This document shows, one piece after another, positions 1 through 64,000 of a stretch of DNA of 64,000 nucleotides. Each line of letters opens with the position of its first letter. Positions within the stretch are counted from its first letter, which is position 1. The stretch spans positions 8,726 through 72,725 of the IMG/VR virus record IMGVR_UViG_3300012122_000001. One strand, 5' to 3'. The notes under the pieces were generated by a model, which did not search any database, was not told the DNA's origin, and worked only from the letters and a program-made list of their open reading frames with translations. This DNA is from a virus. Its lineage: Duplodnaviria > Caudoviricetes. The translations under genes were made by a program, and so were the position numbers.

Positions 1-1
1 C

Positions 2-370
2 GGCGTCCGCGTGCGTGCAGGCGTAGTTCGACCGGCCCTTCAGCGTCTCGATGTCCGGCGCCGGGTAGTCGGTCGCGTACTGGTCCTGGAGGATCTTCTG
101 CGAGGTCAGCATGAAGGTCGACTCGCCGACCGTCCGGAGCGCGTTCGCGACCGTCTTGCAGGCGTCGGTCTTGCCCGCGCCCGTGGGGAGCTCGCCGACC
201 ACGAACCGCTTCCCGGCGGCGAACGCGGCGGCGGCTTTCTCCAGGAAGTGGGTCTGCTGGGGGCGGGGGGTTTTGCCTGGGGTGAAGTGCGTGAGAAGCT
301 GATCGCCCGTGAAGGCCCAAGGCTTCACATTTTTCTGGGGCACCGGGGGGACGACGTTCCTCGTGACCAC
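2..370 (-). CDS. DinG/XPD-family SF2 helicase, N-terminal part (runs off left edge)
   Basis: Not in the ORF track; translated by hand from GTG at 370 with AGGAGG SD upstream. Contains Q motif PRPQQ, Walker A GELPTGAGKT, motif Ia LTSQKILQDQY and the DinG signature LKGRSNYAC. Confidence 0.9.
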   Translation of the reverse strand, partial: MVTRNVVPPVPQKNVKPWAFTGDQLLTHFTPGKTPRPQQTHFLEKAAAAFAAGKRFVVGELPTGAGKTDACKTVANALRTVGESTFMLTSQKILQDQYATDYPAPDIETLKGRSNYACTHADA

Positions 371-579
371 GGGTTCCTCCTTCTTCTTCCTACCCGACCG
401 CGCGGTTCCTCCGCCTCGCGGCCGGGCTGTCCCTAGAGTCGCTGGATCTGGACCGCCGTACGTCCGAGTACAGACTGCGGCGACGTGAGCTTGTGAGGAC
501 CCCGGCCGCAAACGGAGCGGCGGCGGTCCATATCCAGAGACTCGGGTTCACTGCGCGCCGGGGTGGTCCTCACGCCTGT

Positions 580-607
580 AGTATAGCCGGAGATAGAACG
601 GATACAA
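580..607 (-). promoter_or_regulatory. sigma70-like promoter for the leftward (DinG) operon
   Basis: TTGTAT-N16-TATACT on the minus strand in an AT-rich intergenic patch. Confidence 0.55.
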
Positions 608-642
608 GGAAAAAGTGACGAAAAAAATAACGCCGATTTGCG

Positions 643-671
643 TTGACCCAGGGGAGCCGCCTATCTATAAA
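643..671 (+). promoter_or_regulatory. sigma70-like promoter for the rightward operon
   Basis: TTGACC-N17-TATAAA; ATG at 678 lies 6 nt after the -10 box (leaderless geometry). Confidence 0.75.
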
Positions 672-677
672 TAGGGC

Positions 678-938
678 ATGGCGAAGCCCGACCGGGTGAT
701 GTTGCCCCAGGTTAAGGCGGTTTGCCCTGTCTCAGGTCTGATGATCGGGACAAAAAGGATCGACACACACTACTGTAGAGCCAGCCTTTGCGCCAACGGA
801 TCCGTTCACGTCTACTGCGTTCTCCACATGTTCAAGGGTTTCATTAGTCATCCCCAGATTCTGGAGGCTTGGAATGTCGCCGAAGGCCACCTCAAAGCGC
901 AAACCCCAGGAGTCCGCCCCGTCGTCCCCGGCAGATGA
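678..938 (+). CDS. small Cys/His-rich hypothetical protein, probably leaderless
   Basis: ATG at the predicted TSS; several Cys/His residues. Overlaps the next gene by 65 nt, so it is uncertain. Confidence 0.45.
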   Translation: MAKPDRVMLPQVKAVCPVSGLMIGTKRIDTHYCRASLCANGSVHVYCVLHMFKGFISHPQILEAWNVAEGHLKAQTPGVRPVVPGR

Positions 939-2892
939 CCACGAACCCTTGGCACCGCCACCCGAAGCAGGGAACGGACACTCCGGCGAAGAGGAGACCG
1001 AGACACCTCAGCCGGAAGAAGAGCCCGCGCAGGTCCAGGTCGTCATGAAGGGTTCCGACAGAGCGGTCCGCGCGGCGGCGGGTCGGCTGTCCGGCAGGTC
1101 GGCGAAGCCCGCACCCGTCGTGACCCCGGCGAATGAGCCCGAACCTCCCGACATCGATCCGAACGCGGACCTTCTCTCGGACGGGAAGAACATGGTGATC
1201 GTCACGCGGCAGTATCCGCGCGTGCTTCACACCCACCAGGGGAAAATTCCGACGAACACTCGCGTCGGCGGGAAGTACGGATGCCCGACGTCGATCTCCG
1301 AAATCGAGGCCGACGTCTTCGCGCGCTTCGGCGGCCGGAAGTACAAGTGCTCGATCCACCCCGACACGTCGAACTGGGAAAACACGATCCTGGGATCCTT
1401 CACGATCGAGCATCCGGATCCGGATTCGGAGCCGTACATCGAAGGGATCACCGACGTCGAGCCTCCCCGCGATGAGCCGGAGATTCCGTCCGGCACCGAT
1501 CCGACTCTTCACGAGACGGATCAGCTCGTCAAGCTTCGCCAGGACGCGGAGCGCCGCATCGAGCGCGCCCGCCTTCGGAAAGAGGCGATGACGATGGAGC
1601 GCGAGGCGAAGCGCCTGGAGGCAGAGCTCGACGAGGACACGAACGGCAAGCCCGCGCCCCAGGTCCCGGTCGGCGAGTCGGAGGAAGTGAAGAAGCTCCG
1701 CGCGGATCTCGCCGCGACCCAGGCGGCGCTCGCAGAAAAGAAAGTCAACGATCGCTTCGACAAGCTGGAGGACTCGATCACGAAGCTCGCGACGGCGATC
1801 GCGACGAGCGCGACGGCGAAGCCCGCGGTGTCCAGCGACGAATCCTTCGCGATGCAGATGGTCAAACAGAGCCAGCAGCATTCGAAGGATATGATGGAGT
1901 TCATGAAGAGCGCCGCCAAGCCTCCCGCGGCGCCGGAGACCCTTGATGCGATGCTGGAGCGCCAGATCAAACTGAACTCCGCCTTCGGAAAGAAGGAGGA
2001 CTCCAGGATGACGCAGTTCCAGGAGCGTCTGATCGAGGACGCCCTGGACAGACTGACGAACGGCAGCGGCGACGAGCGCGGAGGCGAGCCCGACGAGGAG
2101 CAGGACGTCATCAAGTACGGCATCAAGCAGCTCACGCCGGTCCTCAAGACCTACGTCGAGAAGGTCATGGAGAAGGAAGCCGCGGGCGGCGCCGCCGTCA
2201 CGCCGGAGCGCGTGAAGGAGATCTACGCCGAACAGGCTGCGAAGGTCGCACGAGAGCTCGAAGCGAAGATGCGCGCGGACGGAATGCGGATCGCCGTCGG
2301 TCCGGACGGGAAGACGATGGCGCTTCCGGCGCCCAGGGGCAAGGGAGCCGTCGTTCCTCCGCGTCACGCGGGGACGAAAGTCGTCTCGCAGCACCGGACG
2401 TCGGAGGGCGTGGTCAAGACCGTCCACGTCACTCCGGAGAACATGAAGAAGAAGGAAGAAGAACCGAAGCTGGAGGGAGACGACGTGGTCAAGTTTGCCG
2501 AGTTCCCTGGGATCGGAGACAACGGCGGCACGCTGAAGATCCCGATTCCTCCGCCCCCAGGCGATCTGAAGTACGATCGCAAGGGCGTCGTCAACTTCAT
2601 CCTCGACTCGATCCGGTCCGAGATCCGTCAGCAGATCCCGCAGAACACTCCGAACGATTCGTTCGTGCCGGGTGATGCGCTCGAACTGCTCGACGCCGAG
2701 ATCCTGGACCGCATCGCGAAGGTCGACTCCGGCGAACAGGTCGAGAAGATCCTCGCCGAGTGGGGCGATCAGAAGAAGATCGACGAGATCAAGGCGGCGG
2801 GCAACGACGAAGCCGTCAAGTCCTGGCTCCGGCGCCTCGTCATCACGATCGGAGACGCTTACCGGAGCGCGGTGCAGGGGAAGGGCGCGTAA
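874..2892 (+). CDS. 672-aa hypothetical protein (acidic/Pro-rich N-terminus, central coiled coil)
   Basis: GGAGG SD, GC3-biased codons; no family motif recognised and no Walker A. Confidence 0.8.
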   Translation: MSPKATSKRKPQESAPSSPADDHEPLAPPPEAGNGHSGEEETETPQPEEEPAQVQVVMKGSDRAVRAAAGRLSGRSAKPAPVVTPANEPEPPDIDPNADLLSDGKNMVIVTRQYPRVLHTHQGKIPTNTRVGGKYGCPTSISEIEADVFARFGGRKYKCSIHPDTSNWENTILGSFTIEHPDPDSEPYIEGITDVEPPRDEPEIPSGTDPTLHETDQLVKLRQDAERRIERARLRKEAMTMEREAKRLEAELDEDTNGKPAPQVPVGESEEVKKLRADLAATQAALAEKKVNDRFDKLEDSITKLATAIATSATAKPAVSSDESFAMQMVKQSQQHSKDMMEFMKSAAKPPAAPETLDAMLERQIKLNSAFGKKEDSRMTQFQERLIEDALDRLTNGSGDERGGEPDEEQDVIKYGIKQLTPVLKTYVEKVMEKEAAGGAAVTPERVKEIYAEQAAKVARELEAKMRADGMRIAVGPDGKTMALPAPRGKGAVVPPRHAGTKVVSQHRTSEGVVKTVHVTPENMKKKEEEPKLEGDDVVKFAEFPGIGDNGGTLKIPIPPPPGDLKYDRKGVVNFILDSIRSEIRQQIPQNTPNDSFVPGDALELLDAEILDRIAKVDSGEQVEKILAEWGDQKKIDEIKAAGNDEAVKSWLRRLVITIGDAYRSAVQGKGA

Positions 2893-2895
2893 CGA

Positions 2896-3189
2896 ATGGC
2901 GGCGGACGACGTCGATCCGCAGATCAAGGCGCAGCGAGACCGGATCATCAAGGCGTTCGAGACGATCGGGTTATCGACGGCGAAGCTTCATGCGGCGACG
3001 GACCAGCAGGTCCAGGCAATCGGAGCACTTTTCGAAGCGATCGCAAAGGACAAGGACGGTCTGATCTGCGCGATCGACGATTTGATCGTCGAGATCCAGG
3101 GACTTCGGCAGGACGTGCGCGCGATCGCCAAGGCGACCGGCATCCAGGCGGGGCTCGCCTCGCTGTTCGGAGCCGCGAGGAGACGCTGA
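2896..3189 (+). CDS. small coiled-coil protein
   Basis: Directly follows the previous stop; heptad pattern; ends GLASLFGAARRR. Confidence 0.75.
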   Translation: MAADDVDPQIKAQRDRIIKAFETIGLSTAKLHAATDQQVQAIGALFEAIAKDKDGLICAIDDLIVEIQGLRQDVRAIAKATGIQAGLASLFGAARRR

Positions 3190-3204
3190 GGTTTCGTTTA
3201 TCAC

Positions 3205-3233
3205 TTGACATAGGATTCACAGTAGAGCAAAAT
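3205..3233 (+). promoter_or_regulatory. sigma70-like promoter
   Basis: TTGACA-N17-CAAAAT in an AT-rich intergenic region. Confidence 0.65.
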
Positions 3234-3275
3234 GTTATTCGTAGATCGGCAGAGAAGCTCGTAGGAGCAGAATAG

Positions 3276-3303
3276 GCCGCGGCGAAAGTCGCGGCTTTTT
3301 TTT
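3276..3303 (+). terminator. intrinsic terminator / attenuator
   Basis: 8-bp stem GCCGCGGC-GAAA-GTCGCGGC followed by T8. Confidence 0.85.
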
Positions 3304-3324
3304 ATGGGCCGAGATGGGGAAGAG

Positions 3325-3495
3325 ATGACGACGGTGATCTGCCCGAAGTGCGGACGTTTCGCACTGAAGGGTAGGTTCCAGATCGTCGAGACCATCTGCA
3401 ACGACCGCGATTGTCGCGCGAACTTCGTTGTAGAGGTGCTCGCGGACGGATCGACCGCGATCCGGACTCTTCCCCGACAGAAGGTTAAGGCGTAG
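3325..3495 (+). CDS. Com-like zinc-ribbon protein (alternative start 3304)
   Basis: CPKC-x15-CNDRDC spacing resembling phage Mu Com-type Zn ribbons. Confidence 0.6.
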   Translation: MTTVICPKCGRFALKGRFQIVETICNDRDCRANFVVEVLADGSTAIRTLPRQKVKA

Positions 3496-3666
3496 GGTCC
3501 ACCAGGGCAGACGGACCGAGGCCGCGCAACGCGGAGTTGACCTCGAAATGGTCCGTTCGTCTCACAACGGCGCCGCGCTCCGCGCATCTCATTCCTTCGT
3601 TCCTTCTTCTTCCTTGGGGCCCCGCGTCTCCGCGCGGGGTTCCTTCAATTTTCTTCCGGTGCCTCG

Positions 3667-5208
3667 ATGAGCTCGACCGTCGAAGGGCTCGAGCGCGGAG
3701 TCATCGGCACGGACAAAACCATCCAGAGAATGCACCGTCTGGTCGCGCTGGGAAAGCTCGACCCGACGATCCAGAAGATCGCGACCTGGATCCGCCTGGG
3801 CGTGCCCAAGGACGTGCGCGCCTCGACGAAGCTCGCGGCCGACGCGATCTTCAACTGGGTTCAGAAGCACGGTCTCTTCCAGCGCGACCCGTTCCAGATC
3901 GAGAAGATCGAGCATCCTATCGAAGCGATGCGGCCGATCATCGAGGCGCGCAAGGCCGGGACGTACACCGGACCGGCGCTCTTCGTCGGCGACTGCGACA
4001 CGATGGCGGGCGTGTACACGGCGAGTTTGCTCGGCGTGCTCGGCTTCCAGTATTCCTTCGAAACCGCCAAGGTCGATCCGGATCGCCCCGACGAGTTCTC
4101 TCACGTCTGGGTCTCCGCGCGGATCGGGAACGAGTGGTACCCGCTCGACCCGTCGACGCGCGGGGCATATCCCGGCTGGCGTCCTCCGGTCAAGCCGGAG
4201 CAGTTCAAACGCTGGCCGGAGGGACCGATCGAAGACGTCGTGAAAGGGTCCGACATGAGCGCATTCAACAGCGGCATGGGGGATAACGGAGAAGACGAAG
4301 GCGGCGACGAGCCCGTCATCGAGAACAACGATTCCCCCCTCACCGGAGTCGACGCCGAGTACGCCCAGGACTACATCGGATACGGGATCCCCAGGGACTT
4401 CGGCAGCGGCCCAGGCGTGATCCCGCCCGGCAACTTCGAGAGCCTCCAGCTCCTTCCGCCGCACGACACGCAGATCCCGGCGGCCGACCTGGAGCGGGAC
4501 ATGCATCTGCTCAAGGCGGCGCCGCGCCTGGACCCGTCCGAACGGATCCAGAGCCTCGCCGGTCAGCCGAACGACCACGGCAACCCCTACTATCGCGGGG
4601 GTGGTCGCCAGCCCTACATCAAGGTCGAGCGCAAGATGTACCCGCCCGGCTCGCGCTGGAACGAGCCGTACGGCAAGGACACCATCCGCTACCAGAAAAC
4701 CGACAAGTACATTTCCGTCAAGAGTCCCGAAACACCCGAAAGACGAGTGGAGGTCAAGATGGACCAGCCGATGCTGATCCGCAGGAGAAACGTCATGACG
4801 CCCCCTCAGCGGATCCCGTTCGGCGCAATGGACGGCATGGGCGACATCGATCCCAATACCGGGATCATGACCTTCGGCTCGACGCCCGCGCCCACGGCGA
4901 CGCAGACGGCAGCGGCGACCGCCGGAACGTCCGTCTGGGATTCGATCCTGGGCGCATTCTCGTCCGTCGCGAAGGCCGCCGGAACGATCGTTCCGTCGGT
5001 GCTCCAGTCGAAGACCGCGCAGGCCGTCGCGAGCGCGACGAACCGTCTCGCGGGCTCGAACGTGCTGACGGCCGGGCAGCTCACCAACCCGACGCCCTGG
5101 TACAAGAACCCCGTCACGATCGGCCTGGGGCTCGCCACGCTCGGCGGCCTGGGCTACGTCGTCATCAAGATGCGCCCCGGCATGGGCGGCCGGAGGCGTC
5201 GCCGGTAG
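3667..5208 (+). CDS. transglutaminase-like (papain-fold Cys-His-Asp) enzyme with C-terminal membrane anchor; candidate maturation protease
   Basis: GDCD, SHVW and PLDPS triad motifs; C-terminal hydrophobic helix IGLGLATLGGLGYVVI plus RRRRR tail. Confidence 0.8.
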   Translation: MSSTVEGLERGVIGTDKTIQRMHRLVALGKLDPTIQKIATWIRLGVPKDVRASTKLAADAIFNWVQKHGLFQRDPFQIEKIEHPIEAMRPIIEARKAGTYTGPALFVGDCDTMAGVYTASLLGVLGFQYSFETAKVDPDRPDEFSHVWVSARIGNEWYPLDPSTRGAYPGWRPPVKPEQFKRWPEGPIEDVVKGSDMSAFNSGMGDNGEDEGGDEPVIENNDSPLTGVDAEYAQDYIGYGIPRDFGSGPGVIPPGNFESLQLLPPHDTQIPAADLERDMHLLKAAPRLDPSERIQSLAGQPNDHGNPYYRGGGRQPYIKVERKMYPPGSRWNEPYGKDTIRYQKTDKYISVKSPETPERRVEVKMDQPMLIRRRNVMTPPQRIPFGAMDGMGDIDPNTGIMTFGSTPAPTATQTAAATAGTSVWDSILGAFSSVAKAAGTIVPSVLQSKTAQAVASATNRLAGSNVLTAGQLTNPTPWYKNPVTIGLGLATLGGLGYVVIKMRPGMGGRRRRR

Positions 5209-5213
5209 GTTCG

Positions 5214-5495
5214 ATGCGCTACATCCGCTACGTCAAGAGACCCGGCATCGGAGATTCCGTCACCGACGGACTCACGACCGGCTTCACCGCTTCGGTCGCC
5301 GAGGCCCTGGAGCCGAAGATCCGGACCATCCTGAAGGAGGACATCCTTCCCATGGTGATGGTGGGTCTCGTCGCGGGCGCCGTAGCGGCGTCGGTCATCG
5401 GATCCTGGTTCGCTTCGCGCCCCTCGCGGTCCGGAGTCCGGTCGAACCCGGTCTCCAGGATCCACATCCCTCTGCGTCGCCGGAGGACCGCATGA
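5214..5495 (+). CDS. small membrane protein
   Basis: One hydrophobic helix, N-terminal GIGD motif, basic C-terminus with RSNP. Confidence 0.75.
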   Translation: MRYIRYVKRPGIGDSVTDGLTTGFTASVAEALEPKIRTILKEDILPMVMVGLVAGAVAASVIGSWFASRPSRSGVRSNPVSRIHIPLRRRRTA

Positions 5496-8400
5496 GCTAC
5501 CAGGATCTCAAGTCCAGGATGGTCGCGCACCTCAAGAAGTGGGCGCGTGGAATGGTTGATTCCGGCGAGGGCATGAACTTCAGCATCGAGTCGGCGATTT
5601 ACTGGTTCGCGAACGACTACCACAACGGCGGCGGAAGCGAGCTCTACCAGATCCTCTCGACCTCGAAATTTCGTCCCGGTCCGTCTCATCGGTCGGTCGA
5701 CGATGAAGGCGACGAGATCGACAAAATGATGTACGAGGAGCTGGAGCGGTACTTCATCCCAAAAGGAAGAGCGAGGAACAACGGTCACACGGGCGTTCGA
5801 AAGAACCCTCCGTCCTTCATCCTGATCGACAAAGAGACCGGACTCGTCGTGTACACGAAGCGGGCGACCGGCGTCGGCAGCGCAGCGATCTCGGCTTGCG
5901 TGAAGCGTGGTCACGAGCTCGCGGACCAGCACAACCGCGTCTACACCGTCTTCCTGGACATCCGCGGCCTCTCTCGTGGCATGAAGGTCCATGTCCCGGC
6001 GATCTATGCGCTCGGGATCACCGAAGAGATCCATCCGGGCGGTCAGTCCGTCCGTCCGAATTCTCGCGGCGCCGTACGGAAGAACATCTTCACCTTCAAC
6101 AATCCGAAGCTGAAGTTCAGCGATCTCTCGGTCGGCGAGACGTTCGTGTTCGCCTCCCAGGACGATCCCAAGTTCCTGACCAGCGGAATGGCGCGCGGTC
6201 CGTGGATCAAGCGCAGCGCCAGGACGTACGAACACGTCGACGACGTCGGCAAGCAGATCTCGGAGCGGAGGTACGGCGGCGGCCATATCGCCGTCGGAAG
6301 CGCCTCCGTCGGAGTGAAGCGCATGAGCCTCGGACGGGAACTGCCGAAGCTCTGCCCTCACTGCGACGCCTCGTATATCGGCACGCCCCAGATGCACAAG
6401 TTCGAGTGCGCTCCCCAGGGCGGAGCGAACCTGTACCAGGAGAACCCGCGCCGCAGATCCGCTCGTCGGAACCCCACGATGGGATCCTACGAGGTCTTCG
6501 TCGGGAACATCGGGCAGGTCTACGACGGGAACGATCGGGCGAAGGCGCAGCACTCCTTCGACTACTACGTCGCCATGTCGAAGCGTACCAGCGGTCGCGC
6601 GAGCGGCGAGGATGTCGCCCTCCTCTGTGAAGGCGAACTCAGCCAGGAGTACATCGGAAGCAAGGGACGCGAGCGCGGAGATCATCGGCGCGGCGTCCGC
6701 CGGAACATCTTCACCTTCAACAATCCTCCGTCCGGCCCGGCAGATCCGGCCGCGGCGCGCGAGCTCGAGGTCTACATCGAGAACGACGCCGACCTCTACC
6801 GGCAGCAGTTCGTCCCGATCGTGAAGAATCTGATGCTGAAGCGCCGGAAGGGCGTCTACAACCGCGAGCTGGCGGTCAAGCTCTTCATGTACCTGATGGA
6901 CGCGGGCGCGAAGAAGTACGTCGCCGAGTACGTCCGCTCGTCGTCGCCCGGCGCGCCGATGCCGAAGATCGACGGCACCTTCAACAAGAACACGCGCCTG
7001 ATGGCCGCGCGGTCCTTCCTGGAGTCCTTCGAAGGCGAGGCGGAGCTCGGGAACTACGACCGGATGATCGGTCCGGTCTCGAACCCTCGGGGGGCAAACG
7101 TGCGGAAGAATATCTTCACCTTCAACAACCCGAAGCAGCGTCCTCTGAACGAGATGGAGAACGCTGCCAGTCTGGTCGGCCTGACCGTCACGACCTGGGC
7201 GCCGGGCGACGGCGTGACGCGCTACCGCTTCTTCAAGGCAGGCGGAAGTCGGTACGCCGACTATCACCAGGGCGGCGCTCTCTACACGGCGCTCGGCCGG
7301 AAGGAAGCGATCGCGTTCATCAAGTCGTACGGCGTCGGCCGTAGCCGGATGAATCCGCTGAACCAGAAAGAAATCGAGCAGATGCGCGATCGCGAGAGGT
7401 TCTACGTCGGTCGCTCTCAGAAGTACGGTTCCGAGGGGAAGGAAGCGGATGCCGCTCACTTCCGAGGCGCCGCGCAGGAGAGTCGGAACATTCGCGAGCG
7501 TCACCATGCCAAGGGCACGGATTGGTGGCCGAATCCCCCTGTCTGCTCGAACCCGCTCGTCCGCGGCGACAAGCTTCCTCACAACCTCCGGATGGAAGTG
7601 CGGAATCGGTTCATCTACCGCTGGACGTCCGACAACGATCGTCGCGCCGAAGTCTACGGCCTCTGCCCGCACTGCAAGACGCGGGGCGGGAAGCCCTCCG
7701 AGACCAACATCGCTTGCCGTCAGGTCCACCCGACGATCCCGCTTCAGACGGACGAGCAGTGGCTCAAGACGCACGCCTTCCACGTCACGAAGGCGGGTCG
7801 TCTCAGCGAGCGGCATAACCATGCGGAGCCGGGCTACATGGCCGACGACGAGACCAGGAAGAATCCGATGTCGCGCCGCGAAGCCGCAGGAGAGATCCGG
7901 GAGATCCGCGGCGCGAGAAGCAAGATGCGCTACTTCCATCGGCTCGGCCGTCCGGAAGCTGCCGAGTTCCAGGACGGATACGCTCACGGAGTCGCAGGAG
8001 CGGTTTACCGCCGCGGTCCGAAGTCCGCGCGTCGTGTCGTCGATCGCGCGGTCCGCTCGAATCCGCTCCTCCAGACCGTGATGCTGGCGAATCCTGGATC
8101 GGTGAAGACTTTCAGCGAGATGCAGGACGTGGGCAAGGCGAAGTACGTTGTGAACTATCACGACGGAGTGAAGGTGCATCGCGACGGTAGCCCGTTTTTC
8201 GACATCGCCATTTTCAGCAATCGGGCTAAGAAAGATCAGTTCGTCAGGAAGTTGGAGAGCCTTGGATTTACTCGGGGCGCCCTTCGGAACCCGCCGATCT
8301 CCACGCAGTGGGATCGGATGACGCGCCGCCAGCGCGAGGCGCTCCTGGAGATCGTCGGCTACGATCGTGACTTCTCCGGCGGCATGACGCTGTCCACCTG

Positions 8401-9133
8401 GGGCGCGCTCTCTCCCGCCGCGAAGCGGAAGCTCGAGGCTCAGTGGCTCGACACGACGTCAAGCGGCGGAACGACGCGCCGTCGGCGCCGCTCGCCGGTC
8501 GCGGTGAATCCGCTGACCAGGAAAGAAGCCGCGTCGACGGTCAGAAGCGCAAAGTTCGACCTTCGATACGGGTCGGCGTTCGCGCCCGGACACACGCGAT
8601 CCGGCTCGGCCGGTCGCGCGTTCGGGAAGGCAACGGTCGTTCGTGACTTCGGCCCCAGGTCAGCCGGTCGGGCCGCGAGCAAGATCATGAAGCGTTCCGT
8701 CGACCTGACGCACGCCGTTCGTACGAACCCCGGCATCAAGTACCCGAAACCCGGCACGAAGATGACCGTCGCCCAGGCGATGGACCTCGCGCGCCGGATC
8801 GGCAACAAGGATCTGATCAAGCAGTGCGAGGAAGCCGCGAAGCTCCAGAAGGTCGCGAACCGCGGCGCGAAGGTCGTCATCTGGAAGGAGCTGCCGATCG
8901 GCTCGCCGAACAAGATCGACATGGTGACGGCCTTCGCCCATTACGGCGACTCTCCGGAGACGATGTACCGGCCGCCGAAGGGCTCGAAGAAGGGCCCGCA
9001 TATGTACCGCCACAAATGGGGCGAGGGAACCGGCAAGAAGAAGTCCGTGCCGATCCTGGCGGCGCCCGGCGGCAAAGCACTCATCACGCTGATGGGCAGC
9101 GACCAGAAGACCGGCGATTGGATGAGAGGCTAG
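5492..9133 (+). CDS. 1213-aa mosaic (polyvalent-like) protein with 16 NP motifs
   Basis: ATGA-coupled to the previous gene; unrelated ~50-100-aa modules separated by basic linkers ending in NP; R(K/R)NIFTFNNP occurs three times. Confidence 0.85.
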   Translation: MSYQDLKSRMVAHLKKWARGMVDSGEGMNFSIESAIYWFANDYHNGGGSELYQILSTSKFRPGPSHRSVDDEGDEIDKMMYEELERYFIPKGRARNNGHTGVRKNPPSFILIDKETGLVVYTKRATGVGSAAISACVKRGHELADQHNRVYTVFLDIRGLSRGMKVHVPAIYALGITEEIHPGGQSVRPNSRGAVRKNIFTFNNPKLKFSDLSVGETFVFASQDDPKFLTSGMARGPWIKRSARTYEHVDDVGKQISERRYGGGHIAVGSASVGVKRMSLGRELPKLCPHCDASYIGTPQMHKFECAPQGGANLYQENPRRRSARRNPTMGSYEVFVGNIGQVYDGNDRAKAQHSFDYYVAMSKRTSGRASGEDVALLCEGELSQEYIGSKGRERGDHRRGVRRNIFTFNNPPSGPADPAAARELEVYIENDADLYRQQFVPIVKNLMLKRRKGVYNRELAVKLFMYLMDAGAKKYVAEYVRSSSPGAPMPKIDGTFNKNTRLMAARSFLESFEGEAELGNYDRMIGPVSNPRGANVRKNIFTFNNPKQRPLNEMENAASLVGLTVTTWAPGDGVTRYRFFKAGGSRYADYHQGGALYTALGRKEAIAFIKSYGVGRSRMNPLNQKEIEQMRDRERFYVGRSQKYGSEGKEADAAHFRGAAQESRNIRERHHAKGTDWWPNPPVCSNPLVRGDKLPHNLRMEVRNRFIYRWTSDNDRRAEVYGLCPHCKTRGGKPSETNIACRQVHPTIPLQTDEQWLKTHAFHVTKAGRLSERHNHAEPGYMADDETRKNPMSRREAAGEIREIRGARSKMRYFHRLGRPEAAEFQDGYAHGVAGAVYRRGPKSARRVVDRAVRSNPLLQTVMLANPGSVKTFSEMQDVGKAKYVVNYHDGVKVHRDGSPFFDIAIFSNRAKKDQFVRKLESLGFTRGALRNPPISTQWDRMTRRQREALLEIVGYDRDFSGGMTLSTWGALSPAAKRKLEAQWLDTTSSGGTTRRRRRSPVAVNPLTRKEAASTVRSAKFDLRYGSAFAPGHTRSGSAGRAFGKATVVRDFGPRSAGRAASKIMKRSVDLTHAVRTNPGIKYPKPGTKMTVAQAMDLARRIGNKDLIKQCEEAAKLQKVANRGAKVVIWKELPIGSPNKIDMVTAFAHYGDSPETMYRPPKGSKKGPHMYRHKWGEGTGKKKSVPILAAPGGKALITLMGSDQKTGDWMRG
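6077..7132 (+). repeat. three ~30-bp direct repeats encoding R(K/R)NIFTFNNP
   Basis: Near-identical copies of cggaagaacatcttcaccttcaacaatcc at ~6077, ~6698 and ~7103. Confidence 0.9.
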
Positions 9134-9143
9134 GAGAATTCAC

Positions 9144-10262
9144 ATGATCGGAGCACTTGTATTTGCGAACCCCGGACGGCCTGTAGCCGCTCGGAGGAGA
9201 CGTTCGCGTTCCCGTACCGCCCGCACGACGGGCAGGAGAGTCAAGATGGCACGCACCCGTTCGCGCCGTCGCACCGGGCGGCGCATCCGGCGGAATGCCA
9301 AGGGGCATTTCGTCACCCGGCGCCGGTCGACCCGGCGTCGGCGTCGGAATCCCAGCGGCTTCATCAAGGTCGGCCGCCGCTGGAAGAAGATCACGAAGTA
9401 CGCCCGTCGGCGCCGTCGGGGCAGCCGGAAGGGCCAGATCCGGGCCTTCAAGTTCCCGAAGCGGTATCGGCGGAGCCGCCGGGTTCGTCGGAACCCCGTG
9501 GTCGTCGCCAACCCGCGTCGGAGCCGTAGCCGTCGGGCGCGGCGCAACCCGTATCGGCGTCATCGCCGGTACGTCCGTCGGAATCCCAGCGTCGCGTATC
9601 GGCTGACGTCGGATCCGGTCGCGGCGATCAAGTCGGCGATCATGTCCGCGTTCTCGATGGACACCGTCGAGACGCTGTTCCACATGGGCCTGGGCTTCGG
9701 CTCGTCCATCGTGGTCAGCCGGACGCTGATCAAGCAGTGGCTGCCGGTCCTCGGCGAGACCGCTCTCGGCCGGGTCGGCGGCACGTTCGGGACCGGCGTG
9801 GTCCTGACGGCGCTGTCGAGCTTCCTCAAGAACTCGAGCCTCACGGCCCGGTTCCTGACCGGCTCGCTGTTCGCCACCTTCTGGCAGGGCCTGTCCGAAG
9901 TCGTGTCGGCCTACCAGCCTCAGCTCAAGGAGTTCATCCCGACGCTGTCGGGCGCTCCGGAGACCGAGGAGTTCCGTCGCGCGATCGAGCGGGAAGTTCT
10001 CCGCGAGCTCAAGGGCGGCGTGAACGAATACCTGCCCGCGGCGGGCGCCGAGGGGTACTCGACGTACCTCCGCCCGGCCGGGATCGAGTACCTCCGTCCC
10101 GCCGGGACGGAAGCGTACCTCACCGAAGTGGGCGCGGAGCGCGCCCAGGGAGGCATGGGCGCCTTCCTGACCGACCGCGAGGTCAGTCGCGTCGAAGCCC
10201 GGCCCAGCGGGGTCGGCGAGGACGAGTTCGGCAGGGGCGACACCCTGCCGGAGCGGTTCTAG
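9144..10262 (+). CDS. Arg-rich (protamine-like) core/membrane protein
   Basis: First ~150 aa very Arg-rich with 6 NP motifs (mostly RRNP), then hydrophobic helices, then (E/T/A)YLxxxG repeats; directly upstream of the capsid gene. Confidence 0.8.
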   Translation: MIGALVFANPGRPVAARRRRSRSRTARTTGRRVKMARTRSRRRTGRRIRRNAKGHFVTRRRSTRRRRRNPSGFIKVGRRWKKITKYARRRRRGSRKGQIRAFKFPKRYRRSRRVRRNPVVVANPRRSRSRRARRNPYRRHRRYVRRNPSVAYRLTSDPVAAIKSAIMSAFSMDTVETLFHMGLGFGSSIVVSRTLIKQWLPVLGETALGRVGGTFGTGVVLTALSSFLKNSSLTARFLTGSLFATFWQGLSEVVSAYQPQLKEFIPTLSGAPETEEFRRAIEREVLRELKGGVNEYLPAAGAEGYSTYLRPAGIEYLRPAGTEAYLTEVGAERAQGGMGAFLTDREVSRVEARPSGVGEDEFGRGDTLPERF

Positions 10263-10277
10263 GCATCAATCAAGGAA

Positions 10278-10421
10278 GCCCTGGGAGGGAAACCTCCCAG
10301 GGCCTCCCCCAGGGCGGCCCAGTGCGGGCCTTCCTGGGGGAGTCGGGCAGGTAAGCACCAGCCCGTCCCGGTGGGATGTAGCAGCAGGCCGAGAGGCCGC
10401 TTGAGGTCATTGTGACCTCAA
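10278..10421 (+). other. structured intergenic leader upstream of the capsid gene
   Basis: Hairpins GCCCTGGGAGG-GAAA-CCTCCCAGGGC, CTCCCCCAGG...CCTGGGGGAG, GGCC-GAGA-GGCC and TTGAGGTCA-TTG-TGACCTCAA. Confidence 0.7.
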
Positions 10422-10457
10422 CCCGCAGAATGGTGCTTGATCAAGGAGATCGAGAGT

Positions 10458-11096
10458 ATGCCTCCTCCCATGGATGCGGGCGCGCCGATCCAGGTCGTGC
10501 AGCCCTACTACAAGATCGTGCAGGGCGTTCCTGCGGCGATCGTCCGGTCGTACAAGCAGCCCCTGTACGACTCGGAAGTGATCCTCTCCGCGTCCCCGAC
10601 GCGGGAGTTCACGCTGTACTCGAAGCCCGTCGGCCAGATGCTGAACGACGCGGCGACGACCAAGACGTTCGTCCACTCGAACCAGACGCAGGCCGGGTCG
10701 CTCGGCACGCCTCTGAGCTTCGACGTGTACGGCTTCAACAAGCGCGTCTGGGGCGGCGTCGCGACCAAGGTCATCACCATCGGCAACTCGACCCTGGTCG
10801 AGGCCGCGGGCGTGGCCGAGGTCATCTTCGGTCAGGACACGAAGTTCCTGACGATCCCGATCGAAGACGTGCCGTCCGGCGTGGACTACGAGGGCATGGG
10901 CGCGACCGATGCGCCGCACATCGGCCTCGGGCAGTCCGACAACCTGTACCGCTTCGACGTGGGCGGTCGGGCGCTGCACATCAACTCGACGGAGCCGTAT
11001 CAGGTCAAGATCTCCTGGCCGTCGAGCCTCTCCGGCATCACCGGCAACCTGCTGTTCCGGTGGTTCATGCGCGGAATCCTTTACAAGGGCGTCTAG
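10458..11096 (+). CDS. putative single jelly-roll major capsid protein
   Basis: AAGGAG SD supports the start at 10458. Beta-rich, with a PLYD...PVGQ...KT...N...G.LGTP.SF.V.G pattern and C-terminal YQVKISWP...MRGILYK strands, recalled from Thermus P23-77/IN93-type capsid proteins (not searched). Confidence 0.6.
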   Translation: MPPPMDAGAPIQVVQPYYKIVQGVPAAIVRSYKQPLYDSEVILSASPTREFTLYSKPVGQMLNDAATTKTFVHSNQTQAGSLGTPLSFDVYGFNKRVWGGVATKVITIGNSTLVEAAGVAEVIFGQDTKFLTIPIEDVPSGVDYEGMGATDAPHIGLGQSDNLYRFDVGGRALHINSTEPYQVKISWPSSLSGITGNLLFRWFMRGILYKGV

Positions 11097-11129
11097 AAAA
11101 AACGTCCTTGTGCCTTCAGGCGCAACTTC

Positions 11130-11156
11130 GGGTGGCCCCTTCGGGGGCCATCCCTT
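11130..11156 (+). terminator. UUCG hairpin after the capsid gene (partial terminator or mRNA stabiliser)
   Basis: GGGTGGCCCC-TTCG-GGGGCCATCC 10-bp stem; weak U-tract. Confidence 0.6.
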
Positions 11157-11238
11157 GATGAGCCCGACGAAGAGTCAGTAGCGTCCCGCACTGTTCGCGG
11201 TCCGCTTCCCTGCTGAGTTAGCTCGGAAGGAGACGACG

Positions 11239-12192
11239 ATGAGCTGGTCCCAGGTTCCGACATTCCTCCGCATCTCGGACAAGGATCCCGATCCCAAGAA
11301 GCGCGGGATCATCTACATGAACCCGGCGAAGGACTGGGTTCAGCCGTTCGAGCTGACGGTTTCGAAGCCGAACCAAGTCATCCGTCTCGCCGCGGGCGAG
11401 CAGCGCGGGCCCTTCCCGCTGACGGCGCAGTACGACGGCCCGATCGAGGTCTTCTACGTCAAGGCCAACGTCTACGAGGACGACGACGGGGAGCCCGGCG
11501 CCCTGGTGAACTCGTACGACATCGACGTGCTCCTGGAGCATCCGGGCAAGCGGATCCAGTTCATGAACCGCTTCGTCCCGCTCGACGCGATGTCCGGAAA
11601 CGCCGGGCTGCCGTACGTCCTGCCGGAGACGATCTTCATCCCGCCGGTCCAGTCGCTCAACCTGACGCTCGTCAACAACGATCTCGCCAACGCGCGGCAC
11701 GTCGAGTTCGTCCTGGGCGGCATCAAGTTCTACCCGAACATGGCGCCGTCCGAGATCCGCGGCGAGACCTGGAAGTACGTCGACCGCCGCGAGCGGACCT
11801 ACGCCTACCTCATGACCACCGACGAGGAAGCCGTCGTCGCCGCCTCGGCCACCACGCCCTTCTTCATGACGATCCCCGACAACGCGGATCTCGAGGTCTT
11901 CAAGCTGACGGCCAAGGCGACCGCCGCCTTCCGCTGCCGCGTGCGCGACGGTCAGAACGACCGCGCCCTCACCGGAGACCTCGTCCACTCGGCGCTGCTC
12001 TTCGGCGGCCACCAGCCGCTCTCGGGCAACGCTGCGGTCACCGGATCCGGCGGTCTCTTCCCGGCACGCTGGGCGACCTCGTGGCTCATCCGGCGGTCGA
12101 CGAAGGTCCAGCTCGATCTCCAGGACATCAGCGCCGCGGAGAACGAGATCAAGGTCATCTTCGGAGGCAGAAAGATCAGCTATGTCAGCTAA
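11239..12192 (+). CDS. putative double jelly-roll capsid protein
   Basis: Visible internal duplication: the halves end in VEFVLGGIKFY and IKVIFGGRKISY, each preceded by G...P...LP/W...I...L.L.N/D; all-beta pattern. Confidence 0.6.
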   Translation: MSWSQVPTFLRISDKDPDPKKRGIIYMNPAKDWVQPFELTVSKPNQVIRLAAGEQRGPFPLTAQYDGPIEVFYVKANVYEDDDGEPGALVNSYDIDVLLEHPGKRIQFMNRFVPLDAMSGNAGLPYVLPETIFIPPVQSLNLTLVNNDLANARHVEFVLGGIKFYPNMAPSEIRGETWKYVDRRERTYAYLMTTDEEAVVAASATTPFFMTIPDNADLEVFKLTAKATAAFRCRVRDGQNDRALTGDLVHSALLFGGHQPLSGNAAVTGSGGLFPARWATSWLIRRSTKVQLDLQDISAAENEIKVIFGGRKISYVS

Positions 12193-12892
12193 AAATCCGC
12201 CTCGCCCTCCTCGGCGCCCCAGGCGCGGAGGAATGGGCGATGACCAGTACTTCTACGAGGGATGGCGCGACGCAGGCCAGGGGGAACCCAGGCCGATGGA
12301 CGTCGTGTCCGATCCCAACTGCCCGCCGCCCAAGGAAGCGCAGCAGTGCGGGAAGGTCAAGCTCAACTGGGTGAAGTTCCCGGCCTTCAACCAGCCGCCG
12401 TTCTTCGCCAAGCCGCTCATCAAGGCCCGGTCGTCGCTCGTGATCCCGGCCGGGGACATCGCGCTCATCTTCGACCGCGAGATCGCCGATCGCCAGCGTG
12501 CGATCGTCTCTCTCGTCGGGATCGACGTCGCGCCGATCGCGCCGCTCCTGAACTCGCAGCTTGAGTTCTGGTTCCAACTCGGCCGCCAGGGCGTTCCCGA
12601 AGTTTCGAAGAACGTCATTCCGGTCTGGGACGACCAGAATCCGACCGGCTACGGCGGGTCGACCCCGATCCAGTCCGGCCGGACGACCGTGTGGCCCGGT
12701 GTCGCGACCCCGGAGGAGTTCTTCAAGAACGGCCTCCAGTTCGGCGTACGCGGCCGGGGCCAGCTCCAGGGACTCATCGAGAACAAGTCCGCCGTCGACG
12801 TCACGGTCCGCGGGATCCTGGGTTACTACTACTACTGGTCCAGCGGCCCTGGTGGTGCCTCGGAGTTCGAGGCCGGAGATTTCCAGGCGTAG
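12182..12892 (+). CDS. putative penton / minor jelly-roll protein with basic leader
   Basis: Leader MSAKNPPRPPRRPRRGGMGD, then a beta-rich domain ending VDVTVRGILGYYYYW. Confidence 0.5.
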   Translation: MSAKNPPRPPRRPRRGGMGDDQYFYEGWRDAGQGEPRPMDVVSDPNCPPPKEAQQCGKVKLNWVKFPAFNQPPFFAKPLIKARSSLVIPAGDIALIFDREIADRQRAIVSLVGIDVAPIAPLLNSQLEFWFQLGRQGVPEVSKNVIPVWDDQNPTGYGGSTPIQSGRTTVWPGVATPEEFFKNGLQFGVRGRGQLQGLIENKSAVDVTVRGILGYYYYWSSGPGGASEFEAGDFQA

Positions 12893-12901
12893 GGAGAATC
12901 G

Positions 12902-13381
12902 ATGCCCGCACCACTGAACCCTAACCTCTGGCCGTCGGTCCTCCACGATGAGGACGGCAACCCGATCTCGGCAACGAATCCCCTGCCCGTAACGGGGCCG
13001 GGTGGCGGTCCGGTCGAGAACGTCCTCACCCAGGTCCGGCAGGTCCAGAACGAAGAGACCACCACGCCCCTGGGGGCCGGTGCGACCTTCAACGGCGCCG
13101 ATCGGGACTGCGAGAATTACGAGAGCTTCGGAATCTCCGTGTTCCTCGATCCCGACGCCGGGCAGGCACTGAACTGTTCGGTCCTGGTCGAGAACAGCAT
13201 CGACGGCGTGACCTGGAGGACGGTCGACACGGTCTCCGTCGCGGGCGCCGCTGATGCGTCATCGACCCTGAACCGCGTCTACTCGGTCACGCGCCGGTTC
13301 TACCGGGTCAGCGTGATCAACAACGACGGATCGAACGGACTCGACGCGACCGAAGTCATTTCGATGATGAAGCCCATCTAA
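12902..13381 (+). CDS. spike/vertex protein A1
   Basis: Beta-rich; N-terminal ~33 aa nearly identical to the 15180 protein. Confidence 0.6.
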   Translation: MPAPLNPNLWPSVLHDEDGNPISATNPLPVTGPGGGPVENVLTQVRQVQNEETTTPLGAGATFNGADRDCENYESFGISVFLDPDAGQALNCSVLVENSIDGVTWRTVDTVSVAGAADASSTLNRVYSVTRRFYRVSVINNDGSNGLDATEVISMMKPI

Positions 13382-13645
13382 ATGGAGAAGCTCTGCAAGG
13401 ATCCGTCCTGTATGGTCGAGGTCCGCGACGGTGAGGCGGCGTCTGAGAAGCTCTTCCTTGATCAGACAAACGGTCGCGTGATCTCCCTGGTGCGCCACGA
13501 GGTCTGCGCGGAGAAGTACACGACGCCGGGATCAAGGTTCCGGCGGATCTCCCAGGACGAGAAGAAGGCGCTGCTGTCCCCCGCGTCGGCTCTCAAGAAC
13601 GAGCTCGCTGCGAGGCAGCGCATGAAAGTCCAGGTGGTCAAGTGA
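13382..13645 (+). CDS. small Zn-binding protein Z1
   Basis: CKDPSC...HEVC motif; paralog-like to 14868. Confidence 0.6.
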   Translation: MEKLCKDPSCMVEVRDGEAASEKLFLDQTNGRVISLVRHEVCAEKYTTPGSRFRRISQDEKKALLSPASALKNELAARQRMKVQVVK

Positions 13646-14859
13646 GCAGGCAGAGAAGCTCGATTGAATGGCAGGATATCGTCGCGGCGACATTTGTCGT
13701 CGGGAAGGATCTCGTCGAGTGCGACTACCTGACCCACCAGGAGGCGATCGACAATCTCCCGGTATCGGGCGGCGGCGTCTACACACTGCCTGGGACATAC
13801 TCCCAGGCGGTCACGATCACGATGCCTGACAAGGACGTCACGTTCGAGTTTGCGTCGGGCGTGACCATGTCGATCGGCTCGACCGTCATCGCGCTCTTCA
13901 CGGTTCCGGACGGCCTCACGGATAGGCGTACCTACTGCTTCTATGGTCTTACGGCCACCGCTGGAGATGTTGCCGATCAGACCTTCATGGAGCTGGCGGA
14001 GACGAACGCGCAGGGCATCGTGAAGTTCTACAACTGCACGATGACCGGCTGGAACGTCATCTTCGACGTCTCCGCTTCCGATCTCGACTACATCTTCCCG
14101 GTCGATATGTACCTCTACGGGTGCCGTCTCGAGGCTGCGGTCGGCCTGGGCGACAACACCATCGTCAAGACTGTGGCGGCAGCGGGAGCCTTTACGAGCG
14201 GCGTCGTGCTGTGGGCGCAGGACACGATGCTCAACACGGAGCAGGCCAGCGTTGCTGTCTGGAGCAGCTTCAATTACGGCTTCGACCTGATTTCTGACGG
14301 AACCGTCTATGCTCTTTTCCAGGGCCCGTGCAAGCTCGACGGCCTTCAGGGGCCGCTCCTCCTGTACGGCTCCGGCGTCTTCGGGATGTGGGCACTCGAA
14401 ATATTCGGGGGAAACTACTGGGCGCGATCTGAGTGGATTGGCGGCGCGCTTTCTTATGGTGCGCTCACCATTTCGACCTCGATCTATCAGTTTGACAACA
14501 ACCTTCAGCAGGCTGGCACCATTATCGTCAATGCCCCCTACTGCAAAATCAACGTCAGGTACTCGGACCTTGGAGGCTCACCTCCTGCGGTCGAGGTCGA
14601 CCTTCTTTCCACCGCGCATCGTTGTGTGATTTCTGGAAACTTCGGAGATAACACTACCGCTGCGGTCCGCGTTGCCAGCGTCTACAACAGGTTCATCGGA
14701 TGTCTCTTCGAGTCGTCGGGCGCCCACGGGACGATCGTGGAGACCGGTGCCGCCGACAACAACATCGGCGTCGGCTGCGCGGGACTCTCCAGTGGCGGCG
14801 GGATGACGATCATCGGCGCCGGTTCGGTGTTCGACCTGACCCTTGCTAACCTTCCGTAG
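13642..14859 (+). CDS. beta-helix-like receptor-binding/spike protein
   Basis: Repeating short beta-strand/turn pattern (FYNCT, LYGCR, FIGCL); more A/T-ending codons than flanking genes. Confidence 0.5.
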   Translation: MSRQRSSIEWQDIVAATFVVGKDLVECDYLTHQEAIDNLPVSGGGVYTLPGTYSQAVTITMPDKDVTFEFASGVTMSIGSTVIALFTVPDGLTDRRTYCFYGLTATAGDVADQTFMELAETNAQGIVKFYNCTMTGWNVIFDVSASDLDYIFPVDMYLYGCRLEAAVGLGDNTIVKTVAAAGAFTSGVVLWAQDTMLNTEQASVAVWSSFNYGFDLISDGTVYALFQGPCKLDGLQGPLLLYGSGVFGMWALEIFGGNYWARSEWIGGALSYGALTISTSIYQFDNNLQQAGTIIVNAPYCKINVRYSDLGGSPPAVEVDLLSTAHRCVISGNFGDNTTAAVRVASVYNRFIGCLFESSGAHGTIVETGAADNNIGVGCAGLSSGGGMTIIGAGSVFDLTLANLP

Positions 14860-14867
14860 GAGGAGCT

Positions 14868-15176
14868 GTGGCTGAGATCATCTGCAACGTCTGCCAGCTC
14901 CCGATCAAAGACCCGGCGGAGCAGATCGACCGCCTCTACGTCATCACCGCGAACAAGATGAGGCCTCTCCCGGCGCAGAAGAAGCACGACGCCTGCGCGG
15001 AGGTGTACGAGCGCAAGCGTGGACTCCAGCGTCGGTACCTCAAGACCGGTGAGTCGAAGCTCCCGGAGCTTGTCAAGACGCCTCCGGTGAGGCGCACGCC
15101 GCAGGAGAAGACCGCTGATGCTGCCGCCCTGGAGGCGGTCATCGCGCAGCAGCAGGCCGCCGCGAAACTGAGGTAG
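14868..15176 (+). CDS. small Zn-binding protein Z2
   Basis: CNVC...HDAC motif. Confidence 0.6.
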   Translation: MAEIICNVCQLPIKDPAEQIDRLYVITANKMRPLPAQKKHDACAEVYERKRGLQRRYLKTGESKLPELVKTPPVRRTPQEKTADAAALEAVIAQQQAAAKLR

Positions 15177-15179
15177 AGA

Positions 15180-15623
15180 ATGCCCGCACCACTTAATCCA
15201 AATCTCTGGCCGTCGGTCCTGCATGACGAGGAAGGGAACGTCATCAACGGGACAAATCCGCTGCCGGTCACGGGACCAAGCGGCCCAGGCAGCGCCATTT
15301 CCGTCAAGGGATCTCCTGGGGCCACGATCACGACTGACCCGGATGTCGCGGTGCCCGGAACGGGCGGCACGGTTCCCCTGGGCCCGATTCCCGCGGGAAC
15401 CCGCCGGATGTACGTCCAGAATGCCGGACCGGCCGGAACCTGGGTTCGCGTCCGTGAGGTCGGCGGGACGGCAGGATCCGGCAGGCTTCTCCCGCGCCTG
15501 GGCGAAGCCATCTACGGCGGCGCCGACGGCGCCCTGGCCCAACTTGAGGTCCAAGACGTCTCCCTGGCGGTCGGGTTATCCGCGGTCGCGACAGTCATCG
15601 CGGTTCAGTACGAGGGAGACTAA
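15180..15623 (+). CDS. spike/vertex protein A2
   Basis: Starts MPAPLNPNLWPSVLHDEEGN...NPLPVTGP, as in 12902. Confidence 0.6.
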   Translation: MPAPLNPNLWPSVLHDEEGNVINGTNPLPVTGPSGPGSAISVKGSPGATITTDPDVAVPGTGGTVPLGPIPAGTRRMYVQNAGPAGTWVRVREVGGTAGSGRLLPRLGEAIYGGADGALAQLEVQDVSLAVGLSAVATVIAVQYEGD

Positions 15624-15629
15624 CCTCTA

Positions 15630-16334
15630 ATGCCTGCTCCCACGTTCCTGGAACTGGCAAGGTCGATCGACCGGCAGCTCGCCGGAAACATCAACTTCCC
15701 ATTTCGGACCCTCCCGGACGGCGCCTCAGCCATCACGGACAACGACTTCTATCTGGCGATCGACGCCGCCCTGGGGAACGCCGTAATCACCCTTCCAAGT
15801 GCCGTGACGGTGAAGAGCGGCCTCGGCTACCGCGTCATCCGGGTCGACAGCGTGCTCACGAACACCGTCGTGATCGGCACGACGGGCGGACAGACCATCA
15901 ACGGCGGATCATCGGTGGCGATCACGCTCCAGTACTCCGTGCTCGATATCGTTTCCGACGGAACCAACTGGCTCCTCTTCGCGAGCCCGTCGGCTTACGC
16001 CTCAGCGACCGACGTCCTGTGGACGTTCCCTGGGACGGTTTCCGACGACCAGGACAACAACCTCTACACGCTCCTGGCTCCGAGGGCCATGAGCTTCGTC
16101 GGCTTCGACGTCAACCTCAACCTCGCCCCGGAGGGAGCGGATCTCATCGTCGGCTGGCTCGTCAACGGAATCGATGAGCCGAGTGCCCAGGTGACGGTAC
16201 CGGCCGGAGATACGGACGCCACCGTCGCGTTCCCGATCTCGCTCGCGCAGGGTGACACGCTTCAGCCTTACGTTGCCCAGGTCGGCGTACAGACGCCGGG
16301 ATTGACGATGGTCATCAGAGCGAGGGGGACTTAA
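15630..16334 (+). CDS. virion fibre/spike-like protein
   Basis: ITLPSA...G..Y.V.RVD.....V.I....GQTING module typical of virion fibre proteins. Confidence 0.55.
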   Translation: MPAPTFLELARSIDRQLAGNINFPFRTLPDGASAITDNDFYLAIDAALGNAVITLPSAVTVKSGLGYRVIRVDSVLTNTVVIGTTGGQTINGGSSVAITLQYSVLDIVSDGTNWLLFASPSAYASATDVLWTFPGTVSDDQDNNLYTLLAPRAMSFVGFDVNLNLAPEGADLIVGWLVNGIDEPSAQVTVPAGDTDATVAFPISLAQGDTLQPYVAQVGVQTPGLTMVIRARGT

Positions 16335-16335
16335 C

Positions 16336-17142
16336 GTGGCCGCACCGACCTACCTTGCGAACAACTACAACTTCCTGGAGACGGCCGGGCAGACCGACGT
16401 CGCCAATACGATCACCAGGATCATCGCGCAGGCCCTGGCGATGGGATGGACGAATCCGAGTGGCAACATCGTCAAGTCGCCGCCGAACGCCGTCGGCCAG
16501 TTCATCCAACTGACCTTTGCCCGAATCGGCGCGACGAACCTCGAGATGGTGCTCCTCGACTCGCTCTCCCGCACGTTCACCAGGAGAGCGCAGCCCGCCG
16601 CAACCTTTGTCGAGCGGCTCTATGTGAACACCCAGGGGATGATGATCGACTTCGACAACGGAGAGGGCCTCTGGGCCTCGATCCTCGATCTCTCCCCGGA
16701 GCTCCAGGACGCGCACGACCAGTTTGCCATCGGCAACGGCGCCAGGACGGTGGCCAACACGCTCGACTCCTTCTATCAGGTGGCCGGATCGGAGCAGCTT
16801 TCCTCGGCCACCCCGCGCGTCTACACAATCATCCAGTTCGCGGGGCTGTTCGTCCCCCGTGGCGATCTCCTGTCGGCGGCCAGCCCCCAGGGGATCCAGA
16901 GCCTCAGTCAGCCTGGGTCGCGACTCTGGTATCCGTGGATCTTCTGCGGCCCGGTGGTCGGCACCACCAACCGAATCCGCGGTCGCGTGTTCCAGGCTCT
17001 GATCACGGACCCCACCCTTCCGGCGCAGACCGAGGTGGTTGTGCCGATCGACGGAGCGAACACCGCGACATTCAAGGTGACGGCCATGCCGACCGGCCTT
17101 GCCGGAACCTTCAACGGCAAAGTCGCCTGGAGAAAGGCATAA
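16336..17142 (+). CDS. virion structural protein, distant paralog of the next two
   Basis: Similar start (MAAPTY), length and C-terminal EVVVP.D/K.A ending. Confidence 0.6.
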   Translation: MAAPTYLANNYNFLETAGQTDVANTITRIIAQALAMGWTNPSGNIVKSPPNAVGQFIQLTFARIGATNLEMVLLDSLSRTFTRRAQPAATFVERLYVNTQGMMIDFDNGEGLWASILDLSPELQDAHDQFAIGNGARTVANTLDSFYQVAGSEQLSSATPRVYTIIQFAGLFVPRGDLLSAASPQGIQSLSQPGSRLWYPWIFCGPVVGTTNRIRGRVFQALITDPTLPAQTEVVVPIDGANTATFKVTAMPTGLAGTFNGKVAWRKA

Positions 17143-17146
17143 GAAG

Positions 17147-17974
17147 ATGGCCGCCCCGAGCTACTGGAACACCGTATTCAGAAAGAGCGTCTCAGCGGCG
17201 TTCACGGACGTCGCGGACTGGCTGACCGCCATCCGGACGATGCTCACCTCGACTCTTCCGGTCGGTTCGCGCTGGACGGAAGGGGCAACGAACGTCTACA
17301 CCTCACCGGCAGACCCGGTGTCGGGATACACCATCGTGCTCACCCTGGCCCGCACTTCGGCCGTGCGTATGTTCATGAGCTGCACTCAGACCGTCAACGG
17401 CGTCGGTTACGGAGTCCTCCAGGGGGAATGCGACATCTCCGGCAGCGTTCAGGCAAATATATTTGCTGGTCCAACGCATTTCTGGACCGAGATTCCCGGC
17501 GGAGACTTTGGTGGCTGTGTGGGAGTAGATACGACGCCGGAGCCCCCTGGTCAGATTACGAGCTACGTCTTTTCGAAGATGTCTCGCAACATCGTTCAGG
17601 CCGCATTCAACCTTCAGGCAGACATGTGGCACGCCCAGGACGCGAACGTGGATGCCGGAGCACCCGTGCGTGCCAGATGTCAAGGCCCGTATTTCGTTGC
17701 CAACGCCACAGGCTATGAGTTCAAGACTGCCGCCGGGAGCTTCATCTACTTCCCTGCGGTCGGCGTTACCTATCCCACGCAAGGTCTCAATACGAACCAG
17801 AAGTTCTGCGGAATCTTCCCACAGTTCGTCTGGGTCGATCCGTCGTGGATCGGTGGGAACCTCGTTCCTGTTCCCGTCGACTTCGGCGTGATCGGCGTCT
17901 TCCAAGTGGTGAGCTCGCTCATGACCGCCGCCAACAACACCAACGGTGCGAAGCTTGCTATAAGGGTGGCGTAG
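17147..17974 (+). CDS. virion structural protein, paralog 1
   Basis: Start reassigned to ATG 17147 by alignment; extensive identity with 17979. Confidence 0.7.
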   Translation: MAAPSYWNTVFRKSVSAAFTDVADWLTAIRTMLTSTLPVGSRWTEGATNVYTSPADPVSGYTIVLTLARTSAVRMFMSCTQTVNGVGYGVLQGECDISGSVQANIFAGPTHFWTEIPGGDFGGCVGVDTTPEPPGQITSYVFSKMSRNIVQAAFNLQADMWHAQDANVDAGAPVRARCQGPYFVANATGYEFKTAAGSFIYFPAVGVTYPTQGLNTNQKFCGIFPQFVWVDPSWIGGNLVPVPVDFGVIGVFQVVSSLMTAANNTNGAKLAIRVA

Positions 17975-17978
17975 CGAT

Positions 17979-18836
17979 ATGACCGTCCCCGCCTACTGGA
18001 GCACCGAATTCCGGAAGTCCATAACGGCACCGTTCACGGATGTCGCGAGCTGGCTGACTGCGATTCGGACGATGCTGACCGTGACGCTGCCGGTCGGTTC
18101 GCGCTGGACGGAGAGTAATCCAGGCGTCTCGAACAGCTACACGTCTCCGGCAGATCCGGTAAACGGGAACGTGATCGGGATGAATTTCACCCGTACTTCA
18201 GCCGTGCGCCTGTATATGCTTTCCTTCTACCAAGTCCCGCCAGCCGCCGGTGCCGGTATCCTCCAGGGAGAGTGTGACATCTCCGGCACCGTCCAGGCGA
18301 ACATCTTTGCGGGCCCGTTTCACTTCTGGACAGAAGTCGTAAACGGCGGCCTCCCCAACGGCGACTTCATGGGTGTCGTTGGGGTTGCTACGGTGCCGGA
18401 ACCGGAAAATCAAATCACGAACTTCGGATTCGGAAAGCACTCCCGCAACGTCGCCCAGAACCCCTTCAATCTTCAGGCCGACATGTGGATGACCCTCGAC
18501 GCAAACGTAGACGGCGGATTCCCGGTTCGCGCGCGCTGTCAGGGGCCATACTTCGTCGCTAACGCTGCGGGCTACGATTTATTTACAGCCGCAGGAAGCC
18601 CCGTATACTATCCTGCTGTCGGAGTCACCTATCCGACGCTTGGATCAAACGCGAACACACGGTTCTGCGGAACTTTCCCGCAGTTTGTCTGGGTCGACAA
18701 ATCGTGGCTGGCGGGTCAGTTTGTTCCGGTTCCCATCGACGTCGGAGTGACCGGCATCTTCCAGGTCGTGAGTTCGCTCATGACCCCGAGCAACGGCGGT
18801 TCCAACGGCGCGAAGCTCGCGATAAGGGTGGCGTAG
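17979..18836 (+). CDS. virion structural protein, paralog 2
   Basis: Shares LPVGSRWTE, LQGECDISG, FNLQADMW, VRARCQGPYFVANA and NGAKLAIRVA with 17147. Confidence 0.75.
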   Translation: MTVPAYWSTEFRKSITAPFTDVASWLTAIRTMLTVTLPVGSRWTESNPGVSNSYTSPADPVNGNVIGMNFTRTSAVRLYMLSFYQVPPAAGAGILQGECDISGTVQANIFAGPFHFWTEVVNGGLPNGDFMGVVGVATVPEPENQITNFGFGKHSRNVAQNPFNLQADMWMTLDANVDGGFPVRARCQGPYFVANAAGYDLFTAAGSPVYYPAVGVTYPTLGSNANTRFCGTFPQFVWVDKSWLAGQFVPVPIDVGVTGIFQVVSSLMTPSNGGSNGAKLAIRVA

Positions 18837-20900
18837 ATGGGACTCTTCGCTGGTCCTGGTCCGATCCAGGTAAAGTCCTTCATAACCAATCCCCCGACCT
18901 ACGGTATCGCGCAGATCGGCGTTGCCAAAAACTTTGCCGGATTTATTGCCGTCAACAGTCACTCGAGCTACTTGGTCGATCCCGACAGTCAGGCAACCTA
19001 CGGGTTCGAGCCCATGACCACCGGCTCGATGGTCATCACGTTCTTCCGGATGTACGGGTCCGCGGGGCAGATCACGCTGACGTACTCGACGTCGCCCGGA
19101 CCCGCGACGCCTCTGGGCGCGAATCCGGGCGTCGACTATACCGCCGTCTCCGGAACGCTGGTCTGGACCGATGGGGACATCGCTCCGAAGACCGTATCGA
19201 TTCCCCTGCTTCCGACTGCCTACACCATCGGGTTCCCGAACAACTTCTTCTACTTCAACATCGACAGCGTCGTGGTCGCCGCTCCGAACCCGACCGTCTA
19301 CGTCTACATGGGCGGAAACGACTTCAACGGCGGGAATCTGGAACCGTTCCCGAGCGGACTCTACGCCACGAGTTACACGTTCCCGGCCCTCATCATCAAG
19401 CGGACGGTCGGGAGCGCCTACTTCGTTGGATCTCCGTATTCCGTCCAGCGTCCAGGCGGGACGACGACCGTGACGCTCCAGGTCGTTCGGGCCGACAACG
19501 CCGGAGGGTTCAAGGGGGCGGTTCAGGTCAGCTACCACACCACGGACGGGACCGCCATCGCCGGTGTCGCCTATACCACAAAGACAGGGACGATCTCCTG
19601 GGCCGACGGCGTCGGTGGCGCACAACCGATCACGATCACGATCCTGAACGGCGGAGCCGGAACGCAGAGCTTCACCGTCACGATCGACAACCCCACGAAC
19701 GGCCTCACGATCATCGTCACCCCGACGGCCACCGTGAACATCACGGCCGGTGCGCCTCCGGCGAACCCGACCTCGTCCGGAGCTATCCCCAATCAGGTGG
19801 TGGATCTCGAGACGTTTGCCGACCCAAATGGACACACGCAGACCGTCCCTAACCCAATCCTCGTCCAAGACTCCTTGAGCTACTACAACCGCAACTTCCT
19901 GATCAACTCCTACGCGACGACCGGGATCCGACCGGACCTCAACGCCGTCTTCTTCATCAGCACGACGGTCGGATGGTTCGTCGGGGATGGCGGCATGATC
20001 TTCAAGACCACCGATGCCGGTGTCACCTGGGTGCAGCAGACGAGCACGGTAGTCGTGGAGCTCGAGGACGTCTTCTTCGCCGATGCGAACAACGGATGGG
20101 CGGTCGGCGCCGACGGGACGATCCTCGTCACGACGAACGGCGGAACGGTCTGGACGGCTCAGACGAGCGGCGTCGCCACGAGGCTGAACGCCGTCGGCTT
20201 CATCAGCAGTACGAACGGCTGGGCCGTCGGGGACGGCGGCGTGATCCGCGTCACCACGAACGGCGGCGGAACGTGGTCCCTCCAGGCAAGCGGCGTCGTC
20301 ACGGACCTGAACGACGTCTACTTCGTGGATGGCACCCACGGCTGGGCCGTCGGGGACGGCGGCGTGATCCTCTTCTACAACGGCACGACCTGGGCGGCTC
20401 AGACGAGCGGAACGCTGGTCAACCTGAACGGCGTGACCTTTACGAGTGCGACCAGCGGATGGGCCGTCGGAGACGACGGGGTCATCCTCTTCTGGAACGG
20501 CACGATTTGGGCGGCCCAGGTGAGCGGAGTCTCGACACAGATCGATCTCCGTGAGGTCGATTTTGCCAGCGCGACCGTCGGATGGGCCGTTGGGACGAAC
20601 GGCACGATTCTCGCTACCACGAACGGCGGGTCCACCTGGACTCCGCAGACCAGCGGAACGACGAACGACCTCAACGGTCTCGCCGCGGCCAGCACCTCGA
20701 TCGCCTGGGCGGTCGGTGACAACGGCACCATCCTCACAACGGCGAATGGCGGGACGACCTGGACTCCACAGGCAGCGCCGCTCCCCATTGGATCGAGCGG
20801 CGGAAACGGTGGAAGCTTCGGCGGCGGCGACGACTTCGCCAACTACGACCAGGGATTCTCGCAGAGCGGATTCCTGAAGTTCCAGGGAGCTATTTACTAA
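18837..20900 (+). CDS. adhesin: two Calx-beta-like domains plus a 7-bladed YCF48/BNR-type beta-propeller
   Basis: DYTAVSGTLVWTDGD and AYTTKTGTISWADG Calx-beta patterns; seven L..V.F.....GWAVG..G.I....NGG.TW..Q repeats (~19935-20775). Confidence 0.8.
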   Translation: MGLFAGPGPIQVKSFITNPPTYGIAQIGVAKNFAGFIAVNSHSSYLVDPDSQATYGFEPMTTGSMVITFFRMYGSAGQITLTYSTSPGPATPLGANPGVDYTAVSGTLVWTDGDIAPKTVSIPLLPTAYTIGFPNNFFYFNIDSVVVAAPNPTVYVYMGGNDFNGGNLEPFPSGLYATSYTFPALIIKRTVGSAYFVGSPYSVQRPGGTTTVTLQVVRADNAGGFKGAVQVSYHTTDGTAIAGVAYTTKTGTISWADGVGGAQPITITILNGGAGTQSFTVTIDNPTNGLTIIVTPTATVNITAGAPPANPTSSGAIPNQVVDLETFADPNGHTQTVPNPILVQDSLSYYNRNFLINSYATTGIRPDLNAVFFISTTVGWFVGDGGMIFKTTDAGVTWVQQTSTVVVELEDVFFADANNGWAVGADGTILVTTNGGTVWTAQTSGVATRLNAVGFISSTNGWAVGDGGVIRVTTNGGGTWSLQASGVVTDLNDVYFVDGTHGWAVGDGGVILFYNGTTWAAQTSGTLVNLNGVTFTSATSGWAVGDDGVILFWNGTIWAAQVSGVSTQIDLREVDFASATVGWAVGTNGTILATTNGGSTWTPQTSGTTNDLNGLAAASTSIAWAVGDNGTILTTANGGTTWTPQAAPLPIGSSGGNGGSFGGGDDFANYDQGFSQSGFLKFQGAIY

Positions 20901-20971
20901 AGATTGAACGATTCAGACGTGCATTACGGTAAAATTAGCTATGCGACCGGGGACAGGAAAGGATTGGTAGG

Positions 20972-21250
20972 GTGATGCTGCTTTCTCTGTCCTTCGTGAT
21001 GGATGCGGTGACGGTGGATCCTCCGACCGGCGGAATCAGTGCGCTGGCGTGGATCATCATCGTCACTCTGGCTGGGGTATGTGGTGTGGCGATCCCCGCT
21101 CTCTGGTATCGCGGGAACAAGATCCAGGACCGGATGTACGCGGACCTGAAGACCTGCAACGAGAGACGGGTTCAGTCCGAGGAAGAGCAGCTCGACCTGC
21201 TCAAGCTCGTTCGGCTCCAGATGGAGCAGTCGAAGGGAGGCAAGCGGTGA
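20972..21250 (+). CDS. small membrane protein (holin-like)
   Basis: TM helix ALAWIIIVTLAGVCGVAIPALWY followed by a coiled coil; true start uncertain. Confidence 0.55.
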   Translation: MMLLSLSFVMDAVTVDPPTGGISALAWIIIVTLAGVCGVAIPALWYRGNKIQDRMYADLKTCNERRVQSEEEQLDLLKLVRLQMEQSKGGKR

Positions 21251-21477
21251 GCTCGAGATCAAAGAGCACGGTCAAGATGTTGTGCGTCGCGTCGAACGCG
21301 ATCATGCGGAAGGAGCTTCCTGAGGAGGCCCAGAGGCTTCTCGAGGTCTACAACGATCCGGCCGTCGCCCCGGAGCAGAAGGCGATCGCCAAGTCGCAGT
21401 TGGACGACATGATCAAGGATCTCGAGTCCAGGGTCACGACCAGGAGACTGAACGAAGCTCGCGAGAAATCCATATAA
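21247..21477 (+). CDS. hypothetical protein
   Basis: GTGA-coupled start with GGAGG SD. Confidence 0.65.
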   Translation: MSSRSKSTVKMLCVASNAIMRKELPEEAQRLLEVYNDPAVAPEQKAIAKSQLDDMIKDLESRVTTRRLNEAREKSI

Positions 21478-21525
21478 GGAGCGTTGTAACCGCCCGTCCT
21501 TAACCGGGCGGTTGTAACTCGGTGA

Positions 21526-21798
21526 ATGGTGAGTACCTATTCGAAAGCCAGGGGGCGGGCGGGAAAATTGGCGTTGGTCGCAGCCCTGGTGGTCTCCACC
21601 ATGGGCTGCGCCATCGCGGATCGGTCGGATAAGTTCGGTGCAGAATTAGACCTGGGGCTCGGCGGGATCCTCAGCTCGATGATCGATGTCCGCCTGTATG
21701 CGTCGGTGGGATTCTCGAAGACCTGTAAGGATGGGGTGAACGGTGAGAAAGAAGCTGATCTGGATGGCGATCCTCTTGGCCTTCGGGGGTTTCTTTAG
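21526..21798 (+). CDS. putative lipoprotein
   Basis: Basic N-terminus, hydrophobic core, lipobox-like TMGC. Confidence 0.55.
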   Translation: MVSTYSKARGRAGKLALVAALVVSTMGCAIADRSDKFGAELDLGLGGILSSMIDVRLYASVGFSKTCKDGVNGEKEADLDGDPLGLRGFL

Positions 21799-22312
21799 CG
21801 GCTGCACCGTAGCGCAGCGAAAAGAGATTCTGGAAGAAGCGAAGCTCTACGCCTTCGAGCAGGGGAAGATCCTTCTCGAGCAGGCGAAGGAGCAGGGTAA
21901 GGTGATCGCCATCCAGGCGGTCGAGAAGATCCAGAAGAAGGCCGACGAGGAGGAGGCGAAGCAGTTCGCTGCTCTAGATCAGCAGCTCACGGCCTTCAAG
22001 GTTGTCGACCAGGAGACCCAGATCGAAATCTCGAAGACCTGGAGAGACTTCGACGCCGATAAGAGCGGACACCTGGAGCCGATCGAGCTCGGCAAGGTTA
22101 CCGCCTACATCACCACTCAGACCGCGAAGAAGATCGCGACCGGCGAGATCGACAAGAATACGGCCGGACAGACCGGGAAGAGTACAGGCGCGACGATCTC
22201 GGTGCTCCTGGCCCTCTACCTCGCGCGCCGCGGCGCGGGAGCTCTGACGTCGAAATTCAAGCCTGCGGTGACCCCTACAACTCCTAGAGCCGGAGGGGCG
22301 CCGCCTTCATAA
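21743..22312 (+). CDS. putative lipoprotein with coiled coil
   Basis: MRKK-hydrophobic-FSGC lipobox; second hydrophobic stretch near the C-terminus. Confidence 0.65.
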   Translation: MRKKLIWMAILLAFGGFFSGCTVAQRKEILEEAKLYAFEQGKILLEQAKEQGKVIAIQAVEKIQKKADEEEAKQFAALDQQLTAFKVVDQETQIEISKTWRDFDADKSGHLEPIELGKVTAYITTQTAKKIATGEIDKNTAGQTGKSTGATISVLLALYLARRGAGALTSKFKPAVTPTTPRAGGAPPS

Positions 22313-22313
22313 G

Positions 22314-22607
22314 ATGGACGAGATCCTTGGAGCTCTTGACCCTTCAACGCTTGGCATGGGCGTCGACGCTTCGGCTGTTGTCGCAGTGTCGGAAGCGACG
22401 AATTTGATCAAAGGAGACATGCGGAAGTGGGGTCTCGATGCCGTCGTGGGGAGGTTCTATCCGGCAATCCCGTTTTTGATTGCTTTTGGCCTGGGTCTGT
22501 TGTACGGGAATGCACTCTGGTCCGACGCTTTATGGTATTCTGGGAAGATAGGGCTGCTATCCAGCTTTGCTTGGCAAGGCTATAGGGTATCGGTGAAGGG
22601 CAAATGA
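22314..22607 (+). CDS. holin-like membrane protein
   Basis: 97 aa with 2-3 hydrophobic helices and a basic C-terminus. Confidence 0.55.
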   Translation: MDEILGALDPSTLGMGVDASAVVAVSEATNLIKGDMRKWGLDAVVGRFYPAIPFLIAFGLGLLYGNALWSDALWYSGKIGLLSSFAWQGYRVSVKGK

Positions 22608-23947
22608 GAATTTATGTGCCGATGGAATCGGGGCTGAACCCCCGAGAGATCGCCGCCATGCGGCGCCTCTCGAGGAGTTCGCTCGCGATCATTGCCGACG
22701 AGCTTCACGAGCCGACCTCCAGGAGCACCGTGAAGAGGGTTCTCTCCTCCCGCGATCCGGAGCGGGAAGTGATCAGGCAGGTCGCCGAAGAGGTCCAGCG
22801 CGCCGTCTGGGCCATCAGCACCGTCCGTCACGCCGGACTCGGGGACCACGAGTACGACGACATGGAGCTCATGCCCGACATCGGCTTCGGAAGCTTCTTC
22901 AAGAAGGTCGCCAAGAAGATCAAGGGCGTCGCCAAGAAGGTCGTCGACATCCACAAGAAGGTCTTCGACAAGACCGTCAAGCCCGTCATCAAAGCGACCG
23001 TGAAGGTCGCGAAGAAGTCCGTCGAGATCACCAAGAAGACCGTGAAAAAGGTGATCGAGACGCAGAAGAAGGTCATCAAGAAGATCGGGAAGGCGATCAA
23101 ACCGTACATCCCGATCATCCTAACGGTCGTGGGCGCGGTGCTGGCGCCGTTCACCGGAGGCGCCTCCCTGGCGGTCGCCGCTGCCCTGAACGCGGGCTAC
23201 ATGCTCGCCATGAAGGCGAAGGCAGCGAGAGCCGCGAAGAAGGAAGGCCGCGCAGCAGCCGCCCAGATGCAGGCCGAGGTGAGCGCGCAGACGGCCGACC
23301 TGAACCGCCAGCTCGACCAGCTCTTCACGGAGAACCAGGGGGTCTTTGCCGCCGCAGGTATCTCCCAGGCGGCCTGGAACGCGATGAGCCTCGAGCAGCG
23401 CCTCGCGGTCGTCGAGCGGATCAACTCCGGCAACATGCCGTCGTCGCAGTCGAATGCCGACGCCGCCACGGAGGCCCAGGGGAATCCTCCGACGACCCAG
23501 ACGCAGACGTGGCGGGATGCGATCAATTCCTCGCCGGTCATGCAGCAGTGGCGTGACGAGGCCGGAGACTCCGACACCGCGACCGCCGGAGTCCAGACCC
23601 CGACCGGGACGTACGACGTCTACGTCGAAGGCCGGAAGGTCGGGACCGCCCAGACGCTCGACGAGGCGTCCTCGATCATGGCGAACAACTCGAAGGCCGG
23701 GGACCGGGTCGAGATCGTGCTCAACGGTCGCTCCCTGGGCCTCAAGATCGTGACGGGCGGCGGCGGGGTCATCTCGATCCCCGCCGGTCAGGCCGATGCG
23801 GTCCGCGCGATGTCGAGGTCCGAAGTCGACGCGATGCTCTCCAGGGCTGGTCAGACAACGACCGCTTCGAGCGGATCCTCCGGCGGGCTCGTGCTTGCCC
23901 TCGCCGTCCCGGCGGCGATCCTCTTTGCCATGCATTCGAAGGGTTAG
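22604..23947 (+). CDS. membrane-penetration / DNA-pilot-like virion protein
   Basis: GLGD motif, Lys-rich amphipathic helix GFGSFFKKVAKKIKGVAKKVV..., LAPFTGGASL hydrophobic segment, C-terminal anchor. Confidence 0.65.
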   Translation: MRIYVPMESGLNPREIAAMRRLSRSSLAIIADELHEPTSRSTVKRVLSSRDPEREVIRQVAEEVQRAVWAISTVRHAGLGDHEYDDMELMPDIGFGSFFKKVAKKIKGVAKKVVDIHKKVFDKTVKPVIKATVKVAKKSVEITKKTVKKVIETQKKVIKKIGKAIKPYIPIILTVVGAVLAPFTGGASLAVAAALNAGYMLAMKAKAARAAKKEGRAAAAQMQAEVSAQTADLNRQLDQLFTENQGVFAAAGISQAAWNAMSLEQRLAVVERINSGNMPSSQSNADAATEAQGNPPTTQTQTWRDAINSSPVMQQWRDEAGDSDTATAGVQTPTGTYDVYVEGRKVGTAQTLDEASSIMANNSKAGDRVEIVLNGRSLGLKIVTGGGGVISIPAGQADAVRAMSRSEVDAMLSRAGQTTTASSGSSGGLVLALAVPAAILFAMHSKG

Positions 23948-23950
23948 GCG

Positions 23951-24622
23951 ATGGAAAACAATCTTCCCGCGGCTGCACATGCCTTCGCGACGGCCTTCGT
24001 CGCCGACATGGAGGCCGCCCGGCCGCTCCGTGCCGCGCTCATCCGGAAGCAGATCAACCGGGAAGGCATCACGCGCATCGTCACCAGGGACCTGGATGCA
24101 GCGCGCCTGGGGAGGCGCGGCCCCGCGCTCTTCCCGAACCTCCGCGCCGTCGCGAAGGAGTTCCTGGACCAGGAGAAGCGGCGCGCGCCGTACACCGGGA
24201 TCTCCCAGTTCCACAACCGCGCGGCCGGGTACATGCAGGTCGCTCCGGCGTACGAGCGCGAGGTCTACGGCCTGGGGCAGTGGGACGCGATCATCGGCGC
24301 GATCGGCGCTGCGGCAGGAGCGGCTTCGAGCATCTACGGCGCCAAGATCACCGCCGACGCCCAGAAGCAGCTTCTCAACCTCGAGCAGCAGAAGGTCAAC
24401 GCCCAGATCCAGATCGCCGAGATGCAAGCGAAAGCCGCCCAGGTCCAGCTCGCCGCGGCGAACGCTGCTGCATCCGGGACTCCGGTGAAGATCGGTCCGG
24501 ACGGCCTGCCGGTTCCTTACACCGAGGCTTTCGGTCCAGAGATCGGCGGAGTTCCCGTCATCCCGGCCGTCGCCGCCGCGTTCGCGCTCGCCATCGCCGG
24601 ATACTTCGCCTTCAAGAAATAG
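23951..24622 (+). CDS. virion membrane protein
   Basis: Basic N-half, YGLGQW motif, Ala/Gly-rich helix, C-terminal TM plus KK. Confidence 0.7.
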   Translation: MENNLPAAAHAFATAFVADMEAARPLRAALIRKQINREGITRIVTRDLDAARLGRRGPALFPNLRAVAKEFLDQEKRRAPYTGISQFHNRAAGYMQVAPAYEREVYGLGQWDAIIGAIGAAAGAASSIYGAKITADAQKQLLNLEQQKVNAQIQIAEMQAKAAQVQLAAANAAASGTPVKIGPDGLPVPYTEAFGPEIGGVPVIPAVAAAFALAIAGYFAFKK

Positions 24623-24635
24623 AAAGGGATTTTCC

Positions 24636-25382
24636 ATGCCTGCTTTGAAGATGAACCAGATCGCAGGTCGGATGAAGGTCATCCGCGCGCCCCAGGTGAT
24701 GTATGTCCAGGAGGCGACGTTCATCCCGTCCGGAATGCATGGGATCTCCAGTTCCGCCAGGGAGGCCGTCGTCTCGTCGCTCTCGAAGGAGATGGCCGCG
24801 CGCGGAATTCCGCCGGGCCGGGCCCGCCACGTCGTCAAGATGGCCTCGATGCGGATCCACTCGCGCTGGAACCGCGGGCGCCACCTCGGCTGGGGCAAAG
24901 GCCTGGGCGACGACGAAACGTACGGCCCTCCGCTGCCGAACGACATGGTCGCGGCGAACAAGCTCGCCCTGGTCCAGACCAAGGGCACCGAGTACCAGAG
25001 GCAGCACGCGGCCTTCATCAATCAGCTCCCGTCCTCGGGGGCGAGCGACAGCGACAAGCTCAAGGTCCGCAACGGCATCGAGAACCTCTACAACGAGTGG
25101 ACCGCGTTCGCCGTCGACCTGAAGGGCGGCCTGCCGCCGTTCGAGTGGAACCGGACGGATCCCGTCGACGCGATCCTGATCGCCGTCCGGGACGATCTCC
25201 GCGACACAGTGAACCTGATCGACGCGAACAAAGCCCAGGCCGTTCTCGCCAAGCAGATCAAGGAGCTCGTGAAGCCGGGCTCGCTGCCCGGACTGCCGAA
25301 CCTCCCGAAGATGGACCTTCCCTGGTACGTCTGGGTCGGGGGAGCCATCGCCGCGGCTGTCGCGGCAAAGTACGCGCTCTAA
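24636..25382 (+). CDS. virion membrane protein
   Basis: Basic N-third, KGLGDD motif, C-terminal TM WYVWVGGAIAAAVAAK. Confidence 0.7.
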   Translation: MPALKMNQIAGRMKVIRAPQVMYVQEATFIPSGMHGISSSAREAVVSSLSKEMAARGIPPGRARHVVKMASMRIHSRWNRGRHLGWGKGLGDDETYGPPLPNDMVAANKLALVQTKGTEYQRQHAAFINQLPSSGASDSDKLKVRNGIENLYNEWTAFAVDLKGGLPPFEWNRTDPVDAILIAVRDDLRDTVNLIDANKAQAVLAKQIKELVKPGSLPGLPNLPKMDLPWYVWVGGAIAAAVAAKYAL

Positions 25383-25399
25383 AATAGGAAGGGGTCTTT

Positions 25400-25648
25400 A
25401 TGAATCCGCTGTTTCTCCTCGGCGCCGCGGCGGTCGCCACCGCCGTCATGAAGGGTAAGAAGAACGGCCCGCCGGAAGTCCCGCCGGAGCTCGTCGGCGC
25501 CGCCGCGGGAATCGCCCGGAGCCAGATCGCCCAGGGCGCCACTCCGGAGGAGGCCGCCGCGTACGCCGCGGACAAGATCGCCGAGACCGGAGGAGGCTTC
25601 TGGAAGGAAGGAAGCCGGAAGTCCGGCGGCTCCATGGTGAGGTTCTAG
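25400..25648 (+). CDS. small membrane protein
   Basis: N-terminal hydrophobic helix; AGGAAGG SD. Confidence 0.7.
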   Translation: MNPLFLLGAAAVATAVMKGKKNGPPEVPPELVGAAAGIARSQIAQGATPEEAAAYAADKIAETGGGFWKEGSRKSGGSMVRF

Positions 25649-25663
25649 CTCTCTTTGTAGTGC

Positions 25664-25692
25664 ATGACAATTTGACCTCCGGTCAGTAGAAT
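25664..25692 (+). promoter_or_regulatory. sigma70-like promoter
   Basis: ATGACA-N17-TAGAAT upstream of the GT4 gene. Confidence 0.55.
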
Positions 25693-25745
25693 CATGCAGG
25701 CGCCCGGTAGAGTGCCGGGCGAAGGAAGAAGAAGGAGAGAGCGGT

Positions 25746-27086
25746 ATGAATCTTAAACCCCAGCTCATCGACATGATCCGGACGGTTCCGGAGGTTGCCG
25801 TACGTCTCTGGTGCGGCGGGAAGGTCTTTCCGCACGACGCGGGCGTTCGGATCGAGTACGAAGGGGTCATGACCCAGGTGTCCGTCGAAGCCTACACGGC
25901 GGCGGATGAGGTCTCGAAGATCCTTGGGATCCGCTGGGGCGGCCGGATGCTTCGGTCGGTCCAGGACGTCCTGGAGCTCCGCCACGCCGCCGAAGATGCC
26001 TACCTCGAGAACCTTTTCCATCAGACCGACGTCCCGAAGGCGCTCTTCGTGCCCGCGGGCGTGACGGCCTCCGGCTACTACAGAGCGATGATCCCGTCGG
26101 ACCTCGCGTACGAAGGCGGGAAGGTCATCAGTCACTGGACCTCGTCGGTCGATCTTTCGAAGGTGATGCGTTACGACATCCTCTGGGTTCAGCTCATCAC
26201 GTCGGCCGTCCTGATCGCCATCATCAAGATGGCGAAGACCCAGGGCGTCAAGATCGTGTTCGACATCGATGATCGTCTCGACTCGATTCCAGCCGAGAAT
26301 CAGGCGTCGGCCGTCTACGGAGAAGCTGGGAAGCAGGCAGAGCTTCGGGAGATGATCAAGCTCGCCGACCTCGTGACGGTCTCGACAGAACCCCTGGGGA
26401 AGTACATCCTCGAGAACATGGGCGCGAAGCGGGTCAAGGTGCTCCCGAACCAGCTCACCGCGAACGTCGCCCCCAGGAGACACCCGCCGAACTCGGCGTA
26501 TACACGGATCCTTTGGGCCGGATCCCCGACCCACAAGCGAGACCTCGCGATCGTGGCGCCCGCGATCCGGAACCTGCTCAAGAAGTACAACGGGAAGCTC
26601 CGGTTCACATGTTTCGGCGAGCGCCTGCCGGAGGCCCTGGCGGACTGCTACAACTGGATCGACCTGAAGGACCCGGTCGACTTCGACCAGTACCACGACG
26701 CGATCGCGACGATCGCCGCAGACTTCGGGATCGCGCCGCTTGAGGCGAATCCGTTCAACGAGTCGAAGTCGGCGATCAAGGCCCTGGAGTATGCCTCGGC
26801 CGGATATCCGATGCTGCTCTCCCCGGTCGGAGAGTACCCCGTCATCTGCAAGGCAGGATTTCCGGCAGAGCTCGTCGAAAACGACGGCTGGGAAGCCGCG
26901 ATCGATCGGATGATCGGGATGTCCAGGGAACAGCGCGACGATCTGGGCAAGCGCGGCATGAAGTGGGTCCTCGAGAACCGCTGCATCGGCACCTCGAAGG
27001 CCTCCCAGTGGGCCGATACGATCACCGAGGTCGCGGCCTATCCGCGTGAAGAGGTGGAAGAGTCGAGGCTGAAGCTGGTGACATGA
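25746..27086 (+). CDS. glycosyltransferase, GT-B/GT4-like
   Basis: SGYYRAMIP, FDIDD, ADLVTVST..L, ILWAGSPTH, GIAPL...FN.SKS.IK.LEY motifs. Confidence 0.85.
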   Translation: MNLKPQLIDMIRTVPEVAVRLWCGGKVFPHDAGVRIEYEGVMTQVSVEAYTAADEVSKILGIRWGGRMLRSVQDVLELRHAAEDAYLENLFHQTDVPKALFVPAGVTASGYYRAMIPSDLAYEGGKVISHWTSSVDLSKVMRYDILWVQLITSAVLIAIIKMAKTQGVKIVFDIDDRLDSIPAENQASAVYGEAGKQAELREMIKLADLVTVSTEPLGKYILENMGAKRVKVLPNQLTANVAPRRHPPNSAYTRILWAGSPTHKRDLAIVAPAIRNLLKKYNGKLRFTCFGERLPEALADCYNWIDLKDPVDFDQYHDAIATIAADFGIAPLEANPFNESKSAIKALEYASAGYPMLLSPVGEYPVICKAGFPAELVENDGWEAAIDRMIGMSREQRDDLGKRGMKWVLENRCIGTSKASQWADTITEVAAYPREEVEESRLKLVT

Positions 27087-27361
27087 TGAAGAACCTCAGC
27101 ACGGCGATCGAAGTCGCGGCGGACTACGCCCTGCACCTCCACAAGCAGGACGGCGTTCCGAAGCAGAAGGCGATTGCCGCCGGGGCCGCCTCGGTCGTCC
27201 GTGCAGTCAGAGCCACCCGCGTCAACGACGCGAACGGCTTCATCGTGCCGCCCAGGAAGTACGTCAAGGATGCGGGCGTCGGATTCTCCGGCGACGCGAT
27301 CATGGGAGCGGGATCGCTCCTGTCTGCGTTCGGTTGGATCAAGAATCTCGTGGGAGGGTAG
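27083..27361 (+). CDS. hypothetical protein with amphipathic C-terminus
   Basis: ATGA coupling; ends LLSAFGWIKNLVGG. Confidence 0.65.
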   Translation: MMKNLSTAIEVAADYALHLHKQDGVPKQKAIAAGAASVVRAVRATRVNDANGFIVPPRKYVKDAGVGFSGDAIMGAGSLLSAFGWIKNLVGG

Positions 27362-27362
27362 G

Positions 27363-27863
27363 GTGAGCGAAGCGGAAGAAAACGGCGAAGCGGACTTCCC
27401 GTCCGAAAAGGAAATCAAGGAAGCCTTCCCGAAGCTCGACTCCAGTAAAGTGAGCGAGCTCTTCAACATCCTCAAGAACGCCACGAGCCCCGACGCCCAC
27501 GACGACGATCCGGACGACGCGATGGAGAAGGCCAACGCGATCCTCGACGGCCACGGGGTCGAAGGGATCAAGGCCGAAGACGGATATCAGGTCGACCGCT
27601 TCTGGCGCGACACGATTCTCATCTACGTCAACCAGGGCGACACCTACGAAACGACGATCTGCTACGACACCGAAGAGGGCGCCTTCTTCGTCGGCTCCTG
27701 GGGCGACTTCGTGGAGGAATGGGAGAAGGGCGGCGAGGAGGACGAGGACGAAGAAGAGGGCGAGGACGAAGAAGAGGAAGAGGAGTCCGAGGACGAAGAG
27801 GACGAGGAAGAGGATGACGACGACGAGACCTCAACCCTCGACGAAGAGGTCAAGGAGAACTAG
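27363..27863 (+). CDS. acidic protein with poly-D/E tail
   Basis: GTG start at 27363; core GHGVE...YVNQGDTY.TT..YD...F.VGSWGD recalled from phage hypothetical proteins; ~30-residue D/E tract. Confidence 0.75.
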   Translation: MSEAEENGEADFPSEKEIKEAFPKLDSSKVSELFNILKNATSPDAHDDDPDDAMEKANAILDGHGVEGIKAEDGYQVDRFWRDTILIYVNQGDTYETTICYDTEEGAFFVGSWGDFVEEWEKGGEEDEDEEEGEDEEEEEESEDEEDEEEDDDDETSTLDEEVKEN

Positions 27864-28541
27864 ATGTCTCTGACCGCAGAACAGTACCGGGCCCAGCTCG
27901 AAGCCCAGCGCGCGCTGGTCTACCGCGGCGTCCACCCGTCGGTCGCCGGTCAGCTTGTCCGGAGGGCCGCCCAGCGCGTCGCCCAGCGTGGCGGCATGGG
28001 CTGCAACGGGGACGACTGCTGCGGATCCTGTCGTGAAAACGGCCTGGGCCGGATCCAGATGCGGAGTCTCCGTCGGGACCTCGACCCGACGATCAAGCCT
28101 CGGCCGGTCATGGCCGGAGAGCAGTGCGTCCGGATCCAGGAGGTCCCTGGGGACGAGACGCGCCTCTACCGGCAGCTCGACGACTACCGCAGTCGCGGCT
28201 GGAACGTCATGGAGATCCAGAAGACCAAAGGCTTCCCGTCGGTCGCCGTCTACTGGGCCTGCCCGCCCGGCCGGGTGCCGATGGAGTCCCAGGGGCAGAT
28301 CCTCCAGTCGCAGGCCTGGGGCGCCCCGCTCTACGTCGCAGGCGTCGGTGAAGGCGCCACCCCCGACGTTCTCGCCCAGATGCGCGCGTACGGTGACCTG
28401 GAATCCGTCAAGGCCGTCCGCGAGGCGATCACGCCCTGGCTCTGGGTCACGAGTCTGATCGGCTTCGGTATGGGCCTCATGAACACCCGCCGGATCGCGA
28501 TCATGTTCCGGAAGCACCTGGGCGGAAGGAAGCGCGCGTGA
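27864..28541 (+). CDS. virion membrane protein
   Basis: GGMGC, NGLGR and AGVGE motifs; C-terminal TM and basic tail. Confidence 0.7.
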   Translation: MSLTAEQYRAQLEAQRALVYRGVHPSVAGQLVRRAAQRVAQRGGMGCNGDDCCGSCRENGLGRIQMRSLRRDLDPTIKPRPVMAGEQCVRIQEVPGDETRLYRQLDDYRSRGWNVMEIQKTKGFPSVAVYWACPPGRVPMESQGQILQSQAWGAPLYVAGVGEGATPDVLAQMRAYGDLESVKAVREAITPWLWVTSLIGFGMGLMNTRRIAIMFRKHLGGRKRA

Positions 28542-29566
28542 GCATCGTCATTACGATCGGAGTCACGCTCCTCATCGCGACGGTCCTCGTAATGATTTTC
28601 GGCCGCTTCCTATTCAGGAACAGCAGTGGACCGTTTCCGTGCTACCGGTGCGCGGCGGTCGCGACGACGGACTACATGGGGCTCCACTACTGCTTCATGT
28701 GCCGGACCGTCATCATGAAGACGATGCCTATGGTGCGGCACGATCCGCCGTACGGCTTCCCTGGATCCAGCGGATACCTGGAGTTTCCCGTTGAAGGTGG
28801 CGTGACTGAAGCGCCTAAGAAGAAGGAGGATTGAGATGGGTGACGCGCCGTACATCATCATCAAGAACCGACCGGGCCTGACGCACGACAAGCTGATCCG
28901 GATCGCCAGGGTCTGGAGGAACAAGGAGACCGGCAACGTCGTCGAGGTCCGCGCGGTTCAGAAGGTCGTCCCGGACAATTATCTGCGGATCGTCTTCTTC
29001 GACCCGAACGTCAAGATCGAGCTCTCCATGCCGCTCAAGACCAGGGAGAACCCGTTCCAGCCTCCCGGCCGGGCGACTCCGCTCATGGAGCCCGGCTTCG
29101 AGGACCAGTACGAGGTCTACCAGGACCAGCGGTCGACGCGGGTATAGACGTGGACGAGCTCAACAGACCCCACATGATCCCGACCGCCTTCGAGGACATC
29201 CCGACCCCTGATGAGCACGCCAGGGAGGTCCGCAAGATCTTCGCGATCTGCGGATTCTCGTCCGCGACGATCGTCTTCGTGGCGCTCGTCACAATCACCA
29301 TCTGCCTGCTCAGAGGCGTCGCCCCGGCCGCGGTCGCGGTCTTCACGATGCTGACGATGAACGTCGCCGTCATCGCCTTCGGCGTGGGCTACGGGATCCC
29401 GGTCGGCCTCGTGTCGCTCAAGCGCCTCGAGATCGCCTACAAGATGGGCTACTTCGGACTCAACCAGAGCCGCGAGGTCGCGGCGTCGATGAAGTCGATC
29501 GCCACTCGAGTCCAGCGCGAAACGGATCCGATTCCGGTCCGTCAGCGGCCGACGACGGAGGGATGA
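28538..29566 (+). CDS. three small genes (28538-28834 TM plus CxxC-x12-CxxC; 28836-29147; 29150-29566 two-TM)
   Basis: Tightly coupled ORFs with SD sites; no family recognised. Confidence 0.65.
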
Positions 29567-29967
29567 ACGTGACCCGCGTTGAGACTCTCTTCCGGATCGC
29601 GCTCAACCACGCCGCTCTCCGTTTCCCCTGGATGCGGTCGGTGAAGTTCGCCTTCTGCCCGCTGGCCGATCGTCACCACGGCAAGAAGTGGCGGCAGTTC
29701 GCCCATACCGATCATCGCGTGTACACGGTCTGTTTCGCGAAGGCCTCGGAGACGGACCTCACCGACGAGGAGATCCTGGGGCTGTCGGCGCACGAGCTTG
29801 GGCACATCGTCGGGAAGCGGCTCCGGTACCCGGAGCACAGCAGGGCGATCACCACAGCCAGAACCCCGAAGGCCGTCCAGGACGAGGCCGACCGGATCGC
29901 CAGAGAAGTTCTCGGATTCGAAGGCCTTCGGTACAATAAGAGGACCATCCAGGAACTTCGGCGATAG
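29563..29967 (+). CDS. minimal zincin metallopeptidase-like protein
   Basis: AHELGH (HExxH) plus downstream DEAD..A helix. Confidence 0.6.
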   Translation: MNVTRVETLFRIALNHAALRFPWMRSVKFAFCPLADRHHGKKWRQFAHTDHRVYTVCFAKASETDLTDEEILGLSAHELGHIVGKRLRYPEHSRAITTARTPKAVQDEADRIAREVLGFEGLRYNKRTIQELRR

Positions 29968-29975
29968 GAGATCTC

Positions 29976-31079
29976 ATGGAGCAGAGCGAGCTGATCACGG
30001 AGTTGGACGGGGACGGAGTCCGCTTCGTCGGATTCGAGAACCCGTCGCCGTTCCTGGCCCGGACCGTCATCAACCGGAACGAAGCCTACCTGATGCTCCA
30101 GGGCCACACGATCGACGTCGAGATGAAGGCCGGGAAGGATCCCGTGCTGCGGCTGTCGCCGGATCTCCGCTTCCAGTACATGACCGAGGCGGACATCGAC
30201 CCCAAGACGAAGATGCCGCGGGTCATCAGGAAGAAGGGCGGCGAGGTCAAGATCCACCACTCGCACATGGACGAGTTCGTCCTGACGGCGCCGTCGCTCT
30301 TCACCAAGACCTCGAAGATGTCGGCCGCCTCATGGTCGATCCCCGCCGGTCCCCCGTCCGTCGGCGGCGCCTGCGCCTCCGCGGAGCTCTTCAAGAGCGC
30401 GGGCGCCTACAACGTGGCGCTCCGCCAGGGCGAGGTCGAGCAGCGCCCCGTCTCGAAGCCGGACTGGATCTGCCAGTACTGCTACGCCGGGAAGTCCAAC
30501 TACATGCACCGGACCTCCCAGTACTCCCAGACCGCACGCTGGATCTGGATCTCCGGCATGGTCCAGCACCTGGGCCTGGAGGGCGCCGTCGAGAAGATGA
30601 CGGAAGCCCTCAAGTTCCACCAGGGCAACGTGAAGAACCGGCAGCGCGCCGGAGAGAACCCGAACTTCTTCCGGATCCACGACAGCGGTGATTTTACGCT
30701 GTCCCCCAACACCTACCTGCTCTGGTCGATGGTCGCCAGGGAGATGCCGGACGTCAACTTCTGGGCGCCGACCCGCATGTGGACCTTCCCGAAGTTCAAC
30801 GAGATGGTCCGGTCGAATCCCGCGCCCGAAAACATGTCGATCCGGCCGTCGGCCCTCCACTTCGAGGACGCGGCGCCGGGCATCGACGGCTTCGACGAGG
30901 GGTCCTCGGCCCACCACATCGAGACGGATCCGGTCAAGGAAGGGATCGCCCAGTGGATCTGCCCGGCGTACCAGCACGACGGCCACACCTGTGCGGGCGC
31001 GGGCGGGCCCAAGGGCGAGAAGGACTGCCGGGTCTGCTGGGTCCACACCGACATGTCCGTGTCCTACAGGAGCCACTGA
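29976..31079 (+). CDS. Gp88-like (radical-SAM-related, Cys-cluster) phage protein
   Basis: C...C..CYA, FRIHDSGDF, FWAPTR, N.SIRPS and CPAY...C...CRVCW motifs. Confidence 0.7.
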   Translation: MEQSELITELDGDGVRFVGFENPSPFLARTVINRNEAYLMLQGHTIDVEMKAGKDPVLRLSPDLRFQYMTEADIDPKTKMPRVIRKKGGEVKIHHSHMDEFVLTAPSLFTKTSKMSAASWSIPAGPPSVGGACASAELFKSAGAYNVALRQGEVEQRPVSKPDWICQYCYAGKSNYMHRTSQYSQTARWIWISGMVQHLGLEGAVEKMTEALKFHQGNVKNRQRAGENPNFFRIHDSGDFTLSPNTYLLWSMVAREMPDVNFWAPTRMWTFPKFNEMVRSNPAPENMSIRPSALHFEDAAPGIDGFDEGSSAHHIETDPVKEGIAQWICPAYQHDGHTCAGAGGPKGEKDCRVCWVHTDMSVSYRSH

Positions 31080-31560
31080 TGAAGAACGAACTGCTGCTGG
31101 AGCTCGACCGCTTCATGGGGGGCGCTCGATCGAACCCTCCCCAGGCGAAGCTGTACGAGTTCCTGAAGGTGCTCTCGGCCGACGGCGGGCTCCTGGACTA
31201 CTCGGAGCAGGACTGGGTCGAAGCCGGACGCAAGTACGGCCTGACGGACGACGAGATCGCCGCTTGGGTCGAGACCGCGGCGTCCTGGATCGACGACACG
31301 ACCGACGAGGGACGGTTCGAGCCGGAACCGTCTTTCTGGGGAGATTGATGCCGACCCCGTTCGAGATCGCCATGAAGGCGTTCCCCAGGTGCATCGTCGG
31401 AGGTCTCGACCCCCTGGGGCACAAGACCGTCTCCGACCTCGTCTATCAGGCGCTCCACGAGCTCGACATGTTCAACGAAGGCCAGGACGGCGCGATCTCC
31501 TCGCGCGAGGCCGCGATCGTCAAGAAGTTCGTCCAGAAATTCAGAACGACCGAGGGCTAG
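31079..31560 (+). CDS. two small coupled hypothetical genes (31079-31348; 31348-31560)
   Basis: TGATG overlaps; the first contains ARSNPP. Confidence 0.65.
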
Positions 31561-31563
31561 ACC

Positions 31564-32898
31564 ATGTCCCGCATTCTCTACGAGCGCAGGATCGAAGGCG
31601 GCACGCTGAGTCTGGTGGAGTCGAATCCCCCAGGCGAGACGGAGATCGTCGTCCGCTTCGACGATCCGGACGGCGGGCCCGCCTTCAAGGCGCTCGCGAA
31701 GTTCCCGCCGGAGGCCAGGGAGATCGCGAAGTTCAAGCTGAAGCACGCCCGCGGCCGACTCGACGTCGAGGATCTCCTGCGTGAGTGGAGCGACCACGAG
31801 ACCTGGGCGCTCTGGCAGGAGTGGTGGGCGGGCCTCAAGGCGCCTGTCAAGACCCGCCTCCTGGGCGAAGGGAAGGTCGAGCGCAAGGAGAACACGAGCG
31901 AGCTCCTGCCGTTCGACGAGTACGACGCGATCGTCGTCAGCTTCTCCGGCGGCAAGGACTCCATGGCCTGCCTGCTCGACCTGATCGAGAGAGGCGCCCC
32001 CAGGGACAAGATCGAGCTCTGGCACCAGTCGGTCGACGGCAGACCCGGCGTCGACGGCCGGTTCTTCGACTGGCCCTGCACGGAGAGCTACTGCAAGGCG
32101 ATCGCCAAGGCTCTTGGCGTCCCGATCTACTTCCAGTGGCGTGAGGAAGGCTTCGAAGGCGAGATCACGAAGGTGAACCGGACCACGCTGCCGGTCGGCT
32201 TCGAGCTCGAACCGGGCGGCCTCGAGCACGGCGCCGTCGGGAAGGCCGGAGGCGGCGGCACGGTCGGGACTCGCCTGAAGTTCCCGAACCCCGTCGCCAA
32301 CCTGATGACCCGCTGGTGCTCCAGCCTCCTCAAGATCGACGTCGCAAACCTCGCGCTCAACAACACGGAACGCTTCAAGTCCGGCAAGTTCCTCTTCGTG
32401 ACCGGCGAACGGCGCGAGGAGAGCTCGAACCGGGCCGGATACGCGGAGATCCTCGAGCACCGGTCGACTTCGAAGAAGCGCCGCGTTGACCACTGGCGCT
32501 CGATCCTGGACTGGATGGAGCCGGACGTCTGGGGGATCATCAAGCGGTTCAGAATCCGACCGCATCCGGCCTACTACCTGGGCTGGGGCCGCGTGAGCTG
32601 CTTCCCCTGCATCTTCGGATCCCCGAACCAGTGGGCCAGCGTCAAGGCCGTCGATCCGAAGCAGTTCAAGGCGATCCTGGGCTACGAGCACCAGTTCGGC
32701 TACACGGTCCAGGCCGGTGGCGACATTGCCTTCCAGGCCAACCGCGGGAAGAGCTTCGTGCCGAACGATCCGGAGAATCTCGCGCTCGCCATGAGCGAAG
32801 AGTTTCCGGAGCCCCTGGCGCTCGTCCCTGCCGGTCAGTGGAAGCTGCCCCAGGGGGCCATGGGGAAGATCGCAGGATCCGGCGGCGGGCCGCTGTAG
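31564..32898 (+). CDS. PAPS-reductase/PP-loop family protein (DndC-like superfamily)
   Basis: VVSFSGGKDS PP-loop, RWCSSLLK, TGERREES..RA and GRVSCFPC motifs; ~110-aa N-terminal extension. Confidence 0.85.
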   Translation: MSRILYERRIEGGTLSLVESNPPGETEIVVRFDDPDGGPAFKALAKFPPEAREIAKFKLKHARGRLDVEDLLREWSDHETWALWQEWWAGLKAPVKTRLLGEGKVERKENTSELLPFDEYDAIVVSFSGGKDSMACLLDLIERGAPRDKIELWHQSVDGRPGVDGRFFDWPCTESYCKAIAKALGVPIYFQWREEGFEGEITKVNRTTLPVGFELEPGGLEHGAVGKAGGGGTVGTRLKFPNPVANLMTRWCSSLLKIDVANLALNNTERFKSGKFLFVTGERREESSNRAGYAEILEHRSTSKKRRVDHWRSILDWMEPDVWGIIKRFRIRPHPAYYLGWGRVSCFPCIFGSPNQWASVKAVDPKQFKAILGYEHQFGYTVQAGGDIAFQANRGKSFVPNDPENLALAMSEEFPEPLALVPAGQWKLPQGAMGKIAGSGGGPL

Positions 32899-32908
32899 AG
32901 GAGAAGCC

Positions 32909-33324
32909 ATGCAGATCACGTTCATCACCAAGGCCGGGAAGATCCCGAAGAACAAATGGATCGTGTACACGGGCGACGGCACCAAGTATATTGCCCAGGT
33001 CCGGTACAAGAGTTCGGCGATCGACCGCGCGCTCACCGAGAACCGCAGGACCGGGAGGTCCATGGTCATCGGCGAGCTCTCGGCCGATCATCTAGGCCGG
33101 GTCTCCATCTACGATGCGATGATCGTCAACAGGGACGGGATCCGGAGGGTCTAATGATCAGGGTCGACCTTTATTCGAAGGACGGGGAGCACGTCGCCAA
33201 CGTCCCCTTCCTGCCGTACGCGACCCCTCCGGACGCGATCATGTGGAGCAACCGCTTCTTCTTCCACCGGACAGACGGGAAGTACTACGAGGGGTTCGTC
33301 CACTTCATAGTTCCGACGCCGTAG
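32909..33324 (+). CDS. two small coupled genes (32909-33154; 33154-33324)
   Basis: SD and TAATG coupling; the last stop abuts the convergent minus-strand stop. Confidence 0.6.
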
Positions 33325-34503
33325 CTACCGCCTCGCCCTCGACATCCTCCTGGGGTTCGCCTTTGGCGCCAGCTTGTGCTTGTAGTACCTTGCTTCCGTC
33401 ACGAAGGCCCTGGTCGCGTGCGCGCCCTCCGGGAGATCCTTGAAGTCCCAGTCCTTCCTGGCGTCCAGGCGGGTCATCTGTCCGCACTTCTCGCAGGCGA
33501 TTTTCGGATCCGAGTATCCGCCGACCGGCCCGATCTTCGCGATCGTGTCGGCCGAGACCTTCTCGCGGCTCATCGCGCAGTAGCCCGCGGTCTCGAGCTT
33601 CTGCGCCGCTCCGGCACGTTCGGCGCCCGGCGTCTTGTGGCTCCGGAACTTCCAGCTCTGCTTGTTCACGCTCGAGACCGCCTTGCATGATGGGCATGTA
33701 ACGTAGACGGACATCCTGTTGTAGAGGCCTTTGAGCAGCGCCTGCGGAACGTACTGCCCGCTCATCGGACAGACCCCCGCTTCGACAGCGGCTTCCCGCT
33801 TCTCCTCCGCGGCGCTCTTCGTTGCTCCCAGGAGAACGCGCAACTCGTCCTCACTCGGACCGTTATAGTGCTTTCCGCTTACCTCGGCCTCGACGAACAG
33901 AAGCGGGTACTGGAAGTACGGCGTGACTCGCGGGATCGTGCGGATGACGTACTTGATGTCGACGTCGCCGCGGAAGTAGGCGCCCTCCAGGTAGACCTGC
34001 ATGTTCCCCCTGAAGTAGCCTCCCCTCCAGTCGAACTTGATCACGGCGCTCTTGAGATCTGAGCGGCTCCCGAGAACGTTCCTGATCTTGTCGAGATTCT
34101 TGTGGACAAACGAGTCGCGCGCCCGCTCGTACGCTTCATCGGCATCCTGGTCGGCGTACTTGTAGGTGCGCGTGAACAGGTGAGCAACGGACTTGTAGTC
34201 CTCCCAGGTCCTGATGCTGAAGGTCCTGATGTTGGGCGGCGCCTTCTCTCGATCGAGCTCCGCGTAGCGATGCCATCCAGAGTACTCCTCGCGTCTGGTC
34301 CGGTGATCCCTCTTGAGCTCGCCGGTCCTGGTCTTGATCGCCTTCATGAAGGAGAGGAACGCTTCGGCCGCGTAGTGCCGGTAGGCGTCCCTGAGTTCCT
34401 TCCGGATCTTCTCGCCGATCTCGTTGAACGCATTGACGAGCATGTCGGCGATCCGCTTGACCGCTGGATTTTTCTCCTCGTGAAGCTTGATCGCACGAGC
34501 CAT
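33325..34503 (-). CDS. 392-aa hypothetical protein with two C-terminal Zn-ribbon-like repeats and an ANP basic tail
   Basis: GVCPMS...CPSC and GYCAMS...CEKC repeats; ends KANPRRMSRARR. Confidence 0.75.
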   Translation of the reverse strand: MARAIKLHEEKNPAVKRIADMLVNAFNEIGEKIRKELRDAYRHYAAEAFLSFMKAIKTRTGELKRDHRTRREEYSGWHRYAELDREKAPPNIRTFSIRTWEDYKSVAHLFTRTYKYADQDADEAYERARDSFVHKNLDKIRNVLGSRSDLKSAVIKFDWRGGYFRGNMQVYLEGAYFRGDVDIKYVIRTIPRVTPYFQYPLLFVEAEVSGKHYNGPSEDELRVLLGATKSAAEEKREAAVEAGVCPMSGQYVPQALLKGLYNRMSVYVTCPSCKAVSSVNKQSWKFRSHKTPGAERAGAAQKLETAGYCAMSREKVSADTIAKIGPVGGYSDPKIACEKCGQMTRLDARKDWDFKDLPEGAHATRAFVTEARYYKHKLAPKANPRRMSRARR

Positions 34504-34848
34504 CTATTCCTCCTCACCTTTCCCTGGATTCGCCGCAACCCGAAGTACGGGCCTCAGCTTCATCTTCAGCTTCGCCTTGATCCACGCGACCCGGCGAACG
34601 CCGCCGTCGGTCAGCGAGTAGAGGTACGGCTTCGGCTCCTCACGCCGGTTCGACCGGACGAGGCCGTTCCGGATCGCGCGCTCCAGGACCACCCAGGCCG
34701 CTCCCGGCGTGATCGTCTTGTCCCGCGGCCCCAGGCGCTCCAGGACCGCCTCGATCGTCGCCGGACCGCGCTCCAAGGTGAGCAGGATCGATCTGGACAG
34801 GCCGGTCCGATGCCATTCCTTTTTTCTCTTCTGCATGGAGTTCTCCAA
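34504..34848 (-). CDS. winged-helix (PadR/BlaI-like) DNA-binding protein
   Basis: ILLTLERGPATIEAV...VLERAIRNGLVR...YLYSLTDGG pattern; ends VAANPGKGEEE. Confidence 0.7.
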   Translation of the reverse strand: MENSMQKRKKEWHRTGLSRSILLTLERGPATIEAVLERLGPRDKTITPGAAWVVLERAIRNGLVRSNRREEPKPYLYSLTDGGVRRVAWIKAKLKMKLRPVLRVAANPGKGEEE

Positions 34849-35203
34849 TTGTACCGTTTCGCTTCTGGTGAATCGATCTTCCCTTCGACAGCATATCCTT
34901 CACATTCTGCGCCTGGGTCCCAGGGCGAATGTGCTCCAGGACGTTGACGCAGCGCCGGTTGTCACAGCCGTGCAGCAGCACCTTCCCGCGGGGGACCGTG
35001 CCGAACAGGATCCGGTAGGCGATCTTGTGGGCCCGGTGAACGAGCCCGCGCATCCAGAAGGCGCCGAAGCCGCCGTCCCAGGGCTCCGCCTTCCAGGTGC
35101 GGACCGAGGCTGTCCAGACCCAGCAGCCGGTCTTGAAGCCGGGCGGCGCCGTGGATTCGACCCGGACCTTCGACCAGAAGCGGGTCTTCTCGCGCTTCGT
35201 CAT
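34640..35203 (-). CDS. HNH homing endonuclease
   Basis: GCWVW, GFGAF, RAHKIAY, LLHGCDNRRCVN..H...GT...N..DM..KGR; the C-terminal ~70 aa overlap the next gene. Confidence 0.85.
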   Translation of the reverse strand: MTKREKTRFWSKVRVESTAPPGFKTGCWVWTASVRTWKAEPWDGGFGAFWMRGLVHRAHKIAYRILFGTVPRGKVLLHGCDNRRCVNVLEHIRPGTQAQNVKDMLSKGRSIHQKRNGTIGELHAEEKKGMASDRPVQIDPAHLGARSGDDRGGPGAPGAAGQDDHAGSGLGGPGARDPERPRPVEPA

Positions 35204-35282
35204 TTCACCGTCTCTCCACCGTTTTTCAACACCAAAAAACCCTCAATTACCCCTGGTTACCGGAGCAAAACAGGGGCTTACT

Positions 35283-37214
35283 TTAGCCCTTCTTTGGCCT
35301 TTTCTTGAACGTGAACTTCCCGGTCTCCTTGTTGATGTTCCCGGCGTGCCATTCCTCGGCCGACAGCAGCAGAGGAGCCCACTGGAGGTACTTCGCCCTC
35401 GATCGAGGGTCCTGGTAGAACTGCTTGAAGTCTCCAGGCGTGTAGCCGTTCACGTTGAAGAGGAGATCTCCGTCAACCTGCATCGAGGTCGGGATCGGAT
35501 CGCCGTATCTCTTGCCGCTGTAGTAGTCGCTCGTCTGCCGCTCGCGGGTCCACCGGAAGGTTGCCTTCCTCGTCTTGGTCCACTCGACGATCTCCGCAAC
35601 GAATCCAGGCCCGTCGTTACCCGAAGGAGTGTACCTCTCCGGATGGTAGTTGCTGCTCCTCCAGCCGTACCTTTCGTTGTACTTCTTCGCTTCCCGGATC
35701 TCGAAGGCTTCCTGCTGGCCGATCGTCATCGATCCATTGCCCATCGTCAGGTTCACCTTCTTCCGGTACTCTTCGAAGTCTGGGGGATCCTGGTAATGGA
35801 TCGATCCGGCGCCGTCGTAGACGAGCTCGACGACTTCCTCCATGCCGCCGGGAGACCAGAGCCGGGCAGGCTTGTGCGGATGCAGAACCTCGGAGCGATC
35901 GAAGAGCCCCTGGACGATCAGGGCGATCCGGTTGTAGTACTTGAGCTGGGTCTCGACCTTCTTCTCCATGTCGTCGTAGTACACGCTCGACTTGTTGAAC
36001 GGCTGGTAGTCTCTCGTCGGATCGTCGAAGCTGGAGATCCAGTGGGGGTTGCTCTTCGACGGATGGTGTCCCTCGTTTTCCTTCTCCCAGGCGTCGTGCA
36101 GCCTCTTCTTCTCGTTCCACTTCCGGCAGAGATCTTCCCAGTGACGCTTCGTGATGAGATCCTCCACGCTGTCGCAACGCTCCTTCGCCATCATCGGTTC
36201 GGTGAAGTCGACCTGACTCGGACTCGGGAAGACGTGGTCGTCGAACTCGAAGTCGCAGGTCATCCGGTAGAGCTGGTCGCCGTTCCGGATGTACATGAAG
36301 GTCGTCTTGTCGGCCTGCTCCAGGTTGAAGTTGATCATGGCGCACGAGAGCGTTCCGTCGTAATGACGGTTCTTCGTGTTCCGGCGGACCCGGAAGGCGA
36401 CCATGCACCTGGGCCAGGGCAGGATCCTGTCTCGGTTCTCCAACTCCGAGATCCACTTGTCGAAGTCTTCGATGTCGTTGAACTCCATCCCGCCGTGCCG
36501 GTAGTTGACGAGGCACTCCTCGTCCATGAAGCACATGCGCTGGAAGAGCTTGAGCTTCTCTGCCGTGTCGGCGGGCTTCCCCTTGGAGATCTGCTCGACC
36601 TCTTCGGTCAGTCCGGCGTAGAGCGAGACGTTGAAGACGCGGTCGTTGATCTTCTCGATCGCTTCCTCGAGACCGCTGCACATTGCCTTCATCGGAAGAA
36701 CCTTTGCGGACATCCAGACGGTGAGCCTCTCGTGCGCTTTCGCAACCTCCTCGAACAGCTTCGGCAGCGTCTTCTCCTTCGCCTGGATCAGCTCCTTCTT
36801 GTACTTCTTCAGGTCCGGCATGGCGTTGAAGGTCGACAGTTCCCTACTCTCGCTCTTCGGCGCAGCCGATGAGTCGCGAGGCTGGATCCCGAGCTTGGCC
36901 GTGAGCTCCTTGATCTGTCCAAGCTTCGCCCGGACGGTTTCCTTGTAGAAGTCGGTCCTTCCGCGGATCACAGCTTCCGGGTCAGCTTCAAGCTTCGCCT
37001 GCTTCTCGAAGTCGTTCTCGTGGATCCTCTCGTAACCGCCGTCCGGAGACTCGACCCGGATGTAGTTCGACCCGATCTCGACGACGCAGACGAACCAGTC
37101 CATCTTCCCCTTCTCGCCGATCGCCCAGTACCACTGACCGATTTGGATCATCGGCCGACCGTCCCCAGGGATCCGTTCGGACTCGACCTCGCGCTTCGGC
37201 GTCAGCTCGCTCAT
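35283..37214 (-). CDS. large conserved-looking phage hypothetical protein
   Basis: Start reassigned to ATG 37214 (GAGG SD, coupled to the upstream stop); no motif assigned. Confidence 0.75.
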   Translation of the reverse strand: MSELTPKREVESERIPGDGRPMIQIGQWYWAIGEKGKMDWFVCVVEIGSNYIRVESPDGGYERIHENDFEKQAKLEADPEAVIRGRTDFYKETVRAKLGQIKELTAKLGIQPRDSSAAPKSESRELSTFNAMPDLKKYKKELIQAKEKTLPKLFEEVAKAHERLTVWMSAKVLPMKAMCSGLEEAIEKINDRVFNVSLYAGLTEEVEQISKGKPADTAEKLKLFQRMCFMDEECLVNYRHGGMEFNDIEDFDKWISELENRDRILPWPRCMVAFRVRRNTKNRHYDGTLSCAMINFNLEQADKTTFMYIRNGDQLYRMTCDFEFDDHVFPSPSQVDFTEPMMAKERCDSVEDLITKRHWEDLCRKWNEKKRLHDAWEKENEGHHPSKSNPHWISSFDDPTRDYQPFNKSSVYYDDMEKKVETQLKYYNRIALIVQGLFDRSEVLHPHKPARLWSPGGMEEVVELVYDGAGSIHYQDPPDFEEYRKKVNLTMGNGSMTIGQQEAFEIREAKKYNERYGWRSSNYHPERYTPSGNDGPGFVAEIVEWTKTRKATFRWTRERQTSDYYSGKRYGDPIPTSMQVDGDLLFNVNGYTPGDFKQFYQDPRSRAKYLQWAPLLLSAEEWHAGNINKETGKFTFKKRPKKG

Positions 37215-37555
37215 CGGGACACCTCGAACCCCTCGCGGTACGCCTTCTGGGCGAAGGAGAGTGAGCACCGCAGCGTGCAGAAGAGCGGCGGGATCCTGTC
37301 CGCCGACGATCCGTACCCCTGGTACTCTCCCATCCAGCAGTCGACGAGCTCGAACTTCTCGCGGAGCTCATCGCTTCCGTAGGCTTCCCGGCGGCCCGTG
37401 ATCTTGAAGACCTTCCGACCGTTCCAGGCGGCCCAGTCGCGATCGTTCTTGTAGACCAGCGGGACGGTGCCCTTCTCGACGGTCATCCGCCTCGTATCCA
37501 GCCGAAGCGGCTTCTTGCAGCAGACGCAGGTCTCCCTGTATTCCTTCTTCTTCAT
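37211..37555 (-). CDS. small Cys-containing protein
   Basis: MKKKEYRETCVCC...FCTLRC; SD present. Confidence 0.65.
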   Translation of the reverse strand: MKKKEYRETCVCCKKPLRLDTRRMTVEKGTVPLVYKNDRDWAAWNGRKVFKITGRREAYGSDELREKFELVDCWMGEYQGYGSSADRIPPLFCTLRCSLSFAQKAYREGFEVSR

Positions 37556-37566
37556 ATCTTCTCTTT

Positions 37567-38328
37567 CTATTTCAAAGCAGCCGCCTCGTCGCCGAGCTTC
37601 CGGATGAGCTTCGCCATGCACGGGCCGCACCAGGATCCGGGGTTGTCTCGACGAGCCATCTCGCAGTTCCGCTCGTCGGTGTACCTGGACGGATTCTGGC
37701 ATCCGCCCTCGACAGCTTGGTCCAGGATCGCCTTGATCTGCTGCGCGTAGCCAGCGGCCGAGACCTTCTTCTCCTGGTGAGCCTTGTACTTCTCCTGCCA
37801 CTGCTCCTCGGTCGTGAGGTCGACCGGCTTCTTCTCGAACGGACGCTGCTTCCCGCCGACCGGCCCAGCGTCCTCCATGACGATGCGCTCTGCGTCGTAA
37901 CCGAACGGCGCCCGCTGCCCAATGAAACACCAGAGGTGATACTGGTTCGCGGTGTCGACGAGGCGGCTCTCGGCCGGGTAGAGCTCCATCGCCTCGTGCT
38001 CCGGTCCCAGGATCTCGTTCTTGATGCGCTGGAGGTCCCGCCAGTCGTGGATGACGTTCTTGTCGTTGCGCTTGATCGACAGGTGGACGAGCTCGCCGAC
38101 CTCGCTCCGGACGTTCCGCCAGAGGACCGTATAGCGGGAGTTCTTGTAGCACTCGCTGAACCCCTCGCTCGAGAGGTCCGGGTGGAGCGTTGCCGGACGG
38201 AACTCCGTCCAGGGGAAGGCGTCGTTCTCCTTGGCCTGGAGGTGGGCGACGCATTCGTCGCAGACGTGGAACCTGGACGTGGACATCTTGCAGGCCTTGC
38301 GACAGGTGAAGCAGTTGGGCACGGTCAT
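37567..38328 (-). CDS. conserved phage protein with N-terminal Zn finger
   Basis: HLSIKR.D...HDWRDLQRIKNE..G.E.EA.ELYPAESRLVDTANQYHLW motif, widespread in phages; function unknown. Confidence 0.75.
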   Translation of the reverse strand: MTVPNCFTCRKACKMSTSRFHVCDECVAHLQAKENDAFPWTEFRPATLHPDLSSEGFSECYKNSRYTVLWRNVRSEVGELVHLSIKRNDKNVIHDWRDLQRIKNEILGPEHEAMELYPAESRLVDTANQYHLWCFIGQRAPFGYDAERIVMEDAGPVGGKQRPFEKKPVDLTTEEQWQEKYKAHQEKKVSAAGYAQQIKAILDQAVEGGCQNPSRYTDERNCEMARRDNPGSWCGPCMAKLIRKLGDEAAALK

Positions 38329-39715
38329 TTCCTCCTGTTCGTCTTGCCGGTCGTGAGCAACGCGATCGTGCGCTGCCGGATCTCCCGCTCCTGCTGCTTG
38401 CGCTCCTTGATCTCCTCGGCGTGCTCCTCGTTGTGCTTCCGCAGCGTCTCCTTCGTCTCGTCGGACATCGGCGGCCCCTTCTTGACTCCCAGGATCTTCT
38501 TGACCAGACGCTTCGCGGACCCGTCCTTGCCCTCCTTCTTGAGCTTGGCGACGCGATCCCACTCCTCCTGCGCGCGCTCCTCCTGGTGGAGAAGCTTGGC
38601 GTAGAGGACCGGGCACTTCACGGGGTCGACGTCCTTCGATCTCACAGCGACCTCCCTTCAGCAAAAAGCCACTTGTCGAATTCATCCTGATCCCAGATCC
38701 GAAGCCAGTAGGAGACCTTGCACCCGTGAGCCTCGGCGAACTTCTGCCACTTCCTTCCGATCCAGAGCTGGAACTCGAGGGTGTGCGTACCGGCCGCGTC
38801 GACGGCGCTCTGCTCTTCAGCGGTCCTTCCGTTGGCCTTCGCGAAGGCCACATAGCGCGGGTTCCATTTGATCTTCGTCTCGCTCATCCGGTTACCCTAC
38901 CTTCGTGAACGTGAAGACCAGGATCCCGGTGCTCGTGACGGACAGCAGCCACGCGCGGCGCCGGTTGATGATCAGCTTCGCGATCCGGCGCGCGTCCTTG
39001 TTGCCGAAGAGCGTCGTCTGGAACGGCTGGAGGCAGGTCTGCTCCTTGGCGGTCAGGTTGATCTGCCGCTCCCGGCCGCCCAGGTTGCGGATCCGCGCGG
39101 GGTCGACGACCAGCCGGACGACGATCGTGGTGGTCGCGGATCCCGTCTTCATGCCGCGGAGTCGCGGGGGCTGGCGATCGGCGATCGCGCGACGGACGAC
39201 TGGCGGAAAGGCCATGGCTTCCTCCTACTTGCTCACGGGATCGAGGGACGGAACGACGCGGTACTTGCGGACGGCGGTCCACCTGGAGTAGAGATCCATG
39301 ACGTAGGCCTTGGCCTCCGCCGCGGTGGCGAAGCGCAGGCCGTTCGAGACCCACTTGCCGGAGTCGTCGGCGATCACCTCGGCCGCGTAGCTCTGGTGAC
39401 CAGGAAGCGCGAGGCAGGTAGCGCAGAACATGGTTCCTCCTTCTACAGGGGTTTCAGTTGGAAGGTCTTGACGGCGTCGTCCGACAACTTCTGCGGATAT
39501 CCGATCACACCGAACGGGTACTCCGAGAGCGGCAGGTCGGTCCGGCGGTCGAAGCCGCAGTGCTGGCGCGGACGCTCGACCAGCGTCCAGTCCGCCGGGA
39601 CGGTCGCGAAGCTGGGCGGCCGATACAGCGGGACGTACTTGAACGCGATCGCCGGGCAGTCCTCATCGGCCTGCCTGGAGGCCTCGAAGCCACAGTACTT
39701 GCACGCCTTCTTCAT
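38325..39715 (-). CDS. five small hypothetical genes (38325-38645, 38642-38887, 38892-39215, 39225-39431, 39443-39715)
   Basis: Contiguous ORFs with GGAGG SD sites. Confidence 0.7.
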
Positions 39716-39716
39716 C

Positions 39717-40193
39717 TTAGAACCCTCCCTCGGACAGCTCCGCGCAGATGGGACCGATGCCGTTGCGGATCGACGCGGGCGTCGTGAGCGGCCGGTTGCA
39801 CCGGCAGCAGGCGCCCTCCATGAGGATCGTGAACCCCTTGTCGGACCAGGGCGAGAAGGCGCCGTCCAGGGCGAGCGACCAGAGCAGGTCGGCGAACTGG
39901 ATCCAGCGGTGGCCGTCGGAGCCGGGTCGGGCGCCGGGCATGGCCTTCGACGCCCAGACGCGGATCCCGCCGTTGTCGACGAAGGCGAAGCCGGTGTAGC
40001 AGGACGGATCGTCGTTCTGGGAGCCGGTGAGCAGGTAGACCACCCGCTTGCCGGGGGCGAACTCTGCGTCCTGGGGCTGGGTCCGGACCCAGAAGGTCCG
40101 GTGCTCGCCGGTCTGCTTGGACTCGATCGTGTAGCGCCCGTTGAAGAGCTTCACGGTCGGGGCGGGGCGCGCGTCGGGTTCGGTCGCCATCAT
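39717..40193 (-). CDS. DUF6011-like protein
   Basis: C-terminal CCRCNRPLTTPASIRNGIGPIC motif. Confidence 0.7.
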   Translation of the reverse strand: MMATEPDARPAPTVKLFNGRYTIESKQTGEHRTFWVRTQPQDAEFAPGKRVVYLLTGSQNDDPSCYTGFAFVDNGGIRVWASKAMPGARPGSDGHRWIQFADLLWSLALDGAFSPWSDKGFTILMEGACCRCNRPLTTPASIRNGIGPICAELSEGGF

Positions 40194-40228
40194 CGTATCC
40201 TCCTTCCTCGAAGTCGTCGTATACACGT

Positions 40229-40813
40229 TCACTTCGCCAGCTCGAAGTCTGCCTCGCAGAGGCCGCAGGAGATCGGGCCCTGCTCGAAGAGCTTCGCGGA
40301 TCCGCGGATGATCCTGGGGGTCTCGCACTCGCAGACCGCCTTGAGCTGCCGGTTCTTCTGCGTGTGCAGGATGACGAGGTGGCCGCCGGGCCACTTCGGG
40401 AGCCGCTTGAGCCAGCCCGTGATCTTCTTCTTGAGCTCTTCGCCCGCGGTGGTCGCGGTCCAGGGCTTCTCCAGGCCGACGCGCTTCGCGAGCTGGGAGA
40501 ACTTCGCCCGGTGTCCGCACCCCATCGGGAGGGCCGCGTGGACCATCTCGTGGACCAGCACCTCGACGAGGTCGAACGGCTCGCGGAGCGTGGGCGAGAT
40601 CAGGATGACGCGGTCGCCCTCGACCTTGACGGCCGACCCGCCCTTGTAGTGGCACTCCCCGATCGTCCGGCGGCTGGACTTCGTGCCGCCCTTCGAGGGG
40701 AAGCTCCAGGAGATCGCCACGGTCGCGGGCGCCTGGGGGAGCAGTTCCTTCCGGATCAGGGCGTAGGCGGCCCGCAGCCACGCCTCCCGGTTGACCTTGG
40801 TGACCGGCTTCAT
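40229..40813 (-). CDS. SprT-like metalloprotease
   Basis: VLVHEMVH, GH...F...A..VGL and a C-terminal Zn ribbon (CEC...CGLC); AAGGAG SD at start 40813. Confidence 0.8.
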   Translation of the reverse strand: MKPVTKVNREAWLRAAYALIRKELLPQAPATVAISWSFPSKGGTKSSRRTIGECHYKGGSAVKVEGDRVILISPTLREPFDLVEVLVHEMVHAALPMGCGHRAKFSQLAKRVGLEKPWTATTAGEELKKKITGWLKRLPKWPGGHLVILHTQKNRQLKAVCECETPRIIRGSAKLFEQGPISCGLCEADFELAK

Positions 40814-40840
40814 AGGGGGTTTCTCCTTCTTCATGATCAG

Positions 40841-40870
40841 AATATAGCATACCAACAGTACCGTTGTCAA
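40841..40870 (-). promoter_or_regulatory. strong sigma70-like early promoter
   Basis: TTGACA-N18-TATATT on the minus strand. Confidence 0.75.
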
Positions 40871-40904
40871 CCACATTTGGCATAAAATAACAGAAGAGTG
40901 CCTA

Positions 40905-41229
40905 GTACGGGAGGATATCCGGACCTGGGATGGCCCTGGGGGCCGCCCGGCGGCCGACTCCCGCCCCAGGGGAGGATCCCCCGGCGCCTGGGGCCTCCCT
41001 GGGGAGCAGAACCCCGCGGATGGCCCTTTTACCCCTCCAGACCTGGGGTCTGACGGGCGCCGGAGGGGTCCGAGGGGTACAGCCCTCGGTCCCCCCGGCT
41101 ATGGGAGGGGTTCCGGCGCCCCGACCGGGCTGGTACGAGGCGCCAGGGAAACAGATCTTGTCCCGCCTCCAAGTTCCCGGAGCTCCAGGGTCTTTGCTTC
41201 CCCGGAGCTCCAGGCCTGGAATGAGGGGT
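40905..41229. other. largest non-coding region; GC-rich with repeats (origin candidate)
   Basis: Multiple CC(C)TGGGG/CCCCAGGGG words, CCCGGAGCTCCAGG twice and GGATGGCCCT twice; no convincing gene. Confidence 0.45.
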
Positions 41230-42634
41230 TCAGAGCTTGGCGAGGTCGGCGCCGGAGATCTCTCGGATGGTCTTCGTCTCCTGGACCTTCACCGACAGCA
41301 CCTCGATGTTCTCGTACTCGTCGAAGTGGGCTTTGACCGAGCGGAGCAGCGCCTCCGGCGACCCGGCCTCGAGCGGGTTGCCGTTCTCGTCGGTCACCGG
41401 GTCGACCGTGGTCTCGGTCGAGATCTCCTCGATCTTCTGGGTGCCGGTGCCGATGTAGGCGCCCAGGTCATCCTTGGGTAGTTCCTTCCCCGACGGATCC
41501 ACCAGGAGCGGCTTCGCCGACGTGTTGAGCGCCGGGGTCCGCGACACCACCTTCTGCCTTACGATCGCCGTGTACTTCATCTGCCTTCTCCTCCTGCTTC
41601 TTCTTCTCAACGGCGTTGACCTTGTGCTTGAGCGCGATCGCCTCGCCGTTGAAGCTGGCGACCGGCTTCCTGGAAATCACCATGGTCTCGACGACCCCTG
41701 CTCCGTGGGACTTCGACTCCGCGAGCAGCAACGCCCGGTTGCGGCTCTGGATGACGGGATCGCCGCGCTCCTGGACCTGCTTCCAGCCGTCGGCCGCGTA
41801 CAGGATCCAGACTTCGTACTGCTCCGGCTCGTCTAGGTTTTTGTTCTTCTTCCCCATGGTTAGAGCCCCGGACGCTTGCGGAGCCCGCGCTGGCCGCCGA
41901 AGGGGTTGCCCGGCTTCTCCTTGGTGCCGTCGGCCTGCTCCTCGGCCTCTTCCTCGCCGGTCTCCTCCAGGATCTCCGGCGGCCGGATCGACTCCGGATC
42001 CGGCGAGAACTCGCCGACCGGGATCCAGGTCATGCCCCGGCCGCGGTCGCTTTCCGGGCTCTCCGTCTCCCACGAGGCGAAGAGGATCTCGTCACCGCTC
42101 TTGCGGAGCGCGATCATCGAGCCGTCCTCGGAGTCCTTGCCTTCGACCAGCCGGATTCCGGGGATCGGCGAGACCAACATCGTGATCTCGTGCTGCATGT
42201 TTCCTCCTCAAAAAGAGTTGGGGTTATAGATTCGTTTCCAGGAACTTCATGAGCGACTGCTTCGACTCGAACACCAGGGTCTCGTGCCGCGGCAGGTTCG
42301 CCAGCGGGTTGTGCGCGACGCGCTGCGCCTGCTGGGCGAGCTGCGGGAAGAAGATCTTGACGGCCTCCCGGATCCTGCCCTTGTCGCCGTCCTCCTTCCA
42401 GTCCTCTCCGGCGCCCTTGTCGTTGATCGACCGGATGAACGCGCCCATCCCATCAACCATGCGGTCGATGATCTCGTCCGGACCCATGCTTTCGGCCGCA
42501 CTCGGCACCGGAGCGATCGCCTGGGGGTGCCTGGGACTCGACGCGAGCTCCAGGTTGTAGCCGTTGTCGACCTTCAGGACCGTGATCCGGAGCGTGGGGC
42601 CCTCGGCCCCAGGAATGTAGGAACCGTCGTACAT
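41230..42634 (-). CDS. four hypothetical genes (41230-41580, 41468-41857, 41860-42198, 42224-42634)
   Basis: SD-supported starts; the second ORF overlaps the first by ~110 nt. Confidence 0.65.
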
Positions 42635-42663
42635 GATCGCCTCTCCCTTCTTCTTTGCACAGA

Positions 42664-42692
42664 ATTCTACTAGAGTGCCAACAGTTCTTCAA
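42664..42692 (-). promoter_or_regulatory. sigma70-like promoter overlapped by an inverted-repeat operator
   Basis: TTGAAG-N17-TAGAAT; TTTGCACAG-N10-GAGTGCCAA at 42654-42681. Confidence 0.6.
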
Positions 42693-43231
42693 CTCCAAGA
42701 ACGATTACGCGCAGTGCATGTCCGTACACCTCTCCGTCGGCTCCACCGGCTTCATGTGACCGCAGGGGTAGCGCGGCTCCTTCATCGGCCTGGGCCGCGG
42801 CCGGTTTCCCCTGGTCCACCGGAAGTACAGGTGGATCACCCAGGTCAGCCACCACTTGATCGGGTTCGAAGTCATCGTGTACACGCCCAATTTTAACCGG
42901 GGCCCGGCACGGAACCGGGCCCCTACTAAATACCACCAGCCCACCCCGCGGTGGCCGGTCAGCATAACTGTCAGAACGGAACGTCCTCATCCCCGTGGAG
43001 CTCTTCGGTCGTGTAGACGGTCTCGCGCTTCGCGACCACGCCCCACACCCGGTATCCGGTCCACTTTTTCCTGAAGACCTCGTACACCTCGGCCGTCATC
43101 TTGCAGAAGTCGAACGTGGCCGCCACTTGATTCCAGCGCGAGTAGATCTCGACGCCCATCTCCTGGAGCGCGCCTGCATCGGTCTCCTTTGCTCCGATCC
43201 ACCCGCTGTACATCAGGACTTCTTTCGGCAC

Positions 43232-43765
43232 CTATCTACGGAAGATGTCCGTCCTCCAGATGCCGTTGCTGGTCCGCTTCACGAACCAGTCCGACAGGAA
43301 CTTGTGAGCTGGCTCGTAGATCATGCGTTCGGCGTTGTCCAGGACGATCATGCCGTCCGGCGCCACGAACTCGGCGATCGCCTTGACGCACTTGACCCGG
43401 CGCCGCCCGTCGACGATGACGACGTCGAAGCCGCGGTTCTTCAGGCCCAGGGTCCTGCCCATCTGGACGTAGTGCTGGTAGTCGTCGGCGCACGAGACGT
43501 GGTGGAGGCGGGCATTCGTGATATTCCCCTCCCGGATGGCGGTAGAGACCTGACCGAACCACCCATGGTCGTGCTCGATCGAGTCGACCATCAAGGCGCG
43601 CTTCGCGAACCAGATCGTCGAGGCGCCGCATCCATACTCCAGGATCCGCTGTCCGCCGTTGAGCTTCTGATCAAGGAAAATGATCGCGTCCCTGGTGAGC
43701 CACGGCTCGTCCGGCTTCCCGGTCTTGTCGAAGGTGTGGTAGTTGGGGCGAGGAGGCCAGTTCAT
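43232..43765 (-). CDS. class I SAM-dependent methyltransferase
   Basis: ILEYGCGAST, SIEHD, FDVVIVDGR.R and GMIVLDN motifs. Confidence 0.85.
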   Translation of the reverse strand: MNWPPRPNYHTFDKTGKPDEPWLTRDAIIFLDQKLNGGQRILEYGCGASTIWFAKRALMVDSIEHDHGWFGQVSTAIREGNITNARLHHVSCADDYQHYVQMGRTLGLKNRGFDVVIVDGRRRVKCVKAIAEFVAPDGMIVLDNAERMIYEPAHKFLSDWFVKRTSNGIWRTDIFRR

Positions 43766-44106
43766 CGCTTCTTCCTCCTCAAGGACTTCGCGCGCCTCTC
43801 GGCCGCCTTCGCGGTGTACGGCCCCGTGATCTCGACGGGCTCCAGGTTCCTGTTGAGCACGAGCACGTTGAAGTAGCAGGCGGTCGACATCCCGAACTTG
43901 CACTTGCCGTGCTTCTGGTCCTCGTGAGGGCAGACGGTCGGGACCACCGCGACGACGGTCCTGGCGATCGCCGCGGACATCAGCAGATCTCGGCGCTTCG
44001 TCTTCTTGTAGCAGTTCTTGCAGACCGGTCCGAAGTTGTCGCCCTCGGACAGGATCCTGCTTTCGCAGGAGAAGCAGTACGTCTCGGGCATCGGTTTCTT
44101 CGGCAT
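43762..44106 (-). CDS. small Cys-rich protein
   Basis: CFSC...CKNC; GGAG SD. Confidence 0.6.
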   Translation of the reverse strand: MPKKPMPETYCFSCESRILSEGDNFGPVCKNCYKKTKRRDLLMSAAIARTVVAVVPTVCPHEDQKHGKCKFGMSTACYFNVLVLNRNLEPVEITGPYTAKAAERRAKSLRRKKR

Positions 44107-44108
44107 CT

Positions 44109-45929
44109 CTACACCCCCACCGAAAGAGCATCCAGGATCTCGTCGGACGGGCGCATCCGCTCCGTGTTCTTGCCGACCAGGACACCCGCGGTCCGGAGCG
44201 TCGAGAGGATGTTCCGGAAGCCGCCGGAGACTTCGTAGCCGGATGCCGTGGCGAGCTCGTTGATCGTCAGCCCGTTTCCGCCCGGCTTCTCGATCTCGAT
44301 CAGCGCCTTGAGGGTCCGCTGCTCGCCGGTCCCGAAGGACTTGTGGTTGAGCCAGTAGTCGACGAACTCCTGACCCGTGAGGCGCTCCGAGACCGGCGCG
44401 ACCGCGCGACCGGCGTCCGTCAGCTTCATGATCCCCGTGTTCAGCCCTTCCATGTATCCCGCCGTCCTGGCGGTCGCGAGCGTGTTCCGGAAGCCACCGG
44501 AGATCCGGTAGCCCGACAGCAGCGCCAGCTTGACGATGTCGCAGCCGTCCGGGTAGTCCACCAGGACCCCCAGGACCGCCTTGACCGGCTTGTCGATGAC
44601 CATGTCGCTCGAGGTCGGCGTGTTGAAGGCGAAAGCGTCCTTGTACTGAACCGGCTTCGTCACTGGAGCCTTCTTCTGAATCGGCGCCGGAGGCGGCGGC
44701 GCCTTCTGGGTCAGCTTCGACGTGTCGAGCTTCGCCGCCACGGCCTTGAGATCTCCGATCCATCGATCGACGTTGATCATCCCGGAGAACTTCGTGATCG
44801 CTTCGACGGCCGACAGAGCCTTCTCCGCGGCCTTCGCGATCGCGCGGGCCTGCCGCTTCCCGACCACCGGAACCTCGACGATCTTGTCGACCGAGACCGT
44901 CTTCATGTCCGTCACGACTACCTGCTTCGTCTTCTCCAGGGTGGAGATCTTCCTCTGGAGCTCCTGGATCTCCGCGCGGAGCTGCTTCTCGTTCTTCGCC
45001 CTGGTGTCGACCTCCTTTGGGAGGTCCGCGAGCTTCGGCAGCAGCGTCTTGATGACCTCCGGCACGGGCGGCGCCTTGGCGCTGTAGCCCTTCGACCCGG
45101 CCTCCTGGTGCTTGGTCGAGACCGCGTCGACCTTGAAGAGGGTCCGCTCGTTCGCGACGGCGCGGCCGAAGGCGATGAAGTCTCCGGGCTCGAGGTTCCG
45201 GAGCGTCTTCCGGAACTCCGGCTTGTCCTCGCGCGAGACCGACATGAGGTCGGTCGCGCGATCGACGTCGACGTCCTCGACCGTCATTCCGACGAGGCGG
45301 TTGAACAGCTCCGCAGAGGCGTCCTTGTCGAGCTTCGCGAGGCGCTGCGTGGCCCAGACGGCACAGAGACCGCGCTTCCGGCCGACGGTCGCCAGGGCGA
45401 TCATCGCTTCCTTGCAGCGGGAGATGATCTCGCGCTCGACCATGCTGGCGGCCTTCGGCGACTCCTGGGGGCAGAACTGGTGCGCCTCGTCGACGATGAC
45501 GATGCAGTCGTGCCAGAGGTGCTTCGGCGCGTCGATCAGGCCCTCCAGGAAGGCCGCGACCCAGGCCCGTCGCCCGGACGGATTCGTCCGGAACGCCTCG
45601 TAGAGATCGCAGATCGTCGACGTGCCGAGCTCCAGGAGCTTCTCGGCGAGCAGCCGGGCCGACCGGACGTCTGCTTGGATGTCGGCGCCCTGGTCGACCT
45701 GCCCGACGTGCAGGAACCCGTACTTCGGCCGGAGGCTGGCGAACTCGCCCTCGCGGTCGATGATGATGATCTGGACCTTCCCGAAGATCAGCTCCGCCAG
45801 CAACCTGATCAACCAGGACTTTCCGCCACCGGAGTTCGCCTGGATGAGCAGGCGCGTCCGGAGCAGCACCTCCAGGTGAAACTGGATTAGCTTGACACCG
45901 TGCCTTCCGATGACGATCCCTTTTGACAT
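44109..45929 (-). CDS. HerA/FtsK-family ATPase (DUF87-like) with coiled coil and C-terminal helical/wHTH-like domains
   Basis: Walker A QANSGGGKS, IIIIDREGEF, Walker B IVIVDEAHQF, GRKRG Arg-finger region, ATQR. Confidence 0.85.
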   Translation of the reverse strand: MSKGIVIGRHGVKLIQFHLEVLLRTRLLIQANSGGGKSWLIRLLAELIFGKVQIIIIDREGEFASLRPKYGFLHVGQVDQGADIQADVRSARLLAEKLLELGTSTICDLYEAFRTNPSGRRAWVAAFLEGLIDAPKHLWHDCIVIVDEAHQFCPQESPKAASMVEREIISRCKEAMIALATVGRKRGLCAVWATQRLAKLDKDASAELFNRLVGMTVEDVDVDRATDLMSVSREDKPEFRKTLRNLEPGDFIAFGRAVANERTLFKVDAVSTKHQEAGSKGYSAKAPPVPEVIKTLLPKLADLPKEVDTRAKNEKQLRAEIQELQRKISTLEKTKQVVVTDMKTVSVDKIVEVPVVGKRQARAIAKAAEKALSAVEAITKFSGMINVDRWIGDLKAVAAKLDTSKLTQKAPPPPAPIQKKAPVTKPVQYKDAFAFNTPTSSDMVIDKPVKAVLGVLVDYPDGCDIVKLALLSGYRISGGFRNTLATARTAGYMEGLNTGIMKLTDAGRAVAPVSERLTGQEFVDYWLNHKSFGTGEQRTLKALIEIEKPGGNGLTINELATASGYEVSGGFRNILSTLRTAGVLVGKNTERMRPSDEILDALSVGV

Positions 45930-45955
45930 CCCCGTCTCCTTCTTCTTCCTTCTTC

Positions 45956-46747
45956 CTACCGGATCTTTCCAAACGCCGCGGATACCTCGTCCTCCGTTGT
46001 GTGGCTGTACACCTTCAAGAGCTCGATCGACGCCCACCGCATCTCCTGGCGGATCGTGTTGGGGTCCAGGCCGGACCGAACGAGCCTACTCGCGCGGGTA
46101 TGCCTCAAGATGTGAACAAGGCTCGCCCGATCCGGTTTGATCTTGTCGAGGATCCGCTCGAACGTCCTCTGGAACGTCCTCTTCGCCATCGGGAAGAGGA
46201 GGTCGTCCGGCTTCATCTTCTTCGACCAGAGCTGGAGCTCGACGACGAACTTGCCTTTGTTGTCGAGGTGGACCGGCAGCAGAGGATGCCCGGCCTTCTT
46301 GAGCGTCGGGATCCGGACGATCGACAGCGGGCCGTCCTTGAACTCCAGGTGCCTCTTGCGGACCAGGAGCGTCTCCCCGCAGCGGCATCCGGTCTCGAGC
46401 GTGAAGCGCAGGCCGACTCCGAACGGCTTCTCGAGCTTGAAGGATGCGGCCAGGACTTTCGAGAACTCCGCGTCGTTCAGGAACTTCCTCGAGTCGAGCG
46501 AGGTCGACGTCGCGCTCGAAGCGGTCCCCTTGTAGTACTTCGACCGGCAGCAGCCCGCCACGCAAGTGATGATCTTGTCCTTCCGGCCGGAGACCTTCAG
46601 AGTCTTCTTCTCGCAGACGTGATCCTTGGCAGTGCAGGTCTTCGCGCGCCCCACCATGTTGAACCGGGCCATGAACTCCCGGTTGCAGACGTGGCAGACC
46701 GCGGGAACGTTGTACTCCTTGTCGACTTTGTCGATCTTCTTCTTCAC
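45956..46747 (-). CDS. tyrosine recombinase with Cys-rich N-terminus
   Basis: TGCR..E, TLK, HILRH, RW.SI and VYSH catalytic pattern; GTGA-coupled start. Confidence 0.9.
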   Translation of the reverse strand: MKKKIDKVDKEYNVPAVCHVCNREFMARFNMVGRAKTCTAKDHVCEKKTLKVSGRKDKIITCVAGCCRSKYYKGTASSATSTSLDSRKFLNDAEFSKVLAASFKLEKPFGVGLRFTLETGCRCGETLLVRKRHLEFKDGPLSIVRIPTLKKAGHPLLPVHLDNKGKFVVELQLWSKKMKPDDLLFPMAKRTFQRTFERILDKIKPDRASLVHILRHTRASRLVRSGLDPNTIRQEMRWASIELLKVYSHTTEDEVSAAFGKIR

Positions 46748-47982
46748 TTCGGTCCAAAGGGGTTGATTGCCTGGAGGCTCTCGATGGGCAACAGCGGCGC
46801 TCCCGCGATCTTCCTGGCCTTCAGAAACACCCCAGGGAAGGTCGGGATGTCCGACTCCAGGGTCACGATCTCCATGTCCGCGAAGATCTTCTTGAACTGG
46901 TCGATCGTGAAGCGCCAGTGATCCTCGGGATACGGGTGGTACGGGAAGCCGGGCGACCGGGTGGTGATGACCAGGAGGCCGCCGGGCTTCGTCACGGCCT
47001 TCAGTTGCATGACGGCCTTGCGCCACTCCTTGACGTGCTCCATCATCTCTGTCGAGATCACCACGTCGAAGCGGTCCTCGCCGAACTCCTTCACGAGGTC
47101 GTTGACGCTGACGACGCGATCGACGCATGGGCCGGTCTGAGAGTCGACGCCCAGGTACGACTTCGGGCCGAGCTTGTCGACGACCGTCCGCGGCGTCCCG
47201 TTCACGTTGTAGCTCCCGACTTCGAGCACGGTCTTCTTCGTGACCTCGAACTCGGTCAGAGCCCTACGCAGAAAGTCCATGGCCGATGGGTGCATGTCAT
47301 CCCTCCAGTATTTTTTCCACTCGGAAATCTTCGCGTCCGTTACGCTGCCGTTGTTGTAGAGCCACTGCGGGCCCACGTTGTCCTGGGTCAGCCTCCCCAT
47401 CTCCCCCCATCGGAAGTGCATTCCCGGATATCCCTCGACGCCGTAGAGGCTCTTCTCGATCCGGCGCCAATTCCGCATGAAGAGGTCGCGGTGCTTCAGC
47501 CAGAAGAACGTTCCGGCGTAGCACCAGGAGGATCCTCCGTGCTTGATCGCGTGCCGGAAGCATCCGATCGCCGGGTACTTCTGGAGCAGCCGCTCGATCG
47601 ACGGGATGGACTCGAGGTTGAGGATGTACATCGCGCGGCACCAGTCGCGGATCGCGTCGACCTGCTTCCCGGTCCTGGTGACCCCCTTCGCGTGCGCGTA
47701 GAAGGTCGCCTCGTCCGGATCTCTCGACTCGAGGCGCCCCAGGGTCTCGATGAAGAGCCTCGTCTCCCCGAGCTCCCGATCGTTTCGCTCGAAGGAGACC
47801 TCGGCGTCGAGCCGCTCCAGGGCCTCGGTCACGACTGCCTTGGACTCCGTCTCCTTGTCCATCACGACGGTGATGATCCGGCGCCCGTTCCAGGCGCTCC
47901 GGTATTCCAGGAGTCGGTCGACGTGCCATCTCCAGATCGATTCCTTCTTCGGGTACAGGTGAAACAGAAGGTTCCTTTTCAT
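46744..47982 (-). CDS. glycosyltransferase-like domain fused to a SAM methyltransferase
   Basis: N-half YAHAKG...W...M...GTFFW pattern; C-half VLEVGS.NVNG, FDVVISTEMMEHV, KPGGLL and P.H.YP.D.WRF. Confidence 0.7.
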   Translation of the reverse strand: MKRNLLFHLYPKKESIWRWHVDRLLEYRSAWNGRRIITVVMDKETESKAVVTEALERLDAEVSFERNDRELGETRLFIETLGRLESRDPDEATFYAHAKGVTRTGKQVDAIRDWCRAMYILNLESIPSIERLLQKYPAIGCFRHAIKHGGSSWCYAGTFFWLKHRDLFMRNWRRIEKSLYGVEGYPGMHFRWGEMGRLTQDNVGPQWLYNNGSVTDAKISEWKKYWRDDMHPSAMDFLRRALTEFEVTKKTVLEVGSYNVNGTPRTVVDKLGPKSYLGVDSQTGPCVDRVVSVNDLVKEFGEDRFDVVISTEMMEHVKEWRKAVMQLKAVTKPGGLLVITTRSPGFPYHPYPEDHWRFTIDQFKKIFADMEIVTLESDIPTFPGVFLKARKIAGAPLLPIESLQAINPFGPK

Positions 47983-48248
47983 CGCGGATACTCACGGGAT
48001 CCTTCCAGCTCCAGGAGCCCGGCTCTGACGGCCTGGACGAGCGTGCTGACCTCCTCGGAATACCACCAGGACCCGGAGTTCCAGTTCCAGATCGCGACCA
48101 TGCCGTGATGGACCATCAGTCCGGCGTGGAAGTATCGGTCCTCTTTGTCGAAGCTCCAGTAGAGGTCCGAGAAGTCCTCGTACGAAACCGCTAGAGCAGG
48201 GCAATAGAAATCGATCGGCTTGCTTGGTGTTACTGCTTCGGATCCCAT
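47979..48248 (-). CDS. small Trp-rich hypothetical protein
   Basis: SD-supported ATG 48248, coupled to the next gene. Confidence 0.6.
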   Translation of the reverse strand: MGSEAVTPSKPIDFYCPALAVSYEDFSDLYWSFDKEDRYFHAGLMVHHGMVAIWNWNSGSWWYSEEVSTLVQAVRAGLLELEGSREYPR

Positions 48249-48383
48249 CTCTCTTCTTCCATGCTCCAGAATCGCTGGCCCCTCTGCGATGCGCGAGTTA
48301 CAGTCTGCGTCGTACAATGGCCGCTTCGTCAAGCAGCCGCACCCGCGGGTTTCCTCGCGCACCGCAAAGGAGCCAGTCCGAGG

Positions 48384-48421
48384 AGTGTACCATACGGCAC
48401 TCTTGTCTGCTAGAGTGCCAT
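48384..48421 (-). promoter_or_regulatory. extended -10 promoter with upstream inverted-repeat operator
   Basis: TGGTACACT on the minus strand; perfect GGCACTC-N10-GAGTGCC at 48396-48419. Confidence 0.6.
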
Positions 48422-48429
48422 GAAATTTC

Positions 48430-51257
48430 CTATGCTTTCGGAACTCTCCACCGCGGCAGCGGGCATCCACCGAAACTATCTTCCGGGTGCCCGCAGTTCA
48501 GCTCTTCTCCGTGCATCGGGCACGCCCTGTAGATCAGGGTGTGGAAGCACGTTCCACAGTTCGAGCAGCGCCTCCATTGGTAATCAACAAATCCGACGGC
48601 GTCGCTGATGAAGACGCGCTTGTGGTGGCCTCTCTTGAGCAGGCGATGGAAGAACCTTTTGATCGAGAACCACGAAACGTAGGACATCAATCCCCTCCCA
48701 CGAACTTCAGATTCTTCTCCGAGACGGCGATCGCGTATTTCAGGTAGCAGTTGTCGATCGTGTCGAACCGCTTCCAGAGCGGCCGGTGGTCGTGGATCCA
48801 CCACTCCGCCAGGGCGCCGAAGGATCCGGACAGCGGGCCGGTGTCCTTGGTCTTGACCCACTTGGCGAACCCCTTCCGGGCCTTCGTCAGGTCTTCCCAG
48901 GTCACCGGCAGGATCACTGCGGTGAACTGGCGCTCTTTTTCTCCGCGCAGCAGGATCGTAATCATAGGGGCATCAAAGCAAATCCTATGCCGACCGATGC
49001 TCCTGGGGAGCGCATCAAGGAGGTGAACGCTATCGTTCATTGTGGTGAACGCTTCCGTGTATCGGGCCCCACTGGAGATGCCACCGCAGGCCGCACTTGC
49101 AGACCGCGGCGCCGTCCTTCGTCCTGACGTAGTCGGGCGACTTCACGCGGCGCCTGGACGGCGTCGCGATCGTGAACCGGCACCCGCAGGGGAACTTCTC
49201 AGGCGCCAGGAAGAACGCGGCGACGGCGGGCATCCTTACCTTTTCTGTGCCAGCTTGACTTCGAACTTCATCTGGCTCCAGCGCACCGGGAACCGCTTCT
49301 TCGACAGCTCGACCATCTCCTCGAACGTGAACGTGCCCTGGGCGAAGTAGTTGCTGTTCGATCCAGGTCGCGTGTCGATCGTGCGGTCCCAGAACGAGAG
49401 CGCCGTCCATCCATCTTTGTGATGAAGCAGAGCTTCTCCGACAACTTCAGGGCAGCTTCTAGAATAGCCATCCCCAGGAACGCTGCCCTGGCAGAGGCCC
49501 CCGTCCACCTCTTTCCACGGAACATCGGGATGAGGGTAGTCGTAGATCCGGCCGCCCTCCTCCGAGTAGAAGTAGTGCCCGACATCTCCGAGGGGACCGA
49601 AGTACAGCATTTTCGGCTCTGACATTCTTCACCTTTTCTGTGCCAACAAGACCTTGAGCCGCTTCCAGCACGGGTCGCACAAGGCGACGAAGTGCTGGCA
49701 AAGATGTCCCAGGTGGATCAGGTGGCGAGGGCGGTCGATCTTCCCGCAGGAATGGCATTCGGCATCGTCCTCGGTGAATCGTTCGAGGCGGATCCCTTCG
49801 GAAGCGTATGTGCGGTCTGGAGCAGTCTTCGGCATTCTTTACCTCTACCGTGCCAACTCGAAACACTTCTCAAAGTCTTCATTGGAGTACGGGCAGCGAC
49901 TCCCATCCTCAAGGGTCACGACCCATTCTCCAGGGCGGATCTGAATTTTCCCGCTCCCCGTATCGACGAAGTAGCTGTAGATCGGTCCGTACTTGTGCCT
50001 GAAGAAGCTCTGGTCGCTCGAATCTCCACCATAGCGAGCCTCTGGGCCACGCTCGACTCCGGCAGGAAGCGGATCGTCGGAGTTCACGAACTGGACCGCG
50101 TCGACCTCGATCCGCTTCGTCGTATATTTCATCGCTTCGCCTTCACCCAGAAATAGAAACAGGCGCCATGCTAAACCGAACGAACACCGGCCGATTCTTG
50201 TGCTTCTTGCACGTCAGGGAGATTCCGTGGCCGCGGCACTCGTAGCCACCGTTGCACGCTTTGCAGACGTACTTCCTGACTGGGCGACGGCAGTGGAAGC
50301 ACTTCAATGGCTCCTCTTCCCCTTGCACTCGCCACAGCAGCGGCGATTCTTCCTGGTCTTGTTCGGACCCTGGCATCGCTTCAGCGGCTTCGCGCAGTAG
50401 AAGCAGGGCCAGCCCATCGCCTGCCTGGGGCTCTCCACGATCGTGATCTTCGGCATCAGACCTCCACCTGGGTCTTGAAGTAGTGGAGCACTCTGTTGAC
50501 GAACTCGATGTACTTCTCCATGTAGGTGCTGGTGCGGTCCGCCTTCTCCCGGACTCCGATGACCGCATTGGAGAGGCTCTGGCCGACTCCGATCCCGTGG
50601 TTTCCCTCGGCCTGATACAGCTTGTCGCTGCGTTCCCAGACCTTCATCTTGAACTCGGGGTGTGACCGGAAGGTCCAGGTGTTCCAGCCATCCTTGGACG
50701 TCTTCAGGGTCACCCGAAGCTTCGGGACGCGCTTCCTGGTGCCGACAGGCGCCGGATCCCCGCCGCCGAAGTACTGCTTCCAGTTCGCGGAGACGTCGAT
50801 GTACGGGCGAGCCAGGAGGGCCGCCTGGGACTCTTCCATCGTCCGGCCGGTCGCCGAGGCGTAGCTCTCGATGATCTTCCAGAAGCGGTTGTCCAGCCAC
50901 TCGTCCAGGTGGAGGCTGTTGTCGATCTCGTTCCGGTCCCGGAACATTTGGATCCCGGCCTCGTTCAGGCGTCCGCGGACGGTGTCCTTCCAGGAGACGT
51001 AGTAGTCCCACTCCTTCAGGAGCTCCAGGACTTCTTCCTCGCTGTACTTTCTCGGCATAACCGATCTCCCTCTAGGCCTTCTTGGTGACGCACTTTAGAA
51101 CGTCGCCGAATGCCATCCCCCATAGTACTCCGGTTATGGCTACCGAGGCTATCTTCATCCAGTGGAACTCACCCCACCAGAGCGCAGACGAAATGGTGCC
51201 CGAGAAGCAGAAGGTGTGGCAGCCCACCAGGATGAGTTTCCTCCGGGCGGTCGTCAC
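48430..51257 (-). CDS. array of about 10 small hypothetical genes, several Cys-rich
   Basis: For example 48430-48687, 48687-48965, 49030-49233, 49236-49625, 49629-49835, 49845-50132, 50456-51058 and 51072-51257; coupled or SD-supported. Confidence 0.65.
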
Positions 51258-51258
51258 G

Positions 51259-51606
51259 TTAGATGAACTCCTTGTCCGCCTTGTCGGCCTCCAGCCACCG
51301 GACCGGCTTCCCGGTCTTGACGGCGTGGCGGATCTCGCCGCGCGTCGAATCGCCGATGTAGCCGCCGACGTTCAGCACCAGGATCTCGTCGGAGATGTCG
51401 ATCTTCTGTTTGTGGAGGACGTCCAGGGCCTCCTTCTGCTGGGGCGTGATGCCCACGCCCTCGCCATGGACCTGGGCGTTGTGGGGATAGAATCCGACCG
51501 AGAGGACGATCCGCCCCTCCATCGTCTCCCGGAAATTGGCCTCCTGGAAGGCCGGATAGAACCTCGTCGACCCGCACAGAGTCACGACCCTCGGCTTGCT
51601 CATCAC
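51259..51606 (-). CDS. nucleoside 2-deoxyribosyltransferase-like (NDT-fold) protein
   Basis: TLCGSTRF, H..KID.SD.I.V.N..GYIG.ST..EI..A motifs. Confidence 0.75.
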   Translation of the reverse strand: MMSKPRVVTLCGSTRFYPAFQEANFRETMEGRIVLSVGFYPHNAQVHGEGVGITPQQKEALDVLHKQKIDISDEILVLNVGGYIGDSTRGEIRHAVKTGKPVRWLEADKADKEFI

Positions 51607-51612
51607 CCCTCC

Positions 51613-51981
51613 TTAGAAGTTCACGATCGCCACGCAGTCCAGACACGGGCACTTGCAGTCGTCGGTTTTCACGCAGATCAGACCGTAGCAGTGGACGGCT
51701 TTGACCTTCCCATCCTTCAGCGTTCCGACCTTCCTGGAGTACTCCAGGTACTTCTCGACTCGCGCGCGCTTCGCCGCTTTGTCCTCATCGCGCACGTCGA
51801 GACCGAGCATCTCGATCATCGCCACCACGTCGGCCGCCTCGCGCTCCAGGCGCCGCTTGTTGTCCTCGCCCTGCCCCTCCTGGACGTCGGCGAGTCCGAA
51901 CCGGAGCACCTTGCACACTCGCTGCGTGACCTCGCCGCATTCCTCAGCCAGGATGGTCAACAGGTGTTCGGTTCTGTTCAT
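51613..51981 (-). CDS. MazG-like NTP pyrophosphatase
   Basis: LAEECGEV...K.LRFG...L..E.AD pattern. Confidence 0.75.
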   Translation of the reverse strand: MNRTEHLLTILAEECGEVTQRVCKVLRFGLADVQEGQGEDNKRRLEREAADVVAMIEMLGLDVRDEDKAAKRARVEKYLEYSRKVGTLKDGKVKAVHCYGLICVKTDDCKCPCLDCVAIVNF

Positions 51982-53116
51982 AGATCACTCGGAAGGCGGA
52001 CGATCCGGACGTCCCGCTTGATGCTCTTCTTCGCGGCCTGGAGACCGTGATGCTGCCAGCAGTAGTTCCTGAGGCCTGGACCCATGACCTTCTTCGGATG
52101 GACCGGGTGACAGGCGCGCGACCACTCGTCGATGACTTCCAGGCACTCCTTCTTCGCCTTCTCGAATCCCCTGACGAACGCCTCTTGCTCTGCTGACACG
52201 TTACGCTCCTTTCACTCCGGACCACGGCCAATCCCGACGAAATAGGTGCGGATGCGACACCCTCAACTGCTCCAGAGCGTCTCGATGCGCCTTGCACATT
52301 CCCCCCTGGGGATGCAGCGTCTTCATGCACTCCGGACCGCAGTACCACCAGTCGCCTTCCCATTCTCCGCACGGCATCTTCGGCTTGTCCTTCTTGCAGG
52401 TCATGCAGACGACGTGCGGGATGTAGCAGGCCGGGCACGCGGGAACCTCGTACATTTTTACCACCTCATCCACTCCTTCTCGTCCGGGACGATCTTGCCG
52501 CTCTGGATCGTCCAGGCGCCCTTGGATGCCTCGCCGATGCAGTAGAACCCCATGCTCTTGCAGTTCTGGCGATCGCAGATCCACTTCGTCACATAGCAGA
52601 CCCTGTCGTGATGGAGATTGTGCCAGCCGTTGGGACAGTTGCCGAACGGCACCATCCAGACCCTCTTGTCGATCGACAGGTGCCGCTTCCTGCAAGGAAG
52701 AAGCAGGCACGGGAAGGCCTTGAAGAGCTTGTGGACGAGATTGACGACGATCAGGATCGCAAGGACGCTGGCGAATACGATTAGAAACGCAAGGTCACCC
52801 GTTGTCATTTGCCCCTCTTCTTCCTGTCCCTGGCGCAAAGGATCGCCCAGACCAGCACTCCGAAGCCGAGCCCGAGCGCCATCGGGACGAACGGCGACAG
52901 CTCCGGCACGAGCTACTCCTTCCCGCCCATGAACGCTTTGATGCCCTTGACGATGATCCCGGAGATCTTGTTCTGGTCCTTGCCCTCGCCCATGTCGATC
53001 GCCTTCTGGACGATCTCCATGAGGTCGTTCCTCATCCCCTTCTTGCTGGGGTCGTCCTTGCTGTACCGCTCCAGGAACGTGTCGACCTGCTTCATCAGAT
53101 CCGTCAGCATCTTCAT
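51978..53116 (-). CDS. small hypothetical genes (51978-52199, 52201-52455, 52458-52808, 52913-53116)
   Basis: Cys-rich or TM-containing short ORFs with SD sites. Confidence 0.6.
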
Positions 53117-53200
53117 ATCTCCTTTTTGTGATATAATCCGTTCAACACCCGCCCCACACGGAGGGGGTTGCGTTCCGGCTGTACCGGCCGTGGCCCCCTC

Positions 53201-54208
53201 CTACCCTAACGAGATCTCCTCCCAGTCCTTCATCACCCGATCGAGAACCACGTCGGATCGGAACCTTGCCGCGCTCCGGACCGCGGCAGTGCTGACTTCC
53301 TCGAACCCCTGGTCCGAAAGGTCGATCGCCATGCGGATCAGCGACTCGGCGTGCTCGACCGAGGTGTAGGTGCTCCCGGCGCCGCCCAGGTAATCCAGCA
53401 CCTCCGGCCCCTGGTTCCTGGCGAGGACGTAGGCGCCGGTCGCCATCGCCTCGGCGATCGACACCGGCATCCCGAATGGGTGGGAGGTCGGATCCGACGT
53501 GCTCATGTAGATCCCGGCCATGCGGACGAGGTCCGCGGCGTCCTTCCTGCTGATGTTTGTCTGGATCTGGACGCGACCACCGAGCTTCCTGTTGAGCGCG
53601 TTCATCTTGTCGACGACCTCGGACTCCTTCCCGATCACGGTGTTGATGCCCAGGACGAACTTGGCATCCTCGACCTTGTTTCCGGCGATGATGAAGTGGT
53701 CCAAGGACTTCGTGGGGAGACCAGCCGTCAGCCGCAGCACGGAGCGCCGGATCTTCCAGCTCTGGTAGTACAGGGTCGGGTCGTACGCCACCGGGAGCGG
53801 AACAATCTTGTCGTAGAGCTCCTGGGACTTTAGAAACAGGCAGCTCAACCGCTTCGCGAAGTGCGGGAATGCGTACAGCTTCCTGACTGCCGGATTTGAG
53901 AGGACGTTGGTCGCGCGCCCTTCGCTCCAGTCGAACGAGTGAGCCCTGACGGTCACCTTCCTGGGAAGGCTTTTGATGTAGTACTCCGCCGTCGTCATGT
54001 GGTGGACGTGGATGACGTTCGGGTTGAAGCCGGAGATCGCCTCCTGGAGGGTTTTCCGGTGGACCTTGACCGGCAGCTTGTCCCCGTATCCGGACTGCGG
54101 CGACCAGATCTCGATCTGGACCCCGCGGCTGAGGAAGTACGAGATCTCCGCCTCGACGTAGGACTCGGATCCCTGGGGGTAGTGCGCCAGGATGTAGAGA
54201 GTCTTCAT
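53201..54208 (-). CDS. glycosyltransferase, GT-B/GT4-like
   Basis: YP..SESYV..EI, IHVHH, FGMPVSIAEAMATG..V motifs. Confidence 0.8.
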   Translation of the reverse strand: MKTLYILAHYPQGSESYVEAEISYFLSRGVQIEIWSPQSGYGDKLPVKVHRKTLQEAISGFNPNVIHVHHMTTAEYYIKSLPRKVTVRAHSFDWSEGRATNVLSNPAVRKLYAFPHFAKRLSCLFLKSQELYDKIVPLPVAYDPTLYYQSWKIRRSVLRLTAGLPTKSLDHFIIAGNKVEDAKFVLGINTVIGKESEVVDKMNALNRKLGGRVQIQTNISRKDAADLVRMAGIYMSTSDPTSHPFGMPVSIAEAMATGAYVLARNQGPEVLDYLGGAGSTYTSVEHAESLIRMAIDLSDQGFEEVSTAAVRSAARFRSDVVLDRVMKDWEEISLG

Positions 54209-54810
54209 ATTCCGTGCTTCGTAAAAAGCGCCGACAACGCATCGGTCGCGCAAACTCCGGACGTGATACCGACGTCGATCTGGTGGAGCGTGAAGAGATT
54301 CCTGTTGATGTAAGATCCACGGAGGCCCTTCGAGAAGGCCATGGTCAGCCAAAGGTCCCAGTCCTGGAACCTCTTCAGCTTCGGATCGAACCCAGGGAAC
54401 GCGGAGGTTCGAATTAAGCTCGTCGTATTGATGTAGTTTGATTTCAGAAGACGATCTGGATTGAACGCTCCAGGATACATGTCTCCGGATGCTTGGTCCC
54501 ACTCCAGGCCGTCCGCGACTTTGATCGTGTAGTCGGAGTAGACGAACGAAACGCCGTCGTCCTTCTCGATCTCCTCGACCATCGCCCGGAGACACTCCGG
54601 ACGGATCTCGCAGTCGTCGTCGACGAACAGGATGAACTTCTGATTCGCCGCCTTGGCGCCGGAGTTCCGCTTCTCGTTCCCGTTCCCAGGCCCAAAGACG
54701 ACGATGGTCTGAGCAGGATCCGCGGCCCTGACGGAGGGCAGGCACCGCTCCGTCAGGAACTTGTACCGCGAGTCGATCGTCGGGATCACGACGGTGACTG
54801 GATAGGTCAT
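54205..54810 (-). CDS. glycosyltransferase, GT-A/GT2
   Basis: VTVVIPT, KRNSG, ILFVDDD, FDP.L.RFQDWDLWL motifs. Confidence 0.9.
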   Translation of the reverse strand: MTYPVTVVIPTIDSRYKFLTERCLPSVRAADPAQTIVVFGPGNGNEKRNSGAKAANQKFILFVDDDCEIRPECLRAMVEEIEKDDGVSFVYSDYTIKVADGLEWDQASGDMYPGAFNPDRLLKSNYINTTSLIRTSAFPGFDPKLKRFQDWDLWLTMAFSKGLRGSYINRNLFTLHQIDVGITSGVCATDALSALFTKHGI

Positions 54811-55140
54811 TTCTTCTGGTCTTCCTTGCTGATAACGATCAGTGGCCCAAAGCTCTCCGCCGACCAGCTCACCGTGACGCAAATGATGAAGAGGTACAGC
54901 AGCGTCCACCAGGGATGAGCGTCGATGTACTGAATAAGCGTCATAGTCAAGCCCTCGCCTTCCTCTCTTTTGGCCTGATGTCCATCGACCGCTCGATGGC
55001 AGGAGACCGGTAATATACCGTCCGCCTCTTGCACTTCGGGCATGGCGGTCGCTCGATCGGCTCCCCGCGCATCTCGGTTCGGTAGCGACGACCCTTCCAG
55101 GCGCAAACGCCGCAGTGAACCGCGACCGTTTTCGTCTCCA

Positions 55141-55686
55141 TTAGAGCTGGGCCCCATACCAAGTCATCAGGGCGAAGTTTGCAACGTCGACCGCCTCCTT
55201 CTTGATCTTCTCGCGCTCCGCAGGCTTGGTGATGATGCTGATGTGTCCCCAGGCGACGCGGTCGAGCTCCCGGACCTCGTCCCATAGACGCTCGACTGCC
55301 TCGTCGCAGCGCACGGTCGTCACCGAGCCCTTGTGGTCGTTCTCCTGGAGGACGACTTCCATCGCCTCCGCGAACTTAAGCAGCTCCGGGCGGATGGGGA
55401 TCTTGCCTCCCCGAAGAACATCCATCGCAAGGAGCGCGGCTCCCGCGCTGTCTTCACAAGCCTGATGCTTGCACGTCTCAAACTCCGCACAAACTCGGCC
55501 GTAGGATGAGATCTTGATCAGCGCATTCCGGAGGCGCTCGTTCTGAAGCTTCAAGTCCTCGTCGGTCATAAGCTTGGTGACTCTTCCAAGTTGCTCCACC
55601 TCGGCGCGGAGCTTGGCGTTCTCAGTCTCCATTTCACGAACAGAAGCATTGAACTTATTGCATTCCGCTTCGCTTCGGCAGGTCAT
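55141..55686 (-). CDS. coiled coil plus MazG-like/pyrophosphatase-fold domain
   Basis: F...M...L..N.HKG...RL.DEV.EL...I.KEAVDVANFA.M motif. Confidence 0.6.
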   Translation of the reverse strand: MTCRSEAECNKFNASVREMETENAKLRAEVEQLGRVTKLMTDEDLKLQNERLRNALIKISSYGRVCAEFETCKHQACEDSAGAALLAMDVLRGGKIPIRPELLKFAEAMEVVLQENDHKGSVTTVRCDEAVERLWDEVRELDRVAWGHISIITKPAEREKIKKEAVDVANFALMTWYGAQL

Positions 55687-56129
55687 ATAGCCCTCCCCAG
55701 GAGCCCCTGCTCGACGAGCAGGCCCAGGATGTCCGGCGCCTTGTGGCCTGGGGGCTTCATCCACTTCCCGTCCTCGCGCCTGTAGGATCCGGGCCCGAAC
55801 TTGTCCAGGTTATTCTGGTCGACCGCCTGGAGGACGGGCATATCGGCAACCCCGAAGGCCGAGAGCGTCCCGATCGTGACGACGCTGACGTCGGCGCAGC
55901 CGTCGACGACCTTGACGATGTCCGGCTCGCTGATCGGAACCACGACGAGGTCTCCGCAGTTCAGCTTGACGGCAAAACCCAGGCCGTCCAGCGTCTCGAG
56001 GGCCTCCTCGAGAATCAGGTTCGCACGGAGTTGCCGGATGGCCAGCGATGGGATCATCGGGCTGCCTGGGAGCTCCTGGCCCGCGCGGCGCATGAGCTCC
56101 TCGACGCGCTTCTGGTGATCTGTCTTCAC
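55683..56129 (-). CDS. MazG/PRA-PH-like NTP pyrophosphatase (DR2231-like)
   Basis: LILEEALE, VDGCAD...V..G, V...N..K...R.DGK..KP motifs. Confidence 0.8.
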   Translation of the reverse strand: MKTDHQKRVEELMRRAGQELPGSPMIPSLAIRQLRANLILEEALETLDGLGFAVKLNCGDLVVVPISEPDIVKVVDGCADVSVVTIGTLSAFGVADMPVLQAVDQNNLDKFGPGSYRREDGKWMKPPGHKAPDILGLLVEQGLLGRAI

Positions 56130-56130
56130 G

Positions 56131-56748
56131 CTACCCTCCCACTTTCTTGAACTCGATCCCCAGGGACTTCACGCCGGACGCATCCTCCAGAAACGTGTCG
56201 ATGTCCTTCTGCTTGAGCATCTCGGAGAGCTTCTCGGAAGTCTTGTCCATCGCCTCGCGGACCATCTTCGAGAGCTGCCGAAGCTGGGTCCAGCGGTCGT
56301 GCGTATACGGCAGGATCCGGCCGCGGTCTCGACTGTTCATCACGGCGCCGGGCGCTCCGCCGTCGAGCCGATCTCCGGTGTGATTTTTCTCCTCGCGGTA
56401 CTTCGATCCGAAGCCGGACTCATTCTCCTCGCCGACCTTCCACTGCCGGAAGACATCCTTGCCTTTGTGCCTGGACTTGAAGAACCGGCTGTAGCGGAGC
56501 TCGATGTCGCTGTAGATCTCCGTATCGATCGCGATGACCGGCTCCCACTTCAGATCGCTCCAGCCCTTGATGTAGACCGTCGCCTGCTCGATCAGGTTCT
56601 TCAGGTCGGTCCCAGCGAAGGAGTTGTCCCCTGCCTCAACGGTGAAGGTCGGATTGTGCCTGCTGGAGTGATATCGGACGACCAGGGTGGTGTCCCAGTC
56701 CAGCTTGATCTCGTCGATCTTCTTTCCCTGTTCGGTGCCGCGGGTCAT
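56131..56748 (-). CDS. hypothetical protein
   Basis: 206-aa ORF with SD; no motif recognised. Confidence 0.7.
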   Translation of the reverse strand: MTRGTEQGKKIDEIKLDWDTTLVVRYHSSRHNPTFTVEAGDNSFAGTDLKNLIEQATVYIKGWSDLKWEPVIAIDTEIYSDIELRYSRFFKSRHKGKDVFRQWKVGEENESGFGSKYREEKNHTGDRLDGGAPGAVMNSRDRGRILPYTHDRWTQLRQLSKMVREAMDKTSEKLSEMLKQKDIDTFLEDASGVKSLGIEFKKVGG

Positions 56749-56858
56749 AAAGTCTCCGTGTACACGACTACTTGAGATTCGTCCGGAGCCGCTCACCAGG
56801 GCGCAGGACGCAGAGAGCCTTCAGTAGGCGCTCGAGGCCCTTGGTGTACCGGAGATAG

Positions 56859-57122
56859 TTACGCTTTTTCTTTCTCGGCATTCTTCAGCCCTTCGATCTT
56901 CTTCCCCAGGTAGAAATACGCCTTCTCGAGATCCCGCAGCAGGGTCGCGCCGCCCTTCTTCCCGGCCCTGGAGATGTACTTCCCAACGGTCCAGCAGAGC
57001 GCGTCTTTCTCGAGGCCCCAGGCCGCGAGGCACTTGATCGTCTCGTGCGGGTTGTCGGCGCCGCCGTAGTGCATCGAGTCGGCCTTGCCGTCGGATCCGA
57101 CCTCCCTCTTCATGCGCGGCAT
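56859..57122 (-). CDS. DUF3310-like protein
   Basis: HY......E.I...GKY..RAGKK...DLEKA.FYL motif. Confidence 0.75.
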   Translation of the reverse strand: MPRMKREVGSDGKADSMHYGGADNPHETIKCLAAWGLEKDALCWTVGKYISRAGKKGGATLLRDLEKAYFYLGKKIEGLKNAEKEKA

Positions 57123-57131
57123 GTCTTCTCC

Positions 57132-57908
57132 TCAGATCTTCGAATGTTCCGGCTTCCACTCCCCGTTTTCGCTTCGCTTGAAGTCCTGGAAGATCGCGGG
57201 CCAGCGGGCGACGGCTATCGAGCCGACCTTGTCGAACACCTCCCGGATCTCCGTCTCCGCGGACTCGGCCGTTCGCATTTCGAGAACGTGCCGGAGGGCC
57301 CGCATGTTGAAGGAGACCCCGATCGCCGTCGACAGGCCGATCGGCGCGAGGCGGCGCATCGCGGAGGTGATCTTCTTCTTGAGCGCGAAGTTGGACGTCG
57401 GGTCGTCGAGCTTGAAGTGGTCGGCCATCATGAGCTGGATCTGTTCGAGCGACCGGAAAGTCGTCTCGAAGAGCTCGACCAGCTTCGGATCCTGCTGCAT
57501 CTCCTTGGGCAGCCACAGCCCCAGGTCCGTCAGCCGGACGTAGCGGAGCGACTCCTGGGAGAAGGCGGTCCCGGCCCGGTGCCGGACGACCTCATGGGTG
57601 AAGACCCTGGAGACGTCGGCGAAGATCCAGTTCGAAACGGCGTGCTCCAGAACCGACCCGTGGCCGGATCCGATGATGTTCTTCAGGTACGGGGCGTTCC
57701 CCTCCCGGATCTTCGTGACGTTGGCGTTCAGGCCTGGGGCCCAGGAGCGGTAGCAGAGGCGCCCCATGGCTTCGACTAGATAGTCGCTGTCCGACTCGGC
57801 GTCCGTCTCCCAGTCGTCTCCCTTGACGTGGGCGAGGTACCGGTCGAACTCGGATCGGTTGACCCTGGTCTCACCGACCAGAAATACCTTGGGTTCGGTT
57901 CGATGCAC
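57132..57908 (-). CDS. thyX: flavin-dependent thymidylate synthase
   Basis: GHGSVLEH, SRVFTHEVVRHR...FSQESLRY signature, NMRALRH..E.R. Confidence 0.95.
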   Translation of the reverse strand: MHRTEPKVFLVGETRVNRSEFDRYLAHVKGDDWETDAESDSDYLVEAMGRLCYRSWAPGLNANVTKIREGNAPYLKNIIGSGHGSVLEHAVSNWIFADVSRVFTHEVVRHRAGTAFSQESLRYVRLTDLGLWLPKEMQQDPKLVELFETTFRSLEQIQLMMADHFKLDDPTSNFALKKKITSAMRRLAPIGLSTAIGVSFNMRALRHVLEMRTAESAETEIREVFDKVGSIAVARWPAIFQDFKRSENGEWKPEHSKI

Positions 57909-57929
57909 GTTCTGTCTCCTTCCTCTTCG

Positions 57930-58238
57930 CTATCGGATCGCGAGGCCCTTTGCCTCGGATATTCCGGACCGCTCCGCTTCGTCCAGGAGCTCCCTGAGTT
58001 TGTGGAACCGGAGGCCCTTCGGCAGCTTTTCGAAGACGGATCGCACGAGCATGTCGTTCACGTCGAGATCCAGAGCCCGACTGAGCCTCCGGACCATCTT
58101 CGGGGACGGCGGATTGAGCTTCCCTGTCTCGATTCCGCAGATGTACCCCTTGAAGGTCTGGGTGATCTGCGCGAGAGCGGACATGCTGTACTGCTTGGCA
58201 TGTCGTGCTTCACGAATCAGCTCTCCGAACGTTTTCAT
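57930..58238 (-). CDS. XRE-family HTH regulator
   Basis: FGELIREAR...S...LA.....YI..IETG...PPS pattern. Confidence 0.85.
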   Translation of the reverse strand: MKTFGELIREARHAKQYSMSALAQITQTFKGYICGIETGKLNPPSPKMVRRLSRALDLDVNDMLVRSVFEKLPKGLRFHKLRELLDEAERSGISEAKGLAIR

Positions 58239-58284
58239 GCTGCGCTTCTCCTTCTTCTTCCTTGTCCCTTTACCCGGTCGTTCG

Positions 58285-58827
58285 CTACTTCCTCGCTGCC
58301 TTAGGGACCTCCGATCCCTTGTTCTTCGGCTCCAGTTCCTTGACCCGCGCCAGGGCCTTCTTCATCCGATCGTCGTAGTCGACCATATTCCGGACCGCCT
58401 CCAGGCGCTCGCGATCGTGCTTCTCCACCTCCAGGTGCGCGGCGTCCCTGGCCTTCTGCATCGTCGTCATCGTGGTCTGCATGATGACGATCTTCTGCTC
58501 CGCGGCGACCGCCCGGTGCAGGGTGACCTTCTCGTTGTCCTGGAAGACCTCGAGCCGCCTCTTGAGGTCCACGAGCTCTTTGTGCTTGAGACCGACCTCG
58601 CGCCGGAGCCCATCGACCTCGGTCGAGAGCTCCTTGTCCGTCCGCGTCATCTTGAGCCTGAGGTTCTCGGCTTCGAGCTTGATGATCTGGCTGTTCTTCG
58701 ACGAGACGAGCTCTTTCGCGGACCGGAGATCTCCGGCCAGCTCGGCGAGACGCCCCTCGAATCGCCTGACCGTGAGCTCCAGCTCGATTGAATTTGCGGT
58801 CGGCGCGACGGATTCGGTCGGTTCCAT
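58285..58827 (-). CDS. coiled-coil protein
   Basis: Continuous heptad pattern. Confidence 0.75.
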   Translation of the reverse strand: MEPTESVAPTANSIELELTVRRFEGRLAELAGDLRSAKELVSSKNSQIIKLEAENLRLKMTRTDKELSTEVDGLRREVGLKHKELVDLKRRLEVFQDNEKVTLHRAVAAEQKIVIMQTTMTTMQKARDAAHLEVEKHDRERLEAVRNMVDYDDRMKKALARVKELEPKNKGSEVPKAARK

Positions 58828-58828
58828 G

Positions 58829-59419
58829 TCATCCCTTCTTTGTAATAATGAGAGTTTTCTCAGGCTCCGGAACGTGGTTTGAGATTAGCTCGCCGGACTC
58901 GATCTTCTGGTTGACGAACTTCTTCACGCCGGGGAAGTCCGTGTTGTCGTAATCGTGGAAGACGACGAACCCGCCGGGCGCCACGAACGAGCTGAAATGC
59001 TCGTAGTCCGACGCGACGGCCTCGAAGGTGTGCAGACCGTCGATGAAGAGCAGCGAGATCGGATTGAACCACCGAACGCACTCAGCCCGCTCGCGGACGG
59101 GAATGACGAAGCTCCCGACCCCTGCCAACGAGATGTTCGTGAGGAACGCATTGAAGGTCGGCTCAACCTCCCTGGTGGTCAGCTTCCCCTCGTGCGGGTC
59201 GACGGCGTAGACTCTGACGTCCGGATCCCCGAAGTCCTGGACGGCGATCCCCAGAACGACGGTCGATCGACCCTTGAAGCTGCCGATCTCGACGATCGCA
59301 AGGCCTGGGAACTCCCGGATCGCGTCGATCGCCGTCTGGTACAGAGGCCCCATCTCAGGCTCGTTGAACCAGCCGTCGATCTTCTTCGCGGCCTGGACGG
59401 CTCTATCTTCGCTAGACAT
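58829..59419 (-). CDS. SAM methyltransferase (Methyltransf_24-like)
   Basis: IVEIGSFKGRST, LLFIDGLH.FE and GG.VVFHDY motifs. Confidence 0.9.
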   Translation of the reverse strand: MSSEDRAVQAAKKIDGWFNEPEMGPLYQTAIDAIREFPGLAIVEIGSFKGRSTVVLGIAVQDFGDPDVRVYAVDPHEGKLTTREVEPTFNAFLTNISLAGVGSFVIPVRERAECVRWFNPISLLFIDGLHTFEAVASDYEHFSSFVAPGGFVVFHDYDNTDFPGVKKFVNQKIESGELISNHVPEPEKTLIITKKG

Positions 59420-60092
59420 TGGACAGATCCTTCTTCATCTGATCGGTCATCCGCTCGACCCAGCCGGTCACCTTCGGCAAACCCGCGTAGTGGACGATGT
59501 GGAGATCCTTCCGGTTGTCCGCGCGCCGGAGGGAGTGTAGACCGTTCCACCGGATCCCGAGATCCAGGAACTTGAAGCCATGGCGGGCCACCGCGAGGTT
59601 CGTGTAAGTCTGTTCGGACATCGGCTCACCCTTCGGGTTGAGCGGGAGCTCGAAGGCGTCCCGATGCGTCCGGTCGGCCAGCACTACCCCGGTGTTGAAG
59701 TAGGTGAAGCCGCGCTCCGCAACAGGCCGCTGGGTCATGATCCCGTAGAACGGTCCGTCCTTCTCCATCTCCCGGACGCGATCCGTGAAGTACTTTCCCT
59801 CTTCGAAGGCGGCGAAGACCCCCGCAGGAACCTGATCGAAGATCGACGGCGCCGTCGTCCGAACGACCAAGTCGGCGTCCAGCAGGAGGACTCGACCGTA
59901 CTTCTCCAGGAGACCGGCGATCTGGAACTTCTCCCAGTAGAACTGGTATCCGGGGAAGGCTCGGGCGCGCACAACGATCAGCTCGGCGCCGATCCGGTCA
60001 GCGTACGCCTGGATCGTTGGAAGAGAGACGGACGCGACGCGCTCGTAGTTCTTCCCGATGACGACCGTGACGATCGCGAGGTCTTTGCTCAT
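59412..60092 (-). CDS. glycosyltransferase, GT8-like
   Basis: LLLDAD, YFNTGV, EQ...N, WN and IVHYAG motifs. Confidence 0.85.
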   Translation of the reverse strand: MSKDLAIVTVVIGKNYERVASVSLPTIQAYADRIGAELIVVRARAFPGYQFYWEKFQIAGLLEKYGRVLLLDADLVVRTTAPSIFDQVPAGVFAAFEEGKYFTDRVREMEKDGPFYGIMTQRPVAERGFTYFNTGVVLADRTHRDAFELPLNPKGEPMSEQTYTNLAVARHGFKFLDLGIRWNGLHSLRRADNRKDLHIVHYAGLPKVTGWVERMTDQMKKDLSNV

Positions 60093-60895
60093 GGCTTCTG
60101 CGTGAGGACGGCCTTGGAGATGCGGATCCCGGAAGCGAGGGCGCTGATCGCGAAGGCACCTTTGTCCTGGGCGCCGCCGACCTTGGGGCCACCCAGCGGC
60201 TCCACGTTCGTCCAGTCCGACCGGAACGTCGTCACGTCCTTGCCGTCGACCTGCACGACGAGACCGGCCCGCCGGACCATGAAGACGACCGTATGCGGCT
60301 TCTTCACGGCAAACTGACGGCCGGGGGCGGGGGCGGAAGCCTTCGTGTGCCCATCCGGGCCTCCAGGCACCAGGATCGCGGAGCACTTCCCTTTTTGGAT
60401 GTCGAAGTAGTACTGACACTGGCGACCGCCTGGGATCTGGAGCGTCACCCCGATGTTGTCGTCACCCTCGGTCCGCTCCATCGTGAGCGTCAAGTTGTAC
60501 TCCTCGGAGGCCGGGGTGTACCGGATCTGGCAGGTACCGTGCTCGACGACGGCTGGAGCCGTCAGAAGAAGCGAGCCGTCCTGCTGGAACTTCCAGGCCC
60601 CTGCCAGGAAGTCCTTGTCGGTCTCGACCTTCTTGAGCAGGTCGACCGAGTCGAGCTTGTCCTTCTTCCCGAAGGACATCGTCGCGCCGGTCAGCGGGGA
60701 GACGGGCTCGGTCTTCTCGAAGCCCGTGACCTCGGAGCGTTTGACGACCATCCGGACGCCCTCGGGGGTGACGATCGTGTACGTCTCGCCCGTGTCCTCC
60801 AGGCTCTTGAAGTCGATCCGGCGCCCGTCCTTCAGGAGCACCTCGTCCGAGAAGCAGGGGACCGAAAGCGTCAGCAGAATCAGGATCGTCTTCAT
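60089..60895 (-). CDS. secreted/periplasmic protein with Planctomycetota-like architecture
   Basis: Signal peptide, D.V.LKDG..I...TP.G...V.R.EV domain, then a ConA/LamG-like beta-sandwich (DLL...D...G.W...L...Y.P..EY.L); own GGAGG SD. Confidence 0.65.
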   Translation of the reverse strand: MKTILILLTLSVPCFSDEVLLKDGRRIDFKSLEDTGETYTIVTPEGVRMVVKRSEVTGFEKTEPVSPLTGATMSFGKKDKLDSVDLLKKVETDKDFLAGAWKFQQDGSLLLTAPAVVEHGTCQIRYTPASEEYNLTLTMERTEGDDNIGVTLQIPGGRQCQYYFDIQKGKCSAILVPGGPDGHTKASAPAPGRQFAVKKPHTVVFMVRRAGLVVQVDGKDVTTFRSDWTNVEPLGGPKVGGAQDKGAFAISALASGIRISKAVLTQKP

Positions 60896-61030
60896 GGTCT
60901 TACCTCCTGTTTTCTTGGGGGTGTCCCAGTACGGGGACTTGCACTTCGGGCACATCCGGATCTCGCTCTGCCTGGGCGACCACTTGTGGGAGCACCTCTT
61001 GCACTCGAACTTCGGAATATTTACTTTCAT
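60896..61030 (-). CDS. 45-aa C2-C2 zinc ribbon, in frame with the secreted protein (no stop between them)
   Basis: CKRC.H.W.PR....CPKCKSPYWD; leaderless position. Confidence 0.6.
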
Positions 61031-61033
61031 ACT

Positions 61034-61065
61034 GGTAAGTTTACTTGTAAGTAAGTTTTTGTCAA
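61034..61065 (-). promoter_or_regulatory. leaderless sigma70-like promoter with ACTTAC repeats
   Basis: TTGACA-N16-TAAACT, ATG 7 nt downstream; three ACTTAC copies overlap the spacer and -10. Confidence 0.65.
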
Positions 61066-61066
61066 C

Positions 61067-61705
61067 TCAAAAATTGAAGTTTCGGTTGGTGATGTACCAG
61101 GGCCTACCCTGTTCATTGACTCCGATCGCCTTCTCCAGACCCCACTTCTTGATCAGCTTCACCTTCTGGACGGTCCCTGGAGTCCCCTTGGGTGTGCCCT
61201 CGATCTGGCTGCCGTGCATCGGGTCAAGCTCATGGAACCGATGATAGACCCTCCTCCCGAGAGTCATCCGGATCGCGTAGTCGTCGTCCTCGCAGTATCC
61301 GGGATAGAACTGCTCGTCGTAGAAGCCGATCGTCTGGATATTCTCCGGACGATGGATCTGGATAGAGAACTGGTGGAACGCCAGGAAGAGGTCGATGTCC
61401 TGGTGCTTCTCGAGCAGCTTTTTCGTCCGGTCGAGATGGGCGCCGCTCCAGATGATGTCGTCCTGGAGCAGGACGAGACCATTGAAGTCACGGTACTCGA
61501 ACGCTCTCCGAAGGAAGAGGTTCCACGACCCGGAGACGCCCAGGTTCTTTTCCGGCCGCTCGATCGGCACGTTGATGTTGATCTTCTGGTTTCCGTTGTC
61601 GAGGATCAGGACTTCGTCCGGAGGTTTGATGGATTCCAGGAAGGACTTGTTCCGGATCAGCAGGTCCGCGCGAGACAGGGTCGGGATGGCGACCATCAGT
61701 TTCAT
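61067..61705 (-). CDS. glycosyltransferase, GT2-like
   Basis: VAIPT, ILDNG, NLGVSGSWN, LLQDD and GFYDE.FYP.Y.EDDDY motifs. Confidence 0.85.
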   Translation of the reverse strand: MKLMVAIPTLSRADLLIRNKSFLESIKPPDEVLILDNGNQKININVPIERPEKNLGVSGSWNLFLRRAFEYRDFNGLVLLQDDIIWSGAHLDRTKKLLEKHQDIDLFLAFHQFSIQIHRPENIQTIGFYDEQFYPGYCEDDDYAIRMTLGRRVYHRFHELDPMHGSQIEGTPKGTPGTVQKVKLIKKWGLEKAIGVNEQGRPWYITNRNFNF

Positions 61706-62529
61706 TTCGGCGTTTCCGAAAAGTTCTTTTTAAGAAACTCTGAAAACTTCGAAACCGTGAACTCGACGAAAAGCATCCTGACGGTCTCGGGATAGTCTTT
61801 CCCGAACCCGAACGGAGAGGGGTTGTCGAAGTCGTGCCATTTGTATTTCGGCGGATACATCGTGAAGTTCGGCTTCCGCTCGTACCAGGACAAAAGGAGC
61901 AGCGCCGAGTGGGCACAGACCATTGCCCGCGACCGCTTGACGACCTCGGCCGTCCCTGGAACGGACAGCCTGTCCGTGAAGTCGATGATCCCTGGGCCGC
62001 TCGGCCGGGTCGGAGCATCCTTCCTGGCGTGCGGCCCCGCATAGGTCCGCCCCAGGAAGACGACCGGGATCCCGCGGACCTTGGCCGAGGCGCAGATGTG
62101 GACGACGGTCGGAAGCGGGATGTTCCGGTTCTCGATCTCCATCCCGGACGAGGTGGGCGCGATCCCCAGGAACGGCACCTTCGGAAGATCCGACTCGATG
62201 ATCTTGAGGTCATCCGGAGACGGGTAGAACTTGATCGGAGCGCGCGCCCTTGGCGGACGCTGCGGCGGCATCTGCTCCGGGATACCGGCGTCCTTCCGGA
62301 TCTGCGGATTATCGTACGGAGGATTGAAGAAGTGCTTGGACTTCACGATGTCGATCTGGGGCGCCTTCGGATGCCACTTCAAGATCTCGTCGGCAAACGG
62401 ATTGTGCGAGATGAGCGTCACCTTGATCCGCTCGTCCGGCTTGAGCGCCTCGATGTCCTCGTACGCCATCGTCTCGTGGAACCAGATGAAGCAGTCCCCC
62501 AGGCCACCACGAGCCTCGATCTCGATCAC
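61702..62529 (-). CDS. glycosyltransferase-like, GT-B (GT9-like)
   Basis: GGLGD, then ...R.IP, VVFLG, IDFTDRLS...AEVV..S..M....SAL pattern. Confidence 0.55.
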   Translation of the reverse strand: MIEIEARGGLGDCFIWFHETMAYEDIEALKPDERIKVTLISHNPFADEILKWHPKAPQIDIVKSKHFFNPPYDNPQIRKDAGIPEQMPPQRPPRARAPIKFYPSPDDLKIIESDLPKVPFLGIAPTSSGMEIENRNIPLPTVVHICASAKVRGIPVVFLGRTYAGPHARKDAPTRPSGPGIIDFTDRLSVPGTAEVVKRSRAMVCAHSALLLLSWYERKPNFTMYPPKYKWHDFDNPSPFGFGKDYPETVRMLFVEFTVSKFSEFLKKNFSETPK

Positions 62530-63959
62530 GGCTGTACCTCCATCAGGCGCCGGGCGACCCTGGAGGCCGCGGCGTCCCAGGTATACTTCTTGGAAATATT
62601 CAGGCGAAGCGCCTCACGCCGCCGGGAGACTTCCCGGCCCCCTCGGTAAACAGTCCGAAGGAGTTCCGACAGCTTCCGGATCGACGGCTTCTCGTACGAC
62701 GAGAAAAGCTGACCCTTGTACCAGTCGGAGATCCAGTCGCCTTCCGGGTACTTCCGGACCCCGTCCGGCTTGAACATGAACGTCTCGGTGAAGATCTCAG
62801 TGTGGCAGGTATTGTTGGGAACGATGACCGGGATCCCGCAGGCCGCCGCCTCGGCCGCGGGCAGGTTGAACCCTTCGCCACGCGAGGCGGAGACGTAGGC
62901 GTCAACAGCGGCGTAGATCCTGGAGATCCCGTGTTCGTCGAAGGAGCCCTCCAGCGTCCAGATCGGGACCTTATACTTCGCGAACTGCTTGTAGACCTTT
63001 TCGTTCCAGGCGGGCGGAGAATGGGTCAGACCGATCACGAAGTGGACGTGCTTGTTCCTCGAGAAGGCGTGCTCCATCGCATCGGCGACGACGTCCCAGC
63101 CCTTCCGGAAGCCCGGCAGGCCGATCGTCAGGAACACGAACCCGTCCGGCACCGCCATGAGGCCGCGGCGGCGCGTCGAGATCAGGCGGCACGTCGGAAG
63201 CGGCGTCCGCTTCTGCGGCCGGAAGATGATCGGGTCGATCCCCAGGGGCATAACCCTGCCTGGGAGCTTGATGCCTGAGTGCTTGAAGACGTCGAGGTTC
63301 CACTGGGACGGCGTCCAGATCTCGTCGAAGTTCGCATTGGCCCGCTTCACCATGTCGTCGTGTACACGGATCGAGCTCTCCTGCATCGTCCAGACGATCC
63401 GGTGGCGGGTCTTCTGGGAGATGTGGTCAGGACCCATCATCCGCAGAAGCGGCGCCCGCGGATCGACGAGGATGTTCTTGTGAACGTCGAGTCTCGACCT
63501 GAGATCCTCCTTCACATAGACCGGCTCCTTGTGCGTGTCGTCGATCCGGACGGACATGGAGTTCGCCAGCCGGAAAAGGATCTCACGGTTGGCCTTCCCG
63601 TAGCCGGTGTACTGGTAAAGGTGGCCGACCCAGAGGACCCCAGGCGGAGGCGCCTGCGGCATCTCCGCCTTGACGGCAGAGGATGAGAGCTTCGAGATCC
63701 GGTAGGCCTCGTCGAGGGTGATCCCCTTCGACGGGAACTCGACGACCGGCTGCGCCGACAGATCCTGCGTCCGCATGGAGGACTCACGCCAGATCCACGT
63801 CCTGGATAGGTGAAGGAACTTCGCGTCCTTCATTTCATTGAGCGTGATCGCAAGGTTGAGCGCCTCCCGACCTGGGGAGACGTCGTTCCGCTCCATCCAG
63901 CGGTTGAGCACTCGACTGGATGCCGGGGTCCTCCTGAAGAGAACCGAATCCAAAGACAC
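62526..63959 (-). CDS. glycosyltransferase, GT4-like with N-terminal extension (start uncertain)
   Basis: TGYG.ANR, WTMQES, EIW.PS.WN, RKGWD, SRGEGFNLP.AEAAACG.PVI and YTW...A motifs. Confidence 0.85.
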   Translation of the reverse strand: MSLDSVLFRRTPASSRVLNRWMERNDVSPGREALNLAITLNEMKDAKFLHLSRTWIWRESSMRTQDLSAQPVVEFPSKGITLDEAYRISKLSSSAVKAEMPQAPPPGVLWVGHLYQYTGYGKANREILFRLANSMSVRIDDTHKEPVYVKEDLRSRLDVHKNILVDPRAPLLRMMGPDHISQKTRHRIVWTMQESSIRVHDDMVKRANANFDEIWTPSQWNLDVFKHSGIKLPGRVMPLGIDPIIFRPQKRTPLPTCRLISTRRRGLMAVPDGFVFLTIGLPGFRKGWDVVADAMEHAFSRNKHVHFVIGLTHSPPAWNEKVYKQFAKYKVPIWTLEGSFDEHGISRIYAAVDAYVSASRGEGFNLPAAEAAACGIPVIVPNNTCHTEIFTETFMFKPDGVRKYPEGDWISDWYKGQLFSSYEKPSIRKLSELLRTVYRGGREVSRRREALRLNISKKYTWDAAASRVARRLMEVQP

Positions 63960-64000
63960 CCACCCGATTCCGTTGAACGGTCCCGCGACGGCAGGCTTTG

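Follow-up and report, generated by a model that had tools for sequence, protein, structure and literature searches.

A complete circular genome of ~72.6 kb with a predicted double jelly-roll protein suggests a large tailless virus related to Salisaeta icosahedral phage 1

[quoted passage not shown] If this reading is true, it is the largest virus of the jelly-roll, tailless build, since the sole cultured relative, the distant SSIP-1, has 44 kb. Described prokaryotic double jelly-roll (DJR) viruses have genomes of 7–18 kb (Yutin et al. 2018, PMC5894146). A preliminary description of this DNA had called the virus unusually large for its type, which these figures support; the genome exceeds every virus in its size list, but the list lacked SSIP-1 (43,788 bp), which has the largest genome among cultured viruses of this build.

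The contig measures 72,725 bp and bears an exact 123-bp direct repeat (terminal overlap) at its ends; IMG/VR classes it as 'direct terminal repeats' and CheckV assigns it 100%, both denoting a complete virus. The genome is circular (or circularly permuted), ~72.6 kb long and complete. The window, i.e., the whole 64,000-nucleotide stretch analysed, corresponds to contig positions 8726–72725, or ~88% of the complete genome; the element continues for 8.7 kb to its left, and its right edge joins the contig start. A GC3-based gene call places ~38 genes in a plus-strand block of ~33 kb, and all remaining genes lie on the minus strand (39.6 kb; Table 1). The preliminary description's circular two-operon genome, its ~33-kb same-strand virion block and its extension past both window edges are therefore upheld, and the database classes support a virus as opposed to a plasmid or island. 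The large plus-strand proteins have no match in Pfam, PHROG or NCBIfam, making the block almost purely one of ORFans.

Table 1. Features of the genome (window coordinates unless stated otherwise).
Feature	Position	Strand	Basis or remark
Virion/late block	678–33154	+	gene call; ~38 tightly packed co-oriented genes; synteny with relatives
672-aa acidic protein, opens block	874–2892	+	family alignment; no family match
513-aa putative virion protein, SSIP-1 gp34 homologue	3667–5208	+	BLASTP, family HMM
1213-aa basic protein	5492–9133	+	pI 10
372-aa Arg-rich protein	9144–10262	+	pI 12.0; 41–68% identity in relatives
Structured intergenic RNA	10263–10410	+	upstream of 212-aa gene; MFE −93.4 kcal/mol
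212-aa predicted all-beta protein	10458–11096	+	AF2, VIA, BFVD
Intergenic hairpins between 212-aa and 317-aa genes	11097–11238	+	z = −3.2
317-aa predicted double jelly-roll protein	11239–12192	+	AF2 model, VIA and BFVD fold matches, 107 homologues
236-aa protein	12182–12892	+	50–86% identity in relatives
Variable, putative host-recognition cassette	12902–20900	+	comparison with relatives
Small-protein cluster, most members TM-anchored or basic	20972–29967	+	gene call, hydropathy, relatives
Membrane-anchored GT1-family glycosyltransferase	25746–27086	+	within small-protein cluster
GP88-family protein	29976–31079	+	end of block; different location in relatives' genomes
PAPS-reductase/DndC-like protein	31564–32898	+	end of block
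Replication, methylation, glycosylation block	33325–64000, on through contig 1–9236	−	profile searches
HerA/FtsK-superfamily ATPase	44109–46037	−	Pfam DUF87 3e-10; phrog_2666 5e-13

The sole confident fold obtained for this genome is that of the 317-aa protein, whose homologues show 43–85% identity. Its AF2 model (pLDDT 90.5, pTM 0.85) was compared with 48,161 chains in VIA and matched the STIV MCP (Z 11.1, 230 aligned, rmsd 4.3), followed by the capsid proteins PRD1 P3 (Z 9.3), PM2 P2 (Z 8.9) and those of phiCjT23 (Z 8.6), PBCV-1 (Z 8.3), FLiP (Z 8.1) and EhV-201 (Z 8.0); the faustovirus capsid is also among the matches. All 15 matches with Z ≥ 8 are double jelly-roll folds, while HCIV-1/HHIV-2 match one barrel at Z 6.1–6.4. 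The best BFVD match is I1ZBI0 (256 aa, E 6.7e-9, TM 0.53/0.64). As modelled, the protein has a double jelly-roll fold, although its visible internal duplication does not reach significance in the sequence (z = 1.1).

The adjacent upstream gene, encoding the 212-aa protein, is the most conserved of the group (63–85% identity), and the two genes together show the highest conservation and codon bias of the module, with a capsid-gene GC3 of 0.93. The AF2 model of the 212-aa protein reaches a pLDDT of only 60.7, and its best VIA match (Z 6.0) lies below the tool's stated noise level; all matches are jelly-roll sandwiches. Its best BFVD match is I1ZBH9 (211 aa, E 1.7e-4), with no other below 1e-3. 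Judging from this model, it is probably a single jelly-roll capsid protein. The earlier proposal of jelly-roll capsid candidates is thus borne out for the 317-aa protein but not for the 212-aa protein, given its low-confidence model, nor for the 236-aa protein downstream. Both BFVD matches lead to the same phage: I1ZBH9 and I1ZBI0 are consecutive UniProt accessions with the lengths of SSIP-1 gp46 and gp47, which are encoded by adjacent 'structural protein' genes in the order found here. We infer from lengths and accession order, not from name, that they are gp46 and gp47, respectively. The intergenic RNA upstream of the 212-aa gene forms two perfect GC-rich hairpins (z = −6.75 vs. shuffles), and the hairpins downstream of it include a GC stem of 10 bp capped by a UUCG loop.

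The 513-aa protein provides a link to SSIP-1 at the sequence level. It matches gp34 in the SSIP-1 proteome (BLASTP 3e-8; family HMM 5e-8), and no other protein matched it when 50,697 phage records were searched (gp34 at E 3e-4). It combines an N-terminal Cys-His-Asp (transglutaminase/papain-like) domain and GMGD motifs with a C-terminal TM helix and poly-Arg tail. SSIP-1 gp34, gp46 and gp47 are all annotated as structural proteins of a real virion.

These links bear on the reading of the element as a non-viral mobile element such as a plasmid, whose jelly-roll protein would then be an enzyme of the cellular DJR type (GH172/PNGase-like) that works alongside the glycosyltransferases. Cellular DJR enzymes do score like viral capsids against the 317-aa model: GH172/DUF2961 reaches Z 11.0, as high as STIV, and GH172/DUF2961, PNGase F and PHM span Z 8.5–11.0. 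The element also encodes at least four glycosyltransferases, three methyltransferases and a HerA/VirB4-like ATPase, and a search of GTDB representatives yielded no integrated copy. We nevertheless consider this reading very improbable: relaxase, T4SS, partition and plasmid replication families were not found, the DJR gene lies within a 33-kb co-oriented ORFan block together with TM and spike-like proteins, its SSIP-1 relatives are virion proteins, IMG/VR and CheckV class the record as a complete virus, and related genomes cluster tightly at 64–75 kb, as expected if capsid-limited.

The 236-aa protein begins with a leader rich in Pro and Arg that terminates in GGMGD, and the ~190 aa that follow are predicted to be rich in beta structure. 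It may serve at the vertices as a penton or else as a third capsid protein; the sole hint of its fold is a weak lead from a language model (score 0.76) to the barrel of P23-77 VP17. The 1213-aa protein varies from 608 to 1259 aa among relatives, with conservation confined to the C-terminal third, and occupies the position of SSIP-1 structural protein gp43 (2319 aa); it may be a capsid-size or cement protein. The 372-aa protein has an Arg-rich N-terminal half in which RRRNP recurs, whereas its C-terminal half is hydrophobic and Gly-rich; it may act as a core protein that condenses DNA or associates with the membrane; the basic character previously attributed to a core protein is confirmed. The 672-aa protein, a core gene product of the group (28–45% identity in three full genomes), comprises a globular conserved N-terminus, a coiled coil in the middle and a further domain at the C-terminus. 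Its assignment as an ATPase was rejected, as the GPDGKT motif is not conserved.

The cassette downstream comprises genes starting at 12902, 13382, 13642, 14868, 15180, 15630, 16336, 17099, 17979 and 18837. Two of its proteins carry a near-identical 35-aa N-terminus, each on a different beta domain; genes 17099 and 17979 are paralogues, and the last gene (18837–20900) encodes Calx-beta and a BNR/Asp-box propeller. Relatives carry other genes in its place, keeping only the shared N-terminus. The small-protein cluster contains core genes at 22604, 23951, 24636, 25746, 27864, 28538, 28836 and 29563. A crude hydropathy scan detected TM segments in 11 plus-strand proteins; these and the propeller protein are candidate counterparts of the membrane-anchored proteins and spikes of the preliminary description. 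These TM proteins, together with the kinship to SSIP-1, suggest an internal membrane. The GP88-family and PAPS-reductase/DndC-like proteins are probably non-structural.

Within the window, the minus-strand block encodes SprT-like, HTH and MazG-like proteins, ThyX (57132–57908), three methyltransferases, and glycosyltransferases of the GT1, GT4 and GT8 families. The part of the block upstream of the window holds genes for a primase-helicase (PrimPol-D5), an ATPase (AAA_24) and a helicase resembling DinG/XPD; the last 170 codons of the helicase gene occupy window positions 2–511. The HerA-type ATPase displays GGGKS, IIDPEGEF, VIVDEAH, GRKRG and ATQR motifs, and beyond them a coiled coil and a pair of winged-helix-like repeats; its PDB profile matches are HerA (1e-11), VirB4 and TrwB, with no terminase among them. 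By sequence, it is a candidate packaging ATPase. However, the group does not share it as a core gene: it is absent or only 27–31% identical in relatives with capsid proteins 54–75% identical, and its proposed role as the packaging motor is therefore unsupported. A homologue is present in ChaoS9, a tailed haloarchaeal phage.

The preliminary description had reported no recognisable terminase, portal, HK97 capsid, tape measure or baseplate genes, naming terminase, portal or HK97 genes elsewhere on the contig as contrary evidence. None of these five families scored above threshold in Pfam, PHROG or NCBIfam among 80 ORFs of the contig, every large gene included; portal, tail tube, sheath and baseplate families were likewise absent from these ORFs. 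A six-frame search of the whole contig for Terminase_6N, Phage_portal and Phage_capsid gave nothing above threshold, and Terminase_6N was not found in five relatives either. This absence is a sequence-profile result, and very divergent members can escape profiles. A very divergent tailed phage (Caudoviricetes), with terminase, portal and HK97 proteins beyond HMM reach and the DJR protein as a decoration, receptor-binding or enzymatic accessory, would agree with the mostly 'Uroviricota' labels that an automatic taxonomy gives to the clusters holding the 212-aa and 236-aa proteins in the ESM-Atlas, replication genes of common phage types, the long variable 1213-aa protein and fibre-like cassette, and the PHROG label 'terminase large subunit' of the family nearest to the HerA-like ATPase. 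The motifs and PDB matches of that ATPase, however, are of HerA/FtsK type, and the one Phage_capsid match (11.9 bits) reaches half the cut-off and falls where the gp34-like protein has a linker rich in Ala and Thr. The genes for the DJR protein and its neighbor are the most conserved and most codon-biased of the module, and both the best viral fold relatives and the single sequence relative among phages come from SSIP-1, tailless by electron microscopy. We thus regard a tailed phage as improbable.

The virus belongs to a widespread, undescribed group of 64–75-kb genomes: ~20 related contigs carry the capsid gene, three of which (69–71 kb) also have direct terminal repeats with CheckV 100%, and we found no paper describing them. 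Among relatives assigned to a host bin, viral contigs occur in one Thermoanaerobaculia MAG and one Thermoplasmata MAG; these two assignments disagree and probably arose as artefacts of binning. The previously suggested Planctomycetota host is unsupported, as no analysis points there. AGGAG-type Shine-Dalgarno motifs precede 45 of 90 genes against a 16% background, and there are nine 4-nt start/stop overlaps; the host would therefore be a prokaryote that uses Shine-Dalgarno signals, and most probably a bacterium. The same features, motifs at 3x background and overlaps in long operons, argue against a eukaryotic virus (polinton-like or a small giant-virus relative), to which we give only the slimmest probability. 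DJR viruses of 30–100 kb are otherwise known from eukaryotes only, with Mriyaviruses of 35–45 kb (PMC11253617), and a D5-like primase-helicase and the PBCV-1, EhV-201 and faustovirus fold matches point the same way; yet polymerase B, mRNA-capping, transcription and A32-type genes were not found, AAA_24, DinG and ThyX are of phage or bacterial type, and the closest relative infects a bacterium.

For a tailless icosahedral virus, we propose that the plus-strand block would build the particle. Its jelly-roll proteins would form the shell, taking the place of the head, portal, terminase and tail that ordinary phages have. The long basic protein and the Arg-rich protein would organise shell and DNA, the membrane-anchored Cys-His-Asp enzyme may be a particle component, about ten small membrane proteins could reside in an internal lipid layer, and the exchangeable cassette might supply vertex spikes. 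The minus-strand block would replicate DNA by means of the PrimPol-D5 primase-helicase, AAA_24 ATPase, DinG-like helicase and ThyX, and would also modify DNA and sugars.

SSIP-1 is an isolated tailless phage of 100 nm with T=49, a membrane and two major capsid proteins (PMC6260650 table 1, PMC6356626). Like the present genome, it has circular dsDNA, lacks terminase and portal, and carries a same-strand late block in the order giant structural protein, smaller protein, ~210-aa protein and DJR-like protein, with a number of small TM proteins encoded behind the capsid genes; gp34 and the 513-aa protein share the Cys-His-Asp, GMG[DE] and C-terminal TM-anchor architecture. The two differ in size (43.8 kb vs. 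72.6 kb) and have only one sequence-alignable protein (24.5% identity). The RecA/KaiC-like ATPase candidate of SSIP-1 (gp40) has no counterpart here, nor does the HerA-like ATPase in SSIP-1, and the Arg-rich protein, replication module and glycosyltransferase/methyltransferase arsenal are not common to both.

Tectiviridae (PRD1), Corticoviridae (PM2) and Turriviridae (STIV), the DJR-capsid internal-membrane viruses of prokaryotes within Bamfordvirae, resemble this virus in the major capsid protein fold (Z 8.9–11.1, 216–241 residues aligned) and in a late block holding membrane-protein and spike genes. Their genomes, however, are 10–18 kb, their conserved packaging ATPase is small (~200–250 aa) and encoded inside the structural module, no sequence similarity was found between their proteins and those described here, and the proposed additional abundant small jelly-roll protein distinguishes the present genome. 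The literature places SSIP-1 with the vertical single jelly-roll viruses (PMC4958249). These Helvetiavirae (P23-77, IN93, SH1, HHIV-2; 17–31 kb) have two side-by-side major capsid genes, as here, and are weakly echoed in the HCIV-1/HHIV-2 fold matches and the VP17 lead, but have single barrels in contrast to the fused double barrel of the 317-aa protein. Cellular DJR proteins share the fold of that protein with equal scores, but are enzymes in cellular contexts without sequence similarity to it; unlike their genes, the 317-aa gene lies in a virion-type operon beside homologues of SSIP-1 virion proteins.

The 317-aa capsid candidate has 107 homologues at 43–85% identity, many of them on contigs of 64–75 kb. 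Its AlphaFold2 model, computed from a 44-sequence alignment, is confident (pLDDT 90.5, pTM 0.85) and all-beta, with two barrels. Exhaustive structure comparison of this model (VIA) against 48,161 PDB chains matched it to the STIV MCP (Z 11.1, 230 aligned), PRD1 P3 (Z 9.3), PM2 P2 (Z 8.9), phiCjT23 (Z 8.6), PBCV-1 (Z 8.3) and FLiP (Z 8.1), and also, with high scores, to cellular double jelly-roll (DJR) enzymes: GH172/DUF2961 (Z 11.0), PNGase F and PHM. The matches with Z of at least 8 are double jelly rolls without exception, so that a fold other than a jelly roll was not what we found for this protein; Foldseek agrees. As modelled, the protein has the DJR major capsid fold of Bamfordvirae-type viruses (Varidnaviria), and the jelly-roll capsid protein proposed at this locus in the preliminary description is borne out by structure prediction and the Foldseek check. 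At the sequence level, internal duplication is not significant (z = 1.1), a PDB profile search with the capsid family returned noise alone, and 50,697 phage records contain no match.

The neighbouring 212-aa protein is more conserved than the 317-aa one. Its model is weak (pLDDT 60.7), and the PDB matches, all of them jelly-roll sandwiches, reach Z of at most 6.0, under the noise level of the tool; the jelly roll suggested for this candidate is thus echoed by its matches at low model confidence. The 236-aa protein gave a weak language-model lead to the P23-77 VP17 barrel. Profile–profile comparison among the three families revealed no similarity. In three relatives the homologue of the 212-aa protein (L007:8384–9028, L010:9180–9836, L009:9239–9823) has stop codons opposite the first 25 codons found here; hence the start must be a GTG or TTG in the conserved GVPAA motif, and the N-terminal 25 residues are dispensable. 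The 212-aa gene is flanked on both sides by highly stable GC-rich hairpins, one with a UUCG loop (10263–10410, z = −6.75 against shuffles; 11097–11238, z = −3.2), which may set transcript stability or the stoichiometry of the two capsid proteins.

Kinship with a cultured virus emerged from the same models. The best match of the 317-aa model among predicted viral structures (BFVD) is I1ZBI0 (256 aa, E 6.7e-9, TM 0.53/0.64), and that of the 212-aa model is I1ZBH9 (211 aa), the sole one below 1e-3. [quoted passage not shown] As an independent link, the N-terminal domain of the protein encoded at 3667–5208 matches SSIP-1 gp34 (BLASTP 3e-8, family HMM 5e-8), its sole match in 50,697 phage records. 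Like gp34, the protein has a membrane anchor at its C-terminus as well as a Cys-His-Asp triad and a GMG[DE] motif. SSIP-1 virion proteins thus have homologues here in conserved order, gp34 by sequence and the presumed gp46 and gp47 by fold. When family HMMs of the genes kept in at least four related loci were run against SSIP-1, gp34 alone matched, the capsid family giving a marginal 6.6 bits with gp47. SSIP-1, missing from the list of membrane-containing jelly-roll viruses with which the preliminary description had compared this genome, is an isolated tailless membrane-containing phage of 100 nm with T=49 and two major capsid proteins (PMC6260650, PMC6356626, PMC4958249). This kinship is the strongest argument for the taillessness of the present virus.

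In several virion proteins, a G-[MLI]-G-[DE] motif recurs close to where leader or linker segments end (see table). It is conserved in related genomes (FPGIGDNGG / FPMLGENGA) and present in SSIP-1 gp34 (RARGMGEPT). The Cys-His-Asp enzyme may cleave at this motif during maturation.

Features of the genome (window positions unless stated otherwise).
Feature	Position	Strand	Source
Plus-strand block	678–33154	+	GC3-based gene call
Minus-strand block	33325 to window end, on through contig 1–9236	−	GC3-based gene call
212-aa capsid candidate	10458–11096	+	
317-aa capsid candidate	11239–12192	+	
236-aa capsid candidate	12182–12892	+	
Calx-beta + BNR propeller protein	18837–20900	+	profile scans
Membrane-anchored glycosyltransferase	25746–27086	+	profile scans
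GP88-family protein, PAPS-reductase-like protein	end of plus block	+	profile scans
HerA/DUF87 ATPase, 642 aa	44109–46037	−	profile scans
PrimPol-D5 primase-helicase, AAA_24 ATPase, DinG/XPD-like helicase	minus block	−	profile scans
ThyX, MazG-like, SprT-like, HTH proteins	minus block	−	profile scans
Three methyltransferases	minus block	−	profile scans
GT1, GT4, GT8 glycosyltransferases	minus block	−	profile scans
G-[MLI]-G-[DE] sites	2400–2450 (in 874–2892); 4270–4290 and 4850–4870 (in 3667–5208); 5240–5260; 12225–12245		

The contig is a single record of 72,725 bp, of which the window covers positions 8726–72725. Its first 123 bases are identical to its last 123; in IMG/VR the record falls in the class with direct terminal repeats, and its CheckV completeness is 100%. 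The same contig is entered as 72,743 bp in the protein database, from which the original terminal overlap would be 141 bp. A length of 141 bp is a typical assembler k-mer. The overlap agrees with a genome of ~72.6 kb that is circular or circularly permuted. With this exact terminal repeat, and with one plus-strand and one minus-strand block, the genome has the circular two-block layout that had been proposed.

The GC3-based call comprises 90 genes; a 428-aa ORF with a DUF7694 / phrog_7839 domain (37567–38853, minus strand) is absent from it. The genes are closely packed, with nine 4-nt overlaps, and an AGGAG-type motif precedes 45 of the 90 starts against a background of 16%; together these features indicate a prokaryotic host. 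Scans for promoters and terminators in both strand-switch regions gave nothing exceeding chance, and no tRNA genes were found on the genome. No provirus was detected in 185,579 GTDB species representatives; the one match there, a viral contig of 14 kb, had been binned with a Thermoanaerobaculia MAG. One further relative carries a Thermoplasmata label, and the relatives of ThyX came without taxon names. The Planctomycetota host guessed previously finds no supporting evidence, the named bins being Thermoanaerobaculia and Thermoplasmata.

We scanned 80 ORFs of the contig, including all large ones, with Pfam, and the large ones additionally with PHROGs and NCBIfam. The plus-strand block is nearly devoid of family matches, with the few exceptions listed in the table; 11 of its proteins have predicted transmembrane helices. 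Together with the lack of tail families described next, these helices are indirect evidence for a putative tailless icosahedral particle with an internal lipid membrane. None of the terminase, portal, HK97 capsid, tape-measure, tube, sheath or baseplate families exceeded threshold in these ORFs, and six-frame searches of the contig with Terminase_6N, Phage_portal and Phage_capsid gave nothing above threshold. The set that marks Caudoviricetes (terminase large subunit, portal and HK97-fold capsid protein) was thus not found at the level of sequence profiles, folds having been examined for two proteins. This is in line with the absence of recognisable terminase, portal, HK97, tape-measure and baseplate genes claimed previously, and extends it to the complete contig. 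A Phage_capsid match in 3667–5208 (11.9 bits, cut-off 24.2) lies in an Ala/Thr-rich linker and was dismissed as low-complexity noise. The product of 874–2892 was likewise rejected as an ATPase, its Walker-A-like GPDGKT not being conserved. The GP88-family gene (29976–31079, plus strand) is 76–79% identical in two relatives but located elsewhere in their genomes, meaning that it has moved between modules.

The 642-aa ATPase, a candidate packaging motor, bears the PHROG label "terminase large subunit". Its motifs (GGGKS, IIDPEGEF, VIVDEAH, GRKRG, ATQR) are those of HerA/FtsK, and its family profile matched HerA, VirB4 and TrwB exclusively in the PDB; it is therefore not a terminase. The gene is situated outside the virion block, and in relatives it is missing or just 27–31% identical. 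A homologue occurs in tailed phage ChaoS9, the ATPase-domain family counts 3,192 clusters at 50% identity, and the genomic contexts of distant homologues are short or uninformative. The C-terminus carries a coiled coil and two winged-helix-like repeats, common to the aligned full-length members; the family is found in viral contigs of many kinds, tailed phage ChaoS9 being one source. No other conserved P-loop protein was found beyond the replication genes. In SSIP-1, a search for a HerA-like counterpart found none. The SSIP-1 structural protein gp40 (L013 24775–25737 in its record) contains RecA/KaiC-like Walker A/B motifs (GEKGSGKST ... IVVDSVS). It has no counterpart in the present genome, and the ATPases of the two viruses seem to be different.

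Across ten related loci, gene order is conserved over 874–12892 and again over 20972–29967. Three of the five IMG/VR relatives have direct terminal repeats and are 100% complete at 69–71 kb. The full-genome gene comparison took in three relatives, which share the capsid trio, the gp34-like protein, an Arg-rich protein and several small membrane proteins, as well as the membrane glycosyltransferase, AAA_24, DinG and GT4 genes. In all three, the cassette at 12902–20900 is replaced, save for one 35-aa N-terminus; this is the pattern that would be expected of exchangeable vertex spikes. The proteins at 12902–13381 and 15180–15623 have a nearly identical 35-aa N-terminus (MPAPLNPNLWPSVLHDE...) followed by unrelated beta domains. 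As the only part of the cassette conserved in relatives, this N-terminus looks like a common vertex-attachment adaptor. The cassette also holds tandem paralogues (17099–17974, 291 aa; 17979–18836, 285 aa). Literature searches turned up no account of such a group.

The observation itself is confirmed and, apart from the host and the folds of the other capsid candidates, the reading of this genome as a large non-tailed jelly-roll virus is supported: it is an undescribed, widespread and unusually large variant of tailless jelly-roll phage, distantly related to SSIP-1. More speculatively, and with the odds somewhat against it, the group and SSIP-1 could together be a deep lineage, so far undescribed, of large tailless phages that have a shell of a small single jelly roll (SJR) and a fused DJR protein, genomes of 65–75 kb packaged and no conserved motor of the FtsK-HerA or terminase type. 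If so, the lack of a conserved motor would imply a packaging solution not yet described; without a conserved packaging ATPase, how so large a genome gets loaded becomes a question. Simple volume scaling from SSIP-1 (T=49, 44 kb) suggests that a shell of T roughly 60–75 would be needed.

SSIP-1, at 44 kb, has been an orphan outlier since 2012. Databases seem to place the present genomes among tailed phages, as automatic labels read "Uroviricota". Prokaryotic DJR viruses have been taken to be small, with genomes of roughly 7–18 kb (Yutin et al. 2018, PMC5894146); a widespread group whose complete genomes measure 64–75 kb and encode a confidently modelled DJR protein breaks this small-size rule and provides a family for SSIP-1. 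The adjacent small jelly-roll and DJR genes also bear on the origin of DJR capsid proteins from single barrels: were the joint lineage real, its shell of SJR plus fused DJR would be intermediate between the two-SJR architecture of Helvetiavirae and the DJR architecture of Bamfordvirae.

Follow-up and report, generated by a model that had tools for sequence, protein, structure and literature searches.

A membrane-anchored transglutaminase-fold enzyme in the virion module of a tailless phage is a candidate virion-processing protease

What does an enzyme of the transglutaminase fold, tethered to a membrane, do among the virion genes of a tailless phage? The gene that raises this question, P0001, lies in the 64,000-nt window analyzed here (positions 8,726-72,725 of IMG/VR record IMGVR_UViG_3300012122_000001), which belongs to the 72.7-kb genome of an uncultured tailless phage. 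An initial annotation had described the product as a membrane-anchored transglutaminase-like enzyme heading the virion operon, and had proposed that it is a maturation protease. The reading frame at 3667-5208 (plus strand, as are all features of the gene given below) is open, it encodes 513 aa, and every feature named in that annotation was found in its place: a transglutaminase-fold enzyme is followed by a disordered linker and a C-terminal membrane anchor. We consider P0001 a candidate virion-associated cysteine protease that trims the particle proteins of its own phage, with a probability of roughly 40%.

The catalytic domain occupies residues 1-190 (3667-4236) and consists of three N-terminal helices and a transglutaminase core. 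The Cys-His-Asp triad is intact. GDCD (residues 108-111, nt 3988-3999) contains C110, SHVW (residues 145-148, nt 4099-4110) contains H146 (4102-4104), and LDPS (residues 160-163, nt 4144-4155) contains D161 (4147-4149). The 105 aligned homologs show no variation at D109, C110, H146, and D161, and D111 is kept in at least 90% of homologs. The catalytic cysteine therefore stands between two acidic residues (D109-C110-D111, 3991-3999), an arrangement that resembles the calcium site of LapG. The N-terminus is polar (MSSTVEGLERG...), and inspection of the sequence revealed no hydrophobic h-region in it. After the catalytic domain come about 290 residues of mostly disordered linker. The first GMGD motif (residues 203-206, 4273-4284) lies directly past the domain, while the second (residues 390-393, 4834-4845) precedes a Thr/Ala-rich stretch (residues ~400-425) and the anchor. 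Both motifs are within segments of AF2 pLDDT below 50, and G205 of the first and G392 of the second are each conserved in at least 90% of aligned homologs. The anchor is a hydrophobic predicted transmembrane helix (residues 482-501, 5110-5169, pLDDT about 83) with a conserved aromatic belt, PWYxxP, just ahead of it, and the protein ends in the poly-Arg tail RRRRR (residues 509-513, 5191-5205).

The AF2 model of residues 1-190 is confident (pLDDT 92.2) and bears out the transglutaminase-like fold, as its only matches were transglutaminase-fold structures. Together with the invariant residues, it shows that the features of the gene go beyond a chance resemblance. In the model, C110 opens a helix (110-124), H146 opens a strand (146-153), and D161 follows a strand (156-160). 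VIA-align matched the model to 3kd4 (Z 13.6), PNGase (10.3), factor XIII (10.3), 3isr (10.1), TG2 and TG3 (9.8-9.9), PeiP (9.5), LapG (9.3), and PeiW (8.8), and the top Foldseek matches were of the transglutaminase fold throughout. The best structural match, 3kd4 (BDI_1141 of Parabacteroides distasonis), includes the N-terminal helices, and 3isr from Cytophaga hutchinsonii was the best match of the family profile in the PDB (E 3e-5). Both are cellular structural-genomics "putative proteases" with other accessory domains, and they are uninformative on function. Sequence searches gave weaker signals. Direct scans of P0001 and nine neighbors against Pfam and PHROGs found no match at E<=0.01, and phmmer with the whole protein found none among PDB sequences. 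The catalytic domain scored 17.9 bits (E 0.004) against PF01841 (Transglut_core, clan Peptidase_CA), for which the gathering cut-off is 23 bits, and 71 of 75 distant homologs matched the same model (best E 7.7e-16). For the C-terminal half (residues 207-513), the ESM Atlas returned nothing informative, with all scores below 0.9 and TM below 0.3. The P0001 family is a new viral branch of the known transglutaminase-like superfamily.

The fold alone, as modeled, cannot separate a protease from an isopeptidase, a transglutaminase, an amidase, or a deamidase. Factor XIII, TG2, and TG3 rank high among the structural matches, in line with a true transglutaminase or acyl-transferase, which would cross-link Gln and Lys of virion proteins, or transpeptidate them to lipid or to each other, and so reinforce a large T=49-type shell. 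The C-terminal transmembrane helix and poly-Arg tail of several virion proteins superficially resemble sortase-type sorting signals, which would fit this reading. However, neither Gln nor Lys occurs in the conserved motif, the AF2 model lacks the beta-sandwich and barrel accessory domains of the animal enzymes, and D-C-D is the pattern of the LapG proteases. Prokaryotic members of the superfamily are moreover mostly held to be hydrolases. A cross-linking or acyl-transfer role is very improbable.

The family comprises 943 cluster representatives. Among 50,697 GenBank phage records, SSIP-1 was the sole carrier, and a search of genome contigs yielded one MAG contig (Thermoanaerobaculia, 14.4 kb). 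A search for more relatives that was based on the capsid gene returned the same genomes plus one. PHROGs contains no family for P0001, nor did it match any of 75 homologs, and literature searches found no report of a transglutaminase-fold enzyme from jelly-roll or membrane-containing phages. The layout is shared by most longer homologs: of 163, 133 have a hydrophobic helix at the C-terminus and 137 a basic tail. In one distant locus (L013) the catalytic domain is a separate ORF of 171 aa, and the adjoining virion proteins still carry the motif. Two database proteins of 166 and 181 aa that hold only the C-terminal part were considered as products of gene fission at the motif, and this was rejected: they start at an internal Met upstream of the second motif and, judging from their sequences, look like truncated gene calls.

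The position of the gene in the virion module is upheld, and the annotation of SSIP-1 lists the homolog gp34 as structural. That P0001 heads an operon holds in part. It is the first gene past two terminator-like hairpins and it opens a tight array, but it is the fourth gene of the plus-strand block. One hairpin, at 3616-3643 (plus strand), has a 12-bp stem, ends 23 nt upstream of the start codon, and marks a new transcription unit; the other is at 3274-3297. Regulatory signals in the genome are of bacterial type, with a sigma-70-like promoter and intrinsic terminators. The putative double jelly-roll protein matched nothing when searched as a profile against the PDB. Profile searches of the 79 predicted proteins of the genome detected no other peptidase family.

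A parallel can be drawn to LapG and DvhG (BTLCP; PF06035; MEROPS C93), which have the same fold and a Cys-His-Asp triad. These are proven proteases that cut [T/A/P]AAG in a tether and thereby release a surface protein, and in DvhG D316 and E318 flank C317 and form a calcium site required for activity (PMC13090378). The residues beside the catalytic cysteine are thus D-C-E in DvhG and D-C-D in P0001, and in the P0001 family an Asp precedes the cysteine in 200 of 204 homologs and follows it in 198. By analogy with LapG, P0001 is probably calcium-dependent. There are differences. LapG has a signal peptide, is secreted to the periplasm, and is controlled through LapD and c-di-GMP, whereas P0001 has a C-terminal anchor and no N-terminal hydrophobic segment; searches of the genome detected no LapD-like domain. 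The candidate motif of P0001 also differs from the LapG motif. P0001 itself matched neither PF06035 nor the NCBIfam LapG model, and among 75 homologs two weakly hit PF06035 (best E 0.0011) and two hit NF045674 (E 1.7e-4).

The second line of evidence is the G-hydrophobic-G-acidic motif of the linker. G-[LMIVF]-G was found in 122 of 163 longer homologs (75%), where it follows the catalytic Asp at a median distance of 40 residues (IQR 34-42). The post-domain motif is also present in SSIP-1 gp34 and in the loci L011-L018, including relatives of 28-31% identity on contigs of ~35 kb. Such constant spacing could reflect a structural hinge. In the virion module of this genome, G-[LMIVF]-G-[DE] occurs 10 times against 2.1 expected, a count reached by 0 of 1000 shuffles, although the motif had been defined post hoc by the initial annotation on this same genome. 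Outside the virion module it occurs once against 2.1 expected. The virion modules of close relatives, which are not independent of that genome, gave 6 against 1.4, 3 against 1.5, and 5 against 1.2, with the rest of their genomes at expectation. Summed over distant loci there were 10 against about 3.0, but four of the seven showed no enrichment, and in the late proteins of SSIP-1 the four-residue motif was not enriched either (2 against 1.6). Looser forms behaved differently: without the acidic residue, G-[LMIVF]-G was weakly enriched (30 against 21.3, reached by 36 of 1000 shuffles), and N-proximal G-hydrophobic-G was not enriched in virion modules. In orthologs the motif is retained while its surroundings vary, and this includes the second motif of P0001.

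Two neighboring products are candidate substrates. The next gene (5214-5495, plus strand) encodes a small membrane protein of 93 aa, the basic N-terminal leader of which ends in GIGD (residues 11-14), and R-R-P-G-[LMIF]-G-D is retained in all seven orthologs. A 236-aa protein of the capsid module (12182-12892, plus strand) has a Pro/Arg-rich basic N-terminal arm that ends in GGMGD (residues 16-20). In its orthologs the length of the arm varies, G-[ML]-G is present in seven of eight, and conservation begins directly after the motif.

Taken together, we favor a processing protease because about 200 of 204 homologs have the catalytic cysteine within D-C-D, which resembles the D-C-E of LapG and DvhG, because G-[LM]-G stands ~40 residues past the catalytic Asp in 75% of longer homologs, and because enrichment of G-[LMIVF]-G-[DE] is confined to virion-module proteins, in the orthologs of which the motif is conserved. 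D-C-D and the shared, conserved motif lean towards the protease function proposed at the outset. The motif statistics are partly post hoc, and looser motifs lack such enrichment. In the mechanism that we propose, the C-terminal helix and the poly-Arg tail would hold the enzyme in the internal membrane of the phage, and the ~290 disordered residues would give the catalytic domain enough reach to act on proteins lying between membrane and shell. Its cutting sites would be short G-[L/M]-G-(acidic) motifs, so that small membrane proteins and capsid-associated proteins would lose basic leaders at the N-terminus or pieces of the C-terminus. The linker of the enzyme itself may be cut as well, at residues 203-206 and 390-393, with the first motif as a candidate self-release site or pseudo-substrate; such a cut would free the catalytic domain or, with the linker as a pseudo-substrate, unmask it.

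The initial annotation had drawn a parallel to the maturation proteases of eukaryotic jelly-roll viruses, adenain (C5), ASFV pS273R (C63), and poxvirus I7 (C57). These are cysteine proteases packaged in the virion that cut at short motifs containing Gly and thereby trim several proteins of the core or near the membrane. The parallel survives as an analogy and not as kinship, since fold and catalytic order differ: clan CE proteases have a Ulp1-like fold and the order His-Asp/Glu(Asn)-Cys, whereas P0001 has the transglutaminase fold and the order Cys-His-Asp. No clan CE structure was among the 50 listed structural matches. The motifs differ as well, being (M/I/L)XGG-X, GG-X, and AG-X for the eukaryotic virus proteases and G-hydrophobic-G-acidic for P0001.

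SSIP-1 gp34 provides the comparison with a cultured phage. Like P0001, it has an N-terminal transglutaminase-like domain (29.6 bits against PF01841, over the cut-off), a linker, a C-terminal transmembrane helix, and a basic end, and after the domain a basic stretch runs into GMGE (RARGMGE). Its gene belongs to the late/structural block, and the genes after it encode small membrane proteins; GMGD occurs at residue 17 of one of these. Unlike P0001, gp34 is 304 aa rather than 513 aa long, is 24.5% identical over the catalytic domain, and has neither the second motif nor a poly-Arg tail. SSIP-1 and the genome studied here share no other detectable similarity.

The same comparison bears on the possibility that P0001 is an entry enzyme, a virion-borne, membrane-anchored cell-wall endo- or isopeptidase that would open peptidoglycan when the internal membrane meets the host envelope. 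In PRD1, such a role is ascribed to P7, a membrane-associated lytic transglycosylase. The phage enzymes PeiP and PeiW share the fold of P0001 (the Pei of psiM2 was also matched in BFVD), an enzyme domain joined to a C-terminal transmembrane helix is the layout of SSIP-1 gp54 (a probable SLT with a transmembrane helix), and the record of SSIP-1 lists the P0001 homolog as a virion component. Furthermore, no lysin was recognizable among the 79 predicted proteins of the genome, in which searches detected no lysozyme, amidase, transglycosylase, CHAP, or NlpC/P60 family and no homolog of the SSIP-1 endolysin gp31 or of gp54. However, PeiW and PeiP (MEROPS C71), although phage-encoded transglutaminase-fold proteins with Cys-His-Asp, are lysins of methanogen phages for archaeal hosts and have N-terminal wall-binding repeats, whereas P0001 has no wall-binding module and lies in a genome with signals of bacterial type. 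The P0001 family matched none of the recognized wall-degrading domains (SLT, lysozyme, amidase, CHAP/NlpC-P60, M23), although the fold that it shares with the Pei enzymes would allow wall-peptidase activity. The anchor half was never found joined to a different lytic domain: it came with the transglutaminase domain in all 45 matches (length window 282-898 aa). In SSIP-1, gp34 is not needed as the wall enzyme because the phage also encodes an endolysin of GH108 and a probable SLT with an anchor. A role at entry would also leave G-[LM]-G in the linker and the enrichment in the virion module unexplained, and D-C-D points to LapG-type proteases, which act on proteins. We regard an entry enzyme as less likely than a processing protease but as a serious rival to it, given that the genome has no recognizable lysin.

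P0001 could also be a protease with other targets, one that cuts a 1213-aa cargo polyprotein at basic-x-N-P seams, or host proteins after delivery, with G-[LM]-G being unrelated hinges. The polyprotein is encoded two genes downstream of P0001 in the same tight array, and NP is strongly over-represented in it (16 against 2.8 expected) and in a 372-aa protein (6 against 0.4), where it mostly follows basic residues. Many papain-fold effectors are also found among the weaker structural neighbors of P0001. Papain-fold proteases cut Xaa-Pro bonds poorly, which argues against cutting at NP seams, and distant relatives on ~35 kb contigs keep the enzyme, with no NP-seamed giant protein noticed in an unsystematic look at their flanks. 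Release of polyvalent phage proteins by dedicated peptidases has been proposed, but the peptidases in those proteins are embedded zincins and not separate transglutaminase-fold enzymes (PMC5512222). Such targets are improbable.

For the family as a whole, we tentatively extend the reading of P0001 as a processing protease. Its members may be the maturation protease of a large, widespread, and mostly uncultured group of membrane-containing jelly-roll phages, with SSIP-1 as the only isolate: a calcium-dependent, membrane-tethered enzyme that removes basic leaders of virion proteins and frees itself at G-[L/M]-G-acidic sites, and that is independent of the clan CE proteases of adenoviruses, poxviruses, and ASFV. 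With SSIP-1 available as a cultured phage and the candidate sites spelled out, the idea is open to direct testing. The family also deserves annotation because it has 943 cluster representatives and is absent from PHROGs. Should P0001 prove to be a wall peptidase, membrane-containing phages would have a virion entry enzyme of a new type. If it is a processing protease, SSIP-1 gp34 would gain a function. To our knowledge, no proteolytic maturation step exists in the well-studied bacterial jelly-roll viruses PRD1, PM2, and Bam35. The current model has the jelly-roll virus lineage acquiring its maturation protease from a transposon, and in eukaryotes only (PMC6260650). A processing protease in this phage would mean that proteolytic maturation of jelly-roll virions arose in prokaryotic viruses too, by convergence and on a different fold.

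The open reading frame at 3667-5208 (+) encodes a protein of 513 amino acids, P0001. Every feature reported for it in the initial annotation was found in place: GDCD (residues 108-111), SHVW (145-148), LDPS (160-163), two GMGD motifs (203-206 and 390-393), a Thr/Ala-rich stretch beyond residue 400, a hydrophobic helix (482-501), and RRRRR at the C-terminal end. The catalytic triad, which had been claimed to be intact, is indeed so, since D109, C110, H146, and D161 showed no variation across 105 sequences. Whole P0001 had no match in Pfam, and its first 200 residues matched PF01841 with an E-value of 0.004, too weak to reach the Pfam cut-off. PF01841 was matched by 71 of 75 distant homologs (best E 7.7e-16), and the family profile matched 3isr, a transglutaminase-like "putative cysteine protease" (E 3e-5), in which the Cys, His, and Asp line up. 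Residues 1-200 were modeled with AlphaFold2 at a mean pLDDT of 92.2; Cys110 begins a helix, and the following two strands carry His146 and Asp161. The best structural neighbor was 3kd4 (Z 13.6), and further neighbors (PNGase, factor XIII, 3isr, TG2/TG3, PeiP/PeiW, LapG, and TglA) all have the transglutaminase fold. Because the Pfam and profile matches, the model, the structural neighbors, and the invariant residues agree, the fold and the intact active site of P0001 are secure. The fold alone is insufficient to settle the chemistry. A cross-linking transglutaminase, which also fits this fold, is a very improbable reading.

In about 200 of 204 homologs, the catalytic Cys has an Asp immediately before and after it. 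In DvhG, an experimentally characterised protease of the LapG family, D316 and E318 flank the catalytic Cys and form a calcium site needed for activity, and enzymes of the DvhG/LapG type cleave a small-residue motif, [T/A/P]AAG, within a tether (PMC13090378). The GDCED of LapG aligns with the consensus GDCDD of the P0001 family. By HMM, P0001 is not a member of LapG (PF06035). The Asp-flanked Cys was the sole feature found that favors one chemistry over the superfamily generally, and as a sequence pattern it points to a calcium-dependent endoprotease. Our preferred reading, to which we give a probability of about 0.4, is that P0001 is a LapG-like cysteine endoprotease, tethered to the virion membrane, that uses G-[L/M]-G-acidic sites to process itself as well as virion proteins.

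The full-length model is confident for residues 1-190 and for the helix at 482-501, while residues 200-445 mostly have pLDDT below 50, including at both GMGD motifs. The catalytic domain may sit between the shell and the membrane, with the poly-Arg tail facing the DNA. No informative relatives were found for the middle and C-terminal parts, which within the length range searched were always joined to the catalytic domain of this family.

Occurrences of G-[LMIVF]-G-[DE] were counted and compared with expectation. Here, 10 sites fall in the + strand virion block, with 2.1 expected and none of 1000 shuffles reaching 10, and the rest of the genome has one (2.1 expected). In the virion blocks of three related complete genomes, which are not independent of the genome on which the motif was defined, observed and expected counts were 6/1.4, 3/1.5, and 5/1.2, and their other genes were at expectation. 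Seven distant loci together have 10 sites against about 3.0 expected, although four of the seven individually show no excess. The motif was not in excess in the late proteins of SSIP-1 (a cultured phage discussed below), its N-proximal placement was not enriched, and G-hydrophobic-G without the acidic residue was barely enriched (30 vs 21.3 expected). In ortholog alignments, the motif is retained amid variable surroundings. P0001 and the 372-aa protein (9144-10262) have two sites each, those of the latter C-terminal. The 93-aa small membrane protein (5214-5495) has GIGD (residues 11-14) at the end of its basic N-terminal leader and also contains a central TM helix, RSNP, and an RRRR tail; R-R-P-G-[LMIF]-G-D is present at residue 11 in 7/7 orthologs. 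Orthologs of the 236-aa capsid-module protein (12182-12892) vary in the length of a Pro/Arg-rich arm, which in seven of eight terminates with G-G-[ML]-G; conservation begins directly past it. In one related genome, G002, the leader M-x-R-Y-V-R-R-P-G-L-G is common to two different proteins, and the leader of its 433-aa protein (3280-4581) is near-identical to that of the 93-aa protein, so that this leader resembles a portable module. The motif is a real conserved short linear element, located in disordered parts of virion-module proteins, and may be a cleavage site. The linker GMGD motif could equally be a pseudo-substrate masking the active site. A protease with other targets, either a polyprotein seamed by NP or host proteins, is improbable, though NP occurs 16 times in the 1213-aa protein (5492-9133), where 2.8 are expected. 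The 372-aa protein has six NP (0.4 expected); in both proteins NP usually follows basic residues, and R-K-N-I-F-T-F-N-N-P occurs three times.

An exhaustive search found 943 cluster representatives of the P0001 family at E<=0.001, the weaker matches among those listed being nearly all restricted to the catalytic domain. There are 113 close homologs, largely from contigs of 64-75 kb. Of the relatives in IMG/VR, seven are syntenic and eight are distant; the distant eight come from contigs of about 33-60 kb and show 27-31% identity in the domain. The distant relatives keep the same plan: domain, basic stretch with G-[LM]-G, linker, C-terminal TM helix, and basic tail. In five of them, capsid-module genes were matched several kb downstream of the enzyme, as in this genome; the matches were clear in L013 (E 5e-22 and 6e-29) and weak in L014, L015, L017, and L018 (E 2e-4 to 4e-3). 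In the 163 homologs that extend more than 60 residues beyond the catalytic Asp, G-[LMIVF]-G occurs within 90 residues of this Asp in 122 (median 40, IQR 34-42), a C-terminal hydrophobic helix in 133, and a basic tail in 137. Some members, such as that of L013, consist of the catalytic domain alone, at about 170-190 aa. In this 59.8-kb relative (8926-10908), the domain is a 171-aa ORF of its own. A 497-aa ORF carrying GMG motifs and a C-terminal TM helix overlaps it in a different frame; either the gene is truly split or there is a frameshift. PHROGs had no family for any of 75 P0001 homologs.

SSIP-1, a cultured tailless, membrane-containing phage of Salisaeta with T=49 (PMC6356626, PMC6260650), was the sole clear relative of P0001 in 50,697 GenBank phage records. 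Its homolog, gp34, is annotated as a structural protein and exceeds the Pfam cut-off for PF01841; it is also the best viral structural match to P0001 (I1ZBG7, E 4e-9, whose 304 aa equal the length of gp34). The layout of gp34 is that of P0001: ADCD…DHV…LDP, followed by RARGMGE, a linker, and a TM helix. Genes for small membrane proteins lie downstream, and GMGD occurs at residue 17 of gp36. Beyond P0001 and gp34, no similarity between the two genomes was detectable. Both encode a PAPS-reductase-domain protein (31564-32898 here, 14166-15014 in SSIP-1), with no similarity between them detectable by BLAST. Since the basis is a distant relative with the same architecture, virion association of P0001 in its own virus is something we only infer.

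SSIP-1 also bears on whether P0001 is a wall peptidase acting at entry, which we consider unlikely but worth weighing. Pfam recognised no endolysin, other peptidoglycan hydrolase, or holin-type family in the 79 predicted proteins of this genome, and no other peptidase family was detectable there; a wall role is therefore conceivable here. In SSIP-1, however, a GH108 endolysin (gp31) and gp54 are encoded in addition to gp34, so a gp34-type enzyme is not needed there for the wall. Annotated as hypothetical, gp54 (39770-40363) combines a C-terminal TM helix with an AYNAG-type motif and a weak, sub-cut-off SLT match (E 0.0054). By these sequence features it is probably a lytic transglycosylase with a membrane anchor, like P7 of PRD1.

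The source record (72,725 bp, of which the window is bases 8726-72725) has 123-bp direct terminal repeats and is rated complete; the 79 genes were called with GC3 guidance, and the window has no tRNA genes. The + strand block spans 874 to about 33150; on the - strand are genes for replication and glycosyltransferases. The P0001 gene opens an array with intergenic gaps of -4 to +10 nt that also comprises the genes for the 93-, 1213-, and 372-aa proteins; putative capsid-module genes come after it. Upstream of the P0001 gene, TTGACA-17-CAAAAT (3205-3233) resembles a promoter; it is followed by a strong terminator-like hairpin (3274-3297) that has a T8 run and by a 63-aa ORF (3304-3495) whose CPKC…CNDRDC spacing appears zinc-ribbon-like. 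About 170 nt of GC-rich hairpins separate this ORF from the P0001 gene, the last being a terminator-like hairpin with a 12-bp stem (3616-3643), and ATG 3667 has no obvious Shine-Dalgarno sequence upstream. Also in the virion block is a possible spike or receptor-binding protein of 687 aa (18837-20900), which contains BNR/Asp-box (PSII_BNR, E 8e-24) and Calx-beta (E 1e-14) domains. On the opposite strand, a 642-aa protein (44109-46037) has a HerA/DUF87 ATPase domain. Its residues 37-258 share 64% identity with a partial 226-aa ORF at the end of the 33-kb distant locus L014. The enzyme domain shares far less, 29%, and the difference suggests recent exchange or strong constraint.

The current model dates the gain of the maturation protease to the eukaryotic stage (PMC6260650). 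P0001 is unrelated to the clan CE proteases of adenovirus, ASFV, and poxviruses, and any likeness would be functional analogy. Our literature search found no paper linking a transglutaminase-fold enzyme with jelly-roll or membrane-containing phages. P0001 is a member of the transglutaminase-like superfamily and represents a new viral branch of it.

Follow-up and report, generated by a model that had tools for sequence, protein, structure and literature searches.

The window, meaning the whole 64,000-nucleotide stretch of DNA that was analysed, belongs to a complete 72.7-kb virus genome with direct terminal repeats. The virus is tail-less and encodes a double jelly-roll capsid protein, whose gene is adjoined by those for a small jelly-roll-like protein and a penton-like protein. 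Many small membrane proteins are also encoded, an inner membrane is probably present in the virion, and most proteins of the virion block have no recognisable family. Eight + strand proteins carry a short motif, two glycines around a hydrophobic residue, at conserved positions. Genes are named below by their first position, and the residue in brackets is the one that follows the motif.

3667 to 5208, + strand: candidate maturation protease, 513 aa, with a predicted transglutaminase-fold Cys-His-Asp domain at its N-terminus
4273 to 4281, + strand: GMG(D) candidate site, aa 203-205 of the 3667 protein
4834 to 4842, + strand: GMG(D) candidate site, aa 390-392 of the 3667 protein
5214 to 5495, + strand: single-pass membrane protein, 93 aa, with a GIG(D) site at nt 5244-5252
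9144 to 10262, + strand: protamine-like, highly basic protein, 372 aa, net charge +63, with a GVG(E) site at nt 10209-10217
11239 to 12192, + strand: double jelly-roll capsid protein, without the motif and given as context only
12182 to 12892, + strand: penton-like protein, 236 aa, with a GMG(D) site at nt 12230-12238 followed by a conserved core
22604 to 23947, + strand: 447-aa protein with GLG(D) at nt 22835-22843 and GFG at nt 22883-22891
23951 to 24622, + strand: 223-aa protein with a GLG(Q) site at nt 24269-24277
24636 to 25382, + strand: 248-aa protein with a GLG(DD) site at nt 24900-24908, then an acidic body
27864 to 28541, + strand: Cys-rich protein, 225 aa, with GMG(C) at nt 27993-28001 and GLG(R) at nt 28041-28049

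An AF2 model of the capsid protein (pLDDT 91.6) was aligned by VIA-align with the STIV capsid protein (Z 11.2, 240 aa aligned), PRD1 P3 (Z 9.9, 246 aa) and PM2 P2 (Z 9.0, 223 aa). The modelled major capsid protein has two jelly-roll domains, the feature that defines membership of the PRD1/STIV/PM2 lineage, and the structure comparison to double jelly-roll proteins ruled out an HK97 fold. The same model also scores Z ~11 against the cellular homologs GH172/DUF2961. The clade members examined are prokaryotic double jelly-roll viruses of at least 33 kb and up to 73 kb; the clade, which comes from soil and sediment, is poorly understood.

A Gly-Leu/Met-Gly motif conserved at protein junctions

The sequence-only reading had listed strings of the form G[LMI]G[DQAC], all of which are present in the genes that it named. 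Counted against per-protein shuffles (+ strand 10,006 aa, - strand 10,249 aa), this pattern occurred 13 times versus 2.3 expected on the + strand and twice versus 1.5 on the - strand, so that the proposed strand comparison came out in its favor. The shorter G[LMI]G was found 20 times versus 12.2 expected on the + strand and 6 versus 8.3 on the - strand, and GMG 8 times versus 1.8 on the + strand, the enrichment being limited to the virion block of the + strand. Among ~480,000 four-residue patterns scanned without bias, G[LMI]GD (8 versus 0.63 expected on the + strand, p = 3e-7, borderline at ~0.16 after Bonferroni correction) ranked eleventh overall and top among multi-protein patterns. It was outranked only by RRRR low complexity and by repeats largely confined to one or two proteins, such as those of BNR type in 18837 and R[KR]NP in 5492 and 9144; on the - strand, no pattern did better than p = 4e-6. 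Enrichment recurs among relatives, which are not independent samples: 8 occurrences of G[LM]G[DQEN] versus 0.6 expected in L024 and 6 of the broader G[LMIV]G[DQEN] versus 1.2 in L026, both with flat controls, while L008, L010 and L011 are individually not significant. Because the p-value alone is borderline after correction, the case for the motif rests mainly on conservation.

Homolog alignments revealed 11 conserved candidate sites in eight proteins (3667 aa 203 and 390; 5214 aa 11; 9144 aa 356; 12182 aa 17; 22604 aa 78 and 94; 23951 aa 107; 24636 aa 89; 27864 aa 44 and 60). At these sites the motif is kept in relatives with diverged flanks, and it persists in indel-rich, fast-evolving linkers among relatives with as little as 30-40% identity. 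The 12182 site is still present in relatives with a capsid protein identity of just 30-45%. An origin by chance or composition, in the Gly-rich proteome of a GC-rich genome, is very improbable. The motif is indeed short, the residue set at its fourth position was chosen after the fact, and several listed matches are not conserved; however, neither G-x-G overall (93 versus 87 expected on the + strand) nor G-polar-G is enriched, the GSG, GTG, GAG and GVG controls showed no enrichment in the shuffle test, and the - strand is without excess. The conservation in diverging linkers, among relatives that are not near-identical strains, largely refutes this explanation.

The matches judged not to be sites behave differently in the alignments. 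The first Gly of GIG(D) at aa 546 of the 672-aa protein 874-2892 (2509 to 2517, + strand), which sits within a conserved block, is absent in 6/6 relatives. GMGA and GLGQ at aa 153 and 163 of the small jelly-roll-like protein 10437-11096 (10893 to 10931, + strand) are replaced by GQAV/GWGV in most relatives and have a flank identity of at least 0.7, as for a folded core. A GLG(D) at aa 168 of 13642-14859 (14143 to 14151, + strand) is absent in the only homolog found and is attributed to chance. The matches at 3667 aa 486, 494 and 505, at 27864 aa 160 and 202, and at 9144 aa 182, a hydrophobic Gly-zipper, are not conserved and are probably due to chance or structure, and matches inside membrane-anchor segments are not conserved either. 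The nine proteins of the sequence-only reading are thereby reduced by the jelly-roll-like protein (its 10458, here 10437), and the GGMGA that it listed in 9144 (aa 337, nt 10152-10160) is kept in just 5/12 relatives, the conserved site of that protein lying instead at aa 356.

For a logo, G-[LMIVF]-[GS] matches were gathered near the 11 aligned sites, giving 82 distinct instances. This search itself fixes P3 and the residue sets at P2 and P1, within which the proportions are Leu 44% and Met 38% at P2 and Gly 89% at P1. At P1′, Asp (35%) and Gln (20%) lead, Gly, Glu, His and Arg are also seen, and the composition downstream is acidic. The consensus thus reads small residue, Gly, Leu/Met (less often Val, Ile or Phe) and Gly (rarely Ser), as a rule with Asp or Gln and an acidic run after it. 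The switch in composition described by the sequence-only reading was confirmed: the mean net charge of ten residues is -1.7 after the sites versus +0.7 before them, and leaders with a net charge of +3 to +12 meet conserved bodies at the motif.

In the penton-like protein 12182, a Pro/Arg-rich leader of 16 residues (net +6 over the 19 residues to the site end) precedes GG[MLI]G in 26/26 rows of alignment A3 that reach the site, many of the counted rows having been called from the Met of the motif itself. More distant loci also have the site (four counted; named are L008, L010, L011 and L023-L025), and the penton-like protein of L010 has three motif copies. The membrane protein 5214 has a basic leader of 10 residues (net +4 over the 13 residues to the site end); in its relatives, a basic leader is followed by G[LMIF]GD or GMGQ in nine and by GLGQ in L008, where the Leu codon is CTA. 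It could be argued that the Met of GMG is an internal or true start codon and that the leaders are untranslated or belong to alternative isoforms, as gene callers begin many 12182 homologs at this Met (216-225 aa forms) and upstream Gly codons can mimic a ribosome-binding site. This is highly unlikely: Leu is as common as Met, the central codon of the 12182 site is CTC in L004 and L011 and ATC in L008, which shows that the site is not merely a start codon, and other sites lie deep within long proteins (3667, 9144). Moreover, the 12182 leader is in frame, its indels are multiples of three and its variation includes synonymous changes, and the upstream ATG overlapping the capsid-gene stop codon is conserved. 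As CTC, CTA and ATC encode the central residue in several lineages and the Gly codons also vary, what is under selection is the protein sequence, not a start codon or DNA element.

The remaining proteins place the motif in other contexts. In 9144, the GVG(E) at aa 356 precedes a 14-residue acidic tail, and GVG, GMG or GIG is found there in 11/12 relatives. Protein 22604 consists of an 80-residue leader, GLG(D), a 16-residue acidic spacer, GFG, a Lys-rich amphipathic helix and hydrophobic segments, and the two sites around the acidic spacer are arranged in the same way in L004, G002 and L024. In 23951, a 109-residue basic leader is followed by the site (G[LM][GS][QD] in 6/6 relatives), a Gly/Ala-rich hydrophobic part and a C-terminal transmembrane segment; the leader segment right before the site recurs in the 24636 ortholog of L004 and in L024. 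The 91-residue leader of 24636 (net +12) holds a helical cassette of ~35 residues, and its site is kept in 6/6 relatives at a flank identity of 0.14. Cassette and site are tandemly duplicated in four relatives. Homology between a 163-aa protein of L026 and the 24636 ortholog of L007 starts exactly at the motif (E = 2e-30), at residue 8 versus residue 89, behind unrelated leaders, that of L026 being 7 residues long instead of ~88. The leader of 27864 carries the cassette of 24636 (iterated local search, E = 2e-10), and its sites at aa 44 and 60 are kept in L004, G001 and G002.

Across these proteins, leaders range from 2 to ~110 residues, some being built on the common cassette, and in L010 and L011 the motif stands behind only 2-3 residues. 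Such short leaders fit the need for a defined new N-terminus and equally well a docking motif. An uncleaved short linear motif, acting as a hinge or as a docking signal to one common assembly partner (the capsid lattice, the membrane or the 3667 domain as adaptor), would explain this persistence, and tandem copies could add avidity. We consider it rather unlikely, given that the motif is found in proteins with unrelated bodies, whether at an N-terminal junction, inside a linker or ahead of a C-terminal tail, that the leaders, like disposable pro-pieces, are free to change in length and sequence next to a motif that keeps its place, and that the catalytic triad of the associated enzyme described below is invariant.

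The Cys-His-Asp domain of gene 3667

The 3667 protein comprises the domain (aa 1 to ~190), a two-site linker, a Thr/Ala/Pro-rich stretch, a transmembrane helix (aa 482-500) and a poly-Arg tail. The triad C110, H146 and D161 is invariant in alignments A2 and A7, and 10 sequences, stand-alone homologs among them, all share G108, D109, C110, D111, H146 and D161. Cys, His and Asp occur in this order within conserved G-x-C and S-H motifs, as in Transglut_core (PF01841). The ESM Atlas's own model of aa 1-200 matches Transglut_core clusters with TM 0.77-0.81 over 169-179 residues and a feature score of 0.94, and the domain is thus modelled with a papain/transglutaminase fold of clan CA type. Against the PF01841 profile, the window protein misses the Pfam cut-off and gives no match, and two orthologs reach E = 0.05 only; profile A6 of the 3667 family finds P0198-P0200 (E ~1e-30), which score 29-34 bits versus the PF01841 cut-off of 23.

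In distant relatives, the domain is a stand-alone protein of 170-173 aa at the same syntenic position, and, fused or stand-alone, it heads the morphogenesis module across very divergent relatives. The site at aa 203 (kept in 8/10 relatives, flank identity 0.29) lies ~15 residues past the end of the catalytic domain, and the stand-alone homologs stop just upstream of it. The site at aa 390 (G[LM]G[DQ] in 7/10 relatives, with 8 further instances in the logo set) precedes an indel-rich linker and the membrane anchor.

A Pfam scan of 30 + strand proteins and targeted family searches detected no further protease family in the genome. Peptidase_C5 and C48 (PF00770, PF02902) gave no match at E ≤ 1 in the complete genome, nor did Peptidase_C93 (PF06035) in the genome or the S78 prohead protease (PF04586), the one prohead protease family covered. 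The sole C39 match, partial and at 11.5 bits versus a cut-off of 22, falls in an unrelated - strand protein (35283-37268) without any Cys/His arrangement.

Judged from these sequence features, the 3667 Cys-His-Asp domain is the most likely enzyme at the motif sites. The sites could be cleaved by a host protease or an unrecognised viral protein, with the 3667 domain serving in envelope degradation at entry (compare the membrane-associated lytic enzymes of PRD1 type), cross-linking or deamidation. A novel protease could hide among the virion-block proteins of no recognisable family, and a lytic role would also be in keeping with a membrane-anchored papain-fold enzyme and a probable inner membrane. 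Transglut_core is part of the papain-like clan, in a functionally mixed superfamily that includes cross-linkers, deamidases and inactive members (PMC10318531). We nevertheless regard this alternative as unlikely, as the domain is kept at the head of the morphogenesis module, is bracketed by two conserved sites and has no detected protease beside it. A true transglutaminase, for which the motif and a following Gln would be acyl-donor cross-linking sites, is scarcely probable: the fold family has its cross-linkers and Gln is the second commonest residue after the motif, but the commonest, Asp, is no acyl donor, and Gly, Glu, His and Arg also occur there.

A proposed maturation pathway and its known counterparts

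Since the motif is commoner than chance and kept in distant relatives, the virus probably trims its particle proteins with a cysteine protease of its own. We give even chances to the specific reading that the motif marks the processing sites of a virus-encoded, papain-like virion maturation protease in this prokaryotic double jelly-roll clade; the cleavage, the bond cut and the identity of the enzyme are what we infer. The cut would fall after the second Gly and remove the basic N-terminal leaders, which would free the penton-like protein 12182 and several membrane proteins, as well as the Lys-rich amphipathic helix of 22604, from masking segments. In 9144, the removable part would be the acidic C-terminal tail, detached from the DNA-condensing protein. 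The 3667 domain would cut through a hydrophobic S2 pocket taking Leu/Met, a proposal drawn from the general rule that papain-like enzymes typically use such a pocket, and its own two sites would release the protease domain from the membrane anchor.

Somewhat more tentatively, and just short of even, we propose that a clade of large prokaryotic double jelly-roll viruses independently evolved adenovirus-like maturation. A membrane-tethered, transglutaminase-fold cysteine protease would release itself and trim basic leaders at Gly-Leu/Met-Gly, its substrates being penton-like and membrane proteins, a protamine-like protein that loses its acidic tail, and a protein VI-like lytic factor whose acidic mask would be taken off by two cuts.

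Several known systems share parts of this scheme. Among the prohead proteases of tailed phages, T4 gp21 cuts after L/I-x-E and phiKZ gp175 after S/A/G-x-E. There too, one viral protease acts on many head proteins at a short consensus and targeting leaders are removed post-assembly, but the capsids have the HK97 fold, the proteases are serine enzymes of assemblin or S78 type, and the motif is another. Peptidase_C93 of LapG type is likewise a transglutaminase-fold Cys-His-Asp, site-specific endoprotease with a motif of small residues; LapG, however, is periplasmic and calcium-dependent, cuts a di-alanine motif in one adhesin and has no role in virus particles, and its family has no match here. 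The C39 double-glycine leaders are also short, N-terminal, end in a Gly-containing motif and are removed by a papain-like cysteine peptidase, but their motif is Gly-Gly with hydrophobic residues at -4, -7 and -12, whereas P2 here is Leu/Met and there is no ABC exporter context.

PRD1, PM2 and STIV have the same capsid fold (Z 9-11), neighboring small jelly-roll-like and penton-like genes and many small membrane proteins, with genomes much smaller than the 72.7 kb found here. For these viruses no maturation protease is described (PMC5894146 mentions none; see also PMC4405056). In the usual account, a common eukaryotic-virus ancestor captured a Ulp1-like protease; the maturation protease is treated as an acquisition of eukaryotic lineages, and the prokaryotic double jelly-roll viruses, tectiviruses included, are described as lacking such an enzyme (PMC4405056). 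If the present reading is right, the prokaryotic branch of this virus kingdom would have its first maturation protease and cleavage code. This would also be a clear case of convergent evolution, with an unrelated protease fold, a different site code and analogous substrates. Precursor processing would then be a recurring answer to the assembly of large membrane-containing jelly-roll particles. It would also allow the mature particle proteins of a soil and sediment virus clade to be annotated by a cleavage code open to testing, and would assign a function to transglutaminase-like proteins, which turn up often in virus genomes and are so far unexplained.

Adenoviruses, giant viruses, virophages and polintons characteristically mature by proteolysis at a consensus site, and the relatives of adenain are the Ulp1-like proteases of virophages, polintons and giant viruses, such as ASFV pS273R and poxvirus I7. 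Adenain itself recognises (M/I/L)-X-G-G|X or (M/I/L)-X-G-X|G, with a hydrophobic P4, Gly at P2 and Gly at P1 or P1′. The parallel with these sites drawn by the sequence-only reading did not hold: the hydrophobic residue lies here between the two glycines, no register fits the 82-instance logo, and the would-be P4 is G/A/S or G/P/N/R, depending on the register. Adenain belongs to Peptidase_C5 of clan CE, of which, as of C48, there is no homolog here, whereas in the candidate enzyme Cys, His and Asp follow each other as in the transglutaminase/papain fold. The precursor and maturation programme suggested by the same reading keeps the support of enrichment, conservation, junction placement and a predicted cysteine-protease-fold gene, with adenain kinship reduced to analogy. 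The genome also differs from that of adenoviruses in its prokaryotic gene organisation. The consensus mismatch, the lack of C5/C48 and the different enzyme fold make the resemblance one of functional analogy and not homology. It nonetheless extends to a double jelly-roll capsid, a short Gly-containing consensus in many particle proteins, basic pro-segments, a DNA-condensing basic core protein, a masked amphipathic helix and, as a candidate from sequence, a cysteine protease gene in the morphogenesis module.

The virus and its virion gene block

The record (72,725 bp, with direct terminal repeats, rated complete) is covered by the window over 64 kb, from base 8726 to 72725. About 43 + strand genes form a single block (window 874-33154); the remaining genes lie on the - strand, where the products of the genes examined are, among others, ThyX, methyltransferases, glycosyltransferases and a HerA-like ATPase. 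Glycosyltransferase and methyltransferase genes are numerous in this genome. At 72.7 kb, and with relatives of 67-71 kb, the virus lies far above the prokaryotic double jelly-roll viruses known to us. Megablast and tblastn searches of the phage collection returned no match. PHROGs and Pfam gave almost none for 20 virion-block proteins and no family for most + strand proteins; one of the 30 aligned + strand proteins matched Pfam GP88 (PF17338, E = 6e-19). The genes discussed here are named after their start coordinate in the window.

Genes discussed in the text
874-2892, + strand: 672-aa protein
3667 (start), + strand: 513-aa transglutaminase-fold protein, candidate protease
5214-5495, + strand: protein with a motif near its N-terminus
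5492-9133, + strand: 1213-aa protein
9144-10262, + strand: protamine-like protein
11239-12192, + strand: 317-aa capsid protein
12182 (start), + strand: penton-like protein
18837-20900, + strand: 687-aa protein with propeller repeats
22604, 23951, 24636 and 27864 (starts), + strand: further motif-bearing proteins
35283-37268, - strand: protein with a sub-threshold peptidase match

An AF2 model of the capsid protein built from eight close sequences only was unusable (pLDDT 49), and a 65-sequence alignment raised the pLDDT to 91.6. Foldseek, which returned low TM scores and beta-sandwich matches of mixed kinds, did not suffice alone; the fold became clear by VIA-align, which superposed the model on the STIV capsid protein (Z 11.2, 240 residues), PRD1 P3 (Z 9.9) and PM2 P2 (Z 9.0). 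Further best matches were the FLiP, phiCjT23 and PBCV-1 capsid proteins and the cellular double jelly-roll homologs GH172/DUF2961 and PNGase F. Since double jelly-roll proteins are its closest structural neighbours, this is a double jelly-roll virus of tail-less type, with a prokaryotic gene organisation. Its capsid-protein family comprises roughly 200 clusters.

Metagenomes from freshwater sediment and from soil contain near-identical sequence. Of the words sampled from window 9144-12892, 47% are present in one metatranscriptome run from freshwater sediment, so the capsid-region genes may be transcribed in nature, DNA carry-over being another possible source. Elsewhere in the block, 18837-20900 combines a Calx-beta domain with six BNR/Ycf48-like propeller repeats (period ~41 residues, WAVG in each) and is likely a receptor-binding or glycan-binding spike. 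In the relative L025, a gene of 282 aa that matches LAGLIDADG faintly (L025:8103-8951) separates the small jelly-roll-like and capsid genes; it occupies that place in L025 only, with an HNH gene upstream on the same contig, and is probably a homing endonuclease insertion.

Recurrence and conservation of the Gly-hydrophobic-Gly motif

The sequence-only reading had listed G-[LMI]-G-[DQAC] strings in virion proteins. All are present, and the observation is confirmed and sharpened. Counts were compared with per-protein shuffles.

Motif counts, observed / expected from per-protein shuffles of each strand's proteome
G[LMI]G[DQAC]: + strand 13 / 2.3; - strand 2 / 1.5
GMG: + strand 8 / 1.8; - strand 1 / 1.2
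G.G: + strand 93 / 87; - strand 64 / 56

The excess of G[LMI]G[DQAC] is confined to the + strand, and G-x-G overall, or with a central Ser, Thr, Ala or Val, showed no enrichment over the same shuffles. Because the fourth-position set was picked after seeing the data, an unbiased scan of ~480,000 four-residue patterns was performed. G[LMI]GD ranked eleventh on the + strand (8 versus 0.63 expected, p = 3e-7), behind RRRR low complexity and repeats concentrated in one or two proteins, namely WAVG (from the BNR repeats of 18837) and R[KR]NP (from 5492 and 9144); on the - strand no pattern fell below p = 4e-6. Since strict Bonferroni correction leaves p ~0.16 for G[LMI]GD, single-genome statistics suggest the pattern and do not settle it. 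Among relatives, L024 carried 8 G[LM]G[DQEN] versus 0.6 expected and L026 carried 6 of the broader G[LMIV]G[DQEN] versus 1.2, with a flat G-polar-G control in both; enrichment in L008, L010 and L011 was individually not significant.

The most enriched + strand four-residue pattern was R[KR]NP (7 versus 0.17). As Arg-[Arg/Lys/Ser]-Asn-Pro, it has a single copy close to the C-terminal end of 5214, conserved in orthologs, seven copies in 5492 and four in the basic portion of 9144. These proteins may thereby carry a further signal, for processing or for structure.

Conservation was followed in seven IMG/VR loci whose capsid proteins share 71-76% identity with this one (five of the loci extended; a profile scan with the close capsid alignment returned the same seven), in L023, L024 and L025 (penton-like protein 55% identical), L008 (capsid protein 45%), L010 and L011 (30-32%), and L026, known only through its transglutaminase-like domain (39%). 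Positional conservation was found for 11 sites in eight proteins, which are kept despite diverged or indel-rich surroundings. The site at residue 89 of 24636 is kept in 6/6 relatives with a flank identity of 0.14, that at residue 11 of 5214 in all nine relatives possessing the gene, and those at residues 203 and 390 of 3667 in most. The site at residue 17 of 12182 appears in every aligned homolog reaching it, many of which were called from the motif's own Met, and also in L008, L010 (three tandem copies), L011 and L023-L025. In 9144 a well-conserved site does exist, GVGE at residue 356 (11/12 relatives), but the GGMGA listed initially, at residue 337, is only partly conserved.

The clearest single result is an alignment of a 163-aa L026 protein with the L007 ortholog of 24636 (56% identity, E = 2e-30), which begins exactly at the motif, residue 8 against residue 89, the leaders being unrelated. 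Judged from these alignments, it is conservation, beyond single-genome counts, that settles the motif as more than chance, and we regard it with high confidence as a functional, conserved junction signal.

Several other hits were judged not to be sites, being unconserved or located in hydrophobic anchors: 874 residue 546, 3667 residues 486, 494 and 505, 9144 residue 182, 10437 residues 153 and 163, 13642 residue 168, and 27864 residues 160 and 202.

Anatomy of the sites

A logo was built from 82 distinct G-[LMIVF]-[GS] matches near 11 aligned sites, a collection that presets the residue sets at P3, P2 and P1.

Residues at the sites (82 instances; P-labels presuppose a putative cut after the second Gly)
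P4: Gly, Ala or Ser
P3: Gly 100% (fixed by the search pattern)
P2: Leu 44%, Met 38%, Val 11%, Ile 4%, Phe 4% (set fixed by the search)
P1: Gly 89%, Ser 11% (set fixed by the search)
P1': Asp 35%, Gln 20%, Gly 10%, Glu 9%

Acidic residues follow P1', and the segments preceding the sites are basic.

Net charge of pre-site segments
5214: +4 over 13 residues
12182: +6 over 19 residues
23951: +6 over 109 residues
24636: +12 over 91 residues
27864: +5 over 46 residues

In 22604, a 16-residue acidic spacer separates two sites and a Lys-rich amphipathic helix lies directly past the second, a layout that recurs in L004, G002 and L024. In 9144, whose first ~339 residues are net +63 with long Arg runs, a short acidic tail of 14 residues follows the site; the protein resembles a core protein that condenses DNA, which a prokaryotic jelly-roll virus would not usually have. 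A helical cassette of ~35 residues, with the motif at its end, is common to 24636 and 27864 and tandemly duplicated in four relatives, and a separate stretch of leader has been transferred between the 23951 and 24636 families.

Gene callers often take the motif's Met as the start of 12182 homologs, which would make the motif a translation start. The corresponding codon is CTC in L004 and L011 and ATC in L008, the Pro/Arg-rich leader never leaves the reading frame, its indels being multiples of three, a conserved upstream ATG overlaps the stop codon of the capsid gene, and Gly and Leu codons differ between sites. These features argue that the motif is neither a start codon nor a DNA element. 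Exchangeable, variable basic leaders joined through a fixed tripeptide to unrelated conserved bodies would be expected of removable pro-pieces. We consider it somewhat more likely than not that the motif is a cleavage site.

Candidate enzyme and comparison with known systems

The 3667 gene lies early in the + strand block, after 874-2892 and two small genes. Cys110, His146 and Asp161 are invariant in its first ~190 residues. The protein itself is not picked up by the Pfam model for Transglut_core; a nine-ortholog profile of its domain finds stand-alone proteins of 170-173 aa (E ~1e-30) that exceed the PF01841 cut-off, and the domain's model in the ESM Atlas aligns structurally to Transglut_core clusters (TM 0.77-0.81). 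The stand-alone forms hold the same gene order position in distant relatives (L026:1688-2200 and the contigs of P0198 and P0199). Because the domain is a separate gene there, the clade has both fused, membrane-anchored and free forms.

The stand-alone forms stop ~15 residues short of the fused form's first motif site. As the second site precedes a linker, a transmembrane helix and a poly-Arg tail, self-cleavage there would set the enzyme free of its anchor. PDB profile searches with the domain found no solved relative, and a word-indexed search for shorter proteins gave fragments only. A 246-aa L026 protein was considered as the C-terminal part of 3667; it lacks detectable similarity (E = 0.054), so no split gene is claimed.

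Adenain, Ulp1, S78 and LapG-type proteases had no match in the complete genome. A Peptidase_C39 match in 35283-37268 (window 36999-37115; 11.5 bits, E = 0.01) was sub-threshold and is probably spurious, since this N-terminal sequence has no convincing Cys/His arrangement. In papain-like peptidases the main specificity determinant is usually a hydrophobic P2, a preference that would agree with the logo. Transglut_core is a member of the papain-like clan, which holds peptidases, cross-linkers and deamidases (PMC10318531). We tentatively put forward 3667 as the enzyme cutting the motif, a role for which the balance tips slightly to the negative; the composite proposal, that the sites are cleaved and 3667 is the enzyme, we hold to be evenly poised.

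A Ulp1-like protease is described as the key gene setting polintons and their descendants apart from tectiviruses (PMC4405056), and a 2018 survey of prokaryotic double jelly-roll viruses does not mention a protease (PMC5894146). Our literature search found no paper tying transglutaminase-like proteins to virion maturation. The adenovirus analogy drawn in the sequence-only reading is apt in function but fails as membership of the adenain family, because the protease fold of the candidate enzyme differs and the adenain consensus overlays the logo in no register. Common to the two systems are a double jelly-roll capsid and a Gly-containing consensus in many particle proteins and, on the proposed reading, basic pro-pieces, a core protein that condenses DNA and a masked amphipathic helix.
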